Source of the DNA: an uncultured Staphylococcaceae bacterium
GTDB lineage: Bacteria; Bacillota_I; Bacilli_A; RFN20; CAG-826
DNA length: 57,267 nucleotides
Direction of reading: 5' to 3'
NCBI GenBank assembly: GCA_964562705.1
Contig: CAZLUI010000001.1
Location: forward strand, 28,543-85,809
Below the pieces are notes generated by a model. It worked only from the letters and a program-made list of their open reading frames with translations. It was not told where the DNA came from and did no database searches. Below are positions 1-57,267 of the stretch, piece after piece (positions within the stretch are counted from its first letter, which is position 1; every line of letters begins with the position of its first letter). Both the position numbers and the translations under genes were made by a program.

Positions 1-266
1 CTGGTTCAAGTAGTTCATCCAGTAGTTCTTCTAGTTCATCTACTTCAATTGATACTTCTGATTTACTTCACTTAAGATTGAATTCATCCTCGTTTTCTTT
101 TTCAGGTAAATATGATACCGGAAATTATTCTGATTCAACGGATGGTACGAACGTTGTATCTGTCAGCGGCTATAATTTCCATTACTATTTAGCGACGAGT
201 TATTCTGGTGGTATTTGTAACTTACTACCTTTCTATGACAATGCTAGCGATGGCACTTTTATATAA
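1..266 (+). CDS. 5'-truncated fragment of a surface (lipo)protein: Ser-rich linker plus beta-type domain. It continues in another frame after an apparent 1-nt frameshift.
   Basis: Open in frame 3 from the window edge to TAA 264-266. It encodes GSSSSSSSSSSSSTS, then a Gly/Ser/Tyr-rich domain resembling the lipoproteins at 5166-5984 and 12086-12709 (FYDNASDG vs FYSSNNDAPGG). The start codon lies upstream of the window. Confidence 0.6.
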   Translation, partial: GSSSSSSSSSSSSTSIDTSDLLHLRLNSSSFSFSGKYDTGNYSDSTDGTNVVSVSGYNFHYYLATSYSGGICNLLPFYDNASDGTFI

Positions 267-1185
267 CGTGACCGGTTTCTCTGGTATTAAAAAACTTAGT
301 ATTACTTATTTAAATTCATCTGGAAATTCTTCACAATCAGGAATGAACATCAAATATGGTTCAACCTTCCCGCTTACTTATATTTCATCAGCTTCATATT
401 CAAGCGTTTCCAATACTTACAGTGTTACTTCCTCTTCTGGCTTTGATTATTTCTACATTGAAGCAGCAGGAAGCGCGAATTTATCGATTAGTCAAATTGA
501 TATCTATTACACATCTAGCGAGACATCTGCTGCAACATATGCTGACGTTGCAACAGATCAATATCGTATCAATCCTGTCAAATCAACTGCCTCACTAGTC
601 TCAGGCACTACGACGGTTTCAATTCCAACCGCTATTTCTAGAAGTGGTTCAACTTATTCAATTGTTGAATCAAAAACTTTAACTTATTATGCTTACGATG
701 ATGTCATCAATGGCGGCTATACTGCCGAAGAAGCAAGTGTAACCGATCCATTTGATATCGCTGCGTATTATTGTGCTTTTGGCAAAGCTCCTGCTAATTT
801 TGTTTTAAAAGGTAGCGTTAGTTCAACTGATAAGAGTGTATTTGGCAGTTATTTACGTTGCAACCAATGGTCTAAAAGGACAGATGGATATGTTAACGCT
901 GTTCCAAATTTAAAGAATGCTTCTAATTTTTCTACTTTGGGCTACAACGAATTTGATGTGGCTCTTAACAGCGCTTATTCCACCTCAAAACGAGGAATTG
1001 GCCGAGTTATCGTATTTAGCGCGGGACTTCCTGAAAGCGGATATGATTCATCTCCATACGTTGTATATTCAGATGACCATTATGCTACTTTCCAAGAATT
1101 CTATGGTTATGGGTTCTCACCTAGATTTGATTCGCAAACAAATCGAACTGGATATATTTGGTCAAATCCAACAACCTTAAGCTGA
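208..1185 (+). CDS. Secreted protein with a C-terminal barnase/RNase Sa (N1/T1 family) ribonuclease domain; probably the downstream part of the gene begun in 1-266
   Basis: Frame-1 ORF from the track. Its N-terminal part continues the paralogue-like domain (GIKKLSITY vs GIKFTGAG / GLIKFGKS). The last ~110 aa match barnase/RNase Sa by eye: FDIAAYYCAFGKAPANF (barnase FDGVADYLQTYHKLPDNY), YNEFDV (catalytic Glu), RGIGRVIV (Arg) and DDHYATF (RNase Sa GDHYATF, catalytic His). The ATG at 208 is probably not the real start. Confidence 0.75.
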   Translation: MVFVTYYLSMTMLAMALLYNVTGFSGIKKLSITYLNSSGNSSQSGMNIKYGSTFPLTYISSASYSSVSNTYSVTSSSGFDYFYIEAAGSANLSISQIDIYYTSSETSAATYADVATDQYRINPVKSTASLVSGTTTVSIPTAISRSGSTYSIVESKTLTYYAYDDVINGGYTAEEASVTDPFDIAAYYCAFGKAPANFVLKGSVSSTDKSVFGSYLRCNQWSKRTDGYVNAVPNLKNASNFSTLGYNEFDVALNSAYSTSKRGIGRVIVFSAGLPESGYDSSPYVVYSDDHYATFQEFYGYGFSPRFDSQTNRTGYIWSNPTTLS

Positions 1186-1199
1186 TTTAATACGTAATC

Positions 1200-1225
1200 G
1201 GAGTAGTAAATAACTACTCCTTTTT
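1200..1225 (+). terminator. Rho-independent terminator after the RNase-domain gene
   Basis: Perfect 8-bp stem GGAGTAGT (1200-1207) / ACTACTCC (1213-1220), 5-nt loop, then TTTTT. Confidence 0.8.
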
Positions 1226-1421
1226 GTTAGATATACATTTAGAATGCTTTTAATATTTATGATTAAATGGCATGTATATTAATTATCAATATGCCAAAAT
1301 GGCACAAGTAAAGTAATTTGATTTTATATGCCAATTATTAATAAATCATTTTCACAATTTTAAACTATATAATTGTCTATCAACAAAATTTTGCTAAACT
1401 ATATATGAAAGGAATTTTCAT

Positions 1422-2654
1422 ATGGATTCAAAATACAAAAAAGAATTCGAGCCTGGTTTTTCGCCACTTACAATATGCGAAGAAGCTTCGAGATGTTTAT
1501 TATGTCTTGATGCACCATGTTCGAAAGCATGCCCGGCTGGAACAAGTCCGGACAAATTTATCCGTTCAGTTAGATTCCGTAACTTCAAAGGCGCAGCCGA
1601 AACTATTCGTGAGAATAACGCTTTAGGTTCCATCTGTGCTCGCGTTTGTCCAACGGAGAAATATTGTCAGAAAGGTTGTTCAAGAAGCGGCATTGATCGT
1701 CCAATTGATATTGGCCGTATTCAACGTTATGTCACTGACTATGAAGAAGCTGTGAAGATGGATATTCTTAAAGCTGGTAAAGGAAATGGCAAAGCTATCG
1801 CTATTGTTGGTAGTGGTCCATCCGCCTTACAAGCTGCTGTTTCATTAAGACAACTTGGCTATGCAGTCGATGTCTATGAGAAAGAAAAAGTATTAGGCGG
1901 AATGCTCCGTTTAATTCCAGAATACCGTTTACCAGATCACATTGTCGATCATGAAATTGAGCGCATTGAGAAACTTGGAGTCAAATTCCATTGCGGCAAA
2001 TGTATCGGTAAAGATGTTTCCATTGAAGAACTCAAAAAAGGACATGAAGCAGTTATTCTTGCAGTTGGATATTCCTATGGCAAGATGCTTCCATTATTTA
2101 AAGACAACAAAAATGTTGAACTTGCCGTTGATTTCTTAAGAGAAGTCAAAGCCAAGAAAGGCGAAGTTAAAGTGCCTGCCAATGTTTTAGTTGTTGGTGG
2201 TGGCGACGTCGCTATGGACGTGGTTACGACCTTGAAATTACTCAATGTTGCTAACGTTACTGATGTTGTTTATGAACAATTCTCAGAATTCAAAGCCAGC
2301 AAGAAGGAACTTGAAGGTGCTGAAAAGATGGGCGCAACAATCATCGATGGTTATGTTCCAACTGCTATTGATGGCAAAGTTGTTTCATTTGCTCACCGTG
2401 TCATTAAGAGCGAAATCAAAATTGAAGCTGATAAGATTATCCTTGCCGTTGGTCAATATCCTGACGTTGAAGGTCTTGGTGTTGAACTCGTTAAAGGCGA
2501 AGTCAATGTTGGTTCTAAGTATTTAACCAAAGATCCAAAAGTATTCGTTTGTGGTGATATCGCCCATAGCGAATTCGATAAGACTGTTGTCGGTGGTGTT
2601 CGCACCGGAAAAGAAGTTGCTATCTTTGTCGATGCAGCTTTAGGAGGTAAATAA
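1422..2654 (+). CDS. preT: NAD-dependent dihydropyrimidine dehydrogenase subunit PreT (GltD-like Fe-S/FAD/NAD(P)H subunit)
   Basis: Long runs match E. coli PreT as I recall it ([49 protein letters not shown]). It has a GxGxxG dinucleotide fold ([14 protein letters not shown]) and sits directly before preA, with ATG 2656 two nt after its stop. Confidence 0.9.
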
Positions 2655-2655
2655 G

Positions 2656-3903
2656 ATGGTTAATAAAGATTTATCCGTTAACTTCCTTGGTGTTCGCTTT
2701 GAAAACCCATTCTGCTTATCATCATCTCCAGTTGGTAACTGCTATGATATGTGCAAGAAAGCCTACGAAGTAGGTTGGGGTGGTGTGGTATTCAAAACCA
2801 TTGGTCCAAAATCATATTTCATTGATGAAGTTTCACCAAGATTTGATAAGTTAAATAAAGAAAATACTCCATTTGTTGGTTTTAAAAACATGGAGCAAAT
2901 TGCTGAGCATTCACTCGAAGAAAACCTTCGCGATGTTGCTCGCTTGAAAAAAGAATTCCCAAACAAAGTCCTCATCGCCTCAATCATGGGCAATGATGAA
3001 GCCACTTGGGAAGATTTAGCCCACAAAGTTGAAGTTGCCGGCGCTGATATGATCGAAATGAATCTATCTTGCCCACAGATGACTTCTCACGCCATGGGCA
3101 GTGATGTTGGTACAAATCCAGAACTATGCAAGAAATATTGCCAAGCCGTTAAGCGCGGTAGCAAACTTCCAATGATTGCCAAGATGACACCAAACATTAC
3201 TGATATGGTTCCGGTTGCTGTCGCCTGTCTTGAAGGTGGAGCTGATGGTATTGCTGCTATCAATACTATTAAATCAATTTGTAATATCGACTTAGATAAG
3301 AAAGTTGGTTTACCAATCGTTGATGGCAAATCCGCTATTTCCGGTTATTCGGGAAAAGCAGTTAAACCAGTCGCTCTTCGTTTCATTCAGCAAATGAGAC
3401 AAGACCCACGTCTAAAAGACTTAGCAATTTCTGGTATCGGTGGTATTGAAACTTGGGAAGACGCTGCAGAATTTATTCTTGCTGGTGCTTCAACTCTTCA
3501 AGTCACAACCGGTATTATGCAATATGGCTATCGTATCGTTGAAGATATGAAAAATGGTTTGATGCATTATATGGAAGAACAACATGTCGATCACTTAAGT
3601 GATTTAGTTGGTCTAGCCAATAAAAACATCATTCCTGCCGAAAGCCTCAACCGTGATTACATAGTTCGTCCAAATATTGATTTAGACAAATGTGTCCGTT
3701 GTGGACGTTGCTACATCTCTTGCTATGATGGTGGTCACCAAGCTATTGAATGGGACGAAGAAAAACGTGAACCAAAATGTAACACCGATAAATGTGTTGG
3801 CTGTCTCTTATGCGGTCATGTTTGCCCAGTCGGCGCCATCACTAAAGGTGAGATTACAATCAAAAAAGGTCGCAAGACAAAAATAGAAGATATTAAGCTC
3901 TAA
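2656..3903 (+). CDS. preA: Dihydropyrimidine dehydrogenase subunit PreA (DHOD-like FMN barrel plus 2x[4Fe-4S])
   Basis: Very close to E. coli PreA as recalled ([67 protein letters not shown]). C-terminal [11 protein letters not shown] and [12 protein letters not shown] ferredoxin motifs. Confidence 0.92.
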
Positions 3904-3917
3904 ACTTAATTGAGACT

Positions 3918-3945
3918 AGATAGCGAGAAATCGCTATCTTTTCTT
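3918..3945 (+). terminator. Rho-independent terminator after preA
   Basis: Stem GATAGCGA (3919-3926) / TCGCTATC (3931-3938), GAAA loop, T-rich tail. Confidence 0.8.
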
Positions 3946-3946
3946 T

Positions 3947-4531
3947 ATGCTTATAGTTTATAATTCAATCATGAAATCCAGAAAACCATTAGAGCCTATT
4001 ACCAAGGTAAAATTATTAATTCAGGGTGAATACCTTGTTATTGCCATTCTCTTTTTAGTGTTTGGCATTTTAAAGATATGTGGAATTATGAACTCTTCAC
4101 CATTAAGAGCCCACATATTTAATTTTGTCACTTTAGCGGGTTCTTTATGGATTATTGCTGATTTTATTTGGTGCACTGTATCGAAGAAACGCAAAGAAAA
4201 AGTCACTTACTTAGATAAAGTTATTAATCTTCCACTTGGCATTTATCTTTTGATTTATAACATTATTTCGTTAGTGATTTGGGATAATGTCGCCGAGTGG
4301 TATCGTTATGGAATTTCTTTTGTCTTCTTCTATATTTTCTTATCATATTCATTCCAAGCTGTTTATCACTGGTTCTACCCAACTAAAGCTTTGCTTAACG
4401 CCGTTAGTGAAGTAGAGGAAGAAAAGAACAAGGAAGAAATTAAAGTTGAAGAAGCTAGCAAAGAAATCGTTAATGAAGATAAAGCGATTGGAAAAATTGA
4501 TGAAGTCGATGATAATAAAAAAGAGAAGTAA
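3947..4531 (+). CDS. Hypothetical polytopic membrane protein with a Glu/Lys-rich C-terminal tail
   Basis: ORF with about 4 hydrophobic segments (LVIAILFLVFGIL, LAGSLWIIADFIW, LPLGIYLLIYNIISLVIW, ISFVFFYIFLSYSF) and a charged tail (EEEKNKEEIKVEE...). An alternative start is ATG 3971 (MKSRK), which sits 6 nt after a TATAAT box. No family recognised. Confidence 0.6.
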   Translation: MLIVYNSIMKSRKPLEPITKVKLLIQGEYLVIAILFLVFGILKICGIMNSSPLRAHIFNFVTLAGSLWIIADFIWCTVSKKRKEKVTYLDKVINLPLGIYLLIYNIISLVIWDNVAEWYRYGISFVFFYIFLSYSFQAVYHWFYPTKALLNAVSEVEEEKNKEEIKVEEASKEIVNEDKAIGKIDEVDDNKKEK

Positions 4532-4594
4532 ATTTGTTTTACTAAAAATTGGAGGCAATTTAAATTAATCCGCAAATTAGGTATAGCATCTGTT

Positions 4595-5131
4595 ATGCTT
4601 TCTAGTTTGGTTTTTCTTGCCTCTTGCAATAGTTCGGTTAATGTCGATGTCTATGTCGATAACAAGATTTATCATTTACAAGTCGAAAAAGGATCTTCTT
4701 TAACTACTAAGGAAATGCTCGCTCAAAAAGAAACTGTATATGGATATACACCTGTTGGACCATTTGGCAATTCTTATTGCACTGATTTATATAGAGGTGA
4801 ACCTATTTTAGAAGATACCGAGTTTTTCTTTTCTTCGATTAGTGTTTTGCCACAAGACACATTATTCTGTGTATTTCCTCAAGTTAAAAAGCGAGTTGAA
4901 ATTGGTTGTGATTATTTGTTGGCGTATGATAATGAAGTTTTCATCAATGCTTTTAATAGTTATTATCTAGAACATTTTGAAAAAGAATTTGATTATAAAA
5001 TAACCTCCTTCTATTGGGATTATCATTCTCAAAGCGAGGAGTTTATAGATCGAGTTGAACACACCGAAGTGAATCAACCTATTTCGATTTGGGGTAATTG
5101 TTATATCCTGTATGGTGAAGTAGTTCTTTAG
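4595..5131 (+). CDS. Hypothetical lipoprotein
   Basis: Lipobox FLAS-C near the N-terminus (MLSSLVFLASCNSS). A strong GGAGG at 4551-4555 lies 40 nt upstream of this ATG, so the true start may be a non-ATG codon near 4565-4568 that adds the basic n-region IRKLGIASV. Confidence 0.6.
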   Translation: MLSSLVFLASCNSSVNVDVYVDNKIYHLQVEKGSSLTTKEMLAQKETVYGYTPVGPFGNSYCTDLYRGEPILEDTEFFFSSISVLPQDTLFCVFPQVKKRVEIGCDYLLAYDNEVFINAFNSYYLEHFEKEFDYKITSFYWDYHSQSEEFIDRVEHTEVNQPISIWGNCYILYGEVVL

Positions 5132-5165
5132 TTAAGGTATTTATATTAATCTTGGTTTCGAATCG

Positions 5166-5984
5166 TTAGATTTGAGGCCAAGATTTTATGTTGAGATAAT
5201 TCACGCCAACATTATATAGTTGTGATCCTTTATAGGCATTTGCGTTCATACGTAAATCAACATACGCAATTGAACTGGTGTAGCTTTCAGTGCAATAGAT
5301 TTTCACATAATTTCCTGCCGAACTTGTGGTGATAGTTTCAGCAACAACGGCGGAGTGACCAAGCAACGAACCAACATTATTAAAATAATATAAATGGAAT
5401 GTATCAGCATTCTTCACTGGTATTCCACTAGCGTTATTGACTTGTGAAATACCAATTCTAATTTCAAGTTTATTTCCGGTGTGGGTGAACATTTTACTTT
5501 GTAAGCCAATGCCTGCTCCAGTAAATTTGATTCCTCCTGGAGCGTCGTTGTTAGACGAATAGAAGTTTGGACTAGTTTTATGGTTTGTTGGACCATCGTC
5601 ATAAGCGTTTTTGTAGATGTATCTAAAATCAGTTGGAATCGATTCTTTGGTGGCGTTTTCATCCCACGAGGTTGATGTGTTATCGGTAACTAATGTAACT
5701 GGTGAAGCGGAGTTCTTTGGTAGATCCATTGAATAATAACCGCAGTCTAATTCGGTTCTACCGCTGAACCAATCATCGCTACTTGAAGTAGAGGATGAAC
5801 TTGAACTAGATGAACTACTTGAATCGCTACTTTGGGAAGTACTTGAGGTAGATTCACTAGTTGAGGAAGAAGTTGAATCACTTTGTGATGTTGTTGAAGA
5901 ATCACTCACACTTTCGCCACATGATGAAAGGGTGAGAAGTGGAAGGATGCTTAATAGTAATAAATGTTTTTTCATATGTAGCAA
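5166..5984 (-). CDS. Lipoprotein with a long Ser-rich linker; paralogue of 1-1185 and 12086-12709
   Basis: MKKHLLLLSILPLLTLSS-C signal/lipobox, a ~50-aa S/T/D linker, then a beta-type domain (GGIKFTGAGIGLQ...LEIRIGIS) shared with the other two lipoproteins. Confidence 0.75.
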   Translation of the reverse strand: MLHMKKHLLLLSILPLLTLSSCGESVSDSSTTSQSDSTSSSTSESTSSTSQSSDSSSSSSSSSSSTSSSDDWFSGRTELDCGYYSMDLPKNSASPVTLVTDNTSTSWDENATKESIPTDFRYIYKNAYDDGPTNHKTSPNFYSSNNDAPGGIKFTGAGIGLQSKMFTHTGNKLEIRIGISQVNNASGIPVKNADTFHLYYFNNVGSLLGHSAVVAETITTSSAGNYVKIYCTESYTSSIAYVDLRMNANAYKGSQLYNVGVNYLNIKSWPQI

Positions 5985-6190
5985 TTATACCTTAGGCGTT
6001 TTTTATTGCAAATTTATACAATGAATATGCCTTAATAATATGATTAAATTATATAAATAATCATGGTTGTAAAAGCGCTTACAAAGTGTTAGAGTGATTA
6101 TGCAATAAACTATGCTTTACTACATTGATTCTCTAATGAACAAATGACCGAAAGGTTGTTTTTATGTTGGAGAGAAAGAGAGGAATACTA

Positions 6191-7537
6191 ATGTATAAAA
6201 GTAAATATTTGAACGATTTGCTTGAACAAGTTAAGGCAAAAAACGGTGAACAAAAAGAGTTCATCTCCGCTGTTGAAGAGTTTTTTGATTCTATGGATTA
6301 TTTAGTCGATAAAGATCCACGTATTGAAGCTAACGCTATTCTTGAAAGATTAGTTATGCCAGAAAGAATTATGTCATTCCGTGTCCCATGGGTTGATGAT
6401 GCTGGCAAGATTCGTGTCAACAATGGTTATCGTGTGCAATTTAACTCAGCCATTGGACCTTATAAAGGTGGTATGAGATTTGATAAATCTGTTAACCTAT
6501 CAATTTTAAAATTCTTAGGTTTTGAACAAACCTTTAAAAACAGCTTAACTGGATTACCAATGGGTGGTGGCAAAGGTGGTGCTGATTTCGACCCTCGTGG
6601 AAAATCTGATGGTGAAGTTATGAGATTCTGCCAATCATTCATGGCTGAATTCTATCGTTATATTGGACCAAATACCGATGTTCCTGCTGGTGACTTAGGT
6701 TTCGGTGCTCGTGAAATCGGTTATATGTTTGGCTACTACAAAAAGATTACCAACGAATTCACTGGTGTCTTCACTGGTAAAGGCTTGAGCTATGGTGGTT
6801 CTCTTGGACGTCCAGAAGCAACTGGTTATGGCCTATTATATTTCGTTGCAGAAATGCTAAGAGAATATAAGAAAGATACCATTAAAGGCAAACGTGTCAT
6901 CATTTCTGGTTCTGGTAAAGTTGGTGGAATGGCCGCTGCTAAAGCTTATGAAATGGGCGCAAAGCTCGTCGCTATGAGTGATATTGAAGGTTATGTCTAT
7001 GACGAAAAAGGTCTAGATGTTCCATATATTGTTGAACACGCCAAAATGAAAGGAATGTTCTCCAAAGATTATGCTGCTGATCACAAGGGAGTTAAGTTTG
7101 TTGGTGATCCACATAAAATGTGGTCCACACCATGCGACATTGCTCTTCCATGCGCTACTCAAGGTGAAATCCATGAAGCTGATGCTAAGCTCTTAAAAGA
7201 GAATGGCTGCTACATGCTTGTTGAAGGTGCCAATATGCCATGTGATGTTGAAGCGATTCGTTATTTCAACACTCATGATGTTTTATTTGCTCCTGGCAAA
7301 GCCAGCAATGCTGGTGGTGTCGCTGTCAGCGGACTTGAGATGACTCAAAACGCTATTCACTTACCATGGACATTTGAAGAAGTGGATGCTCGTTTACAAC
7401 AAATTATGAAAGACATCTTCAAAAAATGTCACGAAACTGCAGTTAAATATGGTCAACCAAACAATGTTGCTTTGGGTGCCAATATTGCTGGCTTCTTAAA
7501 AGTACTTGAAGCCATGCTCGCACAAGGTGTTTGCTAA
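6191..7537 (+). CDS. gdhA: NADP-specific glutamate dehydrogenase
   Basis: Hallmark GdhA motifs: PERI.SFRVPWVDD.G...VN.GYRVQFNSAIGPYKGG.RF and KNSLTGLPMGGGKGGADFDP.GKSD. ATG 6191 (MYKSKY) follows AGAGAGG; the track ORF starts at 6164. Confidence 0.93.
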   Translation: MYKSKYLNDLLEQVKAKNGEQKEFISAVEEFFDSMDYLVDKDPRIEANAILERLVMPERIMSFRVPWVDDAGKIRVNNGYRVQFNSAIGPYKGGMRFDKSVNLSILKFLGFEQTFKNSLTGLPMGGGKGGADFDPRGKSDGEVMRFCQSFMAEFYRYIGPNTDVPAGDLGFGAREIGYMFGYYKKITNEFTGVFTGKGLSYGGSLGRPEATGYGLLYFVAEMLREYKKDTIKGKRVIISGSGKVGGMAAAKAYEMGAKLVAMSDIEGYVYDEKGLDVPYIVEHAKMKGMFSKDYAADHKGVKFVGDPHKMWSTPCDIALPCATQGEIHEADAKLLKENGCYMLVEGANMPCDVEAIRYFNTHDVLFAPGKASNAGGVAVSGLEMTQNAIHLPWTFEEVDARLQQIMKDIFKKCHETAVKYGQPNNVALGANIAGFLKVLEAMLAQGVC

Positions 7538-8757
7538 TGAGTGAATTTGCCACCATTCGTGCCCCTCATATCTTGCTTCCTCGTGAAGGCGTTGATTTAA
7601 ATGCCTTCGCAGTTATTGCTTGTGATCAATTCACATCCAATCAAGATTATTGGAAAGAAGTGGATAAGCTAACTAAGGGTAAGCCTTCCACTTATCACAT
7701 GATGTTTCCAGAAGCATATTTAGGACATACTGATGAAAAAGTTTATATCGATCAAATCAACAAGAATATTAAAGAATATTTAGATAAACAAATTCTGGTT
7801 GACCAAGGTGAATGCTTCATCCTTGTTGATCGAAGCACCAGCGTGGTGAAACATCGATTGGGATTAATTATTTCAATCGACCTAGAAGACTACACTTATA
7901 CAAAAGGCGTTAAAAGCCTTATCCGCGCTAGCGAAGCCACAATCGTGGAACGAATTCCACCTCGCTTAAAAATAAGAGAGAATGCCGCTGTTGAACTGCC
8001 ACATATTTTGTTCCTTTTTGATGACAAAGATGAATCGATTGTTGAAGATTTATATGCTCATAAAGACAAACTTGAAAAAGTGTATGATTTTGAATTAAAT
8101 CAAGATGGTGGCCACATCAAAGGCTACAAAGTTAGTAATACTAAAGCAGTAATCGATAAATTTGAGAAATTGTTAAAGAAAAATAACAATGGTCTCTTGT
8201 TTATCGTGGGGGATGGAAACCATTCTCTTGCGACTGCTAAAGCTCACTGGGATAAGATAAAAGTTAATCTATCAGAAGATGAGAAGAAAAATCATCCAGC
8301 TCGATATGCATTGGTGGAAGCATTGAACATTTATGATAAAGGTTTAATCTTTGAACCTATTCATCGCTTGGTGTTCAATGCTGGAAACGATTTCTTACCT
8401 GGACTTGAAAGCAAATTAAGTGGTGATTTTGTTAGTTTTGCTTACCAAAAAGAAACTGGCAAAAAAGAACTGCATATGCCATGTATTGCTCCAATGTGTT
8501 ACAAGATTGTTCAAAGTTATATTGATGAGTATCTAAAAGCTCATCCAGAAACTAGCGTTGATTATATTCATGATGTCAGTGAACTAATTAACTGCGCTGA
8601 TAAAAACAAAGGCTCGATTGCGATTGCAATGCCAGCCCTAACAAAAGGCGATATCTTCGATTATATTGCCGCCGACGATGTCTTGCCGAGAAAGTCATTC
8701 TCGATGGGACACGCCACAGAAAAGCGTTATTATCTCGAATCAAAGAGAATTAAATAA
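7537..8757 (+). CDS. DUF1015-family protein (function unknown), translationally coupled to gdhA
   Basis: Its ATG overlaps the gdhA stop (TAATG 7535-7539). About 400 aa with segments I associate with DUF1015 (VIACDQFTS..DYW, GDGNHSLATAK, EPIHRLVF, LPRKSF). In Clostridia-like genomes this family commonly sits beside serA/serC. Confidence 0.6.
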   Translation: MSEFATIRAPHILLPREGVDLNAFAVIACDQFTSNQDYWKEVDKLTKGKPSTYHMMFPEAYLGHTDEKVYIDQINKNIKEYLDKQILVDQGECFILVDRSTSVVKHRLGLIISIDLEDYTYTKGVKSLIRASEATIVERIPPRLKIRENAAVELPHILFLFDDKDESIVEDLYAHKDKLEKVYDFELNQDGGHIKGYKVSNTKAVIDKFEKLLKKNNNGLLFIVGDGNHSLATAKAHWDKIKVNLSEDEKKNHPARYALVEALNIYDKGLIFEPIHRLVFNAGNDFLPGLESKLSGDFVSFAYQKETGKKELHMPCIAPMCYKIVQSYIDEYLKAHPETSVDYIHDVSELINCADKNKGSIAIAMPALTKGDIFDYIAADDVLPRKSFSMGHATEKRYYLESKRIK

Positions 8758-8774
8758 CTTATAAAGGAGTACAA

Positions 8775-9863
8775 ATGAAAGAAAACCGTATTTACAACTT
8801 CTCCGCTGGACCAGCGATGCTGCCTGAGGAAGTCCTCGAAACAGCCGCTGCGGAAATGCTTGATTATAAAGGATCAGGCATGTCGGTCATGGAAATGTCG
8901 CATCGTTCCAAAGTCTATCAAGGCATCATTGATGAAGCTGAAGCCGATCTTCGTAAATTGATTGGAATCCCAGAAAATTACAAAGTCCTCTTCCTTCAAG
9001 GTGGTGCAACCCTTCAATTTGCCCTCATCCCACTCAATTTTATGACAACCGGCAAAGCCGATTACATCAACACTGGTGTGTGGACAAAGAAAGCCATTAA
9101 AGATGCCAAACTTTATGGTGAAGTAAATGTTATTGCCTCTGGCGAAGCTGATAATTTCAAAACCATTCCTGATGTTAATGGATTGAAATTTGATAAGGAC
9201 GCTAGCTATGTCTATATGTGTGATAACAACACTATTTTTGGTTCTAAATTTAAAGAATATCCAGAAACTGGTGATATCCCATTAATTTGCGATATGTCAT
9301 CCTGCTTCTTAAGTGAACCAATCGATGTTAAGAAATTTGGCATGATTTATGCCGGTGCTCAAAAGAACGTTGGACCAGCCGGTGTCACTATTCTCATCAT
9401 TCGCGATGATTTGCTTGCCCGCACTCCACGTCAACCATTACCAGCTTACTTCGATTATCGTCTCCATGTTGAGAATGGTTCGATGTATAATACTCCACCA
9501 ACATTTGGTATTTACATCTGTGGTTTAGTCTTCAAATGGTTGCTCAAAAATGGCGGTCTTGAAGCAAGAGAAAAAGCTAACATTGAAAAAGCCAAGATTT
9601 TATATGACTACCTCGATAACAGCAAACTCTTCACTCCGTATGTAACTAAGAAAGATCGTTCCTTGATGAACGTTACCTTCCGCACACCAAGTGAAGAACT
9701 TGATGCTGAATTCTTAGAAGGTGCTAAGAAATATCGCTTCACCAACTTGAAAGGTCACCGTTTAACTGGCGGACTTCGCGCCTCCATTTATAACGCCATG
9801 CCAAAAGCGGGTGTTGAAGCTCTTGTTAGTTACATGAAAGAATTTGAAGAGGCTCACAAATAA
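8775..9863 (+). CDS. serC: 3-phosphoserine aminotransferase
   Basis: N-terminal YNFSAGPAMLPEEVL, FLQGGATLQF, PLICDMSS, YAGAQKN.GPAG (PLP lysine) and GGLRASIYNAMP are all SerC hallmarks. RBS AAAGGAG lies upstream. Confidence 0.93.
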   Translation: MKENRIYNFSAGPAMLPEEVLETAAAEMLDYKGSGMSVMEMSHRSKVYQGIIDEAEADLRKLIGIPENYKVLFLQGGATLQFALIPLNFMTTGKADYINTGVWTKKAIKDAKLYGEVNVIASGEADNFKTIPDVNGLKFDKDASYVYMCDNNTIFGSKFKEYPETGDIPLICDMSSCFLSEPIDVKKFGMIYAGAQKNVGPAGVTILIIRDDLLARTPRQPLPAYFDYRLHVENGSMYNTPPTFGIYICGLVFKWLLKNGGLEAREKANIEKAKILYDYLDNSKLFTPYVTKKDRSLMNVTFRTPSEELDAEFLEGAKKYRFTNLKGHRLTGGLRASIYNAMPKAGVEALVSYMKEFEEAHK

Positions 9864-10999
9864 TGAATATCCTTTGCTTAAACAAGATATCTCCAGTTGG
9901 TCTTAAGGTTTTTCCACAATCATATAAGATTGTTGAAGATATAAATGCTGCCGATGCAATCTTAGTTCGTTCAGCTAACATGATTGAAACAATTCTTCCA
10001 GAAAAAGTTGTTAGTGTAGCTCGTGCCGGGGCCGGTGTTAATAACATTCCACTTGAACCTTACGCTAAAGCTGGCGTGGTGGTATTTAATACTCCAGGGG
10101 CAAACGCAAATGCGGTTAAGGAATTAACCATTGCTGCCATGCTTCTTGCGGCTCGTGATTTACGTGGATCGATGGAATGGGTTATTGCCAATAAAGGTGA
10201 TGAACTAATTAACAAATCAATGGAAAAAGCCAAAGGTGCTTATGCTGGAACGGAAATTCTTGGCAAAACCCTTGGAATTATCGGTTTAGGAGCAATTGGT
10301 GCTTTGGTTGCTCAAGCTGCTGGTGGACTTGGTATGCATGTTATTGGCGTTGAGCCAAGCGCAGCTACGATTGGAAGAAACAAACACCTTTTCCCAGATG
10401 ATATGGAAATTGTTTCCTATGATGAATTATATAAACGTGCTGATTATATTTCAGTTCACGTTCCTCTTCTTGACGCTACTCGTGGCCTAATTAATAAAGA
10501 CTCACTTGCCAAGATGAAAGACGGCGTTGTCATCATTAACTGTGCTCGTGATGCTATTATCAATGATGACGATATTGGTGAAGCCATTAAGGCTGGCAAA
10601 GTCAGAAAATATGTTACTGACTTCCCAACATATAAAACTGCCAATATGGATGGCGTAATTGCTATTTCTCACTTAGGTGCTTCTACTGAAGAAGCTGAAG
10701 ATAACTGCGCTGCAATGGCAGCCAAACAAGTTGTCGACTACATTGAGAATGGTAATATTATCAATTCCGTTAACTTCCCAAGAATTGATCTTGGCAAAAA
10801 AGAAGGTATCCGTCTTGTAGTCTTATATGAAGGCGATAAGAGCAAGGAAATCCAAGCAATTGTTGCTAAAAATGCCGGAATTAAAAAGATGGTTTCTGGT
10901 GTTAAAGGTGCCTTTGGAGCTTCTTTATTTGAAATTGATAAAGAGATTTGTGCGTGTCACTTTGAAGGTATTGCCCTTCGTGTTAGACTAATTAAATAG
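9863..10999 (+). CDS. serA: D-3-phosphoglycerate dehydrogenase (short form with a C-terminal ACT-like domain)
   Basis: TAATG overlap with serC. 2-hydroxyacid dehydrogenase NAD fold (LGIIGLGAIGALVA), SVHVPL and INCARD motifs. Confidence 0.88.
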   Translation: MNILCLNKISPVGLKVFPQSYKIVEDINAADAILVRSANMIETILPEKVVSVARAGAGVNNIPLEPYAKAGVVVFNTPGANANAVKELTIAAMLLAARDLRGSMEWVIANKGDELINKSMEKAKGAYAGTEILGKTLGIIGLGAIGALVAQAAGGLGMHVIGVEPSAATIGRNKHLFPDDMEIVSYDELYKRADYISVHVPLLDATRGLINKDSLAKMKDGVVIINCARDAIINDDDIGEAIKAGKVRKYVTDFPTYKTANMDGVIAISHLGASTEEAEDNCAAMAAKQVVDYIENGNIINSVNFPRIDLGKKEGIRLVVLYEGDKSKEIQAIVAKNAGIKKMVSGVKGAFGASLFEIDKEICACHFEGIALRVRLIK

Positions 11000-11010
11000 T
11001 TAGCCAAATT

Positions 11011-11045
11011 AAAAGCATTCTGCGTTTGTTGCGGAATGCTTTTTT
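11011..11045. terminator. Bidirectional rho-independent terminator between convergent serA and arcC
   Basis: 11-bp stem (AAGCATTCTGC / GCGGAATGCTT, one G-U), 7-nt loop, with an A-run on one side and a T-run on the other. Confidence 0.8.
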
Positions 11046-11052
11046 GTATGTC

Positions 11053-11970
11053 TTATTTAATGATTGTTCCGGCTTTTCCGTCGAAGGCTAAGTTAGCTTT
11101 TTCAAGGGAAGAGACGATGGCAATTTTGCCAGGCATCTTTTCAAGGAACTTAACACAAGCATTGACTTTTGGATACATGCTACCTTTAGCAAAGTAATCA
11201 GTATTCAGGTAATCTTTCATTTCTTGAAGTGATACTTTCTCAAGCTTCTTTTGATCTTGTTTATTGAAGTTAATATAGACATTATCAACAGCAGTTAAAA
11301 TCACAAGATAGTCAGCATCTACAAGTTCAGCAACTTTAGCAGAAGCGTAATCTTTGTCGATGACCGCAGCGATTCCTTCAAGAGCTTCACCTTTACGAAT
11401 GACAGGGATTCCTCCGCCACCAGCACAGATGACGATATCGCCTTTTTTAACTAATGTTGAAATACTTTCTTTTTCAATAACATCTATTGGAAGTGGTGAC
11501 GCCACGACTCTGCGATAGCCTCGTCCAGCATCTTCTTTCATAGAATAGCCTTTTTCTGCAACGATTTTGTCAGCTTCCTCTTTAGAATAGAAGGCTCCAA
11601 CAGGTTTAGATGGGCTCTTGAAAAGTGGATCATCTTTGTCGACAAGCACTTGAGTGACAACGGTGCAAACATTGCGGACGATGCCTTCTTCTTTAAGAGC
11701 GTTATAGATTGCATTTTGAATATGAAAACCAATATAACCTTGGCTCATAGCCCCGCATTCAGGAAATGGCATATCTGGAGCCGAGGTAGATTCCGTGAAA
11801 GCGAGGTTAATCATTCCTACTTGGGGTCCATTACCGTGGACAATGACAACTTCATTACCTAATTTAATTAAATGGACAATTGATTTAGCGACACCAACAA
11901 GAAGAGCTTTTTGCTCTTCGGCATTTTTTCCTAAGGCATTACCGCCTAAAGAAACGACATATCTAGACAT
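11053..11970 (-). CDS. arcC: Carbamate kinase (YqeA/ArcC family)
   Basis: YVVSLGGNALG, VIVHGNGPQVG and ICAGGGGIPV are typical carbamate kinase motifs. The start is at MSRY (ATG 11968-11970), 8 nt after GGAG; the track ORF extends to 11991. Confidence 0.9.
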   Translation of the reverse strand: MSRYVVSLGGNALGKNAEEQKALLVGVAKSIVHLIKLGNEVVIVHGNGPQVGMINLAFTESTSAPDMPFPECGAMSQGYIGFHIQNAIYNALKEEGIVRNVCTVVTQVLVDKDDPLFKSPSKPVGAFYSKEEADKIVAEKGYSMKEDAGRGYRRVVASPLPIDVIEKESISTLVKKGDIVICAGGGGIPVIRKGEALEGIAAVIDKDYASAKVAELVDADYLVILTAVDNVYINFNKQDQKKLEKVSLQEMKDYLNTDYFAKGSMYPKVNACVKFLEKMPGKIAIVSSLEKANLAFDGKAGTIIK

Positions 11971-12085
11971 ATTTATATCTCCTTGAAACAAATTAATTAT
12001 ATCTTTGTTCCTCGCTTATAACAAACGGGAGTTGAAAAGGCTTTCATTGTTTAGTAAAATTAAATCATAACAAAAAGGGGAGAGT

Positions 12086-12709
12086 ATGAAAAAATCATTA
12101 ATTTTGTTACCATTATTAGCAGCATGCTTAGTTGGTTGTGGCGAATCGTCTGATCCTACAACTAGTACGACAACTAGTACGACAGATTCAACATCAACAA
12201 CAACAACAACAACACCTGCACCAACTGGCGAAGTTGTTTATAGCTTTGCAAACTTAACTGGCAAAGGTGTTGCCTTTGATACTACAACAGCTTTAGCAGC
12301 ATTCTCAGGTGGAGTTCAATCAGGAACCGATATTGTTTCTGCAGTCTCAGAAGTCAGCACTGTTTATGACGGAAGCGGCACTGGTGGTGCCTACGAAAAC
12401 ACAGCTGGTTTAATTAAGTTTGGTAAGAGTGCTGAGTCAGGGTCAATCACCTTAACACTTTCAAAATCAATTAGCCATGTTGTCATTAACTGTTTTGATT
12501 ATTATGTAAAAACAGAAGCACATCCAACAGCCTCCAACAGCGTTGTTGTCAATGGCGTTTCACAAACATGTCCATATGCTGAAACTGCTACACCAGCAGA
12601 TTTAACATTTGATCTTGCCACTGCTTCGAGTACCTTGACAATTGCCTCAGCTAACGTTAATGCAACAAAAGGTGGCCGTTTCCACATGTTCTCAATAAAA
12701 TTGAGCTAA
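12086..12709 (+). CDS. Lipoprotein with a Thr/Ser-rich linker; paralogue of 5166-5984
   Basis: MKKSLILLPLLAACLVG-C lipobox, a T/S linker, then a domain with GLIKFGKSAESGSITLTLSKS similar to the other family members. RBS GGGGAGAG. Confidence 0.75.
   Translation: MKKSLILLPLLAACLVGCGESSDPTTSTTTSTTDSTSTTTTTTPAPTGEVVYSFANLTGKGVAFDTTTALAAFSGGVQSGTDIVSAVSEVSTVYDGSGTGGAYENTAGLIKFGKSAESGSITLTLSKSISHVVINCFDYYVKTEAHPTASNSVVVNGVSQTCPYAETATPADLTFDLATASSTLTIASANVNATKGGRFHMFSIKLS
12158..12214 (+). repeat. In-frame coding micro/minisatellites in the lipoprotein linker
   Basis: Exact tandem 12-mer ACAACTAGTACG x2 (12158-12181) and (ACA)6 (12197-12214), the latter encoding the Thr run. Confidence 0.85.
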
Positions 12710-12731
12710 TTATATAGCTAAATTTACAATT

Positions 12732-12761
12732 AAATCCCTTGGAAATTCTAAGGGATTTTTT
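12732..12761 (+). terminator. Rho-independent terminator after the lipoprotein gene
   Basis: 9-bp stem AAATCCCTT / AAGGGATTT, 9-nt loop, T-run. Confidence 0.8.
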
Positions 12762-12802
12762 GTTGCCTATAAAATTCAAGGTTAATTTTCGTATACGCGT
12801 AC

Positions 12803-12831
12803 TTGCGATGTAAGGCGTTACAATGTAAAAT
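12803..12831 (+). promoter_or_regulatory. Candidate sigma-A promoter of the mocA...ygeW operon
   Basis: TTGCGA (12803-12808), a 17-nt spacer, then TAAAAT (12826-12831), 25 nt upstream of the mocA ATG (RBS GAGGA). Confidence 0.5.
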
Positions 12832-12856
12832 ATAAACATAAATAAACGAGGATTCT

Positions 12857-13417
12857 ATGGCGACAGGAATTATCTTGGCTGGTGGCGAAAGCCGACGTGC
12901 TAATACAAACAAAATGCTGCTTGAGATTTATGATAAGCCGCTTATTTTGCACACGATTGAAAACATGTCTCCTTTCGTTGAGAAGATTATTGTTGTCACT
13001 GGAAAATACCATGAGGAACTTAAACCCCTTTTGAAGGATGTTGAAGTTGTTTATAATGCGGATTATCAAAAAGGAATGTTTTCTTCTGTTCAGGCTGGTG
13101 TTAAGCATGCGGAAGGAAACTTTTTCATTTTTCCTGGTGATTGTCCATTTGTAAAAGCTTCTACTTTCAACGCTTTAATGGTTGGCTCGGATTTTTTAAT
13201 TCGCGTGCCTATGTATAAAGAAAAAACTGGTCATCCAACTTACTTCAATGCAAAAATGAAGGACAAAATATTGTCTGCTCCCACCGATTCAAATCTGCGA
13301 GTTCTAAGAGATGAAGTTGGGTTTGAAACCGTGGAAGTTAATGATCCAAATATCTTAAATGACATTGATACGATAAACGATTATCAGCAGATGATTAACA
13401 AACTTGAAAGGAATTAA
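12857..13417 (+). CDS. mocA: Molybdenum cofactor cytidylyltransferase (MocA/YgfJ family)
   Basis: N-terminal GIILAGGESRR..TNK nucleotidyltransferase motif, ~186 aa, a GDCPF segment and a C-terminal DIDT..DY, as in E. coli MocA. It sits ahead of Mo-hydroxylase genes. Confidence 0.8.
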   Translation: MATGIILAGGESRRANTNKMLLEIYDKPLILHTIENMSPFVEKIIVVTGKYHEELKPLLKDVEVVYNADYQKGMFSSVQAGVKHAEGNFFIFPGDCPFVKASTFNALMVGSDFLIRVPMYKEKTGHPTYFNAKMKDKILSAPTDSNLRVLRDEVGFETVEVNDPNILNDIDTINDYQQMINKLERN

Positions 13418-13419
13418 TT

Positions 13420-14205
13420 ATGAAAGCAAACTCTTACGTTAGAGCCAAATCGCTTGAAGAAGCATATGAACTTCTAAAAGCTAACCCACTTAACAAAATC
13501 CTTGGTGGTGGTCTTTGGCTTAAAAAAGGAAACGCCTCAGTTAATGTGTTAATTGATTTGGTAGACTTAGGCCTAGATAAGATTGAAGATGATGGCGATT
13601 TTATTAAAGTTGGAGCTTTAGTGAATCAAAGAGACTTTGAGAAAAGCGAATTAGTGAAAGAAATATGTCATGGAATACTTAGCAAGGCCGCATCCTCAAT
13701 CATGGGACCTGCCTTTAGACAAGTGGCCACAATTGGTGGCTCAGTATTTGGCAAATATGGTTTTTCTGATTTAATTAGTGCCCTTTTAGTTTGCAATGCT
13801 TCTTTAGTGTTTTACCCAAGTGGAGAAATGAATTTAGAAGATTATTTAAAACAACCAGGATTTTCCAAAGAAATTTTAACTCACATTATCATCAAGAAAT
13901 GTCATCGTGTCTCCTACTTCAAAAAAGTTGGAATCACTGCGTTAGATTATCCAATTATTAATGTCGCAATCACTAGATGTGTCAACCACGATAGATATCG
14001 AGTTGTGGTTGGATCTCGCGCTGGTGTTGCTAGTTTTGCTAGCGATGTCATGGAGGCTTTAGATAATGGCGAAAGAGATTTCGAAAAGGTTGCAAAACTT
14101 GTTTCAAAGATGAAATTCTCCGATAGCTTAGCTGCTAAAGCGGATTACCGTGAACATCTTGCAGAAATATATGTTCGTCGTGGTCTAGAGGAGGTCAACA
14201 AATAA
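13420..14205 (+). CDS. FAD-binding subunit of a xanthine dehydrogenase-family Mo-hydroxylase (YgfM-like, 261 aa)
   Basis: CO-dehydrogenase-flavoprotein-type sequence (FRQVATIGGSVFG...SDLISALLV.NASL). Its size and position match YgfM. The usual GGTDL motif is degenerate (ILGGGLWL). Confidence 0.75.
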   Translation: MKANSYVRAKSLEEAYELLKANPLNKILGGGLWLKKGNASVNVLIDLVDLGLDKIEDDGDFIKVGALVNQRDFEKSELVKEICHGILSKAASSIMGPAFRQVATIGGSVFGKYGFSDLISALLVCNASLVFYPSGEMNLEDYLKQPGFSKEILTHIIIKKCHRVSYFKKVGITALDYPIINVAITRCVNHDRYRVVVGSRAGVASFASDVMEALDNGERDFEKVAKLVSKMKFSDSLAAKADYREHLAEIYVRRGLEEVNK

Positions 14206-14657
14206 TGATCGTAAAATTTAAATTAAATGGTTTACCAGTTAGTTTTGATGTTAAACCTGGAGAATTCCTCCTTGATACTTTAAGAGAACACGGCGTTAAA
14301 TCGCTAAAGAAAGGTTGTGACGGCTCTGCTTGTGGTGTTTGTTCTCTCTTATTCGATGGACACCCAGTTTTATCTTGTTCACTTCTTTCACTCCGTTGTG
14401 AAGGCCATGAAATTACAACAGTTGAAGGCATACAAAGTGTCGCTAGTAAAATTGCGGAATGCTTTGCTAGTGAAGGTGCTGATCAATGCGGTTATTGCAA
14501 CTCTTCCTTCGCGTTAGTGATTCACGCTTTAAGCCAAGAACTCAAAAACCCAACTGACGAAGAAATTAAGAAATATATGGTTGGTAACCTATGCCGTTGC
14601 ACTGGCTATCAATCTCAAATTAAGGCAATTAAGAAATATTTAGGAGGGCTCAAATAA
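14205..14657 (+). CDS. [2Fe-2S] small subunit of a Mo-hydroxylase
   Basis: GCDGSACGVCS, QCGYC and CRCTGY cysteine motifs. TAATG coupling at both ends. Confidence 0.88.
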   Translation: MIVKFKLNGLPVSFDVKPGEFLLDTLREHGVKSLKKGCDGSACGVCSLLFDGHPVLSCSLLSLRCEGHEITTVEGIQSVASKIAECFASEGADQCGYCNSSFALVIHALSQELKNPTDEEIKKYMVGNLCRCTGYQSQIKAIKKYLGGLK

Positions 14658-16975
14658 TGAAGAAATTCAAAGTAGTTAATAACCTCACCCCTTCCCTCGA
14701 TGGTAAAGGCTTGATGATGGGCCGTCCTTATTACACCGATGATTTTGCGGATCAAAATTCGTTAATTATTAAGATTTTAAGAAGCCCACACGCTTTTGCA
14801 CATATCAAGAACATTGATGTTTCGGAAGCTGAAAAACTTGCCGGAGTTGAATGTGTTTTAACATATAAAAATGTTCCACATGTTTCTTTCTCCCGTGCAG
14901 GACAAGGCTATCCTGAACCATCGCCTCACGATAAATTCGTTTTGGATGAATATGTTCGTTATGTTGGTGATGAGGTCGCCGTTGTGGCAGCCGTTAATGA
15001 AGAAATCGCTCTTGAAGCTTTGAAACTAATCAAAGTGGAATACGAAGTTCTTGAGCCAATTTTAGATTTTGAAAAATCATATGAGAACAAAACTATCATC
15101 CATCCAGAAGATGGCATCATTGAAATGTTCCCGATTGGTTTTGAGCCAAAAAAGAATGTTGCTGCTGCCTATGAGATGCATGTTAATGATGTCGATGAAG
15201 TTTTCAAAAAATGTGATTATATTGTCGAAGAAACTTTCTATTCTCAAGCCCAAGCTCATGCGATGCTTGAGCCACATGCTTGCAATGCGCGTCTTGACGC
15301 TCATAATCGTTTGGTTATTTATTCAACAACTCAAACTCCTTACCACGTTCGTCGTATCATTGCGAAAACACTTGGTTTACCAACTGAGAAGATTCGGGTA
15401 ATTAAGCCACGTGTTGGCGGTGGTTTTGGTGGCAAACAAGCTTTCCACGGAGAGATGTTTGCATCCCTTGTTACTTTAAGAACAAATAAACCTTCCAAGT
15501 GTGTTTTCACGCGTGAAGAAGTATTTGGTTCATCTTATACTCGTCATCCTATGAGAATCACTATGAAAATCGGCGCAACAAAAGATGGCAAGATTCGTGC
15601 TATCGATTGTTCCGCTCTTTCCGATACTGGAGCTTATGGTGAACATTCGCTAACAGTCTTCATGATTGTTGGTTCTAAAGTATTACCTTTATATAACAAA
15701 GTTGACGCTGTTAGATTTGGTGGCAAAGTTGTTTATTCTAACCATGTTTCTGCTGGTGCCTATCGAGGCTATGGCGCGATTCAAGGCAACTACGCCTTAG
15801 AAGCGACCATTGATATTTTGGCGGAAAAGATGGGTGTTGATCCAATTAAACTCCGTGAAGATAATTCGATGCGTGAAAAAGAAACTTCTCCAATTTTTGA
15901 GATTATGGGCGAAGGAACAAAAGGCACTCCAATGATTATGGAAAGTTGCAAGCTTCCATATTGTATAAGTCGTGGTAAAGAACTTATTGGTTGGGATGAT
16001 AAATACCCAATGAAAAAAGTTGGACCACACACAATTAGATCAGTTGGTATGGCTATTGCTATGCAAGGCAGCGGAATTCCATTCCTTGATATGGGTAGCT
16101 GTTCCATCAAATTAAATGATGGTGGTTCTTACATGGTCACTGTTGGAGCAACCGATATTGGGCAAGGTTCCGACACCGTCATCGCTCAAATCGTGGCTGA
16201 AGAATTGTCGACCACAATTGATAAAGTTTTGATATATTCATCAGACACTGATTTAACTCCGTATGATTGCGGCGCTTACGCCTCATCAACCACCTATGTT
16301 AGTGGCAACGCTGCTTATCAAGCAGCTCACAAAATGCGCGAGAGACTTATTAGCGAAGCTGCTGAATTCTTAGAAGTTAAAGAAGATACAGTTGATTTCG
16401 ATGGTGTAAAGTTTGTTTCTGGCGATAAAGAAGTAACGTTGGATGATTTATCAACTAAACGTTTATATAACACAAATACCCATCAAATTGCAGTCACCGA
16501 AAGCTATCATGGTCATGTTTCTCCACCTCCATTCATGGCAGGTTATGCCGAAATTGAAATCGACACTGAAACATATGAATACAAAGTTTTAAATTATGTC
16601 AGCGTTGTTGACTGTGGCACAACTATTAACCCAGGCCTAGCAAAAGGTCAAGTTGAGGGGGGAATTATTCAAGGTTTAGGAATGGCAAGTTATGAAGAAG
16701 TAAAATATTCTCCAAAAGGCAAACTATTATCCAACACCTTTGATTCATACCATATTCCAACAACGATGGAAGTTAATAAATTAACAACTGAATTTGCGGA
16801 TTCTTATGAAATCAGTGGACCATTTGGTGCTAAATCGGTAGGAGAGATTGGTATTGATACTCCTCCAGCGATTATTTGCAATGCGATTTACAACGCTCTT
16901 GGCGTGAGAATTCACTCTCTGCCAATTACTCCAGAAAAAATCTACGAGGCCATGAAAGCAAAAGAAGGCAAATAA
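14657..16975 (+). CDS. Molybdopterin-binding large subunit, xanthine dehydrogenase/aldehyde oxidase family (XdhD-like, split from its Fe-S domain)
   Basis: RVGGGFGGKQ (15416-15439), AYRGYGAIQ and a C-terminal GAKSVGEIG (catalytic Glu). 772 aa. Confidence 0.88.
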   Translation: MKKFKVVNNLTPSLDGKGLMMGRPYYTDDFADQNSLIIKILRSPHAFAHIKNIDVSEAEKLAGVECVLTYKNVPHVSFSRAGQGYPEPSPHDKFVLDEYVRYVGDEVAVVAAVNEEIALEALKLIKVEYEVLEPILDFEKSYENKTIIHPEDGIIEMFPIGFEPKKNVAAAYEMHVNDVDEVFKKCDYIVEETFYSQAQAHAMLEPHACNARLDAHNRLVIYSTTQTPYHVRRIIAKTLGLPTEKIRVIKPRVGGGFGGKQAFHGEMFASLVTLRTNKPSKCVFTREEVFGSSYTRHPMRITMKIGATKDGKIRAIDCSALSDTGAYGEHSLTVFMIVGSKVLPLYNKVDAVRFGGKVVYSNHVSAGAYRGYGAIQGNYALEATIDILAEKMGVDPIKLREDNSMREKETSPIFEIMGEGTKGTPMIMESCKLPYCISRGKELIGWDDKYPMKKVGPHTIRSVGMAIAMQGSGIPFLDMGSCSIKLNDGGSYMVTVGATDIGQGSDTVIAQIVAEELSTTIDKVLIYSSDTDLTPYDCGAYASSTTYVSGNAAYQAAHKMRERLISEAAEFLEVKEDTVDFDGVKFVSGDKEVTLDDLSTKRLYNTNTHQIAVTESYHGHVSPPPFMAGYAEIEIDTETYEYKVLNYVSVVDCGTTINPGLAKGQVEGGIIQGLGMASYEEVKYSPKGKLLSNTFDSYHIPTTMEVNKLTTEFADSYEISGPFGAKSVGEIGIDTPPAIICNAIYNALGVRIHSLPITPEKIYEAMKAKEGK

Positions 16976-18282
16976 TGAACGATATTTCTTTAATTAATGG
17001 TTTGGTCTATTTAAACGATAAATGGCAACAAACGAACTTGTCTATTTTAGGCGAGAAGATTTCCTATATCGGACCAGAAATTAAAGAAGCAAAAGAAATG
17101 ATTGATTGCCAAGGATTAAAAATCATGCCTGGTTTAATTGATCCTCATGTTCATTTTGAACTTAATTGTGGCCGTTTAACTTCGGTTGATGATTTCTATT
17201 ATGGCAGTGTTGCAGCCGCTTATGGTGGAGTGACAACAATTATCGATTTCCTCGATCCAACTAGCAACGCATTAGATTTAGAAAAATCATATTTTGAACG
17301 TCTTGCTCTAGCTAAGAAATCAATTGTCGATTACCACATGCACGCTTGTATAAAGATGCCAAACGGTTCATTAGAAGAATATGTTAAAACAGTACTTAGA
17401 CTGGGCATGAAAACCATTAAACTTTTCACCACCTACTCCGATACTGGTCGAAGAACATATGACAAAGATATTATTGAATTATTGAAATTATCCCAAAAAT
17501 ATAAAATCATGCTTTTAGCCCACATTGAAGCGGATGACATGATTTCAATTAAGGATGAATTCACCTATAAAGATTTGCCAATTTCTCGTCCTGGTTTTTC
17601 TGAAACATTGGAAGCGTTAAAGCTGGCTTCCTATGTCCGCGAAAATGGTGGTTACTTATATATGGTCCATTGCTCAAGTGGTGAAACATTAAGACATTTA
17701 AAAGAAGAATACGCTGACATCCTTGGCAAGCATTTGTTCATAGAATCTTGTCCTCAATATTTTGTGTTTAATAATCAAGTCTTAGACGAGGAAAACGGCA
17801 AGTTATTTACTTTTGCTCCACCATTAAGAAGCGAAAGAGAAAGACAACTATTAGTTGCAAACTTTGATTTCCTAAATACAATTGGCACGGATCATTGTGC
17901 TTTTAATTCTAGCGACAAAGATTGGCCAACATTAGCCGGCTTTCCTCTTGGGGTTGGTGGCATTGAACATTCCTTCTCTCTTATGTATAAAAGATTTGGG
18001 GATAAGGTCATTGACAAAATGAGCAAAAACGTTGCAGTTTTAGAAGATTTCCCAACAAAAGGCCAATTAAAAGTGGGAATGGACGCCGATATATCAGTCT
18101 TTAAAGAAATGGATGACTATTTTGAACAAGCTGGTCATGGCAAATGCGACTATTCAATTTATGATGGTGTTCTTGGTAGTGGTCAATTTGTTCACACTCT
18201 TGTGCGAGGAAAGTTTGTTTTAAAGAATCGTCAAATAGTTAAACACGTCGGTAAAGAAATTATCTGTGGAGCAGACAAATGA
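16975..18282 (+). CDS. hyuA: Cyclic amidohydrolase, D-hydantoinase/dihydropyrimidinase family (HyuA/YgeZ-like)
   Basis: PGLIDPHVHF, GGVTTIIDF, KLFTTY (carboxylated-Lys position), AHIE, VHCSS, ESCPQY, APPLR and GTDHCAF. The start ATG 16975 overlaps the upstream stop; the track ORF from 16876 is an in-frame extension inside the previous gene. Confidence 0.88.
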   Translation: MNDISLINGLVYLNDKWQQTNLSILGEKISYIGPEIKEAKEMIDCQGLKIMPGLIDPHVHFELNCGRLTSVDDFYYGSVAAAYGGVTTIIDFLDPTSNALDLEKSYFERLALAKKSIVDYHMHACIKMPNGSLEEYVKTVLRLGMKTIKLFTTYSDTGRRTYDKDIIELLKLSQKYKIMLLAHIEADDMISIKDEFTYKDLPISRPGFSETLEALKLASYVRENGGYLYMVHCSSGETLRHLKEEYADILGKHLFIESCPQYFVFNNQVLDEENGKLFTFAPPLRSERERQLLVANFDFLNTIGTDHCAFNSSDKDWPTLAGFPLGVGGIEHSFSLMYKRFGDKVIDKMSKNVAVLEDFPTKGQLKVGMDADISVFKEMDDYFEQAGHGKCDYSIYDGVLGSGQFVHTLVRGKFVLKNRQIVKHVGKEIICGADK

Positions 18283-19580
18283 AAGCATTAATTAATGTCC
18301 GTATTTATGATTATCAAAATTATATCGAAAATGGATATGTTGTTTTTGACAAGCAAATTTGTGAAGTAGGCTCAATGGATAAGTTTGTTGATAAGGGCTA
18401 TGAAATTATTGATGGCAAAGGACAATTGTTACTTCCATCTTTCGTGTGTGCTCACGCTCATATATATTCAATATTTGCGCGCGGTTTAGCTCTTCCGTTT
18501 AACCCTAAATGTTTCTTAGATATTTTGACTCAGATGTGGTGGAAAATCGATGCGAAGATTTCCAATAATATTACATACTATTCCGGCATCGCTGCCGCTA
18601 GCGAATTTTTGCTAAATGGTGTGACTACAGTCATTGATCACCATGCTTCTGGAACTGATATTATTGGTTCTTTGACTGAACTCAAAAAGTCGGTTTGTGA
18701 TGTAGCGCATATGCGTGGCATTTTCTGTTTTGAGACCAGCGATAGATACAATATCAATGAATGCATTAAAGAGAACATTTCTTATTATCTCGATAATCAT
18801 AGTCACGATACATGTGGTCTATTTGGTATGCATGCCTCAATGTCTCTCTCAGATGAGACTTTATCAAAGGTGGCAAAAAATCAAAAAGATTGTCCGCTCC
18901 ATGTTCATGTGGCGGAATCAAAAGATGATGAGGTTGATTCTTTAAATAAATATTCAACATCAATCATCTCTAGGTTTGATCGTTTTGGCCTTCTTAAAAA
19001 AGATTCCCTTATTGTGCACGGAGTTGCATTAAGCGATGCTGAACTTGATATCCTTGCAAAACGTGATGTTTATCTTGTCGTTAATACCACGAGTAACATG
19101 AATAATGCGGTAGGTTTACCGAATGTGAAGAATTATTTAAACCACAATCTCAAAGTTATGGTTGGCAACGATGGACTAAGTTCAAATATGGCAAGTGAAT
19201 TTATGAATGTCTATTACACATCCCATTTATTGAATGCCTCTGCTAAAGAACTCAATCTTGGTGATGTTATCAATATGATCAATAACGCTTATGAATATGT
19301 TTCGAAGCGTCTTGATATAAAACTTGGAAAGATTGAATCTGACTACGAAGCTGATTTCATGCTCGTGAAATATATTCCTTTTACCTCAATGGATAAGAAT
19401 AATGCTTTTGGTCATGTTTTCTTTGGTTTATTTCCTTGCTTTAAGCCCTGTGATGTTTATTCACACGGAAATCTTGAAGTGAGCAATTATCAATTAACTA
19501 ACAAAAAACTTCTTTCTGAATTAAAACATGCAAATAAAGTAGCAGATGAATTATGGGCCCTAGTTAAGGAGGAAAAATAA
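18279..19580 (+). CDS. ssnA: SsnA-family amidohydrolase (chlorohydrolase/deaminase-like)
   Basis: Matches E. coli SsnA as recalled: P.FVC.H.H.YS...RG, LWW..D and G.T.VIDHHAS....GSL. ATGA overlap with hyuA. Confidence 0.82.
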   Translation: MKALINVRIYDYQNYIENGYVVFDKQICEVGSMDKFVDKGYEIIDGKGQLLLPSFVCAHAHIYSIFARGLALPFNPKCFLDILTQMWWKIDAKISNNITYYSGIAAASEFLLNGVTTVIDHHASGTDIIGSLTELKKSVCDVAHMRGIFCFETSDRYNINECIKENISYYLDNHSHDTCGLFGMHASMSLSDETLSKVAKNQKDCPLHVHVAESKDDEVDSLNKYSTSIISRFDRFGLLKKDSLIVHGVALSDAELDILAKRDVYLVVNTTSNMNNAVGLPNVKNYLNHNLKVMVGNDGLSSNMASEFMNVYYTSHLLNASAKELNLGDVINMINNAYEYVSKRLDIKLGKIESDYEADFMLVKYIPFTSMDKNNAFGHVFFGLFPCFKPCDVYSHGNLEVSNYQLTNKKLLSELKHANKVADELWALVKEEK

Positions 19581-19582
19581 CA

Positions 19583-20677
19583 ATGGACATCAAAACAAAG
19601 TTTGACGGATTAGAACTTGCTAATCCACTTATGCCAGCCGCTGGACCTCTCGTAGGTGACGCTGAGAAGATGCTGTGGCTTGAAAAGGAAGGCTGTGGCG
19701 CAATTGTGTCAAAAACAATTTCAACCAAAGACGCCCACATACCTCATCCTTGCATTTACGGCGACAAAGATTACATTATGAACTGTGAACTTTGGACTGA
19801 ATATTCCAAAGAGAAATGGATTAATGAATTTTTACCGGAATTTAAAAAAGGTAGTGATGGCAGACCATTAATTATCTCCGTTGGTTATAGCAAGGAAGAT
19901 ATGGCCGTTCTGATTCCTTTACTTGATAAGTTTGCCGACGCTTTCGAAGTGTCAACTCACTATGTCGGTAATGACTTATCAGAAATCGGCAGAACAGTGG
20001 CGATGATTCGCTCCTTAACAAAAAAACCAATATACATGAAGATTTCGGCTCATATGCCTGATCCAGAAGGATTTGCAAAAACAATCAAAGCTAATGGTGC
20101 CTCTGGTGTCGTGGCAGTTAATTCTCTTGGACCAAGTATGAAGATTGATATTGCTTCTCGTTCAATTATCTATGGAAACTCCAAAGGTTTTGCTTGGACA
20201 AGTGGACCATATATTAAAAATATTGCATTAGCAACTGTCTATACAATTAAACAAGCTGAACCATCTTTAACCGTTATTGGTGTTGGTGGTGTTCAAAGTG
20301 CCGATGATGTCATTGAATTTTTACTTGCTGGCGCTTCTGGAGTGCAAATGCTCTCTGCCGCCATGCTAAGAGGTAAAGGCTTATATCGTAAAATTATTGC
20401 TGATTTACCAAACGCTTTAGCAAAATATGGTTTTAAGTCAGTTCAAGAAGTTATTGACACTCATCTAGTAAATCACGCTGTATTTGGTAAAGGCGATACT
20501 CCAAAACTTGAAAAAGAAAAATGTATTAAATGTGGTACATGTGAAAAAGTTTGCCCTTATTTTGCAATTGGAATGAAAGATGGACCAGTCTTTGATGCCA
20601 AGAAGTGCTTCCGTTGTGGCTTATGTGTTTCAAAATGTCCAACTAAAGCATTGTCATATAAGAAAGTGGAAGAATAA
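19583..20677 (+). CDS. Orphan PreA/DHOD-like flavoprotein with a C-terminal 2x[4Fe-4S] ferredoxin domain
   Basis: DHOD-type N-terminus (GLELANPLMPAAGPL), FMN phosphate loop (IGVGGVQSADDVIEFLLAGASGVQ), CIKCGTCEKVCP and CFRCGLCVSKCP. The canonical S-C-P catalytic motif is replaced by FEVSTHYVG (STH at 19952-19960). No PreT-like partner is adjacent. Confidence 0.75.
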   Translation: MDIKTKFDGLELANPLMPAAGPLVGDAEKMLWLEKEGCGAIVSKTISTKDAHIPHPCIYGDKDYIMNCELWTEYSKEKWINEFLPEFKKGSDGRPLIISVGYSKEDMAVLIPLLDKFADAFEVSTHYVGNDLSEIGRTVAMIRSLTKKPIYMKISAHMPDPEGFAKTIKANGASGVVAVNSLGPSMKIDIASRSIIYGNSKGFAWTSGPYIKNIALATVYTIKQAEPSLTVIGVGGVQSADDVIEFLLAGASGVQMLSAAMLRGKGLYRKIIADLPNALAKYGFKSVQEVIDTHLVNHAVFGKGDTPKLEKEKCIKCGTCEKVCPYFAIGMKDGPVFDAKKCFRCGLCVSKCPTKALSYKKVEE

Positions 20678-22788
20678 TGCTCGCTTATAAAAGCAAATAC
20701 CCAACCTCGACGCCTAAAGTTGACCAAGAAATAAAAGTCAAAGGGGAAGCAAAATATACCGATGACATTTCTATGCCTGGTATGCTTTTTGCACGCAGTC
20801 TTAGAAGTAACATATGCCGTGGTGAAATAGTGAATGTCAATGTTCCTAAATTGCCAGATGGATATTTCTATGTCGACTCCAAAGATATTAAAGGTGAAAA
20901 TGTCACCAATATTATCTTTTCGGATTGGCCAGTTTTTGCTGAGAAAAAGATTAATTTCTTCGGTGAGACAATCGCTTTAATTGTCGGACCTGATAAACGT
21001 GTTATTGATCAAATTATTAAAGAGATTGTTGTCGAATATAAGGAAGAGACACCGGTATTTGAATTATCACAAAGCTACATTCATAAGTCATTTACCAAAG
21101 GCAATCTTGAAGAAGCTAAGAAAAAAGCGGTCAAAGTGGTTGAAGAAGAATATTCAACTGGCTATCAAGAACAAGCTTATTTAGAACCACAAGGCATGCT
21201 AGTTTATTTTGACGAAGAAAATAAGCTTACTTGCATTGGTTCCATGCAGTGCCCTTGGTATGTGCATCGCGCGGTTATGCGTGCCTGTGCCTTAAATAAT
21301 GAACAAGTAAGAGTTATCCAACCTGCTGTTGGTGGAGCCTTTGGAGGTAAGGAACATTATCCTTCCCTTATCGGGGCTGAACTTGCAACCGCTTTAATCA
21401 AAATTAAAAAGCCAATTAAGATGTGTTTTGAAAGAACTGAGGATTTAATGTTTTCAACTAAACGCCATCCTTCACTTAGTAAATATAAAGCCTACATTGA
21501 TAAAGACAACAATATTCTAGGAATGGATGTTAGCGTCAAACTTAACGGCGGAGCATATAAAGGTTGTAGTGGCGTTGTTTTAAGCCGTGCCTTAATTGCT
21601 TCAGCTAATGTTTATCGCATTCCATCCTTAAATGTTGTTGGTGATGTTTATATGACTAACACCGTGCCAACCGCTGCCTTTAGAGGCTTTGGCTCGCCGC
21701 AGACAATATTCGCTATGGAAATGTTCATCCATCATATTGCTAAAGCGCTTAACATTGATCCTCTTGAACTGAGAATGAAATATCTCGTCAAGAAAGGTGA
21801 TATCACAACCAATAGCGGTGAGTTCCATGATCCAATTATCATGCCTGAGCTTATTGAAGAAGCGATGAAGATGAGCGATTACAAACGCAAGATTGTCGAA
21901 TATTCAAAACCAGGTTGCAACAAAGGCATTGGCATGAGTTTCTTCTTACATGGTTGTGGTTTTACCGGCAATGGCGAATCAGACATTATCAAAGCCAAAG
22001 TTAGATTAAATAAAGATGAGAATAACATTGTTCGTGTTTATGCTTCCAGTGTGGATATGGGTCAAGGCAACAAGACAACCTTAAAACGAATTGTCGCCAA
22101 GAATCTCGATATTCCAAACGAACAAGTAATTTTTGATAATCCTGATACGAGCGTCGTTCCTGATAGCGGTCCAACAGCCGCTAGCAGAACTATCATCATT
22201 GTTGGTTTCTTGATGGAAAAAGCTGCTAAAAACCTCAAAAAAATCTGGGAAGATGGCAAGAAGCAAGAAATTATAGAACCATATGTTGGACCTAGTTATA
22301 TTCACTGGGATGAAGAGAAGATGCAAGGCGATGCTTATCCATCTTATTCTTGGGGCGTCAATATTGTCGAAGTTGAATTTGATCCAATTTCCTATCAAAT
22401 TGATGTGAAACATATTTGGTCTACTTACGATGTTGGTCGTGTCGTTGATGAGCGAATTGCGATTGGTCAAGCTGATGGCGGAATTATCCAAGGTATTGGC
22501 TATGGCTATATGGAAAATATGAACTGCCGCGCTGGCAAGTTTGTGCAAAAATCCCTTGGTGATTATATTGTGCCTACCTCAATGGATGTGCCTTTGATGG
22601 AAACAAAATTCATTGATAATCCATTTATTTATGGTGCCAATGGTGCGAAAGGAATGGGCGAACTTACTCTTGTTGGTGGAGCCCCGGCTGTTGCATTAGC
22701 AATCGAGAATGCAATCGGTGTTAAAGTTAACGATATCCCGTGCAGTCCTGAATATATTATGGAGCGAATAAAAAATGGCAAGAATTAA
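20677..22788 (+). CDS. Molybdopterin-binding large subunit, xanthine dehydrogenase-like (703 aa)
   Basis: AVGGAFGGKE (Glu codon at 21352-21354, the position of the purine-binding Glu of XDH), TAAFRGFGSPQ (XDH Arg motif) and GAKGMGELT (catalytic Glu). Confidence 0.88.
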   Translation: MLAYKSKYPTSTPKVDQEIKVKGEAKYTDDISMPGMLFARSLRSNICRGEIVNVNVPKLPDGYFYVDSKDIKGENVTNIIFSDWPVFAEKKINFFGETIALIVGPDKRVIDQIIKEIVVEYKEETPVFELSQSYIHKSFTKGNLEEAKKKAVKVVEEEYSTGYQEQAYLEPQGMLVYFDEENKLTCIGSMQCPWYVHRAVMRACALNNEQVRVIQPAVGGAFGGKEHYPSLIGAELATALIKIKKPIKMCFERTEDLMFSTKRHPSLSKYKAYIDKDNNILGMDVSVKLNGGAYKGCSGVVLSRALIASANVYRIPSLNVVGDVYMTNTVPTAAFRGFGSPQTIFAMEMFIHHIAKALNIDPLELRMKYLVKKGDITTNSGEFHDPIIMPELIEEAMKMSDYKRKIVEYSKPGCNKGIGMSFFLHGCGFTGNGESDIIKAKVRLNKDENNIVRVYASSVDMGQGNKTTLKRIVAKNLDIPNEQVIFDNPDTSVVPDSGPTAASRTIIIVGFLMEKAAKNLKKIWEDGKKQEIIEPYVGPSYIHWDEEKMQGDAYPSYSWGVNIVEVEFDPISYQIDVKHIWSTYDVGRVVDERIAIGQADGGIIQGIGYGYMENMNCRAGKFVQKSLGDYIVPTSMDVPLMETKFIDNPFIYGANGAKGMGELTLVGGAPAVALAIENAIGVKVNDIPCSPEYIMERIKNGKN

Positions 22789-23257
22789 TTTTATTTTAAA
22801 TCATCAAGCTTTATCAATTGATGTCGATCCAAGTAAGAGATTGCTGGATTTTATCCGTGATGATATGCACTTAAGTGGCACTAAAGAAGGCTGTGGTGAA
22901 GGTAGCTGCGGCGCTTGCGTTGTCCTTATGGATGGTTATTCAGTTAACTCATGTCTTATTCCAATGGCTAATGTTGTTGGCCATGAAATAATCACTATTG
23001 ACGGTTTCAAAAAGACTGAAGAATTTAAAGTCTTGTCGGAAGCATTTGCTGAAGAAGGTGGTTCCCAATGTGGATTCTGTACCCCAGGAATGATTATCGC
23101 TTCTCAATCTTTACTGTCTCATAACCCTCACCCAAGCGAAGAAGAGATTCGCCACGCTTTAGCGGGTAACCTCTGCCGTTGCACTGGTTATCAAGCCATT
23201 ATTCATGCTGTTCAACTTGCTAGCAAAATCGGAGGAAAATTATGGGAGAAAAAGTAA
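22775..23257 (+). CDS. [2Fe-2S] small subunit of the second Mo-hydroxylase
   Basis: GCGEGSCGACV, QCGFCTPG and CRCTGY. 14-nt overlap with the large-subunit gene. Confidence 0.9.
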   Translation: MARINFILNHQALSIDVDPSKRLLDFIRDDMHLSGTKEGCGEGSCGACVVLMDGYSVNSCLIPMANVVGHEIITIDGFKKTEEFKVLSEAFAEEGGSQCGFCTPGMIIASQSLLSHNPHPSEEEIRHALAGNLCRCTGYQAIIHAVQLASKIGGKLWEKK

Positions 23258-24084
23258 TTCCAAGCTCTTTAGCTGAAGCATTAGATTTCTTGTCTACTCA
23301 CGATTGCAATATTGTGGCAGGTGGTAGTGACATAATGCTTCAAAAGAAAAATACTGCTGGACTGCTTCCACACTTTGATAAGGATGTTCTCTTTATTTCC
23401 AATCTAAGAGAACTTCATTATGAAAGAAAGGAAGATGATAGTGTCCATATCGGAGCAACGATGACTCTAGAAGAAATTCTTGACCACACAATTACTCCTC
23501 AAGTATTGAAAGATTGTCTTTCGGAATTGGCCTCAAGCAACATTCGCCATTTTGCGACTTTGCCTGGCAATATTGCCAATGCCTCACCAGCAGGCGATAC
23601 AATTGTGGTCGAAATCTTACTTGACGCAATGGTTAAATTGACTTCAAAAACTGGTTCTCGCTATGTGAAAGTAGAAGACTTTGTTAAAGGCGTTCGAAAA
23701 ATTGATTTACATAACGATGAATTGATCGAAGAAGTTATATACCCAAGCAATGATTATGATGTGATTAAATGGTTCAAAGTAGGTTCTCGCAAAGCAGAAT
23801 CAATTTCGAAAGTATCATTTGCCGGCGCATACAAAATTGAAGGTGGCAAAATCAAATCAATTTCGATTGCATTTGGTTCTGTGTTTATGAAGGCTATTCG
23901 CTCCCATGAGCTCGAAAAAGAACTCATCGGCATGAGCTTAAAGGAGCTAAGTTCTTCTATTGAAGAATTTGTGTCCAAATATAGCAATGTCATCAGTCCA
24001 ATTGATGACCAAAGATCGAACAAAACTTATCGCCGCAATGTGGCCGAAAACATTGTTCGTGAATTCTTAAAAGAAATTAAATAA
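23242..24084 (+). CDS. FAD-binding subunit of the second Mo-hydroxylase
   Basis: VAGGSDIMLQ and IRHFATLPGNIANASPAGD (CO-DH flavoprotein family). RBS GGAGG at 23230-23234. Confidence 0.85.
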   Translation: MGEKVIPSSLAEALDFLSTHDCNIVAGGSDIMLQKKNTAGLLPHFDKDVLFISNLRELHYERKEDDSVHIGATMTLEEILDHTITPQVLKDCLSELASSNIRHFATLPGNIANASPAGDTIVVEILLDAMVKLTSKTGSRYVKVEDFVKGVRKIDLHNDELIEEVIYPSNDYDVIKWFKVGSRKAESISKVSFAGAYKIEGGKIKSISIAFGSVFMKAIRSHELEKELIGMSLKELSSSIEEFVSKYSNVISPIDDQRSNKTYRRNVAENIVREFLKEIK

Positions 24085-24095
24085 GGAGGAAATAG

Positions 24096-25340
24096 ATGAA
24101 TTATATTAAAGGCTATCGTTGCACGATTTGCCACAAATTCTTTCGCCCTGATGAAGTGGATTTAACCTGTCCTATCTGTGGGGAAAAAGGCATTCTTGAT
24201 ATTGAATATGATTACGATGCTTTGAAGAAAGTATTAACCAAAGAATACTTCGCCAAAAATTCTAATTATTCAATGTGGAGATACACTCCAATAATGGGCA
24301 TTGAACCAGACCATGTCGATGAAATGTTACGCGTTGGCTGGACACCATTATATGAAGCGAGGAACCTTGAAAAGATTTTTGGCATTAAGAAGCTCTACAT
24401 CAAAGATGATGGACTTAATCCGAGTGGTTCAAGTAAAGATAGAGCGAGTGGTGTTGCTGTCTTAAAAGCAATTGAAGCAGGTGCGAAAACTATCGCTTGT
24501 TCCTCAACTGGAAATGCAGCCTCATCATGCGCTTGTCAAGCAGCTCATATGGGTTTAAAGGCGGTTATCTTTGTTCCAAAGAGAGCTCCAATTGGCAAGG
24601 TTACTCAAATTAGTCTTTACGGTGCAACTTTAATAAGTGTCGATGGAGACTATAAAGCGGCTTTCTCTTTATCAAAGGAAGCTATTAAGAAATACGGCTG
24701 GTACAACCGTAATGCTGCAATCAATCCATTTATGATTGAGGGCAAGAAAACTGTATCAATGGAGATCGCTGAACAACTTCATTTCCAACCAACAGACTGG
24801 GTTGCTGTTAGTGTCGGAGATGGTTGTACAGTTGGAGGAGTTTACAAAGGTTTTGCGGAGTTTTTTAAACTCGGTTTAATCGATAGAATTCCTCGTATAC
24901 TCGGTGTTCAATCAACTGGATGTGAGCCATTTGTTATTGCAAGTCACAATAATGAGTCTCTCAAAGAAGCCGATGAAAACACAATTGCTGACTCAATCGC
25001 TGTCGGCATTCCAAGAAACCCTATTAAGGCTCTTAATGCAATTAAGTTATCTAATGGGGTATGGATTTCAATACCTGATGATGATATTATTAAAGCAATG
25101 GCTTTACTTGGCAGAACTGAAGGCATCTTCGGTGAACCTGCCGGAGTAGCCGCTATCGCTGGTATTAAGAAAGCGATTGAAGAAGGAATCATTAAGAAAG
25201 ATGAGACTGTGACTATGATTGTGACAGGCAACGGACTTAAAGATCCATTGAATGCCCAAAAGGCAATCACCCCACCAACCCTTATGAAACCAAGCTTAGA
25301 TGACTTGGACAAATTTTTGAAAGAAAAAGGAGCAATTTAA
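24096..25340 (+). CDS. Threonine synthase-like fold-type-II PLP enzyme with an N-terminal CxxC...CxxC zinc ribbon
   Basis: YRCTICHKFF...LTCPICG zinc ribbon. LYIKDDGLNPSGSSKDRA (ThrC-type PLP-lysine motif), SSTGNAASS and a Gly-rich loop. RBS GGAGG. Confidence 0.7.
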   Translation: MNYIKGYRCTICHKFFRPDEVDLTCPICGEKGILDIEYDYDALKKVLTKEYFAKNSNYSMWRYTPIMGIEPDHVDEMLRVGWTPLYEARNLEKIFGIKKLYIKDDGLNPSGSSKDRASGVAVLKAIEAGAKTIACSSTGNAASSCACQAAHMGLKAVIFVPKRAPIGKVTQISLYGATLISVDGDYKAAFSLSKEAIKKYGWYNRNAAINPFMIEGKKTVSMEIAEQLHFQPTDWVAVSVGDGCTVGGVYKGFAEFFKLGLIDRIPRILGVQSTGCEPFVIASHNNESLKEADENTIADSIAVGIPRNPIKALNAIKLSNGVWISIPDDDIIKAMALLGRTEGIFGEPAGVAAIAGIKKAIEEGIIKKDETVTMIVTGNGLKDPLNAQKAITPPTLMKPSLDDLDKFLKEKGAI

Positions 25341-25341
25341 T

Positions 25342-26712
25342 ATGTCAAAAATCCCATTTGGACCAACGTATGATGAGATGCTAAATCCATCACACCAAGA
25401 TCCTAAAACCAGAGCAGCAGCTCTAAAGGCTCTTAAAGAAAATGAGCTTGATCCAGTTAACTTATTCAACATTACTTGGAAAAATGAAAAGAATGAAGTT
25501 AACAAAATCGTTCTTCCAAAAGAACTAACCGGTGTTGACGCAAACATCGTTGTTCTTCTTGGAAAGTATTTCCCATCAGGTTCCCACAAAGTCGGACCTG
25601 CCTATGCTACATTGATGGAAGGCTGTGTTGATGGAGAAATTATTCCAGGTAAACACACCATTCTTGGTCCATCAACTGGTAACTTTGGCATTGGCGTTTC
25701 CTATATTACAAACTTGATGAAGTATGATGCAATTGTCATCATGCCAGATAACATGTCTAAAGAAAGATATGAACGCATCAGCAAATATGGCGCCAAACTC
25801 GATTTGACACCAGGCAGCGAATCTGACGTTATTCTCACTCTTGAAAGAACATATGAACTCAAGAAAGACCCAAAGAATCGCACTCTTGCTCAATTTGAAT
25901 TATTACCAAACTACCGTTTCCATCGTCATGTTACAGGTAATTCTTGTATCGAAGCCGTTAAAGGAATCGGTAATGGTCGTGTTGCTGCCTTCTGCTCCGC
26001 TCCAGGCAGTGCTGGTACATTAGCCGCTGGTGATCAAATTAAAGCTGTTTTCCCAGAATGTAAAATTGTCGCTTTGGAACCACACGAATGTTCAACTTTG
26101 ACCAATGGTGGTCTTGGACAACACCGTATTGAAGGCATCGGCGACAAGATGATTACTCTTATTCATAACGTTCTCACCACAGACTTCATCACCCAAATTA
26201 TTGATGAAGATTGTGTTCGTGGTTTAGCTGTCATTCACGAAGGTACCAAAGTTCTTGAACAACATGGTATTAGCAAGAAAGTTGCCGAATCTATGATCAA
26301 TCTATTTGGTGTTTCTGGTATCTGCAATATTCTCGGTGCAATCAAGATGGCAAAATACCTCAAACTAGGACCAAATGATAACGTCGTTACCATTGCTACT
26401 GATAGCTTTGATAGATATCCATCAGTTATGGATGATCTCCACAAACGCGAACTCGAAGTTACCCCAAACGTTCTTGAAAGATGGTACGAAGATGTCTTCG
26501 AAAACGCTGATACAAAGTACGTATTAGACACTCGTGGCGATGCTGCAAAAGAAGTGTTGTTCAAACAAAAAGAACACGATTGGCTCAAATTCGGATACAA
26601 ACAATCATATCTTGACGAGATGAGAAAACCAGAGTTCTGGGAAGATGAATATAACAAAATTCATGATTATGATAAGAAAATTATCGCTTTACGTGGAAAG
26701 GAAGTTAAATAA
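25342..26712 (+). CDS. Fold-type-II PLP-dependent enzyme (PALP superfamily; OrtB 'lyase/thiolase'- or TrpB/DpaL-like), 456 aa
   Basis: [13 protein letters not shown] (candidate PLP lysine; compare DpaL FKMLGGAYA and TrpB GSHK), [13 protein letters not shown] and SAPGSAGT. No OrtA-like small ORF is adjacent. Subfamily uncertain. Confidence 0.6.
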
Positions 26713-27935
26713 TGAAAGTCTCCTTTGAAGAAGTATTAAAGTTTGCCGAAGCATATCAAAAAGATATGACGAAGTTCCTTCGTGATATGATCGCTATCCC
26801 AAGCGAATCATGTGACGAAAAGAAAGTAGTTCTCCGTATCAAAGAAGAAATGGAAAAGGTTGGTTTTGATAAAGTTGTCATCGATAAGATGGGCAATATC
26901 CTTGGCTATGTTGGCCATGGTAAACATCTCATCGCAATGGACGCTCACATCGATACCGTCGGTATTGGTGAAATCAAAAACTGGTCCTTTGACCCATACA
27001 AAGGTTATGAAGATGACATCCATATCGGTGGACGTGGCGCTTCTGACCAAGAAGGTGGCATGGCTTCAATGGTTTATGCTGCTAAAATTATCAAAGATTT
27101 ACATCTAGAAGATGACTATACTCTCCTCATTACTGGCACTGTCCAAGAAGAAGACTGTGATGGCCTTTGCTGGAAGTACATTATTGAAGAAGATAAGATT
27201 CGTCCAGAATTTGTTGTTTCAACCGAACCAACAAGTTGCCAAATTTATCGTGGCCATCGCGGACGCATGGAAATCAAAGTTGATGTTCGCGGTATTTCCT
27301 GCCATGGTTCTGCTCCAGAACGTGGCGTGAACGCAATTTACAAAATGGCACCAATCATTGAACAAATTGAAAAGCTCAATGAAAACGGACTTGCCTATGA
27401 TCCATTCTTAGGAAAAGGCACTGTCACTATTTCCCAAATCTTCCACAAATCACCAAGCCGCTGCGCAGTGGCTGATGGTTGCTGGATCAGCTTGGATCGT
27501 CGCCTTACTATCGGTGAAAACGATAAGACATCAATCGCTGAAATTAAAGCATTGCCAGCAGTCAAAGCTGCCAAAGCCGAAGTCTCAATGTATATGTATG
27601 AACGTCCATCCTATACTGGACTTAACTACCCAATCGAATGTTACTTCCCAACTTGGGTCATTCCAGAGGGTTCAGTCTACTGTCAATCAATGAAGGAAGG
27701 TTATCAAAAATTATTCGGTAAAGATCCTGTTATTGATAAATGGACATTCTCAACAAACGGAGTTTCCATCATGGGCCGTTATGGCATTCCATGTATCGGA
27801 TTTGGTCCAGGTGATGAGAAAGAGGCTCATGCCCCAAATGAAAAGACCAGAAAACATGACTTGGTTATATGTGCAGCATTATATGCTGTCTTGCCAGCCA
27901 TGTACTTAGAACATCTTAATAAAGGAGAAAAATAA
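26712..27935 (+). CDS. ygeY: YgeY-family M20 peptidase/deacylase ('selenium metabolism-linked hydrolase')
   Basis: Near-collinear with E. coli YgeY as recalled: [71 protein letters not shown] and EPT.CQ.YRG.RGRMEI. Confidence 0.88.
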
Positions 27936-27937
27936 AG

Positions 27938-28948
27938 ATGGATAAAATTGAACCAAGATTTGCCGGTCGTCACTTGATTACCTTAGAAGACTTCTCTAAG
28001 GAAGAAATCGACTACATGCTCAAAGTGTCACATGAACTAAAAGATGCTTTCTACCGCAACGAACCAACTCAATGGCTCGTTGGAAAAACTGGTTTCTTAA
28101 TGTTCTTTGAACAATCAACTAGAACTAGAAACTCATTTGAATCAGGCATGGCTCAATTAGGTGGCCACGCTACATTCCTCGATACATCAATGATGCAAAT
28201 ATCTCATGGTGAATCTGCTAAGGATACAGCCGTTATTCTCTCTAGCTTTGGTCATATGATTGCTTGCCGTTATTGCAACTGGGGACTAGGCAACAAATAT
28301 ATTCGCGAAATGGCGAAATATTCAACTGTCCCAGTCATCAACTTACAATGTGATATTTATCACCCTATGCAAGCTCTTGCTGATTTAATGACTATCGAAG
28401 ATGAATTTAAAAAGACCAAACATTTAAAGGTCTCTGTTATTTGGGCTATGGCCACAACTCACAAGAAACCGATTTCTGTTCCAGTTAGCCAAGTTCTTCT
28501 TTTCCCTCGTTATGGCATCGATGTAACACTTGCCTATCCAGAAGGATACGATTTACCTGATTGGGTTATCGAAAAAGCTCGTAAAAACGCTGCCGAAAAT
28601 GGTGGTTCATTAACTATTACTCACGACATGGATGCTGCTTATAAAGATGCTGATGTTGTCTTCCCAAAGAACTGGGGTTCATGGGTTACTAACCAATCAA
28701 CAACCGTTGTCGATGATGCACTTTTAGCACTCAAGACTTGGAAATGCACACCAGATAAAATGGCACTTGCTAAACCAACGTGCCGTTATATGCACGCTCT
28801 TCCAGCCGACCGTGTCAATGAAGTTGTCGATGAGGTTATCGACGGACCACAATCAGTTATCTACCAAGAAGCTGAAAACAGAATTCATACTGCAAAAGCT
28901 GTTATGGCATTGTTTGTTCACGATAAACTTGAATCTGATCGCCGCTAA
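27938..28948 (+). CDS. ygeW: YgeW-family (knotted) carbamoyltransferase
   Basis: STRTR carbamoyl-P motif. NLQCDIYHPMQALADL..., KPISVP, GIDVTLAYPEGYDL and YKDADVVFPKNW parallel E. coli YgeW (NLQCDIDHPTQSMADL, KPLSVP, GMDVTLAHPEGYDL, FKDADIVYPKSW). Confidence 0.85.
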   Translation: MDKIEPRFAGRHLITLEDFSKEEIDYMLKVSHELKDAFYRNEPTQWLVGKTGFLMFFEQSTRTRNSFESGMAQLGGHATFLDTSMMQISHGESAKDTAVILSSFGHMIACRYCNWGLGNKYIREMAKYSTVPVINLQCDIYHPMQALADLMTIEDEFKKTKHLKVSVIWAMATTHKKPISVPVSQVLLFPRYGIDVTLAYPEGYDLPDWVIEKARKNAAENGGSLTITHDMDAAYKDADVVFPKNWGSWVTNQSTTVVDDALLALKTWKCTPDKMALAKPTCRYMHALPADRVNEVVDEVIDGPQSVIYQEAENRIHTAKAVMALFVHDKLESDRR

Positions 28949-28961
28949 TTAAATCTTAGTT

Positions 28962-28995
28962 AAGCAAGTTCTATATTGGACTTGCTTTTCTTTTT
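28962..28995 (+). terminator. Rho-independent terminator ending the mocA...ygeW operon
   Basis: 8-bp stem AAGCAAGT / ACTTGCTT, 10-nt loop, T-rich tail TTTTCTTTTT. Confidence 0.75.
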
Positions 28996-29020
28996 GCGCG
29001 TTATGTGTATAATAAGTGGC

Positions 29021-30298
29021 ATGAAAAGTATTAAGAATTTGTTTCGTATTGGACGTGGTCCAAGTTCATCTCACACAATCGGTCCTGACCGGGCTGCTAA
29101 GTTTTTAAAAGCTAAATATCCTAATGACATTAAAATTGAAGTGATATTATATGGCTCACTTGCTTTCACAGGTAAAGGGCACTTGACAGACAAGGTCATT
29201 CTTGATGTTTTCTTGCCTACTCCAACTCATATAACTTTCGACTTTAAAACGAAAGTAAGTTTTCCAAATACTTTCGATATTACTTTCTATTTTGCGGATC
29301 GTGATCCAATCACAAAAAGAGTACTTTCTCTTGGTGGTGGTGCTATATCAATATCTGATGAATTGGAAGAGAATGAAGAGGATGTTTATCCAGAAAAGAG
29401 TTTCGCTGAAGTTGTTGAATTTTGTCACACTAACAATCTCACTTTGCCTGAATATGTTGAACATTATGAAGGCAAAGAAATGTTTGAATACTTAAAAACT
29501 GTTTGGAATCAAATGACTGACACAATTCATGCCGGATTAACAAATCGTGGACTTTTGCCAGGAAAATTGAAAATCCAACGTCGAGCAGCAAGCTTTTTAA
29601 TACCTTCCCATATGAAAGAATCTAGCTTTTCTCGCACCAACCGAATAATCTCCGCTTTCGCCTTTGCAACCAATGAAGAAAATGCTGCTGGTGGTGTAGT
29701 TGTTACTGCTCCTACTTGTGGCAGCAGTGGCACTCTTCCTGCTGTATTAATGGAAATGGTTGACCGTTACGAATTCACCGATAAAGAAATTATTAACGCA
29801 ATAGCGGTTGCCGGTGTTATTGGCAACATTGTTAAATCTAACGGTTCAATATCTGGTGCAGAAGCTGGCTGCCAAGCTGAAATTGGTACTGCATGTTCTA
29901 TGACAGCCGCGGCTGCTGCCTATTTAAAAGGCTTCAACATTGATCAAATTGAATACGCAGCTGAAGCAGCTTTGGAACATTCACTTGGTCTAACTTGTGA
30001 CCCAGTTGAAGGTTATGTTCAGATTCCGTGCATTGAAAGAAATGCCGTGGCTGCTATAAAAGCATTGACTGCCACTTATTTAGCAGAATATGCCTCCTCA
30101 TCTCATCGCGTTAGTTTTGACACTATTGTCCAAACAATGTTAGTAACTGGTAAAGATATGAAGAAAAAATACCGTGAAACAAGCAAAGGTGGTCTTGCGG
30201 TTGATTTTGTAAAAAGTGAACGAAAAGCTCGTAAGAGTGCTGAAGAAAAAAAGAAAGCCTTAAAGGCAAAAGCTAACGAGAAGAAAGGAGAACAATAA
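29021..30298 (+). CDS. sdaA: L-serine ammonia-lyase, Fe-S dependent, single-chain form, with a Lys-rich C-terminal extension
   Basis: FRIGRGPSSSHTIGP, TAPTCGSSG, GAEAGCQAEIG and LGLTCDPV..YVQIPCIERNA. The start is taken at ATG 29021 (MKSIKNLF); the TTG at 28976 lies inside the terminator. The tail is KSERKARKSAEEKKKALKAKANEKKGEQ. Confidence 0.88.
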   Translation: MKSIKNLFRIGRGPSSSHTIGPDRAAKFLKAKYPNDIKIEVILYGSLAFTGKGHLTDKVILDVFLPTPTHITFDFKTKVSFPNTFDITFYFADRDPITKRVLSLGGGAISISDELEENEEDVYPEKSFAEVVEFCHTNNLTLPEYVEHYEGKEMFEYLKTVWNQMTDTIHAGLTNRGLLPGKLKIQRRAASFLIPSHMKESSFSRTNRIISAFAFATNEENAAGGVVVTAPTCGSSGTLPAVLMEMVDRYEFTDKEIINAIAVAGVIGNIVKSNGSISGAEAGCQAEIGTACSMTAAAAAYLKGFNIDQIEYAAEAALEHSLGLTCDPVEGYVQIPCIERNAVAAIKALTATYLAEYASSSHRVSFDTIVQTMLVTGKDMKKKYRETSKGGLAVDFVKSERKARKSAEEKKKALKAKANEKKGEQ

Positions 30299-31629
30299 TG
30301 GAAGCGAGATTTTTTAACACATTAACAAATAAGGCTGATGTTTTAAAACCAATTCGTGATGGTGAGGTATCTATTTATTGTTGCGGTCCTACTGTCTATG
30401 GCGATGCCCATGTCGGCAATGCTCGTCCTCCTATTGTTTTTGATACATTGTCTAGATTTTTAGAATATATTGGCTACGATGTGAAACTTGTTTCCAATTT
30501 TACCGATGTCGACGACAAAATTATTAAAAAAGCCTTGCAAGAAGGTGTATCAGAAAGCGTTATTACTGAAAGATATATTGCTGCTTATAAAGAAGTCTTA
30601 AAGGACTTGCATATCAAGCCTCATTATAAAAATCCTCGTGTCACTGAATATATGCCTCAGATTATTAACTATATTAATGACCTGGTTAATATTGGTGCTG
30701 CCTATGTTATTGACGGGGATGTATTCTTTAGAATTAGCTCCGTAAAAGATTATGGCGAACTTAGCAAAATCAAATTAGATGATTTGGTTGTTGGCGCTAG
30801 AATTGAGGAAAATTCTAAAAAAGAATCGCCACTTGATTTTGTCCTCTGGAAAAAAACTGATGTTGGAATTCAATGGGATTCACCATGGGGCAAAGGCCGT
30901 CCTGGTTGGCATACAGAATGCTGCGTAATGATTAATTCTATCTTTAAAGGCGCAATTGATATTCATGGTGGTGGCTTTGATTTAAAATTCCCTCATCATG
31001 AAAATGAAATTGCTCAAGCGAAAGCCCATGACCACAATAAGATAGCGAATATTTGGATGCATAATGGTTTTGTAAATTTTGGTGATGAAAAAATGTCCAA
31101 ATCTCTTGGCAATGTTGTCCTTGCAAAAGACGCGATTGCTAAATATGGCGGAAATACCCTCCGACTGATTATTTTGTCCACTCATTATCGCGCTCCGGTA
31201 AGTTTAACCGATGAAACAATTTCAACGGCAATAAACGAGCTTGACCGCATTAACAAAGCATATAAACAATTGGCGGTAAAAATCCAAATACTAGGAGGCA
31301 GTTTAGAAAGTGGAAAAGCAAATATAGATTCATTTTTATTTGCCTTAGCAGATGACTTTAATACGTCAAATGCGTTGACTAGTTTATTTGATAATATTAA
31401 AGAAATTAATCAAGAACTTAGGCAAAATCCGACTAATTTAGATGCTTTAGAAGGTCTCTATGCATCATTGCAAGCCATGTTATACATATTTGGCATTGAA
31501 CTTGAAACACCTCTTTTGACTGATGAAATAAAAGACATCTATAATAAATATCTTTCTTATAAGAAAGAAAAGCGTTTTGAAGAGAGCGATAAACTCAGAA
31601 ATATACTTATTGAAAAGAACATTCTTTAG
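30298..31629 (+). CDS. cysS: Cysteine--tRNA ligase
   Basis: HVGNAR (HIGH), KMSKSLGN, WHTEC and GGFDL.FPHHENE. TAATG overlap with sdaA. Confidence 0.95.
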   Translation: MEARFFNTLTNKADVLKPIRDGEVSIYCCGPTVYGDAHVGNARPPIVFDTLSRFLEYIGYDVKLVSNFTDVDDKIIKKALQEGVSESVITERYIAAYKEVLKDLHIKPHYKNPRVTEYMPQIINYINDLVNIGAAYVIDGDVFFRISSVKDYGELSKIKLDDLVVGARIEENSKKESPLDFVLWKKTDVGIQWDSPWGKGRPGWHTECCVMINSIFKGAIDIHGGGFDLKFPHHENEIAQAKAHDHNKIANIWMHNGFVNFGDEKMSKSLGNVVLAKDAIAKYGGNTLRLIILSTHYRAPVSLTDETISTAINELDRINKAYKQLAVKIQILGGSLESGKANIDSFLFALADDFNTSNALTSLFDNIKEINQELRQNPTNLDALEGLYASLQAMLYIFGIELETPLLTDEIKDIYNKYLSYKKEKRFEESDKLRNILIEKNIL

Positions 31630-31647
31630 AAATGGCAAGTACGAATT

Positions 31648-32385
31648 ATGAAATATGAGACTAAAATCAAAAAAGATGTGGCAAACTTGATATATGGGAG
31701 GAATCCTTTACTTAGTTTTCTAAATAGTAAGCATATTGCTAAGGTTTATCTACAAAAAGGTTTTTCAGACAAAAACATAATTTCTAAAATTGAAGAATGC
31801 GGTTTAAATCCTATATATATGGATATAAAAGAACTCGATCGCATTTGCGAGAATGGCAACCATCAAGGATGTGCCGCTGAAGTCAAACCGTTTGAATATT
31901 CTTCATTAAAAGAAGTTATTAAATATTCTAAGAACCAAGAAAAACCACTCATTCTTATTTTGGATGAAGTAAACGATCCACATAATTTTGGAGCCATCAT
32001 ACGCTCTGCCGATGCCTTTCATGTCGATGCGATTATCATAAAAAATCGCAATCAAGTTCCTGTTAATATGACTGTTACCAAAGTATCCACAGGTGCAGTT
32101 GACTATGTAAAAATTGTCATGGTTAACAATCTAGTTAACGCGATTAAGGAACTGAAAGAGAATGGGTTTTGGGTGTATGCCGCTGACGGAAGTGGCAAAG
32201 ATGACTATTCTAAAGCAAAATTCGATGGTCCAGTCGCCTTGGTAATGGGATCTGAAGGATTTGGAATTGCTCGCTTAGTTTTAAAGAATTCCGACTTCAT
32301 TATTAAAATACCAATGAGCGGGCATGTTAACTCACTTAATGTCAGCGTGGCAACCGGAATCATCTTATCGAGAATTAGAAACTAA
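31648..32385 (+). CDS. rlmB: 23S rRNA (guanosine-2'-O)-methyltransferase RlmB (SpoU/TrmH family)
   Basis: SpoU motifs (DEVNDPHNFGAIIRSA, LVMGSEG.G, IPM.G.V.SLNVS). Syntenic with B. subtilis yacO after cysS. Confidence 0.85.
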   Translation: MKYETKIKKDVANLIYGRNPLLSFLNSKHIAKVYLQKGFSDKNIISKIEECGLNPIYMDIKELDRICENGNHQGCAAEVKPFEYSSLKEVIKYSKNQEKPLILILDEVNDPHNFGAIIRSADAFHVDAIIIKNRNQVPVNMTVTKVSTGAVDYVKIVMVNNLVNAIKELKENGFWVYAADGSGKDDYSKAKFDGPVALVMGSEGFGIARLVLKNSDFIIKIPMSGHVNSLNVSVATGIILSRIRN

Positions 32386-32392
32386 TTAATGG

Positions 32393-32414
32393 CCTCCCGC
32401 GTTAGGGGGGTTTT
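32393..32414 (+). promoter_or_regulatory. Stem-loop plus T4 that terminates after rlmB and pairs the Shine-Dalgarno of the sigma-factor gene
   Basis: CCTCCC (32393-32398) pairs with GGGGGG (32405-32410), with a 6-nt loop, then TTTT and ATG 32415. The G-run is the only SD-like element for the next gene. Confidence 0.5.
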
Positions 32415-33035
32415 ATGCCAAACAACAATAGTGATGAAAAGTTAATTGAAACTATTTCAAAAAATGACGATGAAGATGTAGCCTATAACACTTTAATTAA
32501 ACGATATCTTGATAAATATAAAATCGTTGTTTACAGTGTTTCGAAAAGAATGAATTTTCATAATTGCTGTGTTGATGATTATTTATGCAATTTCTTTCTT
32601 TCGTTTAGAGCAGCCTTGAAGGGATATGACAAATCTTTAGGAAAGTTTCGTACATATTTCGGAAAGATTTTCGAAAGAGCTGTAATGGCTGAGATGCTAA
32701 GAAAGATCAACTCTAATGATGTTTTAGAAAACTACATCAGTTTAGACGATACTGTTCAAGATGGGTTGAAACGTATCGACACGATTGAAGATGTTTTTGC
32801 TAACGACATAGTCGCCAAATATAATAGCGATGAATTAAAGTTGATGCTTTGCAGCAAAGGAAAGAGCAAAAATCACAATGATATGTTAAAAAGCAAAGCG
32901 ATTTTGCTCCGTTCACAAGGTTACTCGTATAAACAAATTTCAGAACAACTTAAAATTAATATTTCTAAAGTTCGACGCATTCTGAAAAGCAAAGAAACTA
33001 CAGACTTCAAAAAAACCTATCTAAGGTTTAAATAA
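32415..33035 (+). CDS. sigH: Divergent sigma-70 family factor at the SigH position
   Basis: About 200 aa with a region-2-like N-half and a region-4 HTH (YSYKQISEQLKINISKVRRIL). Located between rlmB and rpmG-secE-nusG, as sigH is in Bacillus. Confidence 0.65.
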   Translation: MPNNNSDEKLIETISKNDDEDVAYNTLIKRYLDKYKIVVYSVSKRMNFHNCCVDDYLCNFFLSFRAALKGYDKSLGKFRTYFGKIFERAVMAEMLRKINSNDVLENYISLDDTVQDGLKRIDTIEDVFANDIVAKYNSDELKLMLCSKGKSKNHNDMLKSKAILLRSQGYSYKQISEQLKINISKVRRILKSKETTDFKKTYLRFK

Positions 33036-33098
33036 TTATCTTCGTATTTGCATTAACCATTACTCCGTCTCATAATAAGAAAGAAAGTGAGAATTATT

Positions 33099-33911
33099 AT
33101 GTCAGAATGCACTCATAATTGTGAAACATGTGGAGTAGAAAATTGTGAATCACGTACGATTGAAAAACTCAAACCGCATCGTCTCTCAAATATTAAAAAA
33201 ATCTACGCTGTTATAAGTGGAAAAGGGGGAGTTGGAAAATCTCTAGTTACTTCCCTTCTTGGGTCAGCTTTAAATAAAAGCGGACACTCAGTAGCCATTA
33301 TTGACGCTGATGTTACTGGTCCAAGTATTCCTCAAGCGTTTGGTTTAAAAGGCAAATTAGCCGAATCGGACGAAGATGGTTTATATCCAGTTTTATCAAA
33401 GCACGGAGTAAAAATTATGTCGGCTAATCTTCTTTTAGAAGATAATGAAGCTCCAATTATTTGGCGGGGGCCACTCGTCTCATCTTTTGTTCAACAATTA
33501 TTTACTGATGTTATATATGGTGAAGTGGAATATCTTTTAATCGATATGCCACCTGGAACTGGAGATATTCCATTGACTGTTTTTCAAATGATTCCAATCG
33601 ATGGAATCGTGGTGGTAGGTTCACCTCAAGAATTAGTTGGCATGGTTGTTGCTAAGTCCATCAACATGGCGCACATGATGAATATTCCAATTATTGGAAT
33701 TGTTGAAAACATGGCCTATATCAAGTGTCCGAAATGTGGCGAGAAAATTAATGTTTTTGGTGATGGCCATTTTGCTGAAGATGTTAAGCGCCATGGGCTT
33801 GAAGTTGTTGCCGAAATTCCAATCGATCCATCGCTAGCAAAAGCGGTTGATGGAGGGAACATTGAAGAGTATCAAACAAGCGTGATGGATAAATTAGTTA
33901 AGTTACTATAA
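33099..33911 (+). CDS. Mrp/NBP35 (ApbC) family Fe-S cluster carrier ATPase
   Basis: Deviant Walker A SGKGGVGKS, N-terminal Cys cluster CTHNCETCGVENC, DMPPGTGD and CPKCG. ATG 33099 (the track ORF starts at GTG 33087). Confidence 0.85.
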   Translation: MSECTHNCETCGVENCESRTIEKLKPHRLSNIKKIYAVISGKGGVGKSLVTSLLGSALNKSGHSVAIIDADVTGPSIPQAFGLKGKLAESDEDGLYPVLSKHGVKIMSANLLLEDNEAPIIWRGPLVSSFVQQLFTDVIYGEVEYLLIDMPPGTGDIPLTVFQMIPIDGIVVVGSPQELVGMVVAKSINMAHMMNIPIIGIVENMAYIKCPKCGEKINVFGDGHFAEDVKRHGLEVVAEIPIDPSLAKAVDGGNIEEYQTSVMDKLVKLL

Positions 33912-33940
33912 CTTGACTTTTGAATTTGAAGTTTTTATAG
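33912..33940 (+). promoter_or_regulatory. Candidate sigma-A promoter for rpmG-secE-nusG
   Basis: TTGACT (33912-33917), a 17-nt spacer, then TATAGT (33935-33940). Confidence 0.55.
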
Positions 33941-33975
33941 TTATAGCATCAAGATGTTAAAAAGGGGATAACCGT

Positions 33976-34123
33976 CATGAGAAAAAAAGTTATTTTAATC
34001 TGCCCTGATTGCTTGTCAAGAAATTACACGACAACCAAAAAAGAAGGGGATACCACACGTCTTGAAATAAAGAAGTATTGTCCTCACTGTAATAAGATGA
34101 CTTTACACAAAGAGAGCAAATAG
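33976..34123 (+). pseudogene. rpmG: Ribosomal protein L33 gene interrupted by a 1-nt frameshift (or an assembly indel)
   Basis: ATG 33976 encodes [35 protein letters not shown], then reads SSL-stop (TAA 34090-34092). The canonical end [13 protein letters not shown]-stop (TAG 34121-34123) is in the +1 frame. The span is 148 nt, which is not a multiple of 3. It is below the ORF-track size cut-off. Confidence 0.8.
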
Positions 34124-34133
34124 GAGGTTACTT

Positions 34134-34397
34134 ATGGGCGTCAAAAAATACACTAAAGAAGTAATCAAAGAAGGCAAGCGCGTTCGTTGGCCAAAGAAAG
34201 AGCATTTTTTCCCAGTTTTAATCGCGGTTGTCATCATATGCGCATTTACGGCATTGATACTATCAGTTGAAGACTGGGCTGCCGGAACTTTAATTGGACA
34301 ATTGAAGCAATGGTTTGCAAGTTTTAATAAAAACGGATCAAGTAGTAGCGAGGTTGTTAGTTCAGCTTTGGCTATGTTAATTCGTTCATTGCACTAG
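34134..34397 (+). CDS. secE: Preprotein translocase subunit SecE
   Basis: KRVRWPKKE motif followed by a single TM segment (VLIAVVIICAFTALIL). Sits between rpmG and nusG. Confidence 0.85.
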   Translation: MGVKKYTKEVIKEGKRVRWPKKEHFFPVLIAVVIICAFTALILSVEDWAAGTLIGQLKQWFASFNKNGSSSSEVVSSALAMLIRSLH

Positions 34398-34409
34398 GAG
34401 GAAATTAAA

Positions 34410-34970
34410 ATGGCAGAATTAGGCGAAAAGCATTGGTATATTGTCAACACTTATTCCCAACACGAAAGGAAAGTTGTTGATAATCTGCATAAAAGAATCG
34501 TTACATATTCTCTACAAGACTACATTTTTAATGTTTTAGTAGCAGAACAAGAAGTTCCGGTGATGGACAAAGAAACAAATTTACCAAAGCCAGGTAAAAC
34601 AAAAATGAAAAACCTTTTCCCTGGTCATATCTTTGTTGAAATGATTATGACCGATAAGGTTTGGTATTATGTTCGTAACACACCAGGCGTTACTGGTATT
34701 GCCGGATCAGCTGGTGGTGGGCAAAAACCTACTCCAGTTTCTCGAGAAGAAATGGAGCCAGTTTTAAAACGCATGAACCTTATTGATTCATCAATGTATG
34801 AGAACTACTCAGTTGGTGATTTAGTGAAGATTATTCGTGGCACCCTCGAAGGCACAGAAGGCACAATCCTTTCGATTGATAAGGAAACTGGCGCTTGCCG
34901 TGTTGAAGCTGTCTTCTTTGGCAGAAAAACACCTGTCGATGTTGATTTCTCTGAAATTGAAAAAATCTAA
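34410..34970 (+). CDS. nusG: Transcription termination/antitermination factor NusG
   Basis: KHWYIVNTYSQHE, FPGHIFVEM, VRNTPGVTG and a C-terminal KOW (GDLVKIIRGTLEGTEGTI). Confidence 0.93.
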   Translation: MAELGEKHWYIVNTYSQHERKVVDNLHKRIVTYSLQDYIFNVLVAEQEVPVMDKETNLPKPGKTKMKNLFPGHIFVEMIMTDKVWYYVRNTPGVTGIAGSAGGGQKPTPVSREEMEPVLKRMNLIDSSMYENYSVGDLVKIIRGTLEGTEGTILSIDKETGACRVEAVFFGRKTPVDVDFSEIEKI

Positions 34971-34990
34971 CATCTATATAGTCTTGAATA

Positions 34991-35014
34991 AATGTCACTT
35001 CAGTGGCATTTTTT
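34991..35014 (+). terminator. Rho-independent terminator after nusG
   Basis: 8-bp stem AATGTCAC / GTGGCATT (one G-U), TTCA loop, T-run. Confidence 0.7.
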
Positions 35015-35079
35015 CATTTTTTGCTTGCATATGTGCATACACAATAATAATATAGAGAAGTTAAGCGAGGTTAACATTT

Positions 35080-37248
35080 ATGAAAAAAGCCATATATCAT
35101 ATCTCAGGATTCGATTGCCCTAACTGTGCCGCTAAAGTAGAACGCCATCTCAATAAAGACGAGAATATTAGTGAAGCTACTCTAGATTTCGCTAATGATA
35201 GGCTTTATGTTAACTACCGCGAAGAGCCTTACTCACTCGAACAACTTAAAGCAAAAATTAAGGAAGTGGAAAGCGATCCTTTACGTGTCGAACAATTAAA
35301 TAAAGGCACAAAAGAAAAGCAAACTATTTTCACCAAAAAGTTCATTTTTAATCTTTCTCGCATTATTGTGGCGGGACTAATATTATTAATCGCTTTTTTG
35401 CTTGGCCAAAGTTTTGCTTTCAACAACGATTTTAATCCTGCTTCAATTACTTTGTTGATTCTAGCGGCAGTAATTCTTCTTTACGATATTGTTTGGAAAG
35501 TCATTCAAAACATCATTCACTTACGAAATCCGGTAGATATGAACTTATTGTTAACAATATCTTGTGTTGGCGTATTTGCTCTCTCTTTTTTGATTCATTT
35601 CGAAGTTCTAACAGCCTCCTTTGAGATTGATATGTTCGATGGAGCCTTAGTAGTGCTTTTATATCAAGTTGGTGAATTAATTGAAGCGGTGGCCACAGGA
35701 AAATCGAAAGCTGCTATATCAAAAGCGATTGATCTTCGGGCCGATACCGCCAACTTGGTTTGCAATGATAAAATCATTCAAGTCAAACCAGAAACCTTAA
35801 AAGTAAATGATGTTATCATTGTTCGCATTGGTGAAATCATCCCGGCTGATGGTGATGTTATTGATGGCCAAGGAACTCTTGATATGTCTTCTCTAACGGG
35901 TGAACCAATGCCAGTTGATGCATTAATTGGTAGCAACGCTTTAAGTGGCTCAATCTTAAGGAGTGGTTCTATTACCATCCGTGTCAATAAAGTTTTTGCA
36001 GATTCTACAATCTCAAAGATTCTTGAACTCGTTCAATCCAGTGGCGAACGCAAAGCCAAAGCTGAGAAGTTCATCGATAAATTTGCCAAGATTTACACTC
36101 CTACCGTTTTTGTTATTGGTATCTTATACGCCCTTATTAGTGGCTTGATTAGCAAAGATTGGACCTCTTCTTTATTCTTTGGTTTAGCTATCCTTGTTGT
36201 CTCCTGCCCATGTGCGATTGTCATATCAGTGCCATTAGCCTATTTTGCTGGTATTGGTTTAGCGAGCAAACGCGGCGTAGTCATTAAAGGTACTAACTAT
36301 CTTGATTCATTATGCAATATTGGTGTCTTATTTTTAGATAAAACCGGCACTTTAACATATGGTAATTTTGAAGTTAAATCTATCGTTCCATTAGGTGTTA
36401 GTCAAGAAGAATTAATGGAGTGTTTATTAGCTGCTGAATCTCGTTCTAACCATCCTATTGCAAAGGCAATTACTTTGCACCAAAACGTTTCTGAACTAGC
36501 TTTAAAACAAGAGAATTATGAGGAAATTGCAGGGTTAGGCACAAAAACGCAATACAATGGTCACACCATTTTAGCGGGCAACTTAGAATTGCTTTTAAAA
36601 TATGATGTTAAAGCAAAAGAAGTTGAAGCACCAGGCACCGCCATCATGGTGGCAAAAGATAGCAAATGGATTGGCTATGTTGTGCTACAAGACGCAATTC
36701 GCGATCGAGCCAAACAGTTGATTGTTAAATTGGATGCTTTGAACATCAAAACAGTCCTTCTTTCAGGCGATAAACTTACTACTGTTAAATATGTCGCTGA
36801 TGAAGTAGGCATTAAGTATTATCATGCAAAACTTTTGCCTCAAGATAAAACTAAATTTGTGGAAGTAGAAATCCAAAAAAATAAGACCAAAAAGTTGATT
36901 GCCTTTGCTGGTGATGGCATCAATGATACGCCTTCAATTATACGTGCTGATGTTGGTTTTGCTATGGGTGGAATTGGTAGCGATGTGGCAGTAGAAAACG
37001 CTGATGTTGTCATCATGCAAGATCATCCTTTAAAGATTTATGATGCGATTGTTATTGCTAAGAAAACTAGACTTGTTGCGTTGTTTAATATCATCTTTTC
37101 TTTGCTTGTAAAAGTGATAGTTCTCATTCTTCTTATTACTAAATTTTTACAATCATACGCCATGCTTGTTGCCATGCTTGCCGATACCGGTTTGACTGTG
37201 CTTATGACCTTAAATTCACTTTTGCTCATCTATCGAAAAGTAAAATAA
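35080..37248 (+). CDS. cadA: Heavy-metal (Cd/Zn/Co-type) P1B-ATPase
   Basis: N-terminal HMA domain (GFDCPNCAAKVERHL), TGEP, CPC transmembrane motif (VSCPCAIVISVP), DKTGTLT, SNHPIAKA (HP motif) and GDGINDTP. Confidence 0.88.
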   Translation: MKKAIYHISGFDCPNCAAKVERHLNKDENISEATLDFANDRLYVNYREEPYSLEQLKAKIKEVESDPLRVEQLNKGTKEKQTIFTKKFIFNLSRIIVAGLILLIAFLLGQSFAFNNDFNPASITLLILAAVILLYDIVWKVIQNIIHLRNPVDMNLLLTISCVGVFALSFLIHFEVLTASFEIDMFDGALVVLLYQVGELIEAVATGKSKAAISKAIDLRADTANLVCNDKIIQVKPETLKVNDVIIVRIGEIIPADGDVIDGQGTLDMSSLTGEPMPVDALIGSNALSGSILRSGSITIRVNKVFADSTISKILELVQSSGERKAKAEKFIDKFAKIYTPTVFVIGILYALISGLISKDWTSSLFFGLAILVVSCPCAIVISVPLAYFAGIGLASKRGVVIKGTNYLDSLCNIGVLFLDKTGTLTYGNFEVKSIVPLGVSQEELMECLLAAESRSNHPIAKAITLHQNVSELALKQENYEEIAGLGTKTQYNGHTILAGNLELLLKYDVKAKEVEAPGTAIMVAKDSKWIGYVVLQDAIRDRAKQLIVKLDALNIKTVLLSGDKLTTVKYVADEVGIKYYHAKLLPQDKTKFVEVEIQKNKTKKLIAFAGDGINDTPSIIRADVGFAMGGIGSDVAVENADVVIMQDHPLKIYDAIVIAKKTRLVALFNIIFSLLVKVIVLILLITKFLQSYAMLVAMLADTGLTVLMTLNSLLLIYRKVK

Positions 37249-37272
37249 TAAAACACTAAGTGTTTTCCTAAG

Positions 37273-37299
37273 GTGTAGAACGGAAGTTCTGCACTTTTT
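37273..37299 (+). terminator. Rho-independent terminator after the ATPase gene
   Basis: 9-bp stem GTGTAGAAC / GTTCTGCAC (one G-U), GGAA loop, TTTTT. Confidence 0.8.
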
Positions 37300-37301
37300 C
37301 C

Positions 37302-37330
37302 TTGCGTATACACGCATGATTTGTTAAAAT
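37302..37330 (+). promoter_or_regulatory. Candidate sigma-A promoter for rplK-rplA, followed by a ~125-nt leader
   Basis: TTGCGT (37302-37307), a 17-nt spacer, then TAAAAT (37325-37330). The leader 37337-37459 contains the palindrome TATACGTATA (37373-37382). Confidence 0.5.
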
Positions 37331-37459
37331 CACATTCGCATATCGTCTTCACGGTGAGAGCGTGCGGATGTATATACGTATAAACGTTTTGTGGAAGAGC
37401 ATCGATTAGCTCGAAAACCACAGCACGGACAAATTTCAAAAAGAAGGAGGAAATGTCAC

Positions 37460-37870
37460 GTGAGTAAAAGAATCGTCAAAGTTGTGAAGATGGAACTCCC
37501 TGGAGGCGAAGCCAAACCAGGACCAAAACTCGCTTCAGCCGGTGTTATCATGCCTAAGTTCTGTACAGATTTCAATGCCAGAACAGCTGATCGTCGTGGT
37601 GAGATCGTTCCAGTAATTATCACAGCTTATGAAGACAAGTCCCATGACTTTGTAATCAAGACTTCTCCAGTTGCAGGTTTAATCCTAAAAGCTGCTGGTG
37701 TTAAGAAAGGCAGCGCTAACCCAAAAGTTATCGTTGGCCACATCAGTAAAGCTCAACTTAAAGAAATCGCTGAATACAAATTACCAGACTTAAATTGTGA
37801 TGATGTTGAAGCAGCAATGAAAGTTGTTGCCGGCAGCGCACACAATATGGGTATCGCGATTGATGAGTAA
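37460..37870 (+). CDS. rplK: 50S ribosomal protein L11
   Basis: The GTG start at 37460 is 6 nt after AAGGAGG and gives VSKRIVKVVKMELPGGEAKPGPKLASAGV.MPKF, a Mollicute-type L11 N-terminus. The track ORF from 37391 is an in-frame extension. Confidence 0.9.
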   Translation: MSKRIVKVVKMELPGGEAKPGPKLASAGVIMPKFCTDFNARTADRRGEIVPVIITAYEDKSHDFVIKTSPVAGLILKAAGVKKGSANPKVIVGHISKAQLKEIAEYKLPDLNCDDVEAAMKVVAGSAHNMGIAIDE

Positions 37871-37872
37871 TT

Positions 37873-38556
37873 ATGAAACTATCTAAAAATTATAAGAAAG
37901 CTTTAGAACTCGTCGATGCTAGCAAGGTTTATTCTCTTGAAGAAGCATGTGAGCTTGTAAAGAAGACATCAACAGTTAAGTTTGATGCCACTGTAGATGT
38001 GTCACTACATATGAATATCGACACAACAAAGGCCGACCAACAAATTAGAGGAACTCTCATTCTTCCACATGGAAATGGTAAGACCAAAAAAATCTGCGCT
38101 ATCACAACTAAGGTTGAGGAAGCAAAAGCAGCCGGAGCGGATTTTGCCGGAGGTAAGGAATTACTAGAAAAAATCCAAAAAGAGAACTGGTTCGATTTCG
38201 ATGTCATCGTCGCCACACCAGAAATGATGGGCGAACTTGGAAAAATGGGCCGTGTCCTTGGACCAAAAGGCTTAATGCCAAACCCAAAGACTGGAACTGT
38301 TTCTCCTGATATTAAGAAAGCAATTTCTGAAATCAAACTAGGCAAAGTTGAATACCGTCTTGATAAAGATGCCAATATGTCTCTCACCATTGGCCGTGTA
38401 AGCTTCTCTGCTAAAGATCTCGTAGAAAACCTAGCCGCCCTAACTTCTACATTAGTAAGAATTAGACCAGCCGCAGTTAAAGGTTCCTACATTAAGACCG
38501 CATCTGTTCACACAACGATGGGTCCAAGCATTCACTTCACTTTTGAAGGAATGTAA
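37873..38556 (+). CDS. rplA: 50S ribosomal protein L1
   Basis: KFDATVDVS..MNID..KADQQIRG...LPHG.GK and VATPEMMG.LGK.GRVLGP.GLMPNPK.GTV. Confidence 0.95.
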   Translation: MKLSKNYKKALELVDASKVYSLEEACELVKKTSTVKFDATVDVSLHMNIDTTKADQQIRGTLILPHGNGKTKKICAITTKVEEAKAAGADFAGGKELLEKIQKENWFDFDVIVATPEMMGELGKMGRVLGPKGLMPNPKTGTVSPDIKKAISEIKLGKVEYRLDKDANMSLTIGRVSFSAKDLVENLAALTSTLVRIRPAAVKGSYIKTASVHTTMGPSIHFTFEGM

Positions 38557-38677
38557 CTCTTAAAAGAGCACAATATACCATAGACAGCAACGGCCAAGGG
38601 GCTTAATCATGTTGCCCAGGTAATTTATTCCCCAGTATATTGAGACTCTCCAAACAATTTACAAAGGAGGTAGAACA
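38557..38677 (+). promoter_or_regulatory. Probable L10 (rplJ) autoregulatory leader
   Basis: A 121-nt untranslated spacer between rplA and rplJ with GC-rich pairing segments (CAACGGCCAAGGGGC ... GTTGCCCAGG). This is the position of the L10 leader in Firmicutes. The structure was not verified against a covariance model. Confidence 0.45.
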
Positions 38678-39166
38678 ATGAATCAGAAAACTCTCGAATC
38701 TAAAAAAGAGATTGTTAGTTCACTCGAAAAGTCATTTAAGGAATGTTCCTCAATGGCTATTGTCGAATATCGTGGTTTAACAGTCGCTGAAATTAGTTCA
38801 CTTCGAAAGTCACTAAAAGCGGTTGACGCCACATTCGGTGTCCACAAGAACACTCTTGTCCAAAAGGCAAGTGATGAACTCGGACATAGCGAACTTGACG
38901 AATACCTCAGCGGTAGTAACGCTTATGTCTTCTCTTCAGATGCCACCGGCATGCCAAAAGTTCTTGCTAAATTTGCTAAGAAAAACGACAAACTCGTTCT
39001 CAAAGCAGGTTTAGTAGAAGGCAAGTTTGTTGATGGCAATGGACTAAAAGAAGTTGCAAAACTACCAAATCGCGAAGGATTAATATCCATGTTCTTATCG
39101 TGCTTGCAAGCACCTATCCGCAGTTTCGCTTGCACAGTCAAAGCCGTCGCGGATAGCAAGAATTAA
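38678..39166 (+). CDS. rplJ: 50S ribosomal protein L10
   Basis: Typical L10 N-terminus (K.EIV..L...F.....AIVEYRGLTVAE...LR..L) and its position before rplL. Confidence 0.93.
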   Translation: MNQKTLESKKEIVSSLEKSFKECSSMAIVEYRGLTVAEISSLRKSLKAVDATFGVHKNTLVQKASDELGHSELDEYLSGSNAYVFSSDATGMPKVLAKFAKKNDKLVLKAGLVEGKFVDGNGLKEVAKLPNREGLISMFLSCLQAPIRSFACTVKAVADSKN

Positions 39167-39189
39167 TGCCTAAATAGGAGGAAATTATT

Positions 39190-39564
39190 ATGGCAAAGTT
39201 AACAAAAGAAGAAATCGTTGCTTCCTTAAAAGAAATGACTGTTCTCGAGATCAATGAACTCGTCAAAGCAGTCGAGGAAGAATTTGGCGTCACAGCCGCC
39301 GCACCAGTTGCAGTCGCTGCCGCTCATGAAGAAGAAGAAGTCAAAGCCGGACCAAGCGAAGTTTCATTAGTCTTGAAATCAGCTGGTGCAGCCAAGATTG
39401 CTGTCATCAAAGCCGTCCAAGCCATCACTGGTTTAGGACTTATGGATGCCAAGAAGCTCGTTGACGGAGCACCATGCAACGTCAAAGAGAAAATTTCACC
39501 AGTCGAAGCTGAAGAACACAAGAAAGCTCTTGTTGCAGCCGGTGCTGAAGTTGAAATTAAATAA
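39190..39564 (+). CDS. rplL: 50S ribosomal protein L7/L12
   Basis: [27 protein letters not shown], an Ala-rich hinge, and a C-terminal [15 protein letters not shown]...EAEE.KK.L..AGAEVE.K. Confidence 0.95.
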
Positions 39565-39589
39565 CTTTATTGACTAATTTGGAAATCCA

Positions 39590-40198
39590 ATGGCAAATTC
39601 TCACTATTTTATAAATGACGATTCTTTAGCTTCTAAGCCAAGAGTTATTAATTATGAAATCGTTGGGACCAAGTTTGCCTTGGATTCCGATCAAGGTGTT
39701 TTTTCAAAGAATGAGTTAGACCGAGGTAGCAAGATTCTTATAGATACTCTACTTCCTCTAGCTCTTCAAGGGAAAATGCTTGATATCGGATGTGGTGTAG
39801 GCCCGATAGGCTTAACTCTCGCCTACTTCAGTCCATCCTTGAACTTAACTTGTTCTGATATCAATACGCGCGCTCTTGCGTTATGTAAGAGCAACGCGTC
39901 CACGCTCGCGTTAAGCCAACGAGTCACCTGCCTTCAAAGTGACATCTACGAAAGTATTGAAGGATTATATGATTCAATTGTGAGCAATCCGCCGATAAGG
40001 GCTGGTAAGAAAATTACCTATGCCATCTACATCGGTGCGAAATCTCATTTAATTGATGGCGGTTCGCTCTATGTCGTTGTGCGTAAGGCACAAGGAGCAC
40101 TATCCGTCAAAGCTTATCTTGAAGAAATATTCGGCAATGTCGAAGTTCTTAAGAAAAGCAAAGGGTATTACGTCTTAAAATCGACAAAAGCGAATTAA
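39590..40198 (+). CDS. Class I SAM-dependent rRNA methyltransferase (YbxB/RsmC-like small-domain MTase)
   Basis: [10 protein letters not shown] (motif I) and SNPPIRAGK (motif IV). Sits at the ybxB position between rplL and rpoB. Confidence 0.8.
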
Positions 40199-40215
40199 TG
40201 AAAAGGAGCCATTAC

Positions 40216-43200
40216 ATGAGCAATACTTACAAAAATTATCCATTGTTACCAAATGATAGAATTAACTTCTCTAAAATTTCTGGTAGCTTGGAACTCCCAA
40301 ACCTTGTAGAAATCCAAACTGATTCCTATCATTGGTTCCTCGAGAAAGGTATTGATGAAGTCTTGAAAGAAGTCTTCCCAATTGCCAATTACCAAGAAAA
40401 TGTCTTCGTTGACTATTTATCTTGTGAACTTAAGGATCCAAAGCATGATTTCTTGGAATGCAAGGCCCATGGTTACACATATGAAGCTCAACTATATGCT
40501 AATCTTAGATTAAGAAATACTGAAACCGGCGAAATGAAAGAACACAATGTCTTTATGGGCAATGTGCCATTAATGTCAAATAGTGGAACTTTCGTTGTCA
40601 ATGGTGCAGAACGTGTTATCGTCAGCCAAATCGTTCGTTCACCTGGCGCTTACTTAAGCAAGGATCTCGATAAATCAGGTAAATTCATTTACAATGCTGA
40701 TTTAATACCAACTAGAGGAACTTGGCTAGAATTCGAAACCGATCAAAAAGGAATGATTTTTGTCCGCATCGACCGTCAAAAGAAGATGCCAGCAACAATT
40801 CTTCTCAAAGCTATCGGCTTAGATGATGCGAAAACACTTGAAAAATTGTTTGGTAACAATGAGATGTTGAAAAACACCATTGAAAAAGACAAAGAAACTG
40901 AAAACGCTCTTCAAGCTTTAATTACAATATTCAAAAAATTAAAACCAGGCGAGCCAATCACTAATGAAGGTGTTGCAACCTTCCTTATTCAAAAGTTCTT
41001 TGATCATAGACGCTACGACGTCGGCCCAGCTGGTCGTTTCAAATGCCGTAGCAAATTGGGGATTTATAACCGTTTAGCAGACCATTATCTTGCTGAAAAC
41101 TTAATGGATGCCAATGGTGAAATTCTCTATAAAAAAGGAGATTACATCTCCAAAGATGATATTAAGAAACTTGTCGATGCTGAAGTCTTTGAAAAAGGCG
41201 CTCATCAAAAGAAGATTAAAGCAAACTCTGCTTTAGTCGAAGCAATGATTCGCACCGCTCCAAAAGGCAAACTCGACAAAAAAGCTAAGGATGAAATCGC
41301 TCAAACCTTTGCTGGCGTTGTTAATGAAATCAAAGTTTATGTCGATGATAAACAAGACAAAGTCGAAACCATCATTGGTACAGATTTAAATCTAACCATT
41401 GAATGGATGGCTTTCTCCGATATCATTGCCTTATTCTCGTATTTGATGAACGTTATCGCCGGCTTTGGTGAAGTTGATGATATTGATAACCTTGGCAACC
41501 GTCGTATTCGTTGCGTCGGTGAGCTAGTTCAAACTCAATTCCGTATTGGTCTTTCCAAGATGGTCAAAACTGTCCAACAAAGAATGTCCATTTCCGATTT
41601 GAGCTCTGCTACTGTTCAATCCTTAATTGTCATCAAACCATTAACTAGTTCAATCCGCGAATTCTTCGCAACTAACCAACTATCACAGGTTATGGACCAG
41701 GTTAACCCTTTATCTGAGTTAACTAATAAACGCAGAATTTCTGCACTTGGTCCAGGTGGTATTACACGTGAACGTGCCTCCATGGCTATCCGTGACGTCC
41801 ACCCAACTCACTACGGACGTATTTGTCCTATTGAAACACCTGAAGGTCAAAACATTGGTCTTATTAACAACCTAGCATCTTATGCTAAGATTAATAAATT
41901 TGGATTCATTGAGACTCCATATCGTATTGTTAAAAAAGACGTAAAAGGTAACCGTGTTAGTGACGAGAGTGAATATCTCTCCGCTGATATGGAAAAAGAC
42001 CACTACATTGCAGAAGATAGTCTCCACTTAGACGCTGATGGCTACATCATTGACAAAGAAGTTGTCGCCCGTCATAACGGCGAGAACGTCGTTGTTGAAT
42101 CTGACCTCATCGACTACATGGACGTTTCTCCAAAACAAGTCGTCTCTGTCGCTGCTGCTTGTATTCCATTCTTACAAAACGATGATGCTAAGCGTGCTCT
42201 TATGGGCGCGAACATGCAACGTCAAGCGCTTCCTTTATTAAAACCAGCTGCTCCATTTGTTGGAACTGGTCTTGAATATAAGGTTGCACGTGATAGTGGA
42301 CTTGCAATTGTCTCAGCCGCTGATGGCGTGGTTAAATACGCTGATAGCCAAGTTATTCGTGTTAAAGAAGGCAAAAATATTCGCGAATATAAATTGCAAA
42401 AATTTGAAAGAAGTAACCAAGGAACATGCATTAACCAAACCGCAATTGTTCACACTGGTGATTCAATTAAAAAAGGACAAATCCTTGCCGATGGACCAGC
42501 AATGGTTAACGGCGATCTTGCCCTTGGACAAAATGTTACTGTCGCATTCATGACTTGGGATGGCTACAACTATGAAGATGCTGTCATCATGTCTGAAAGA
42601 TTAGTTAAGGATGATACATATACCTCAATTCATATTGAAGAATATGTCCTTGACTGCCGTGATACCAAGCTTGGACCTGAGGAAATCACTCGTGATATTC
42701 CAAACGTTTCCGAACAATCCAAGGCCTTCCTTGACGAAAATGGTATTGCTATTGTCGGTAGCGAAGTTCATGAAGGTGATATTCTTATTGGAAAAGTTAC
42801 ACCTAAAGGTGTCACTGATCCAACACCAGAAGAAAAACTTCTCATGGCCATCTTTGCTGAAAAGACAAAAGATATGAAGGATTCTTCCTTCAAAGTCCCA
42901 CACGGGGGCGCAGGCACAGTATTAGATGTTAAGGTGTACTCGCGCGAGAATGGTGATGAATTACCATTAGGCGCGAAGAAATCTGTTCACGTTTTTGTCG
43001 CTCAGAAACGTAAAATTTCTGAAGGTGATAAGATGTCAGGCCGTCACGGTAACAAGGGTGTTATTTCCCGCATTCTACCAGTTGAAGATATGCCATTCTT
43101 AGCAGATGGTACTCCAGTTGATATCATGCTTAACCCTCTTGGTGTTCCATCCCGTATGAATATTGGTCAGATTCTTGAAATGCACTTAGGCCTCGCTTGT

Positions 43201-43863
43201 AAAAACTTAGGTCTTAAAGTTGCTACTCCAGTATTTGATGGTATCTCTAACGAAGAGATTTATGATCTCATGGACAAAGCCAAAATTGCTCCAGACGGAA
43301 AGACCGTTCTCTATGATGGACGTACCGGTGACAGATTCGACGAAAGAATCTCTGTCGGTGTCATGTATATGATTAAACTTGTTCACATGGTCGACGATAA
43401 ACTTCACGCTCGTGCAATTGGACCTTACTCTTTAGTAACACAACAACCACTTGGTGGTAAAGCCCAAAACGGTGGTCAAAGATTTGGCGAAATGGAAGTC
43501 TGGGCTCTTGAAGCTTATGGCGCTGCTCATACCCTCCAAGAAATCCTAACTCTCAAATCCGATGATCGAGTTGGCCGTCGTAAGGCCTACGAATCCATTA
43601 TTAAAGGTACCGAAATGCCACAACCTGGTATTCCAGAAGCCTTCAAAGTTCTCATTAAAGAACTCAAAGGATTATGTATGGATGTCAAACTTCTTGATGA
43701 AGAAAACCATATCATCGACACTGATGCCCTTGCTATGGAAGCTCAAAAAGAAGAACGACAAATCAATTCTGCTATTCGTAACCTTACAGGTTCGAGCAAA
43801 CACGAAGAAGAAATCACAATGTCCAACAACGGCGATTATGACGTTGATGAAGACATTAAATAA
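40216..43863 (+). CDS. rpoB: DNA-directed RNA polymerase subunit beta
   Basis: Canonical RpoB motifs throughout ([62 protein letters not shown]). ATG 40216 is 7 nt after GGAG; an alternative ATG at 40198 overlaps the upstream stop. Confidence 0.97.
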
Positions 43864-43877
43864 GGAGGAATGGAAAT

Positions 43878-46800
43878 ATGTTTGATGTAAAGAATTTAGC
43901 TTCTATCAAAGTAGGTCTTGCTTCTCCTGAAAGAATTCGTGAATGGTCACATGGTGAAGTTACAAAAGCCGAAACTATTAACTATCGTAGTCAAAAGCCA
44001 GAACCAGAAGGTCTCTTCTGTGAAAAGATCTTTGGTCCTAGCAAAGACTATGAATGTCATTGTGGTAAATATAAAAAGATTAAAGATGCTGGCCGCGTTT
44101 GTGAAAAATGTGGTGTTGAAGTCATCTCCAAAGACGTTCGTCGTGAACGTATGGGACATATCGAACTTGTTTCGCCATGTACTCATATTTGGTACCTTAA
44201 AGGTATTCCAAGTCGCATTGGTTTAATGCTTGATATTCCACCAAAACAAATTGAAGAAATCGTCTATTTTATTGCTCACATCTGTCTCAATCCAGGTAAC
44301 AGCAAGATCCTCAAGAAAAGTCAATTCTTAGATGAAAGACAAGCTCGTGAGGTATTTACAGCGGTTATTCAACAAGAAATTGTTCCAAGTCTACAACCTG
44401 ATAGTGTGGAAATGGAAAACGCCCAAAGACACATTGAGAATTTGGGCGACACATTAGAAGCGTTTGACTTCTTATCCGTTTCTAGATTCATTAGCCGTAA
44501 CACCGTCAACGAAAACGGTGAAGGAGCTGAATTTGGTGAAGGTGCCGCTGCTATCAAACGTTTACTACATGAAGTCAATCTTGAGGAAGAAGTAAAGAAA
44601 GTTGGTTTAGAAATTGCCAACGCTACTGGCCAAAAACGTGCTAAATTAATCAAACGATTAGAAGCACTCGAAGCCTTCAAAAACTCCGATAATAAGCCAG
44701 AATGGATGGTTCTTGATGTTATTCCTGTAATACCACCAGATCTTCGTCCAATGCTTCAACTTGATGGCGGACGTTTTGCGGCTAGTGACTTGAATGATCT
44801 TTATCGTCGTGTCATTACTCGTAATGCTCGTTTGAAAAAGATGATTGACTTAAACGCTCCTAACGTCATTCTCATGAATGGTCGTCGTATGCTTCAAGAA
44901 GCTGTCGATGCTTTGATTGATAATGGTCGTCGTAACAAACCTGTTCAAGGAGCAAGTGGTCGTCCACTTAAATCCTTAAGCTCGAGCTTAAAGGGCAAAC
45001 AAGGTCGCTTTAGACAAAACCTTCTTGGCAAACGTGTCGACTATTCTGGTCGTTCTGTTATTGCTGTTGGTCCAGATCTAAAGATGTACCAATGTGGTTT
45101 ACCACGTGAAATGGCTATTAAGTTATTAAAGCCTTATATTATCAACATTCTTATTAAGAGAGGTTTTGCTACCGCTCATAAGACCGCTGAAAAGTTCATT
45201 GATCACTATGACCCGATTGTCTATGACATCGTTGAAGAAATTATTGGAGATCATCCAGTTCTTCTAAACCGTGCTCCTACCCTTCACCGTCTTGGTATTC
45301 AAGCTTTCCAACCTAAACTTGTTGAAGGTCGCGCCATTCGTCTTCACCCATTAGTTTGTGCTGGATTCAACGCCGACTTTGATGGTGACCAGATGGCTGT
45401 TCACCTCCCATTATGTAAGGAAGCTCAACAAGAAGCTCTCGAGCTCATGCTCGCTTCAAATAACATCCTTGGTCCTAAAGATGGAAAACCAATTGTTACT
45501 CCATCTCAAGACATGGTTCTTGGTAACTATTACCTAACCTTAGAAGAAACTAAAGAAGCTCTTCTTGCTCGTGCCAGTCGCCGCAAAGCAAAAGGCGATA
45601 ATGAAGAATATGAACTATTCGAAATTTATGGAAATGCCGAAGGCAAAGTCTTCCGTAGCATCGACGAAGTGATTCTTGCTTACCAAACTAAACAAGCTCA
45701 CTTACACACTCGTATTGCTATTCGTGGTTCCGCTTTGAATAAACTCGGATTCACTGAAGAGATGAATAACTCCTACCTCATCACAACTGTTGGTAAAGTC
45801 TTATTCAACCTTATTTTCCCTGCAGATTTCCCATATTTGAATGATTCAAAGAAAGAAAACCTCAAAGGAGATTTAATGGAATTCTTCGTTCCACGTGGAA
45901 CTGACATTAAGTCATACATTCATGATCTCCCACTTCGTTCACCATTCAAGAAGAAAGATCTTGAACATATCATCGATGAAATTTATCACCGTTATGGTAC
46001 TTCAAAGACTTCCGCCGTCTTGGACAAGATGAAAGACCAAGGTTTCAAATATTCAACCTGTGCCGGATTTACAATTTCTCTCAGCGATGTCCCTGTTATC
46101 AAAGGTAAAGAAGAAATCATTTCTGAAGGTGATATAAAAGTTGAAAAACTTAACGCCTTATATGAAAAAGGTCTTCTTACTAAAGAAGAACACCACAAAG
46201 AAATTTGTCGTGTTTGGGAAAACGTTAAGTCAGTTGTAACTAAAAAACTATCTGATCAATTTGAAAAAGATAGACGTAACCCAATCTTCATGATGTCTGA
46301 CTCAGGCGCTCGTGGAAGCATTGGTAACTTAACTCAGTTATCAGGTATTCGTGGTTTGATGCAGAACCCTAAAGGTGAAACAATTGAACTCCCGATTAAA
46401 TCCTGTTTCCGTGAAGGTATGACTGTTGCTGAGTACTTCATTGCTACTCACGGTGCTCGTAAAGGTGGTGCTGATACCGCCCTTAAGACCGCTGACTCTG
46501 GCTATTTGACTAGACGTCTTGTTGATGTCAGCCAAGATGTCATTGTTCGTGAAGAAGATTGTCACACCGACCATGGTTTTGTAGTCAAAGATATTATTGA
46601 TTCCAAGAAAAACATTGTCGTCGTGCCTTTATACGATCGACTCGTTGGTCGTTTCTCATTAAACGAGATTATTGATTCAAATGGTGAGATATTAGTTCCT
46701 GCCAATACATTAATTGACGAAAAAGCTGCTGACACGGTTGTCAAAGCTGGCATCAAAGAAGTTGAGATTCGTTCTCTCTTCGGTTGCGAAACCAAAAATG

Positions 46801-47753
46801 GTGTCTGTGTCCATTGTTATGGACGTAACCTTGCCACTGGCGAAGTCGTTAAGCTTGGAGAAGCCGTTGGAATTATGGCTGCTCAATCCATTGGTGAACC
46901 TGGTACACAATTAACAATGCGTACGTTCAACTCTGGTGGTGTTGCTGGAAGCGATATTACTGGTGGTCTTCCAAGAGTTCAAGAACTTGTTGAAGCTCGT
47001 AATCCAAAAGGTGAAGCTCTCATTTCTGAAATCTCTGGCAAGGTCGCAGAAGTCGAAGAAAATGGTGGAAAATATACCTTCATCGTTAAAAATGATCTTG
47101 AAGAAAAATCATTCACCTCAGTTTATGGTGCACACGCAGACGTAAGAGTTGGCGATGAAATTAAAGCTGGTAGCAGACTTACTAAAGGCGCTATCGCTCC
47201 TAAGAAACTTCTCGAAGTCTCAACTGCAACTGAAACTGAGAACTATATGCTTCAAGAGATTCAAATGGTTTATCGTGATCAAAATATTAATATTTCCGAT
47301 AAACACCTTGAAGTTATCATTCGTCAAATGCTCAAGAAAGTCGTTATCATCGATTCTGGTGATACTGATATGATCCCAGGCACAAAGATGGATACTGATG
47401 AATTCACAGCCAGAAACGCGGAAGCAATCATCACTGGAAAACATCCAGCTGTTGCTACCCAATTGATTCTTGGTATTACCAAAGCTGCTCTAGAAACAAA
47501 ATCGTTCCTCTCAGCCGCTTCCTTCCAGGAAACAACTCGTGTTCTCACTGATGCATCTATCAAAGCTAAGAGCGATCCACTCCACGGTTTAAAAGAAAAC
47601 GTCATTACTGGTAAACTTATTCCAGCTGGTGATGGTTTGTTAAGCGAAGAAGAAGCGGAAGCTCATGCCGCGAACTTCACCGTTGCTGAAAAGATGAAAG
47701 AAGTCAAACAGCAATATATTGAAGCTCACGATCGTCCTGACGAAGTTGAATAG
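43878..47753 (+). CDS. rpoC: DNA-directed RNA polymerase subunit beta'
   Basis: Zn-binding CHCGKYK...[20 protein letters not shown] catalytic motif, and trigger loop/bridge helix segments. RBS AAGGAGG. Confidence 0.97.
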
Positions 47754-47770
47754 TCTTCAAAATTAATAGG

Positions 47771-47799
47771 AAGTGCTGCTAGCAATAGTGGCACTTTTT
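47771..47799 (+). terminator. Rho-independent terminator after rpoC
   Basis: Approximately 11-bp stem (AAGTGCTGCTA / TAGTGGCACTT, two G-U pairs), GCAA loop, T-run. Confidence 0.7.
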
Positions 47800-47936
47800 A
47801 TTTATAAAGTAGCCAACAAGGTTTAATGATACCAATTGGTTGCTAACTTAGTTTATTTGAATGAAAAATTATAAGTTTTTATTGTTGTTATCTTATAACA
47901 TTGTTGCTAGAATATACCAAATTGGAGGATTAATAT

Positions 47937-49652
47937 ATGAAATCGAAAAAATTAATCACAATGGTAGCTCTACTCCCTCTTATCGCAGGAGTTACAAGCT
48001 GCTCAGAGAATCCTTCGCCTGATAATCAGCGTAAGTTTCATGATAAAGAAGAAACTATCACGATGACGCAAGTTATCAAAGATGGTGAAAAACAAGGATA
48101 TCCTGCCCCATCAACCGGAGATACAAAAGTATTTGTTGTTCCAGTACAATTCACCGATTATAAAGCTGAAGATATCGGAAAATTATATAACTCTGAAATT
48201 GATAGCAAAGCGAACACAGCCTTAAAACACTTTAAAGAAGATGGAGTCACTCCAGCAGGAAGTGGTAGAGGTGCTGAAAACGCTCGTGAAGATATCAGAA
48301 AAGCATATTTTGGTGATGAAGAAGACACAACTTGGCATTCCTTAAAAAGCTATTACAAATCATCAAGTTATGGAAAACTAAACTTTAATGGTTTGGTTGC
48401 TAACTGGATTTATGCTTTTACTAATCCTGAAACATATAAACCAGTATCAGCTAAAGAATTTAAAGATATGAAATGCACTGCCGACATTTTGGCTCAATAC
48501 CTTCTTTCATATTATTCTGATGACGGTATGGCCAAATATAACGAATTCAAAAATGAAGATGGATCACCAATGTTTAATAGCGGTACTGAATTCTTAAAGT
48601 ATTTCGATTCTAACTCTGATGGTTGCTTTGACGTTATTGAAATGGTTTATAGCGCCCCTTACTACGCTACATATGAAAACACAGATGGAAAAGATGTGGC
48701 TATCGATAATAAGATGTTCTGGGCTTATTGCGGTGGAACAGGCACTAATGGCAACAAAGAAAAACCAAAATTATCTAAATGGGCTTTCCAATCCTATTAC
48801 ACCACTGTTGAAGGTGGCGTTCGTGATGGAAATAATTGGAGACCTTGGACATGTGAAGAAATTTCAACTGGCGTTGCCAAAGTTGATGCTCACACCATTG
48901 TCCATGAAACCGGTCATGCTCTTGGGCTTCCAGACTATTATGACTATGACTATAAACGTTCACCTGCTTGTGGTGTTGATATGATGGACCATAACGTTGG
49001 CGACCATAACTCTTATTCTAAGAGCCTCTATGGTTGGACCGATCCAATCGTAGTTACTGGACCAACTGAAGTTAGTGTTAGATCATTCACCGATACTGGT
49101 GATTGCATCATGGTTCCTTATCGTGGTTATTGGAAGGACAATGAAAAATATGGGAATACATTTTTTACTGAATACTTAGCTATTGAGCTTTATACTCCGA
49201 CTGGAGTAAACAAAGCCGATAGTGAGCATCCATATCAAAATGCTTACCCACTTTGTCCAAGTGATGTTGGTATCAAGGTCTATCACATTGACTCCCGTAT
49301 TGGTATTTATGACCATAAAACATCAAGAACATTTGTAGGCTATACCGATTCCATTGTTAATACTGAATCTGCCCAATATGTTATGCGTGCAAACAGCAAC
49401 ACCCTTTCCGAAACCATTAAGACCAAAGTCAATGGTAAAGAAAGAGTAAACTGGCTACTTGAATACTTGGGTAAAGATGACAAAGTCTCTACATCTGTAG
49501 TCGCTAACGATAATCTCTTCAAAGAAGGCGATACATTCGGTTATGATACCTATAGCGGTTATCAATTCAACAGTGGTAAGTCATTTGGCTATAAATTTGA
49601 AATCAATTCATTATCAGCTGAAGGAGCCACTATCACTTTCTATCAAGCATAA
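47937..49652 (+). CDS. Lipoprotein zinc metalloprotease (HExxH; M6/InhA-like)
   Basis: Signal/lipobox MKSKKLITMVALLPLIAGVTS-C. TIVHETGHALGLPDYYDYDY resembles the M6 motif HE.GHDLGLPDEYD, and VFVVPVQFTDY resembles the N-terminal M6 strand. The family call was not verified. Confidence 0.65.
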   Translation: MKSKKLITMVALLPLIAGVTSCSENPSPDNQRKFHDKEETITMTQVIKDGEKQGYPAPSTGDTKVFVVPVQFTDYKAEDIGKLYNSEIDSKANTALKHFKEDGVTPAGSGRGAENAREDIRKAYFGDEEDTTWHSLKSYYKSSSYGKLNFNGLVANWIYAFTNPETYKPVSAKEFKDMKCTADILAQYLLSYYSDDGMAKYNEFKNEDGSPMFNSGTEFLKYFDSNSDGCFDVIEMVYSAPYYATYENTDGKDVAIDNKMFWAYCGGTGTNGNKEKPKLSKWAFQSYYTTVEGGVRDGNNWRPWTCEEISTGVAKVDAHTIVHETGHALGLPDYYDYDYKRSPACGVDMMDHNVGDHNSYSKSLYGWTDPIVVTGPTEVSVRSFTDTGDCIMVPYRGYWKDNEKYGNTFFTEYLAIELYTPTGVNKADSEHPYQNAYPLCPSDVGIKVYHIDSRIGIYDHKTSRTFVGYTDSIVNTESAQYVMRANSNTLSETIKTKVNGKERVNWLLEYLGKDDKVSTSVVANDNLFKEGDTFGYDTYSGYQFNSGKSFGYKFEINSLSAEGATITFYQA

Positions 49653-49666
49653 TCAATCTGCTTACT

Positions 49667-49692
49667 AAGCCATCCAGTTGGGTGGCTTTTTT
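49667..49692 (+). terminator. Rho-independent terminator after the protease gene
   Basis: 8-bp stem AGCCATCC / GGGTGGCT (one G-U), AGTT loop, TTTTTT. Confidence 0.75.
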
Positions 49693-49718
49693 CATATCAA
49701 ACAAAATAAAAATTTTTA

Positions 49719-49747
49719 TTGACTGATAAATTTAGGTTTGATATTAT
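49719..49747 (+). promoter_or_regulatory. Candidate sigma-A promoter for rpsL-rpsG-fusA(-tuf) with an A/T-rich UP-like element
   Basis: TTGACT (49719-49724), a 17-nt spacer, then TATTAT (49742-49747), preceded by AAAATAAAAATTTTTA. A ~100-nt leader contains the hairpin GACCC-TTA-GGGTC. Confidence 0.6.
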
Positions 49748-49851
49748 TAACAACGGATGTACACGACCCTTAGGGTCTTATTATTTACGGATAATAAAGA
49801 CACGCCGGGAAATGTGTGCACAAATAGGATTCATTGAAAGGAGGACAATCA

Positions 49852-50271
49852 ATGCCAACTATTAACCAACTAGTTAAAAATGGTCGTTCCCGTGCTGAGA
49901 AGAAATCGAAATGTCCAGCTCTAGGTAAAAGATGGAATTCTTTACTTAGTCGCGAAACTGATCAACCTTCAGCTCAAAAAAGAGGAGTTTGCACTCGTGT
50001 CGGTACTATGACACCTAAGAAACCAAACTCAGCTCTTCGCAAATACGCTCGTGTTCGCTTATCAAACGGATATGAAGTCACGGCCTACATTGGTGGTGAA
50101 GGACATAACCTACAAGAGCACTCCACAGTTATCATTCGTGGTGGACGTGTAAAAGACTTACCAGGTGTTCGTTATCACATCGTGCGCGGAACTCTCGACT
50201 GCGCAGGTATTGAATCAAGACGTCAAGGACGTTCTCAATACGGTACCAAAAAGCCGAAAGCCGCAAATTAA
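49852..50271 (+). CDS. rpsL: 30S ribosomal protein S12
   Basis: MPTINQL..., [45 protein letters not shown] and [20 protein letters not shown] 49852 follows AAAGGAGG. Confidence 0.97.
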
Positions 50272-50304
50272 TAACGAAACATATTTTAGAAAGGAGATTA
50301 CAAT

Positions 50305-50775
50305 ATGCCACGTAAAGGAAGCGTTGCAAAACGTGAAGTATTACCTGATCCAATTTATAGTTCAAAATTGGTCACACGTTTAATTAACCGCATCATGATT
50401 GATGGTAAAAGAGGCACTGCCCAAACCATTCTTTATAACGCGTTTAAGACAATTGAAAAGAAATCTGGCAAACCTGCCATGGACGTCTTTGCAACAGCTA
50501 TTAACAATATTATGCCAGAAGTCGAACTTAAAGTTCGTCGTATTGGCGCAGCCAACTACCAAGTTCCAGTTGAAGTTACTGTCGAAAGAAAAACAACTCT
50601 TGGACTTCGTTGGTTAGTCACCTATGCCCGTTTAAGAAACGAAAAAACAATGGAAGATAAACTTGCCAATGAAATTATCGATGCTGCAAACGGTACCGGT
50701 GCATCCGTTAAGAAAAGGGAGGATACGCATAAGATGGCTGAAGCCAATAAGGCGTATGCTCACTATCGCTGGTAG
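50305..50775 (+). CDS. rpsG: 30S ribosomal protein S7
   Basis: MPRKG....R.VLPDP.Y.S.LVT.LIN..M.DGKR..A, with a C-terminal [19 protein letters not shown]. Confidence 0.97.
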
Positions 50776-50786
50776 GAATTAAAGCT

Positions 50787-52865
50787 ATGTCACGTGAATA
50801 TGATTTAGCTCACACCAGAAATATCGGCGTCATGGCCCACATTGATGCTGGTAAAACTACTACTACAGAAAGAATTCTTTATTACACAGGAAAAATCCAC
50901 AAAATTGGTGAGACTCACGAAGGTGCAGCAACCATGGACTGGATGGCCCAAGAACAAGAAAGAGGTATCACAATTACCTCTGCTGCTACCACAGCTTTCT
51001 GGAAGGGCAACAGAATTAACATTATCGACACTCCGGGGCACGTTGACTTCACCGTTGAAGTTGAACGTTCACTTCGTGTTCTCGATGGTGCTGTTACTGT
51101 TCTCGATGGAAAAAATGGTGTTGAACCACAAACAGAAACTGTTTGGAGACAAGGTTCCAAATACGGCGTTCCACGTATCGTCTTTGTTAACAAACTAGAC
51201 GCTATCGGCGCTGACTTTGATATGTGTGTTGCTTCTCTTCATGAACGTCTAGCCGCTAATGCTGAAGCTGTCCAATATCCAATCGGACTTGAAAACAACT
51301 TCATTGGCGTCATCGACATCATCGAAAGAAAAGCTTGGATGTATCATACCGATAAGGATGAAGCTCCAACTGAAGGCGAAATTCCTGAAGAATATAAAGC
51401 AAAAGTAGAAACTCTTCATCAAAAATTATTGGAAGCTTTAGCTGCCTTTGATGATGAATTAATGATGTTAGTCTTAGATGGCCAACAAGCCCCTATTGAC
51501 TTAATCAAAAAGACGATTCGTAAAGCCGTTTTAACTGGTGAATTCTTCCCAGTCTTCTGTGGCTCTGCGTATAAGAATAAAGGTATTCAATTATTACTTG
51601 ATGGTGTCATCGACTACCTTCCAAGTCCAACTGATATTCCTGAAGCTGTCGGTGAAGACGAATATGGAAAGAAAGTTGCCTGTATTCCAGAAGACGATCA
51701 ACCACTTCGTGCCTTAGCATTCAAGATTGCTACAGACCCATTCATCGGCCGTCTAGCCTATGTCCGTATTTATAGCGGAACTTTAAAATCAGGTTCGTAT
51801 GTCCTCAATTCAACAAAAGGCACCAAAGAGCGTATCGCTCGTGTCGTCTTAATGCACTCGAATCATAGACAAGAAGTTGACGCGCTACACGCCGGTGATA
51901 TCGGCACAGTTGTCGGACTTAAAAATACAACTACAGGTGATACCCTTTGTGATGAGAATAATCCATTAATTCTTGAAAGAATGGAATTCCCAGAACCAGT
52001 TATTGAAGAAGCGGTTGAACCAAAATCAAAAGCTGACCAAGAAAAGATGGGCATCGCCCTTTCTAAATTGGCCGAAGAAGATCCAACCTTCAAAGTACAC
52101 ACAAATGCTGAGACAGGTCAGACCATTATCGCCGGTGTTGGTGAACTTCACCTTGATGTCTTAGTTGATCGTATGCGTCGTGAATTCGGCGTTCAAGTCA
52201 ACGTTGGTACTCCACAAGTCGGATATCGTGAGACAATTCGTCGAACAGCCGAATGTGAAGGTAAGTACATTAAACAATCTGGTGGTCGTGGACAATATGG
52301 TCACGTTTGGATTAGATTTGAACCTAATCCAGGCAAAGGCTTCGAATTCGTCGACGCCGTTGTCGGTGGAAGTGTTCCAAGAGAATTCATTCGCCCAACT
52401 GAAGATGGACTTGAAGATGCTCTCAACAGAGGTCTTGTTGCTGGTTTCCCAGTAATTGACATCAAAGCCACATTATTTGATGGATCTAGCCACGATGTTG
52501 ATAGTAGTGAAGCTGCTTATAAGATCGCTGCTTCATTAGCCCTCAAAGAGGCTGCTAAGAAGTGCGACCCTGTAATCCTAGAACCTATTATGAAAATCGA
52601 AGTTACAGTTCCAGAACAATATTATGGTGATGTTATTGGTGATATCTCTCGTCGTAGAGGTAGCATGACTGGTGAATCACAAAGAGGTAACGCAAAAATC
52701 GTCGAAGCTGATGTACCATTAGCGGAAATGTTCGGTTACGTTACAGACCTACGTAGCTTTACCCAAGGTCGTGGAAACTACACAATGCAGTTCTCACGTT
52801 ATGGTGAATGTCCACGTTTCGTTCAAGATGAAATTATCAAAAAATCAGGAATGAGCAATAGATAA
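50787..52865 (+). CDS. fusA: Elongation factor G
   Basis: [51 protein letters not shown], and the domain IV/V segments. Confidence 0.97.
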
Positions 52866-52886
52866 TTTTGTCTAAACACTATTGTG

Positions 52887-52915
52887 TTGATTTATTAAAA
52901 TACTTGCTATATTAT
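52887..52915 (+). promoter_or_regulatory. Candidate internal promoter for tuf
   Basis: TTGATT (52887-52892), a 17-nt spacer, then TATTAT (52910-52915), within the 95-nt fusA-tuf spacer. Confidence 0.45.
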
Positions 52916-52960
52916 GATTTCGTTAGTTAACAAAACGAAACACAAGGAGGAAATTAATTT

Positions 52961-54139
52961 ATGGCAAAAGCAAAATTCGATAGAAGCAAACCACATTTAA
53001 ACATTGGTACTATCGGTCACGTCGACCATGGTAAAACCACTTTAACTGCTGCTATCACCCAATACCTTGCAACGCAAGGTGGAGCCGTGGCTACCGCATA
53101 CGATCAAATCGATGCCGCTCCTGAAGAAAAAGCCCGTGGTATTACTATTAATACATCTCATATTGAGTATCAGACCGCAAAACGTCACTATGCTCACGTT
53201 GACTGCCCGGGACACGCCGACTATGTTAAAAACATGATTACCGGTGCTGCCCAAATGGATGGTGCAATCTTAGTTGTTGCCGCCACCGATGGTGTTATGC
53301 CACAAACCCGTGAACACGTTTTACTTGCTCGTCAAGTTGGTGTTCCATACATTGTCGTCTTCTTAAACAAGACAGACTTAGTTGATGACCCAGAACTCAT
53401 CGACATCGTTGAAATGGAAGTTCGTGAACTTCTTTCTAAATACGGTTATCCAGGTGACACAGTCCCAGTTATCCGTGGTTCAGCAAAGTCAGTCCTCGAA
53501 GGTGGAGATTCAACCTGCATTAAAGAACTTATGGATGCAGTTGATACTTATATCCCACTTCCAACCCACGATAAAGACAAACCATTCCTTCTCCCAGTCG
53601 AAGATGTCATCACCATCACTGGTCGTGGCACAGTCGTCACTGGCAGAGTCGAACGTGGTGTTGTCAAACTAAACGATGAAGTTGAAATTATTGGTATTAA
53701 ACCAACCATCAAATCCATCGTCACTGGTCTTGAAATGTTCAGAAAGACTCTAGATTACGCGGAACCAGGAGATAACGTAGGTGTACTTCTCCGTGGTATC
53801 AACCGTGATCAAGTCGTCCGTGGTCAAGTTCTTGCCAAACCAGGAACCATTACTCCACATACCAAATTCACTGCTTCAGTCTACGTATTGAAGAAAGAAG
53901 AAGGTGGACGTCATACTTCATTCTTGAGCAACTATCGCCCACAATTCTATTTCAATACAACTGATATTACCGGTGTTATTACCCTTCCAGCAGGTGTTGA
54001 AATGGTTATGCCAGGAGATAACGTTGAACTCACAGTTGAACTTATTCACCCAGTCGCAATTGAAAAAGGAACCAAGTTCTCCATCCGTGAAGGTGGACGT
54101 ACAGTTGGATCCGGTTCAGTTACCGAAATTATCAAATAA
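52961..54139 (+). CDS. tuf: Elongation factor Tu
   Basis: [40 protein letters not shown] and NK.D; full-length and EF-Tu-like. RBS AAGGAGG. Confidence 0.98.
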
Positions 54140-54156
54140 TTGTTCCACAATTAAAA

Positions 54157-54184
54157 ATAGGTCTCGTTCGAGGCCTATTTTTTT
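54157..54184 (+). terminator. Rho-independent terminator after tuf
   Basis: 9-bp stem ATAGGTCTC / GAGGCCTAT (one G-U), GTTC loop, T7 run, with an A-run upstream. Confidence 0.85.
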
Positions 54185-54230
54185 AACTTTTTATTTGCAA
54201 TTTGGTGATATTGCACGCAATATAGTTGTA

Positions 54231-55430
54231 ATGGCTACTTTAAATCGACAAACTTTACCAAGACATACAATTCTCGCTAAACAATCTTCAAGGGTTGGAG
54301 CCTTCTTTGTTGACCTTGCATTTTCATTACTATATTTCTTGGTTTTATTTTATGGTTGCTTTAATTTAGTTTTTTCTACTTGTTTCACTAATGAACTTGT
54401 TGCTGAACGTTCTACTTATGAATATAATTCTCATCTCGTTTATTATAACGATGTGAAAAAAACCTTAGATATTTATAAATCTAATGATGATTACACGGTG
54501 TTTGAAACACCTGTTAAATATTATTATTTTTCTTATCTTACAGGTGAAAATATTGATCTTCCAGAAAAGCCAGCTTATGAAGATAGCTACTATGCTTCGC
54601 CACTATGCAACAAGCCAATTGTCCTTGAAGATGGAAGTAAAGTTTTGCCAAAAGATTATTACAACGTTGCTTGGTATAACGAACACGTTCTTTTAATTGA
54701 AGGCGATTGGATTGATGACCCTGATAATGCAAAATCTATTTGCTTATTCACCTATCCTTACACGATAGAAACGGTGGATGGCGTAGAGACAAAAATATAC
54801 GACACAACTAAACTTGGTATTCCTCGAACGCAAGTATATGATGATGGAGCTTTAAGAGATGTTACTAGCACTGAACTTGCAAGACAATATTCACTTAAAT
54901 ATGAAGAAGCTTATTATCACCTAACTTCTCTCTCTTTTTATTATGATGTTTCTACTAAGATTAATTTTTATATGGGATTAAGTGCGATGATACCTATCAT
55001 TCTTGCTGGGGCAATAACCTATGTCATCATTCCTCTATTTATGAAAAATGGGGCAACAATTGGCAAGAAAATCTTTAAACTTGGCCTAGCTAATATGCAA
55101 GGTTTCAAAATGAAAAAATATCAGCTTTTAACTAGATTTATTCCATACTTTTTAACTTGCTTATGCGTTTTACTTATCACATATCAAAGCATATACATAT
55201 GCTTAATTATTGTCGCAGCGATGTTTTTATCTTCTTTTGCTGTTTCGATGGGCTCCCCGAAGAAATGCGCATTGCATGATTATACTGGACAAACTATTGT
55301 TATTGACGCGAAAGATTCAATTATTTTTGAGAATTATCTAACTGAAGAAGCTTATGCTTTGAAGGAAGAAAAAATTGACCAAGACCGTCTTGTTCAAGGA
55401 GAGGAGCCAGAACTAAAATATGAAAAATGA
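54231..55430 (+). CDS. RDD-family membrane protein with a large inserted extracytoplasmic domain (paralogue 1)
   Basis: RDD signature pieces: R-x3-A-x3-D (SRVGAFFVDLAF), GATIGKKIFKLGL and ALHDYTGQTIVI, with ~230 aa between TM1 and TM2. ATG 54231; the track ORF start at 53973 lies inside tuf. Confidence 0.7.
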   Translation: MATLNRQTLPRHTILAKQSSRVGAFFVDLAFSLLYFLVLFYGCFNLVFSTCFTNELVAERSTYEYNSHLVYYNDVKKTLDIYKSNDDYTVFETPVKYYYFSYLTGENIDLPEKPAYEDSYYASPLCNKPIVLEDGSKVLPKDYYNVAWYNEHVLLIEGDWIDDPDNAKSICLFTYPYTIETVDGVETKIYDTTKLGIPRTQVYDDGALRDVTSTELARQYSLKYEEAYYHLTSLSFYYDVSTKINFYMGLSAMIPIILAGAITYVIIPLFMKNGATIGKKIFKLGLANMQGFKMKKYQLLTRFIPYFLTCLCVLLITYQSIYICLIIVAAMFLSSFAVSMGSPKKCALHDYTGQTIVIDAKDSIIFENYLTEEAYALKEEKIDQDRLVQGEEPELKYEK

Positions 55431-56667
55431 AAATAGTGAGCCACTCCACTCGATAGTAGAAGCCGGCATTGGCAAACGCTTAGGCGCCGCTATTCTCGAT
55501 GGCCTCGTTGCCATCTTTCTTTGGCTCTTTTTAGCTATGATTGTTATGACTCCTATTGCTAACGCAGGATTAGGTTATTCTGCCAATATGAACCTCGGTT
55601 ATCAATATCAAATAGCTTCTCATTTATATGTCTATCAACAGCAAGATGATAATGGTGATATCTCCATTGTCGAAGTTAAAGATATGACTGAAAAAGTCGA
55701 CGCTAACAAAGAATCGCAAATATCGTCTTTAACTAAACAAACTAATTTAGAACCTGCTTATCTTTTGTCTCATTTATATTATTATTATTCATCATTTTTA
55801 ACTGGTGAAAATGTCGAACTTCCTAATCCAACTTCATCTAAAACATATGATATGGTGGAAGATCATTTTGTGTCTCCTGATTATCTAGACAATGTGGTGG
55901 ACACACAATTAAAACCAGCTGAATATTACACAGTCAAATGGTTTAACAATGAAATCTTATCTGTGAGCGATAAAGGCGCAGATTATTTTGATAATACGGA
56001 TGAAAATGTTCTTGCTACAATCAAAGAAGGAGTGGACGCCGACAAAGCAATTACCTTTCTTAATTCATTGATTAGTAACGCTCAAGGTGACCTCTATTAT
56101 CGCGATTATTATGTGAAGATTAATAACACGATTAAATGGAACCAAGCTTTTATAATTATTCCTCCGTATATCTCTGTGATGGGAATATTGTATTTACTTA
56201 TTCCAATGCTATCCAAGAATGGGGAAACTATCGGCAAAAAATTCTGTCATTTGGCAGTTATTTCTAAAGATGGATACTCCGCTAAAAAGCGTCAAATCTT
56301 GTTCCGCTTTTTCGTCTTTTTTGTAGAGATCTCATTGTCCTTATTTGCCATCGGCGTGAACTTTACTTCTATCGCCACTTTAGGCGTTGGAGTATTCATC
56401 TTACTAATGGCTACATTGATTAGCAAGAGTCATCGAGCTCCTCATGACTACGCTGCCCTCACTTTAGAAATTGATGCTCAAAAGAGCGTTTGGTTTGATT
56501 CTCCTGAAATTGAACAACGCCATATCGATGAGTTAGAAGCAAAAATGGAACGTTACAAATCTAGCAAGGTTGAAAACAAAAACATTATTCAAATTGGTGG
56601 GAAAATTATCGACGAGGACCTAAAAAAGCAAGTTGAAGAAGCCCAAGCCAAAGAAAAAGTTAAATAA
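55420..56667 (+). CDS. RDD-family membrane protein with an inserted domain (paralogue 2)
   Basis: GKRLGAAILDGLVA, GETIGKKFCHLAV and APHDYAALT. It shares insert motifs with paralogue 1 (YYYSSFLTGENVELP vs YYYFSYLTGENIDLP). 11-nt overlap with paralogue 1. Confidence 0.7.
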   Translation: MKNENSEPLHSIVEAGIGKRLGAAILDGLVAIFLWLFLAMIVMTPIANAGLGYSANMNLGYQYQIASHLYVYQQQDDNGDISIVEVKDMTEKVDANKESQISSLTKQTNLEPAYLLSHLYYYYSSFLTGENVELPNPTSSKTYDMVEDHFVSPDYLDNVVDTQLKPAEYYTVKWFNNEILSVSDKGADYFDNTDENVLATIKEGVDADKAITFLNSLISNAQGDLYYRDYYVKINNTIKWNQAFIIIPPYISVMGILYLLIPMLSKNGETIGKKFCHLAVISKDGYSAKKRQILFRFFVFFVEISLSLFAIGVNFTSIATLGVGVFILLMATLISKSHRAPHDYAALTLEIDAQKSVWFDSPEIEQRHIDELEAKMERYKSSKVENKNIIQIGGKIIDEDLKKQVEEAQAKEKVK

Positions 56668-56700
56668 CTTTTGTGCCGTTTTTTTAAAAATTGCTCGTAA

Positions 56701-56732
56701 AAAGCCACTATTTTTAGTGGTTTTATTTTTTT
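56701..56732 (+). terminator. Rho-independent terminator after the RDD pair
   Basis: Stem CCACTA / TAGTGG extended by A-T and G-U pairs, TTTT loop, long T-rich tail. Confidence 0.65.
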
Positions 56733-56836
56733 ATAAAAAGCGCTTTCAATTTTAGTTTGTAGATTGATAGATAACTATGTTATTATTTGTTTGTAGTAAA
56801 CAGCTACGTAATTTACACCATAGGAGGTAGAAACTA

Positions 56837-57267
56837 ATGGAAGTAAGAATTGAGAATCTTACGAAAACCTTCGTCGGTCGAAAAGGTGTCAAAACAACCG
56901 CTGTAAATCAAATGAGCTTTACAATACCTGACGGAAAACTCGTCGGGCTTTTAGGTCCATCTGGTTGCGGTAAGTCTACAACACTTTACATGATTGCAGG
57001 CTTGCATAAACCGACTGACGGTCACATCTGGTTTGGTGATGAAGATGTTACAAACTTACCTCCAGAGAATCGTGGAATTGGCTTAGTTTTCCAAAACTAT
57101 GCTTTGTATCCACATCTCTCTGTGAGACAAAACATTGAATTCCCACTAGACAATGTTCGCTTTCCTGGTCCATTTGGCGATGAGACAAATCGTCTCTCCG
57201 ACGTCAAACACGATCAAAAGCAAACCAATGCAGATTTAAAAGCCACAGAAAAAGCTATTGCTAAAGC
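56837..57267 (+). CDS. ABC transporter ATP-binding protein (MalK/UgpC/MsmX-like), 3'-truncated by the window edge
   Basis: My own translation from ATG 56837 (RBS TAGGAGG): MEVRIENLTKTF...LLGPSGCGKSTTL (Walker A) and GLVFQNYALYPHLSV (Q-loop). It is open to the window end and absent from the ORF track because it has no stop. Confidence 0.85.
   Translation, partial: MEVRIENLTKTFVGRKGVKTTAVNQMSFTIPDGKLVGLLGPSGCGKSTTLYMIAGLHKPTDGHIWFGDEDVTNLPPENRGIGLVFQNYALYPHLSVRQNIEFPLDNVRFPGPFGDETNRLSDVKHDQKQTNADLKATEKAIAK

Follow-up and report, generated by a model that had tools for sequence, protein, structure and literature searches.

A fourteen-gene operon from an uncultured Bacilli lineage with a probable variant of the 2,8-dioxopurine pathway

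An uncultured Staphylococcaceae bacterium (contig CAZLUI010000001.1) carries a tightly packed block of genes in which two molybdenum hydroxylases are interleaved with hydrolases, a carbamoyltransferase and two PLP enzymes, raising the question of what such a combination might achieve. The original prediction took the block for an anaerobic purine or urate cluster of the ygeW...xdhD kind, and that core reading holds. It also described the order of reactions as not fully assigned, which is outdated now that the 2,8-dioxopurine (reductive uricolytic) pathway has been reconstituted in vitro in two 2025 studies (10.1101/2025.04.24.650524; 10.1101/2025.05.19.654654); the order is assigned except for which ureido group YgeW removes, which is disputed (PMC12990295). 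The scheme sketched earlier, with ring reduction, two ring openings, one ureido group yielding ATP through carbamoyl phosphate, one hydrolysis and conversion of the C3 remnant to pyruvate, matches the reconstituted pathway. What is new here is the non-standard enzyme set, the pathway itself being already known. From the sequence evidence set out below, we consider it probable that all fourteen genes are transcribed as a unit and serve a variant of this pathway, in which a ThrC-derived enzyme most likely replaces YgeX.

Extent and surroundings of the operon

The features discussed are listed here by position in the window, by which we mean the whole 57,267-nucleotide stretch analysed.

11053–11970, minus strand: carbamate kinase (ArcC/YqeA-like), divergent, 0.87 kb from the operon start
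12086–12709: lipoprotein-like gene between carbamate kinase and operon
12732–12758, plus strand: terminator-like hairpin, 12-pair stem then a T run, ending the lipoprotein gene and isolating the operon
12803–12831, plus strand: promoter-like site TTGCGA-17-TAAAAT, 9/12 match, in the sole intergenic gap before the first gene
12857–13417, plus strand: MocA-like NTP transferase, candidate molybdenum cofactor cytidylyltransferase
13420–14205, plus strand: FAD subunit of hydroxylase 1, closer to YgfM than to XdhB
14205–14657, plus strand: [2Fe-2S] subunit of hydroxylase 1 (XdhC-type models, 116–138 bits)
14657–16975, plus strand: Mo subunit of hydroxylase 1, XdhD/DOPDH type; may reduce urate to 2,8-dioxopurine
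16975–18282, plus strand: divergent cyclic amidohydrolase of the D-hydantoinase/HyuA family, candidate ureidomethyl-hydantoin hydrolase
18279–19580, plus strand: SsnA-like aminohydrolase that may open the six-membered ring
19583–20677, plus strand: UacX-type reductase with DHO_dh and Fer4 Pfam domains, candidate YgfK stand-in
20677–22788, plus strand: Mo subunit 2, classical xanthine dehydrogenase type
22775–23257, plus strand: [2Fe-2S] subunit of hydroxylase 2 (pucE and XdhC models, 159–176 bits)
23242–24084, plus strand: FAD subunit of hydroxylase 2 (XdhB models, 136–141 bits)
24096–25340, plus strand: ThrC-derived PLP enzyme whose N-terminus carries a Zn ribbon, candidate YgeX (diaminopropionate ammonia-lyase) stand-in
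25342–26712, plus strand: extended CysK-like PLP enzyme, 456 aa
26712–27935, plus strand: YgeY, M20 amidase removing one ureido group
27938–28948, plus strand: short YgeW-like carbamoyltransferase, 336 aa, which may phosphorolyse a ureido group to carbamoyl phosphate
28962–28987, plus strand: terminator-like hairpin at the operon end, 10-pair stem then TTTTCTTTTT

The block comprises 14 plus-strand genes (12857–28948), each joined to the next by an overlap or by a gap of 11 nt or less, the widest lying between 24084 and 24096. Overlaps of the TAATG type occur at 14203, 14655, 16973, 20675 and 26710 and one of the ATGA type at 18279, and the junction at 16973 sets the hydantoinase start at the ATG at 16975. 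The tight same-strand joining, the junctions and the largest gap had all been described correctly; the count of sixteen genes had not, as the gene list that accompanied it also sums to 14, and the range 11053–30298 given for one operon also takes in arcC and the lipoprotein gene, which are separate units, and sdaA. Plus-strand terminator-like hairpins of at least 10 pairs within 10900–30500 are found only at 11011–11043, 12732–12758 and 28962–28987; the latter two bracket the operon, and the last is the terminator originally placed after the final gene. The promoter-like site is likewise present, but taken alone it counts for nothing, as a scan returned 66 sites of this kind where chance would give 57. 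An Rfam search of the window gave no match. From this layout we infer that the 14 genes are read as a single transcript. The same gene order is found again in dozens of species-level genomes and, given this recurrence, the grouping is more than chance.

Carbamate kinase does lie divergently upstream at close to the 0.9 kb first estimated, with the lipoprotein-like gene in between; it passes TIGR00746 (376 bits, cut-off 358), and an AAGGAG ribosome-binding site precedes its ATG at 11970. At the other end, sdaA follows the operon as had been stated, but it sits behind the terminator and overlaps cysS, and is therefore probably a transcription unit of its own. Among the genes flanking the region are those of the serine pathway and cysS, and a genuine PreT/PreA pair lies at 1422–3903 of the window. 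The host had been called Mollicute-like; instead, its nearest relatives are uncultured Bacilli MAGs from gut and rumen, with Izemoplasmatales, Acholeplasmatales and Mycoplasmatota more distant, and TGA is a stop codon in the window. A comparison of the window with E. coli YqeB, YqeC, YgeV, XanQ/UacT/GhxQ and full-length YgfK or YgeX gave no match, and it holds no selD, sigma-54 regulator, NCS2 permease or purine transporter, in agreement with the original prediction on purine permeases and on selD, yqeB and yqeC. The last three have been reported always to accompany the cluster (Liu et al. 2025).

Candidate enzymes from purine to diaminopropionate

When the proteins are compared with curated profiles, YgeY and carbamate kinase pass their cut-offs, the SsnA- and HyuA-like proteins have their top match in the family expected of them but, like the MocA- and UacX-like proteins, stay below the cut-offs, and the YgeW-like protein fails the YgeW models. 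The pathway may begin at the second hydroxylase (Mo2/FeS2/FAD2), which would convert hypoxanthine and xanthine to urate and which we assign, from its sequence, as a probable classical xanthine dehydrogenase. Its Mo subunit scores 223 bits with XdhA against 152 bits with XdhD, does not have the XdhD insertion, and carries GGKE, FRGFG and GEL motifs at what we take to be the positions of bovine E802, R880 and E1261. The [2Fe-2S] subunit is 42% identical to E. coli XdhC, and the FAD subunit is closer to XdhB than to YgfM.

The first hydroxylase (FAD1/FeS1/Mo1) appears to be of a split XdhD-YgfM type and would strip the 6-oxo group from urate to give 2,8-dioxopurine. Its Mo subunit is 37% identical to E. 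coli XdhD (501 bits, against 361 bits for XdhA) and shares the XdhD-only insertion, including an equivalent of Glu606 (MGEGT vs IGEGK), in a loop that has been linked to 2,8-dioxopurine formation (Li et al. 2025). The FAD subunit gives 64 bits with YgfM and 50 bits with XdhB by blastp, every NCBIfam match being under cut-off. MocA would supply the cytosine dinucleotide cofactor, the candidate here scoring 133 bits with TIGR03310 (cut-off 186) and being 27% identical to E. coli MocA.

Dearomatisation of 2,8-dioxopurine would fall to the reductase first described as PreA-like. This protein has a DHODH/PydA-like FMN domain and a C-terminal 2x[4Fe-4S] domain without an FAD/NAD domain, and scores 150 bits with DHODH and 110 bits with PreA models, both under cut-off; this is the architecture described for C. 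difficile UacX, which suggests a UacX-type enzyme. YgfK was rightly said to be absent, with no full-length match in the window, but this does not leave a gap, given the UacX-like architecture of the reductase present. The six-membered ring would next be opened by the SsnA-like hydrolase (NF005540 333 bits, cut-off 444; next unrelated family 127 bits; 32% identity to E. coli SsnA), and the five-membered ring by the hydantoinase-like enzyme (top match TIGR02033, 215 bits, cut-off 393; 27% identity to E. coli HyuA), giving 2,3-diureidopropionate.

One ureido group may then be phosphorolysed by the carbamoyltransferase to carbamoyl phosphate, from which the divergent carbamate kinase would make ATP, whilst YgeY would hydrolyse the other to leave 2,3-diaminopropionate. 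The YgeY assignment is backed by TIGR03526 (690 bits, cut-off 321.5). The carbamoyltransferase was originally called YgeW-like, a name to which its motifs and its place in the tree lend support and its profile scores do not: the best HMM is OTCase (259 bits, cut-off 281), and the YgeW models reach 180–189 bits (cut-offs 453–500). A motif check did not find the OTCase ornithine loop DxxxSMG, and the protein holds QCDxxHPxQ, KPISVP, FPKNW and HALPADR as in YgeW, next to whose clade it is placed as sister in a neighbour-joining tree without support values. Tied to YgeW by these motifs and the tree only, it is best described as a putative short YgeW-like form. If hypoxanthine is the starting point, two oxidations would balance two reductions.

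The PLP enzymes and alternative readings

No full-length YgeX match is found in the window, as originally noted, and the ThrC-like and CysK-like enzymes sit in its place. Most likely, it is the former that would act in the YgeX role, releasing pyruvate and ammonia. Public records name it threonine synthase and it passes TIGR00260 (210 bits, cut-off 167). However, T88, N154, S155, R160 and N188, which are invariant in four solved threonine synthases and which we take to be pocket residues, are A, A, A, M and D here, and all five are replaced in each of the 95 cluster orthologues (71 + 24). The CysK-like protein is under the cut-off of all cysteine-synthase models (134 vs 351) and has two extra domains, but retains the PLP Lys, Asn loop, Gln, phosphate loop and Ser of CysK. 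We regard it as a conserved extra that may take albizziin (the other ureido-amino-acid isomer) or one stereoisomer.

Using the CysK-like gene as an anchor, we fetched 80 purine-cluster loci and counted gene presence in those 51 GTDB loci whose flanks were long enough. The ThrC-like gene, YgeY and the carbamoyltransferase are present in all 51 and YgeX in none; SsnA and the Mo subunit occur in 49, the hydantoinase in 47, and UacX in 43 or YgfK in 6. Loci with both PLP genes include clusters with true YgeW, YgfK and HyuA; in one of them (L074), YgeW, HyuA, SsnA, YgeY and arcC are all above threshold and a YgfK-like gene is found at 44% identity by tblastn, with no YgeX. Both PLP genes are thus conserved members of the cluster and not passengers. 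In two loci the CysK-like gene has a full-length DpaL/YgeX-like neighbour, and the ThrC-like gene is missing from both; from these two YgeX-bearing loci only, the ThrC-like enzyme and YgeX seem to be alternatives to each other. A divergent clade of the CysK-like family lies outside purine clusters in 10 of 26 loci. The block is also seen in related loci of Izemoplasmatales and Mycoplasmatota, and relatives have an adenine deaminase inside it, whereas the block in the window has none.

These data bear on how the roles of the PLP enzymes are divided. The CysK-like protein could itself be the beta-eliminating lyase for diaminopropionate or ureido-alanine, with the ThrC-like protein as an accessory, or the two could cooperate, for instance as a racemase paired with an L-specific lyase, the intermediate being the D (R) isomer. 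Besides the presence of both genes in 51/51 loci, this is favoured by the complete beta-elimination/replacement active site of the CysK-like enzyme, its being the better conserved of the two (74–93% identity across lineages), and the handling of ureido nucleophiles by CysK relatives, O-ureido-serine synthase (3x43) being among its structural matches; questions over the regiochemistry and the intermediates' R configuration also count in its favour. Yet E. coli and C. sporogenes finish the pathway without such an enzyme, and the CysK-like gene occurs together with a full-length DpaL-like gene in L148 and L157, so it is not simply redundant with YgeX. We consider this division of roles rather unlikely.

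A different function for the block can also be imagined. It could, in whole or in part, be an operon for reductive pyrimidine (Pyd-type) breakdown, in which the PydA-like reductase, the dihydropyrimidinase and an M20 enzyme resembling ureidopropionase would act on uracil or thymine and the xanthine dehydrogenases would have a separate function. This would suit the best matches of the reductase and hydantoinase to DHODH/PreA and dihydropyrimidinase models and the PreT/PreA pair in the same window, but it seems very unlikely given a threshold-passing YgeY, the interleaving of an SsnA-like gene, two molybdenum hydroxylases and a YgeW-like transferase, the adenine deaminase in the block of relatives, and PLP genes shared with canonical clusters. 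We see the slimmest of chances that the ThrC-, CysK- and OTCase-like genes serve normal threonine, cysteine and arginine metabolism and just happen to lie in the operon. Public records name them threonine synthase, cysteine synthase and ornithine carbamoyltransferase, the first passes the broad TIGR00260 cut-off, OTCase is the best HMM for the last, and the serine-pathway genes and cysS at the flanks would also fit, but co-location of the three is constant over distant lineages and differing gene orders, the threonine-synthase pocket residues are replaced in every copy, the transferase has YgeW motifs and no DxxxSMG, and the CysK-like protein is far under cysteine-synthase cut-offs with its two extra domains.

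Relation to known systems

The ThrC-like protein aligns with threonine synthases (TIGR00260; PDB 1UIM, 2ZSJ, 2D1F, 6CGQ) over the whole catalytic domain (194–220 bits) and keeps the PLP Lys and STGN loop, differing at the five invariant positions changed in all cluster copies. With YgeX/DpaL it shares size, PLP fold type and place in the cluster, but it is only about 26% identical over half its length and fails the DpaL model (59 vs 276). YgeW and YqeA have been likened to the catabolic OTCase and carbamate kinase of the arginine deiminase pathway (Liu et al. 2025), and a phosphorolytic carbamoyltransferase feeding carbamate kinase for ATP would be common to that module and the locus studied here; the transferase here, however, does not have the ornithine-binding SMG loop and lies within a purine operon, and neither arginine deiminase nor an arginine/ornithine antiporter is among the window ORFs scanned against NCBIfam or Pfam.

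In Izemoplasmatales, xanthine dehydrogenase genes beside purine deaminases were read as purine-catabolic and Clostridium-like (Wasmund et al. 2021, PMC8289736). Those loci belong to wall-less or Mollicute-related Bacilli, and we find the same block in related loci; that study predates the pathway and left the downstream genes uninterpreted. The window is closest to Bacilli MAGs from gut and rumen, and no deaminase lies in its block.

The E. coli cluster, ygeW-ygeX-ygeY-hyuA-yqeA ... mocA-ygfK-ssnA-ygfM-xdhD (Li et al. 2025, Liu et al. 2025), shares YgeY (70% identity), carbamate kinase (50%, to YqeA), an XdhD-type Mo subunit with the Glu606 loop, a YgfM-like FAD subunit, SsnA-, HyuA- and MocA-like genes and a second xanthine dehydrogenase (E. 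coli XdhABC type nearby), as well as the overall scheme, in which a reduction precedes the opening of both rings and the removal of both ureido groups, with carbamoyl phosphate providing ATP. Here, by contrast, XdhD is split into FeS and Mo genes, all genes stand in one operon, a UacX-type reductase replaces YgfK, a 336-aa relative replaces YgeW, two other PLP enzymes are present where YgeX is absent, and the window has no yqeB/yqeC, sigma-54 regulator or NCS2 permeases. The C. difficile variant (UacX, UacY; Li et al. 2025) likewise has, where YgfK would be expected, a PydA-like FMN/[4Fe-4S] reductase that lacks an FAD/NAD domain, the comparison being with the published description of the C. 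difficile protein (Q181U4). That organism has no YgeW or carbamate kinase, using the hydrolase UacY instead, and an XdhD without an FAD subunit (Li et al. 2025), whereas the carbamoyltransferase and kinase are kept here and hydroxylase 1 has an FAD subunit. The operon would therefore represent a hybrid of the two published variants.

A compact block of 14 genes and its surroundings

The operon at 12857-28948 is real and conserved, and combines the modules of a known pathway in a new way, with the catalytic roles of its products and its expression as a single transcript being predictions from sequence. It holds 14 genes on the + strand, and not the 16 of the original prediction, whose own gene list also sums to 14. 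The tight packing described there is confirmed, in that neighbouring genes either overlap or are no more than 11 nt apart, and the TAATG and ATGA overlaps were all found in place, and the one at 16973 makes ATG 16975 the start of the hydantoinase gene. In the interval 10900-30500, + strand terminator-like hairpins of at least 10 pairs occur only at 11011, 12732 and 28962, and the latter two flank the block. The promoter-like site proposed at 12803-12831 is present, but sites of this kind are not enriched over chance (66 vs 57 expected) in DNA so rich in AT. G+C content is uniform over the region. An Rfam scan of the whole window gave no match, and therefore no purine riboswitch or leader, and no tRNAs were found in the window. 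The features most relevant to the analysis are as follows.

11053-11970, - strand: carbamate kinase (arcC)
12086-12709: predicted lipoprotein of 207 aa, between arcC and the operon
13420-16975, + strand: hydroxylase 1 (FAD, FeS and Mo subunits; trio 1, Mo subunit Mo1)
20677-24084, + strand: hydroxylase 2 (trio 2, Mo subunit Mo2)
24096-25340, + strand: ThrC-like PLP enzyme
25342-26712, + strand: CysK-like PLP enzyme
27938-28948, + strand: short carbamoyltransferase
28988-30298: region of sdaA

Carbamate kinase is parted from the operon by the lipoprotein-like gene, which has divergent promoter-like sites of its own and whose product carries a signal peptide, a Cys lipobox and a Thr/Ser-rich linker and found no match in Pfam or NCBIfam. 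Further upstream, gdhA, a DUF1015 protein gene (7531-8757), serC and a serA-like dehydrogenase gene form a tight + strand run at 6164-10999, such that the purine operon is flanked by serine-pathway genes on one side and by sdaA-cysS on the other. The placing of sdaA directly downstream was correct insofar as the gene adjoins the operon, but the terminator at 28962 comes between them, and sdaA shares 1 nt with cysS. We considered sdaA as the final step of the pathway and rejected this as the main reading on both of these grounds, and because the gene is adjacent in only 14 of 80 related loci, all from the closest gut clade. Its start is ambiguous (ATG 29003 or ATG 29021), with public gene calls disagreeing (431 vs 425 aa). 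A perfect TATAAT, for which no -35 element was found, occupies 29008-29013, only 7 nt 5' of ATG 29021, so that an sdaA transcript from this site would be leaderless.

Probable assignment to the 2,8-dioxopurine pathway

Anaerobes of the gut dispose of urate by the 2,8-dioxopurine pathway, which probiotic treatments of gout take as a target. The statement in the original prediction that its reaction order is not fully assigned is out of date, as two 2025 studies have solved the pathway of the E. coli ygeW...xdhD cluster (Li et al.; Liu et al.; 10.1101/2025.04.24.650524; 10.1101/2025.05.19.654654). XdhD-YgfM (DOPDH in Clostridium sporogenes) reduces urate to 2,8-dioxopurine. Dearomatisation of the ring falls to YgfK or, in C. 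difficile, to the PydA-like UacX, and HyuA opens the hydantoin ring to give 2,3-diureidopropionate. One ureido group is then removed by YgeW and carbamate kinase with a gain of ATP, or by the hydrolase UacY in C. difficile, the other is removed by YgeY, and YgeX converts 2,3-diaminopropionate to pyruvate, whilst hypoxanthine and xanthine enter through a separate XDH (10.1101/2025.04.24.650524; 10.1101/2025.05.19.654654). Which of the ureido groups is taken by YgeW is disputed between the two teams, and the stereochemistry is also unsettled (PMC12990295). Compared with these studies, the mechanism sketched in the original prediction is essentially the published one.

The two molybdenum hydroxylases can be told apart. 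In blastp comparison with E. coli proteins, Mo1 scores 501 bits to XdhD vs 361 to XdhA, and it has two XdhD-only insertions in common with XdhD, one of which holds the equivalent of Glu606, a residue singled out by Li et al. (2025) as shaping 2,8-dioxopurine formation. The FAD partner of Mo1 is closer to YgfM, by a small margin. Mo2 is XdhA-like and without the XdhD-only Glu606 insertion, and its residues at the positions which we take to be those of bovine E802, R880 and E1261 are Glu, Arg and Glu. From these scores and insertions, trio 1 becomes a candidate DOPDH and trio 2 a candidate XDH.

The absence of YgfK from the window, as predicted, stands, but the apparent gap would be filled by a PreA-like gene with the architecture of UacX: a DHODH/PydA-like FMN domain (DHO_dh) and two [4Fe-4S] motifs (2 Fer4), with no FAD/NAD domain. 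In its domain architecture the product matches the published description of C. difficile UacX. Elsewhere in the window (1422-3903), PreA (2656-3903; 624 bits vs a cut-off of 335) and the NAD(P)-binding subunit next to it, which is PreT-like (1422-2654), make up a dihydropyrimidine dehydrogenase, but no dihydropyrimidinase gene adjoins the two. They might be served by the hydantoinase-like enzyme of the operon, at a distance of 13 kb, or PreT might pass electrons to the UacX-like reductase.

The YgeY-like gene and carbamate kinase both pass their curated models. YgeY scores 690 bits (TIGR03526, cut-off 321.5) and shares 70% identity with its E. coli counterpart, and arcC scores 376 bits (cut-off 358) with 50% identity to YqeA. 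For the SsnA-like protein SsnA is by far the best family, with the next unrelated family at 127 bits, but its 333 bits are below the SsnA cut-offs of 444 and 455 (NF005540/TIGR03314). The hydantoinase-like protein has TIGR02033 (D-hydantoinase, which includes HyuA) as its best family, at 215 bits and below the cut-off of 393, and is 27% identical to E. coli HyuA.

The carbamoyltransferase had been called YgeW-like, which is true of its signature motifs and its position in a tree but not of its model scores. It fails both YgeW models (180 and 189 bits vs cut-offs of 500 and 453; TIGR03316, NF005538), and at 336 aa is without the insertions of YgeW (~396 aa). Its best model is OTCase (TIGR00658), which it narrowly misses with 259 bits (cut-off 281), and its public name is ornithine carbamoyltransferase. 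We rejected a catabolic OTCase on the motifs: the ornithine-binding DxxxSMG loop is absent, HALP stands in place of HCLP, and all four YgeW signature motifs around the second-substrate site are present, namely (NL)QCDxxHPxQ, KP(I/L)SVP, (Y/F)PK(N/S)W and HxLPAD. A search of 1.8 billion cluster representatives returned no relative above ~49% identity outside its own cluster, and the nearest clusters carry the same YgeW-type motifs. In a neighbour-joining tree, drawn with no support values, the short clade falls beside YgeW and away from the SMG-bearing OTCases. The enzyme is probably a short YgeW-like form, outside the curated YgeW family, that would work as YgeW does.

The two PLP-dependent enzymes

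The predicted lack of DpaL/YgeX was borne out both in the window and among the relatives of the operon. A scan of GTDB species genomes anchored on the 456-aa CysK-like protein gave at least 510 matching stretches, and no YgeX ortholog was found in the best 80 of these (74-92% identity), from which gene counts were taken for 51 loci with enough flank. The space between the XDH genes and ygeY is taken by two genes of PLP fold-type II, whose PALP products both fail the DpaL model.

Gene content of the 51 related loci with enough flank
ThrC-like enzyme: 51/51
YgeY: 51/51
Carbamoyltransferase: 51/51 (46 short, 5 true YgeW)
SsnA: 49/51
Mo subunit: 49/51
Hydantoinase: 47/51
UacX-type reductase: 43/51
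YgfK: 6/51, all others than those with UacX
YgeX: 0/51

The ThrC-like protein aligns to solved threonine synthases over the whole catalytic domain (194-220 bits), passing one threonine-synthase model (TIGR00260, 210 vs 167) and failing another (NF006050, 277 vs 303). Five residues that are invariant in four solved threonine synthases (T88, N154, S155, R160 and N188 in T. thermophilus) are A, A, A, M and D here, and are likewise replaced in every one of the 71 close and 24 distant cluster orthologs. Ala88 and Asp188 occur in all 71 close cluster orthologs, which have Ala/Cys at 154, Ala/Gly at 155 and Met/Leu at 160, and again in all 24 distant ones (38-48% identity), where 154 is Ser/Thr/Cys and Arg160 is never found. 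In threonine synthase T88, N154, S155 and R160 are presumably ligands of the substrate phosphate. Judged by these residues, the ThrC-like protein is a distinct subfamily with a changed pocket, and is unlikely to synthesise threonine.

The CysK-like protein, at 134 bits, is far below the cysteine-synthase cut-off of 351, and its 456 aa compare with a usual core of ~300-320 aa. It keeps the PLP lysine, Asn loop, Gln, phosphate loop and Ser of CysK (PLP and carboxylate ligands) and has conserved extensions of ~55 aa at the N-terminus and ~90 aa at the C-terminus. An AlphaFold2 model built from a 13-sequence alignment (mean pLDDT 63.8, with residues 78-187 below 50) was too poor for a fold search and was not used. 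We also scanned metagenomes with a divergent CysK-like clade (34% identity to the window protein) as the anchor, which gave 26 loci with at least 5 kb on both sides. Purine clusters account for 13 of these, 10 with a ThrC-like gene, one with a DpaL/YgeX-like gene and two with neither; three more have a single purine marker and 10 have none. Members of this divergent clade often occur by themselves amid housekeeping genes (L113, L115, L116, L119, L120 and others), which suggests that the CysK-like family may have a function more general than purine catabolism.

The cluster at locus L074, from a 4.2-Mb genome, is fully canonical (YgeW 775 bits, HyuA 478, SsnA 664, YgeY 689, and arcC), with a YgfK-like gene at 44% identity by tblastn and no ygeX. 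Immediately behind ygeW comes the CysK-like gene, arcC and ygeY enclose the ThrC-like gene, and the PLP genes are therefore cluster members and not passengers. Our initial reading, in which the PLP pair strictly replaces YgeX, was softened on account of two loci, L148 and L157, in which DpaL-like and CysK-like genes coexist. In both of them the CysK-like gene has a full-length DpaL-like neighbour, 35-36% identical to E. coli YgeX over 397 residues, and there is no ThrC-like gene. None of the 160 loci examined has both a ThrC-like and a YgeX-like gene. On the simplest reading, with YgeX-bearing loci numbering just these two, the ThrC-derived enzyme would be an alternate to YgeX and the CysK-like enzyme an additional component.

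Taking the two enzymes jointly, we tentatively propose, at rather less than even chances, that both PLP families belong to the pathway in many species, with the ThrC-derived enzyme as an independently evolved diaminopropionate ammonia-lyase replacing YgeX and the CysK-like enzyme catalysing a step missing from the published pathway. Within this joint proposal, that step might be beta-elimination from the toxic isomer albizziin (2-amino-3-ureidopropionate), or the handling of stereoisomers. If true, either role would bear on the dispute over which ureido group leaves first, and the activities of these two conserved enzymes could settle how the last steps run, in regiochemistry as well as stereochemistry. 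Their public names are "threonine synthase" and "cysteine synthase / PLP-dependent enzyme", annotations which on this proposal are wrong and could be corrected. Neither enzyme is mentioned in the two 2025 papers or in the Percudani commentary, and a literature search for the two together with ygeY/ssnA found no paper. In the literature searched there is no description of the short YgeW-like transferase or, most notably, of the ThrC-derived and CysK-like enzymes.

Host lineage and relation to described variants

The closest relatives are from uncultured gut and rumen Bacilli, with Izemoplasmatales, Acholeplasmatales and Mycoplasmatota farther off. The best 80 loci come from gut/rumen Bacilli MAGs, Candidatus Fiminaster equi, isolates of the same three groups and other Bacillota. 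Homolog searches with the carbamoyltransferase, CysK-like and ThrC-like proteins returned relatives at or above ~70% identity only, and served for taxonomy and naming. The names of some of the closest-relative bins are plainly unreliable: L012, L014, L016 and L048 (85-92% identity) are labelled Coriobacteriaceae, Bacteroidaceae, Lachnospiraceae and Gemmiger formicilis, and such mutually inconsistent labels on near-identical operons suggest mislabelled or contaminated bins. TGA is a stop codon in the window, and NusG is just under the mycoplasma-type model (143.9 vs 150).

A heavy-metal P-type ATPase gene (35080-37248, in the stretch 34410-38556) lies between nusG and rplK-rplA, splitting the usually contiguous secE-nusG-rplKAJL-rpoBC cluster. 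An M6-like metalloprotease gene (47937-49652) separates rpoC from the rpsL-fusA-tuf region, and two RDD-family membrane protein genes follow tuf (53973-56667). The first ORF of these, from GTG 53973, overlaps the end of tuf, and so its true start is probably later.

XDH and purine-deaminase loci in Izemoplasmatales were already noted by Wasmund et al. 2021 (PMC8289736), so that the mere presence of a purine locus in this lineage is no novelty. The operon carries the pathway into the wall-less/Mollicute-related Bacilli of animal guts and sediments. Scavenging of nucleic acids is thought to be a main lifestyle of these organisms. In the Izemoplasmatales-type loci an adenine deaminase gene lies inside the block. 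YqeB and YqeC found no match in the 57-kb window; a yqeB-like gene lies near two related clusters (L079 and L175). Among the Mycoplasmatota/Izemoplasmatales relatives (L066, L071 and L075), a short carbamoyltransferase is paired with YgfK or UacX, or a true YgeW with YgfK, from which it follows that modules have been exchanged independently of each other.

The modules of the pathway mix freely, with a split XdhD with FAD subunit, UacX or YgfK, a short or knotted carbamoyltransferase, and YgeX or the threonine-synthase-derived enzyme. Surveys built on the genes of E. coli or C. sporogenes, or taking any PF00291 or PF00185 protein to be YgeX or YgeW, will miscount or mislabel such clusters. The operon studied here combines features of both described variants: it has the FAD-bearing XdhD in common with the E. 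coli cluster and, as judged from domain architecture, a UacX-type reductase like that of the C. difficile variant, but unlike the latter it additionally keeps the ATP-yielding transferase and kinase.

Follow-up and report, generated by a model that had tools for sequence, protein, structure and literature searches.

The window, by which we mean the whole 57,267-nt stretch of DNA analysed here, comes from a gut or rumen bacterium and carries a densely spaced 14-gene operon of ~16 kb on the forward strand, in the order mocA, xdhD-like, hyuA, ssnA, uacX, a second XDH, PLP1, PLP2, ygeY and carbamoyltransferase, with terminator-like hairpins at 12732 and 28962 flanking it on both ends. MocA (12857-13417) is followed by the FAD (13420-14205), 2Fe-2S (14205-14657) and Mo (14657-16975; 37% identity to E. 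coli XdhD) subunits of a first XDH-family enzyme. The HyuA-like cyclic amidohydrolase (16975..18282) has its true start at the ATG at 16975, which overlaps the stop codon of the first Mo subunit (TAATG). Next come an SsnA aminohydrolase (18279..19580; 32% identity to E. coli SsnA; NF005540 333 bits, cut-off 444) and a UacX-type reductase (19583..20677) that combines a DHODH-like domain (PF01180) with a 2x[4Fe-4S] ferredoxin domain (Fer4). The second XDH-family enzyme (Mo, 20677-22788; 2Fe-2S, 22775-23257; FAD, 23242-24084) is syntenic with PLP1 in most related loci. Genes 11 and 12 encode two pyridoxal phosphate (PLP) enzymes, PLP1 (24096..25340, 414 aa) and PLP2 (25342..26712, 456 aa), 1 nt apart; both are PALP proteins (PF00291; E = 3.7e-76 and 4.3e-21) and, as the preliminary description had it, they lie directly before ygeY, with a PLP2/ygeY spacing of -1 nt. 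YgeY, the M20 hydrolase of the ureido step (26712..27935), scores 690 bits against TIGR03526 (cut-off 321) and shares 70% identity with E. coli YgeY. After 2 nt, a carbamoyltransferase (27938..28948) takes the place of YgeW, and a hairpin with a 10-bp stem and a T run (28962..28987, forward strand) closes the operon. A YqeA-like carbamate kinase (50% identical; 11053..11991, reverse strand) lies divergently upstream. An Rfam search of the window returned no riboswitch or other RNA family.

This set of genes is that of the reductive (2,8-dioxopurine) uric-acid pathway (Li et al. 2025; Liu et al. 2025): XdhD-type, UacX, SsnA, HyuA, YgeY and carbamoyltransferase genes share the operon, the carbamate kinase gene is divergent, and all published pathway steps other than the terminal YgeX/DpaL are encoded in order. 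XdhD-like, SsnA, HyuA, YgeY, carbamate kinase and a UacX-type reductase are common to the published clusters and the window; we take the role of UacX as in Li et al., and C. difficile has a reductase of the same type. Where the published clusters have YgeX, and YgeW or UacY, the window has no YgeX and an OTC-like transferase, and beyond them it holds a second complete XDH-family enzyme, the two PLP enzymes and a flanking serine/phosphoserine module. SsnA and the carbamoyltransferase fall under their equivalog cut-offs, yet they are syntenic counterparts of the pathway genes. The label ygeW given earlier to the latter has to be withdrawn: it scores 180–189 bits against YgeW models with cut-offs of 453–500, has 35% identity to E. 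coli YgeW and reaches 259 bits against an OTC cut-off of 281, and judged by these scores it is an OTC/putrescine-carbamoyltransferase-like protein rather than a YgeW equivalog.

PLP1, preceded by a strong ribosome-binding site (AAGGAGG, 7 nt 5′ of the ATG), is a ThrC-derived fold-type-II PLP enzyme. It aligns over its entire catalytic core with threonine synthases of the short bacterial type (EC 4.2.3.1; structures from Aquifex, M. tuberculosis, T. thermophilus and B. subtilis), its best solved relatives (E = 4e-64), and shares with them the KDR lysine motif, the STGN loop and a C-terminal GNGLKD. The PLP lysine is K114, in the previously noted motif SGSSKDRA. Its N-terminal zinc ribbon, described before with a spacing of 17 residues, reads C9xxC12-x12-C25xxC28; all four cysteines are invariant in 74 orthologues, and the zinc-ribbon-bearing ThrC models PRK08197 and PRK05638 also match the N-terminus. 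PLP1 exceeds the cut-off of the broad thrC model TIGR00260 (209.7 bits, cut-off 167.1) and stays under those of all specific ThrC equivalogs (PRK08197, 277/303; PRK05638, 217/421; PRK06381, 184/266). Residues T88, S155, R160 and N188 (T. thermophilus numbering), invariant in five solved threonine synthases, are what we take to be the residues around the ThrC substrate phosphate (Omi 2003; Murakawa 2011). PLP1 has A141, A208, M213 and D242 at these positions. The two alanines and the aspartate persist throughout the 74 orthologues and also in remote members of the family. At the M213 position relatives have L, S, V or T and never a basic residue, and GNAGN and ATAI of ThrC have further become GDGC and ADSI. 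R205, D299, R307 and C244 are family-specific invariants, of which R205 and R307 might re-create an anion or phosphate site. Unlike ThrC, PLP1 sits in a catabolic purine operon without hom or thrB context, and neither the window nor 4.46 Mb of related loci contained a ThrA or ThrB homologue. The active-site residues thus support the view that PLP1 is not a bona fide threonine synthase.

PLP2 consists of a core with extensions of ~60 aa at the N-terminus and ~95 aa at the C-terminus, and reaches the cut-off of no named family (cysK, 134 vs 351 bits; cysKM, 132 vs 344; CysM, 86 vs 413); distant members of its family likewise stay under the CysK/CysM cut-offs, and the SbnA model gives 60–76 bits. 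A Foldseek search with its AF2 model (pLDDT 80, pTM 0.87) returned beta-cyanoalanine synthase and CysK as best matches (TM 0.74–0.81 on the target; E = 4e-15 and TM 0.76 to 3vc3 and 8sru), a fold also common to CBS, SbnA and the O-ureidoserine synthase DcsD. The lysine motif quoted earlier is present (K83), reading SHK-VGP where CysK has SVK-DR, and when PLP2 is aligned to CysK and CysM of E. coli, it shows equivalents of the CysK lysine, Asn loop, Gln143, Gly-rich loop and Ser273, including the serine that contacts the pyridine nitrogen in CysK-type enzymes. Unlike CysK, PLP2 carries GIGDK and IHN motifs, an insertion ahead of the GxSG loop and the terminal extensions. With 41% of positions invariant among 80 orthologues and 72–92% identity across orders, its conservation is extreme. 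On these scores and this fold, PLP2 is an uncharacterised clade of the CysK/beta-substituted-alanine-synthase (BSAS) superfamily, from whose core the chemistry typical of CysK, beta-replacement via a stable aminoacrylate, would by analogy be expected. The suggested resemblance to the TrpB GSHK motif did not hold: no TrpB model matched PLP2 at E <= 1e-3, and the fold search found only CysK/BSAS-type proteins. OrtB-like or thiolase identity, also raised earlier, finds no support in the model scores and was rejected (NF040741: no match to PLP2; PLP1 52 bits vs 550); the absence of an OrtA-like subunit was correctly observed, as no small OrtA-like ORF lies between the genes. Two other ideas about PLP2 were dropped. 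One was K269 as the equivalent of CysM Arg210/211, where the alignment places E264 and G265. The other was domain fusions as a clue to function, since no real fusion was found among the long PLP2-like representatives: P0300 is a tandem plant CysK artefact, P0298 an unrelated ABC ATPase fusion call, and P0269, P0317 and P0358 are frameshifted high-GC sequences.

In E. coli and C. sporogenes the terminal slot of the pathway is held by DpaL/YgeX (EC 4.3.1.15), like PLP1 and PLP2 a fold-type-II PLP enzyme. The 57-kb window holds no DpaL homologue, the best tblastn match of E. coli YgeX being PLP1 (26% over 176 aa). Against the DpaL model PRK08206 (cut-off 276) PLP1 scores 59 bits and PLP2 24 bits, and an alignment with ten DpaLs shows that the motifs FKxLGG, TDGNHGRG and VQDTAWEGY are missing from both. 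Both carry STGN at the position of DpaL TDGNH, so that the Asp120-type second base of DpaL is missing from the Asn loop. This fits poorly with a physiological 2,3-diaminopropionate (DAP) of D-configuration, which is what Liu et al. propose.

Conserved association of the PLP1 and PLP2 families with ygeY extends across hundreds of species. Among 80 species genomes selected for a PLP2 at least 72% identical, 78 carried PLP1, 77 ygeY, 73 the carbamoyltransferase and none dpaL (0/80 related loci). The link between the pair and ygeY persists where gene order is shuffled (L034, L042, L065, L068), the two PLP genes occur together in either order, and synteny with ygeY extends over about 150 loci and several orders. 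A co-occurrence check of the kind proposed earlier covered 118 arbitrary ygeY loci, of which 36 had dpaL and 29 PLP1 and/or PLP2. In this sample dpaL was scarcer beside the pair (3/29) than without it (33/89; Fisher p = 0.006, with kinship ignored); when 4.5 kb or more of sequence upstream of ygeY was required, 33 loci were left and the difference was not significant (p = 0.68), a test limited by the 8-kb sequence pieces. DpaL and the pair have a largely alternative distribution, while ~10% of clusters with the pair also keep dpaL (L094, L203, L205, L209, L210) and some genomes contain all three proteins.

A second subfamily pair, PLP2b-PLP1b (~490 and ~413 aa), recurs in Clostridia, where it lies divergent from or within ygeY-ygeW-yqeA operons of Lachnospiraceae and Oscillospiraceae. 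Each PLP2 subfamily occurs in at least 549–599 species-representative genomes, among them rumen and gut Bacilli, Lachnospiraceae, Oscillospiraceae and Izemoplasmatales. A YheO-type PAS+HTH regulator of one and the same family either adjoins dpaL or lies directly upstream of PLP2b-PLP1b. Operons of the Izemoplasmatales type have the pair flanked by adenine deaminase and ygeY and contain no serine genes. Two related Oscillospiraceae MAGs from termite gut (L231/L277) have PLP2b-dpaL with PLP1b missing. Simple redundancy with DpaL therefore does not apply, at least to PLP2. Some 25 PLP2b loci, most of them from Christensenellaceae, lack purine genes and PLP1 within 10 kb. Our literature search found no paper in which ssnA or ygeY is mentioned alongside a threonine synthase or cysteine synthase.

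The cluster is flanked by gdh (6164-7537), a DUF1015 gene ('SerBK', 7531-8757; DUF1015 is a proposed serine kinase), serC (8775-9863) and a serA-like dehydrogenase gene (9863-10999), all on the forward strand, which together are a serine/phosphoserine/3-phosphoglycerate module. In a metagenome scan queried with carbamate kinase, this flank was kept in all loci with a kinase at least 67% identical and enough flanking sequence; gdh and DUF1015 were carried by 25 metagenome loci. In six loci with the second pair, serC and the serA-like gene lie in-operon 3′ of PLP1b and directly next to it (L204, L227 with gaps of 4–31 nt, L206, L224, L235 and L245). Linkage of the pair within 10 kb was seen in 77/80 and 31/79 loci for ygeY versus 0/80 and 6/79 for serC. 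On the other side of the operon, an Fe-S L-serine dehydratase (sda; 29021..30298, forward strand; TIGR00720 369 bits vs 345) forms its own transcription unit with an extended -10 element (TGTGTATAAT) and probably starts at the ATG at 29021, not at the TTG at 28976. It adjoins the cluster only among the closest relatives (11/80 loci). In the window, sda is followed by cysS.

Taken together, the dpaL-less ygeY/ssnA/hyuA operon, the partnership with ygeY, the anti-correlation with dpaL and the non-ThrC residues make it a sound reading that the two enzymes occupy the slot expected for DpaL, as was originally proposed. We consider it somewhat better than an even chance that PLP1 and PLP2 serve the reductive urate pathway as dedicated enzymes and act there on DAP. 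This builds on the place of the pair in the operon, its conserved association with ygeY, the families to which the two proteins were assigned, the differences in their active sites and dpaL depletion; from these we infer the substrate, division of labour and products. The pair may form the operon's terminal module, yielding pyruvate or, via beta-replacement, serine or phosphoserine. YgeY and the carbamoyltransferase would release the free alpha-amino acid DAP from 2,3-diureidopropionate for the pair to consume. PLP1 (via K114) and PLP2 (via K83) would each form an external aldimine and take off the alpha-proton, and loss of the beta-amino group would leave a PLP-bound aminoacrylate in each. 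PLP1, whose ThrC phosphate pocket appears to have been remodelled, gaining Asp242 and Asp299 and losing Arg160, would be the more likely DAP-binding eliminase, its aminoacrylate being released to give pyruvate and NH3. PLP2, with its CysK-type beta-replacement site intact, would more likely trap the aminoacrylate, yielding L-serine if water adds and O-phosphoserine if phosphate does. SerBK, SerC, the SerA-like enzyme and Gdh, together with L-serine dehydratase, could take these products to 3-phosphoglycerate or pyruvate. Several points count against a dedicated pair: elsewhere one PLP enzyme, DpaL, suffices and the second is left without explanation; dpaL is kept in the ~10% of pair clusters given above; and the ~25 solitary PLP2b loci lack both the purine genes and PLP1. 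The idea of a DpaL replacement is sound as regards a pair in the DpaL slot and unsupported as a simple one-for-one swap, since two non-orthologous proteins stand for one, they co-occur, and some clusters retain dpaL.

More tentatively, as a possibility that falls clearly short of an even chance, the pair would carry out beta-replacement on DAP, with ammonia leaving and water or phosphate entering, to form L-serine or O-phospho-L-serine, which SerC and the SerA-like enzyme running in reverse would convert to 3-phosphoglycerate; Gdh would recycle 2-oxoglutarate, and SerBK would connect serine and phosphoserine. The earlier alternative of a beta-replacement or thiolytic step thus survives in its first half, with indirect backing from the serC/serA-like genes, and loses its second to the OrtB scores. 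If true, anaerobic purine degradation would have a further, new terminal branch that feeds glycolysis/gluconeogenesis directly, and with phosphate as the nucleophile one extra ATP would be conserved per urate, analogous to the phosphorolytic YgeW step.

The same serine genes could be read the other way round. SerA and SerC would then make O-phosphoserine, which PLP1 (with water) would turn into serine and PLP2 (with sulfide) into cysteine, in organisms without SerB or CysE, and the pair would lie in purine operons because nitrogen and amino-acid metabolism are regulated together, without taking part in urate breakdown. Both parent families include users of phospho-amino acids, such as ThrC, cysteate synthase, OPS sulfhydrylases and SbnA. 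This ancestry, together with the SbnA scores of PLP2, the serC and serA-like genes adjoining PLP1b in six loci, the module flanking the window cluster and cysS after sda, speaks for a biosynthetic role. We nevertheless hold it to be quite unlikely: PLP1 lacks the phosphate-binding residues of ThrC and has Asp at the N188 position, the pair is tied to ygeY far above serC, Izemoplasmatales-type operons hold it with no serine genes, and both dpaL depletion and the common YheO-type regulator would be left unaccounted for. It is also unlikely, in our estimate, that the two enzymes merely divide DpaL's net reaction (pyruvate + 2 NH3) between substrate forms, D- and L-DAP or DAP and mono-ureido albizziin, that the dual-base DpaL handles alone. 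Such specialists would be expected to travel together in either gene order, as the pair does; E. coli DpaL takes both isomers, the stereochemistry of the pathway is unsettled, and the Asp of the DpaL TDGNH loop is missing from both proteins. But neither urea nor carbamate is a good leaving group at the beta position, YgeY and the carbamoyltransferase are still there to strip both ureido groups, and specialisation would explain neither the serC/serA-like genes within operons nor PLP2b-dpaL operons without PLP1b and the solitary PLP2b of Christensenellaceae.

That a housekeeping threonine synthase and cysteine synthase ended up in this operon by chance is highly improbable, even though public pipelines assign exactly these names to PLP1 and PLP2 and PLP1 passes the broad TIGR00260 model; PLP1 is under every specific ThrC cut-off and without the four ThrC-invariant residues, PLP2 falls far below CysK (134 vs 351) and has ~155 additional residues, and the synteny with ygeY recurs across orders while hom and thrB were not found nearby. 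CysK-type enzymes can use selenide, which leaves room for a role in making or cleaving selenocysteine for the labile selenium cofactor of the operon's two molybdenum hydroxylases. The neighbourhood fits, YgeY and SsnA models being named after 'selenium-dependent molybdenum hydroxylase' (Haft and Self). We still regard such selenium handling as barely plausible, given that in shuffled gene orders the pair follows ygeY and the carbamoyltransferase and not the XDH genes, that selD, yqeB and yqeC were not seen in the window, and that dpaL depletion would be unaccounted for.

The reductive urate pathway was solved only in 2025, and for DpaL-containing clusters only. Surveys scored the last step by a generic PALP Pfam domain (Li et al.) or by >25% identity to dpaL (Kasahara et al.), a practice that either merges the PLP-pair variant with DpaL or overlooks it. 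Should the pair make serine or phosphoserine and not pyruvate, then for these organisms predicted end products and ATP yield change, and so do cross-feeding by gut bacteria that consume urate and the marker genes by which uricolytic capacity is scored in microbiomes and uricolytic probiotics are designed. Two large uncharacterised PLP families are defined, each with an obvious candidate substrate: PLP1 as a descendant of ThrC in which the charges of the distal pocket have changed, and PLP2 as a very strongly conserved CysK-like clade. The variant is common: PLP1 and/or PLP2 were present in about a quarter of the arbitrary ygeY loci, and dpaL in about a third.

The genes around the PLP pair match those of the reductive uric-acid pathway, also named the 2,8-dioxopurine pathway, which was described in 2025 (Li et al. 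2025; Liu et al. 2025). This pathway converts urate via isoxanthine, dihydro-isoxanthine, ureidomethylhydantoin, 2,3-diureidopropionate and a mono-ureido intermediate to 2,3-diaminopropionate (DAP), and DpaL/YgeX catalyses the final step from DAP to pyruvate. Liu et al. report that DAP builds up in ygeX mutants of E. coli or C. sporogenes. Family scans of the neighbouring genes, together with a comparison against the E. coli ygeW-xdhD region, revealed a single long operon. Its order is mocA (first gene, 12857), an XdhD-like first XDH-family enzyme (13420-16975; FAD, 2Fe-2S and Mo subunits, the last 37% identical to E. coli XdhD), hyuA-like, ssnA, a UacX-type reductase, a second complete XDH-family enzyme (20677-24084; Mo subunit of 703 aa), the ThrC-like PLP1 (24096-25340, plus strand, 414 aa), the CysK-like PLP2 (25342-26712, plus strand, 456 aa), ygeY (690 bits; 70% identical to E. 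coli YgeY) and a carbamoyltransferase (27938-28948). Both PLP ORFs of the preliminary description are real PALP-domain proteins, with the lysine motif SGSSK114DRA in PLP1, as described there, and SGSHK83VGPAYA in PLP2. PLP1 is preceded by a strong Shine-Dalgarno sequence, and the gaps from PLP1 through PLP2 and ygeY to the carbamoyltransferase are 1, -1 and 2 nt.

Terminator-like hairpins at 12732-12758 (12-bp stem, the strongest of the region) and 28962-28987 bracket the operon. Upstream, a divergent gene encodes a YqeA-like carbamate kinase (50% identical); directly downstream, an Fe-S L-serine dehydratase (sda) has its own extended -10 element and adjoins the cluster only in the closest relatives. 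For hyuA (TTG 16876) and sda (TTG 28976), the mechanical ORF starts probably lie too far upstream: ATG 16975 of hyuA overlaps the Mo-subunit stop as TAATG and was taken as the real start, and ATG 29021 of sda follows the terminator hairpin and the extended -10 element. Between carbamate kinase and mocA, just ahead of the first hairpin, lies a 207-aa ORF (12086-12709) without a match in Pfam or NCBIfam, possibly an unrecognised regulator. The operon encodes two complete three-subunit XDH-family enzymes. The Mo subunit of the second shares only 24-25% identity with XdhA and XdhD, and in most relatives it is the second enzyme, not the first, that is syntenic with PLP1; either of the two could be the 2,8-dioxopurine maker.

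There is a strong case that the urate pathway exists in a widespread variant, so far unrecognised, in which PLP1 and PLP2 serve as pathway enzymes and occupy the place of DpaL. The preliminary description had already placed the pair in the slot expected for DpaL, and this reading is borne out: comparison with the E. coli region found no DpaL in the 57-kb window, and among the 80 species genomes listed (PLP2 identity 72-92%) from at least 549 confirmed relatives, dpaL accompanied PLP2 in none (0/80), PLP1 in 78, ygeY in 77 and the carbamoyltransferase in 73. Among the hosts of the matches listed are Bacilli and 'Erysipelotrichaceae' rumen MAGs, Izemoplasmatales, Acholeplasmataceae, a Desulfitobacterium and a Clostridium. 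The pairing persists despite rearrangement, as in locus L034 (hyuA-carbamoyltransferase-PLP2-carbamate kinase-PLP1-ygeY). Further genes join some clusters (L036:3242-4951, L058:7095-7574 and L065:11521-13335). In Izemoplasmatales-type clusters an adenine deaminase separates PLP1 from the XDH FAD subunit, and a CDA-fold, guanine-deaminase-like gene is carried as well; in Desulfitobacterium and Clostridium UBA701, a YgeV-like sigma-54 activator separates PLP2 from ygeY.

To our reading, the pair has so far not been told apart from DpaL in the literature: 'YgeX' was scored through PF00291 alone by Li et al., and YgeX/DpaL through >25% identity by Kasahara et al. Our literature search found no paper tying ssnA or ygeY to threonine or cysteine synthase.

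An arbitrary sample of ygeY loci was collected by DNA-pattern matching to the YgeY motif [10 protein letters not shown], yielding 119 chunks of 8 kb, 118 of them with ygeY. PLP2-family genes turned up in 25 of these 118 and PLP1-family genes in 17, with 13 loci carrying both, and dpaL occurred in 36; the absences are soft because each chunk spans only 8 kb. The sample also introduced a second PLP2 subfamily, PLP2b (~490 aa), which is homologous to the window PLP2 end to end at 36-44% identity. Among the 79 loci listed from at least 599 confirmed relatives, PLP2b forms a conserved gene pair with its own PLP1 relative, PLP1b, mostly divergent from ygeY-ygeW-yqeA and adjoining a guanine deaminase and a Bmp-type ABC transporter. 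Candidate cultured carriers of PLP2b-PLP1b are Oscillibacter valericigenes Sjm18-20 (AP012044.1, about 2.649-2.670 Mb), Desulfitobacterium sp. Sab5 (NZ_CP172056.1, about 1.52-1.54 Mb) and Diplocloster agilis. In a co-occurrence comparison within the arbitrary sample, dpaL was rarer where the pair is present: it accompanied ygeY in 3/29 loci with the pair versus 33/89 without it (Fisher p = 0.006; 8-kb chunks, uncorrected for phylogeny). This exclusion is not absolute. Five loci (L094, L203, L205, L209 and L210) hold dpaL together with the pair, and two (L231 and L277) read PLP2b-dpaL-regulator-ygeY-ygeW with PLP1b missing. A YheO-like PAS + HTH_22 regulator (~215 aa; L209:3125-3769 and 20 other loci of the PLP2b set) lies beside dpaL or directly upstream of PLP2b-PLP1b and could regulate the terminal step in response to DAP.

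By sequence, PLP1 clearly descends from short bacterial threonine synthases (E = 4e-64 to 2zsj), yet among thrC models it exceeds the cut-off of the broad model only and stays below all specific equivalogs. Its N-terminal zinc ribbon has the four cysteines noted previously, but spaced CxxC-x12-CxxC rather than with x17. Numbered by the T. thermophilus chain as counted in the HMMER alignment (register checked by K61 falling on the PLP lysine), T88, S155, R160 and N188 are invariant across all five solved ThrCs and become A141, A208, M213 and D242 in PLP1. We take these four ThrC residues to hold the phosphate of O-phosphohomoserine, a role they have reportedly been given. A141, A208 and D242 show no variation among 74 PLP1 orthologues, all of which are non-basic at the R160 position, and the same pattern recurs in family members merely 35-40% identical. 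Together with the new family invariants R205, D299 (ATAI to ADSI), R307 and C244, these replacements suggest a rebuilt, partly acidic distal pocket. Such a pocket would suit a cationic beta-substituent, for example the 3-amino group of DAP; a new anion site is a possible alternative.

PLP2, the most conserved gene of the cluster, is a member of the CysK/beta-substituted-alanine-synthase superfamily. It falls below every curated family cut-off (cysK, 134 bits vs 351), and full-length distant members likewise matched no named family. A fold search with its AlphaFold model (pLDDT 80, pTM 0.87) returned CysK-type folds only; the OrtB-like resemblance proposed earlier was not supported, since the OrtB model gives no match to PLP2. 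In alignment with E. coli CysK and CysM, PLP2 retains the Lys, the Asn loop (PSTGNF), the Gln, the Gly-rich loop and the pyridine-N serine, but has ~60 extra N-terminal and ~95 extra C-terminal residues. The family motifs are FPxGx[13 protein letters not shown] and IHN, and a search of 1.8 billion cluster representatives yielded just 119 clusters at E < 1e-30.

The simplest substrate for the pair is DAP, because the cluster retains both a 70%-identical YgeY and a carbamoyltransferase to remove the two ureido groups. This transferase, called ygeW in the preliminary description, fails the YgeW models and resembles OTC/putrescine carbamoyltransferase instead of the knotted YgeW. Omega-ureido amino acids, citrulline among them, are the substrates of OTC-type enzymes; by analogy, the window enzyme may phosphorolyse the 3-ureido group of an albizziin-like intermediate, a point relevant to the debate over which ureido group is cleaved first.

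A serine connection recurs at these loci. In the window, gdh-DUF1015-serC-serA-like (6164-10999) forms a tight same-strand block upstream of the urate cluster and abutting carbamate kinase; DUF1015 ('SerBK') is a proposed serine kinase. A metagenome scan centred on carbamate kinase found this arrangement in every locus with enough flank and a kinase ≥67% identical, with gdh and DUF1015 present in 25 loci and the synteny persisting where identity is as low as 58% for SerA and 43% for the FAD subunit. Among the 79 PLP2b loci listed, serC and a serA-like dehydrogenase follow PLP1b in six, including PLP2b-PLP1b-serC-serA-ygeY-ygeW (L204) and ygeW-PLP2b-PLP1b-serC-serA (L227; gaps of 28, 4, 31 and 12 nt); the 119 arbitrary 8-kb ygeY chunks contained no serC.

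Conservatively read, the two enzymes together would do the work of DpaL, PLP1 being the better candidate for the eliminase. A tentative and less probable reading is beta-replacement, by which DAP would become serine or O-phosphoserine, to be drained to 3-phosphoglycerate via SerC and the SerA-like enzyme; it would explain the in-operon serC/serA, the CysK-type chemistry of PLP2 and the retention of dpaL in some genomes. Rival readings would have the pair serve biosynthesis from phosphoserine, act as enantiomer specialists or handle selenium. Least tenable is a housekeeping role for PLP1 and PLP2.

The PLP2b family may also have a role outside urate clusters, as about 25 loci, chiefly Christensenellaceae, lack both PLP1 and purine genes within 10 kb. 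There (L229, L234, L237, L247, L252 and others), a lone PLP2b follows a DUF3810 gene and adjoins a block of DeoR, PfkB, GNAT, Pgi and TIM-barrel genes. Elsewhere in the window, at 1422-3903, PreA (624 bits) is paired with a 410-aa PreT-like protein that shares 29% identity with part of YgfK; the two constitute a dihydropyrimidine dehydrogenase, suggesting that reductive pyrimidine breakdown is encoded near the urate cluster. Downstream, 30298-57267 contains cysS, rlmB, an Mrp/ApbC-type Fe-S carrier, nusG, a copper P-type ATPase, rpoB, rpoC, fusA and tuf-sized ORFs (some scanned with family models), so that the catabolic island abuts a core translation/transcription region.
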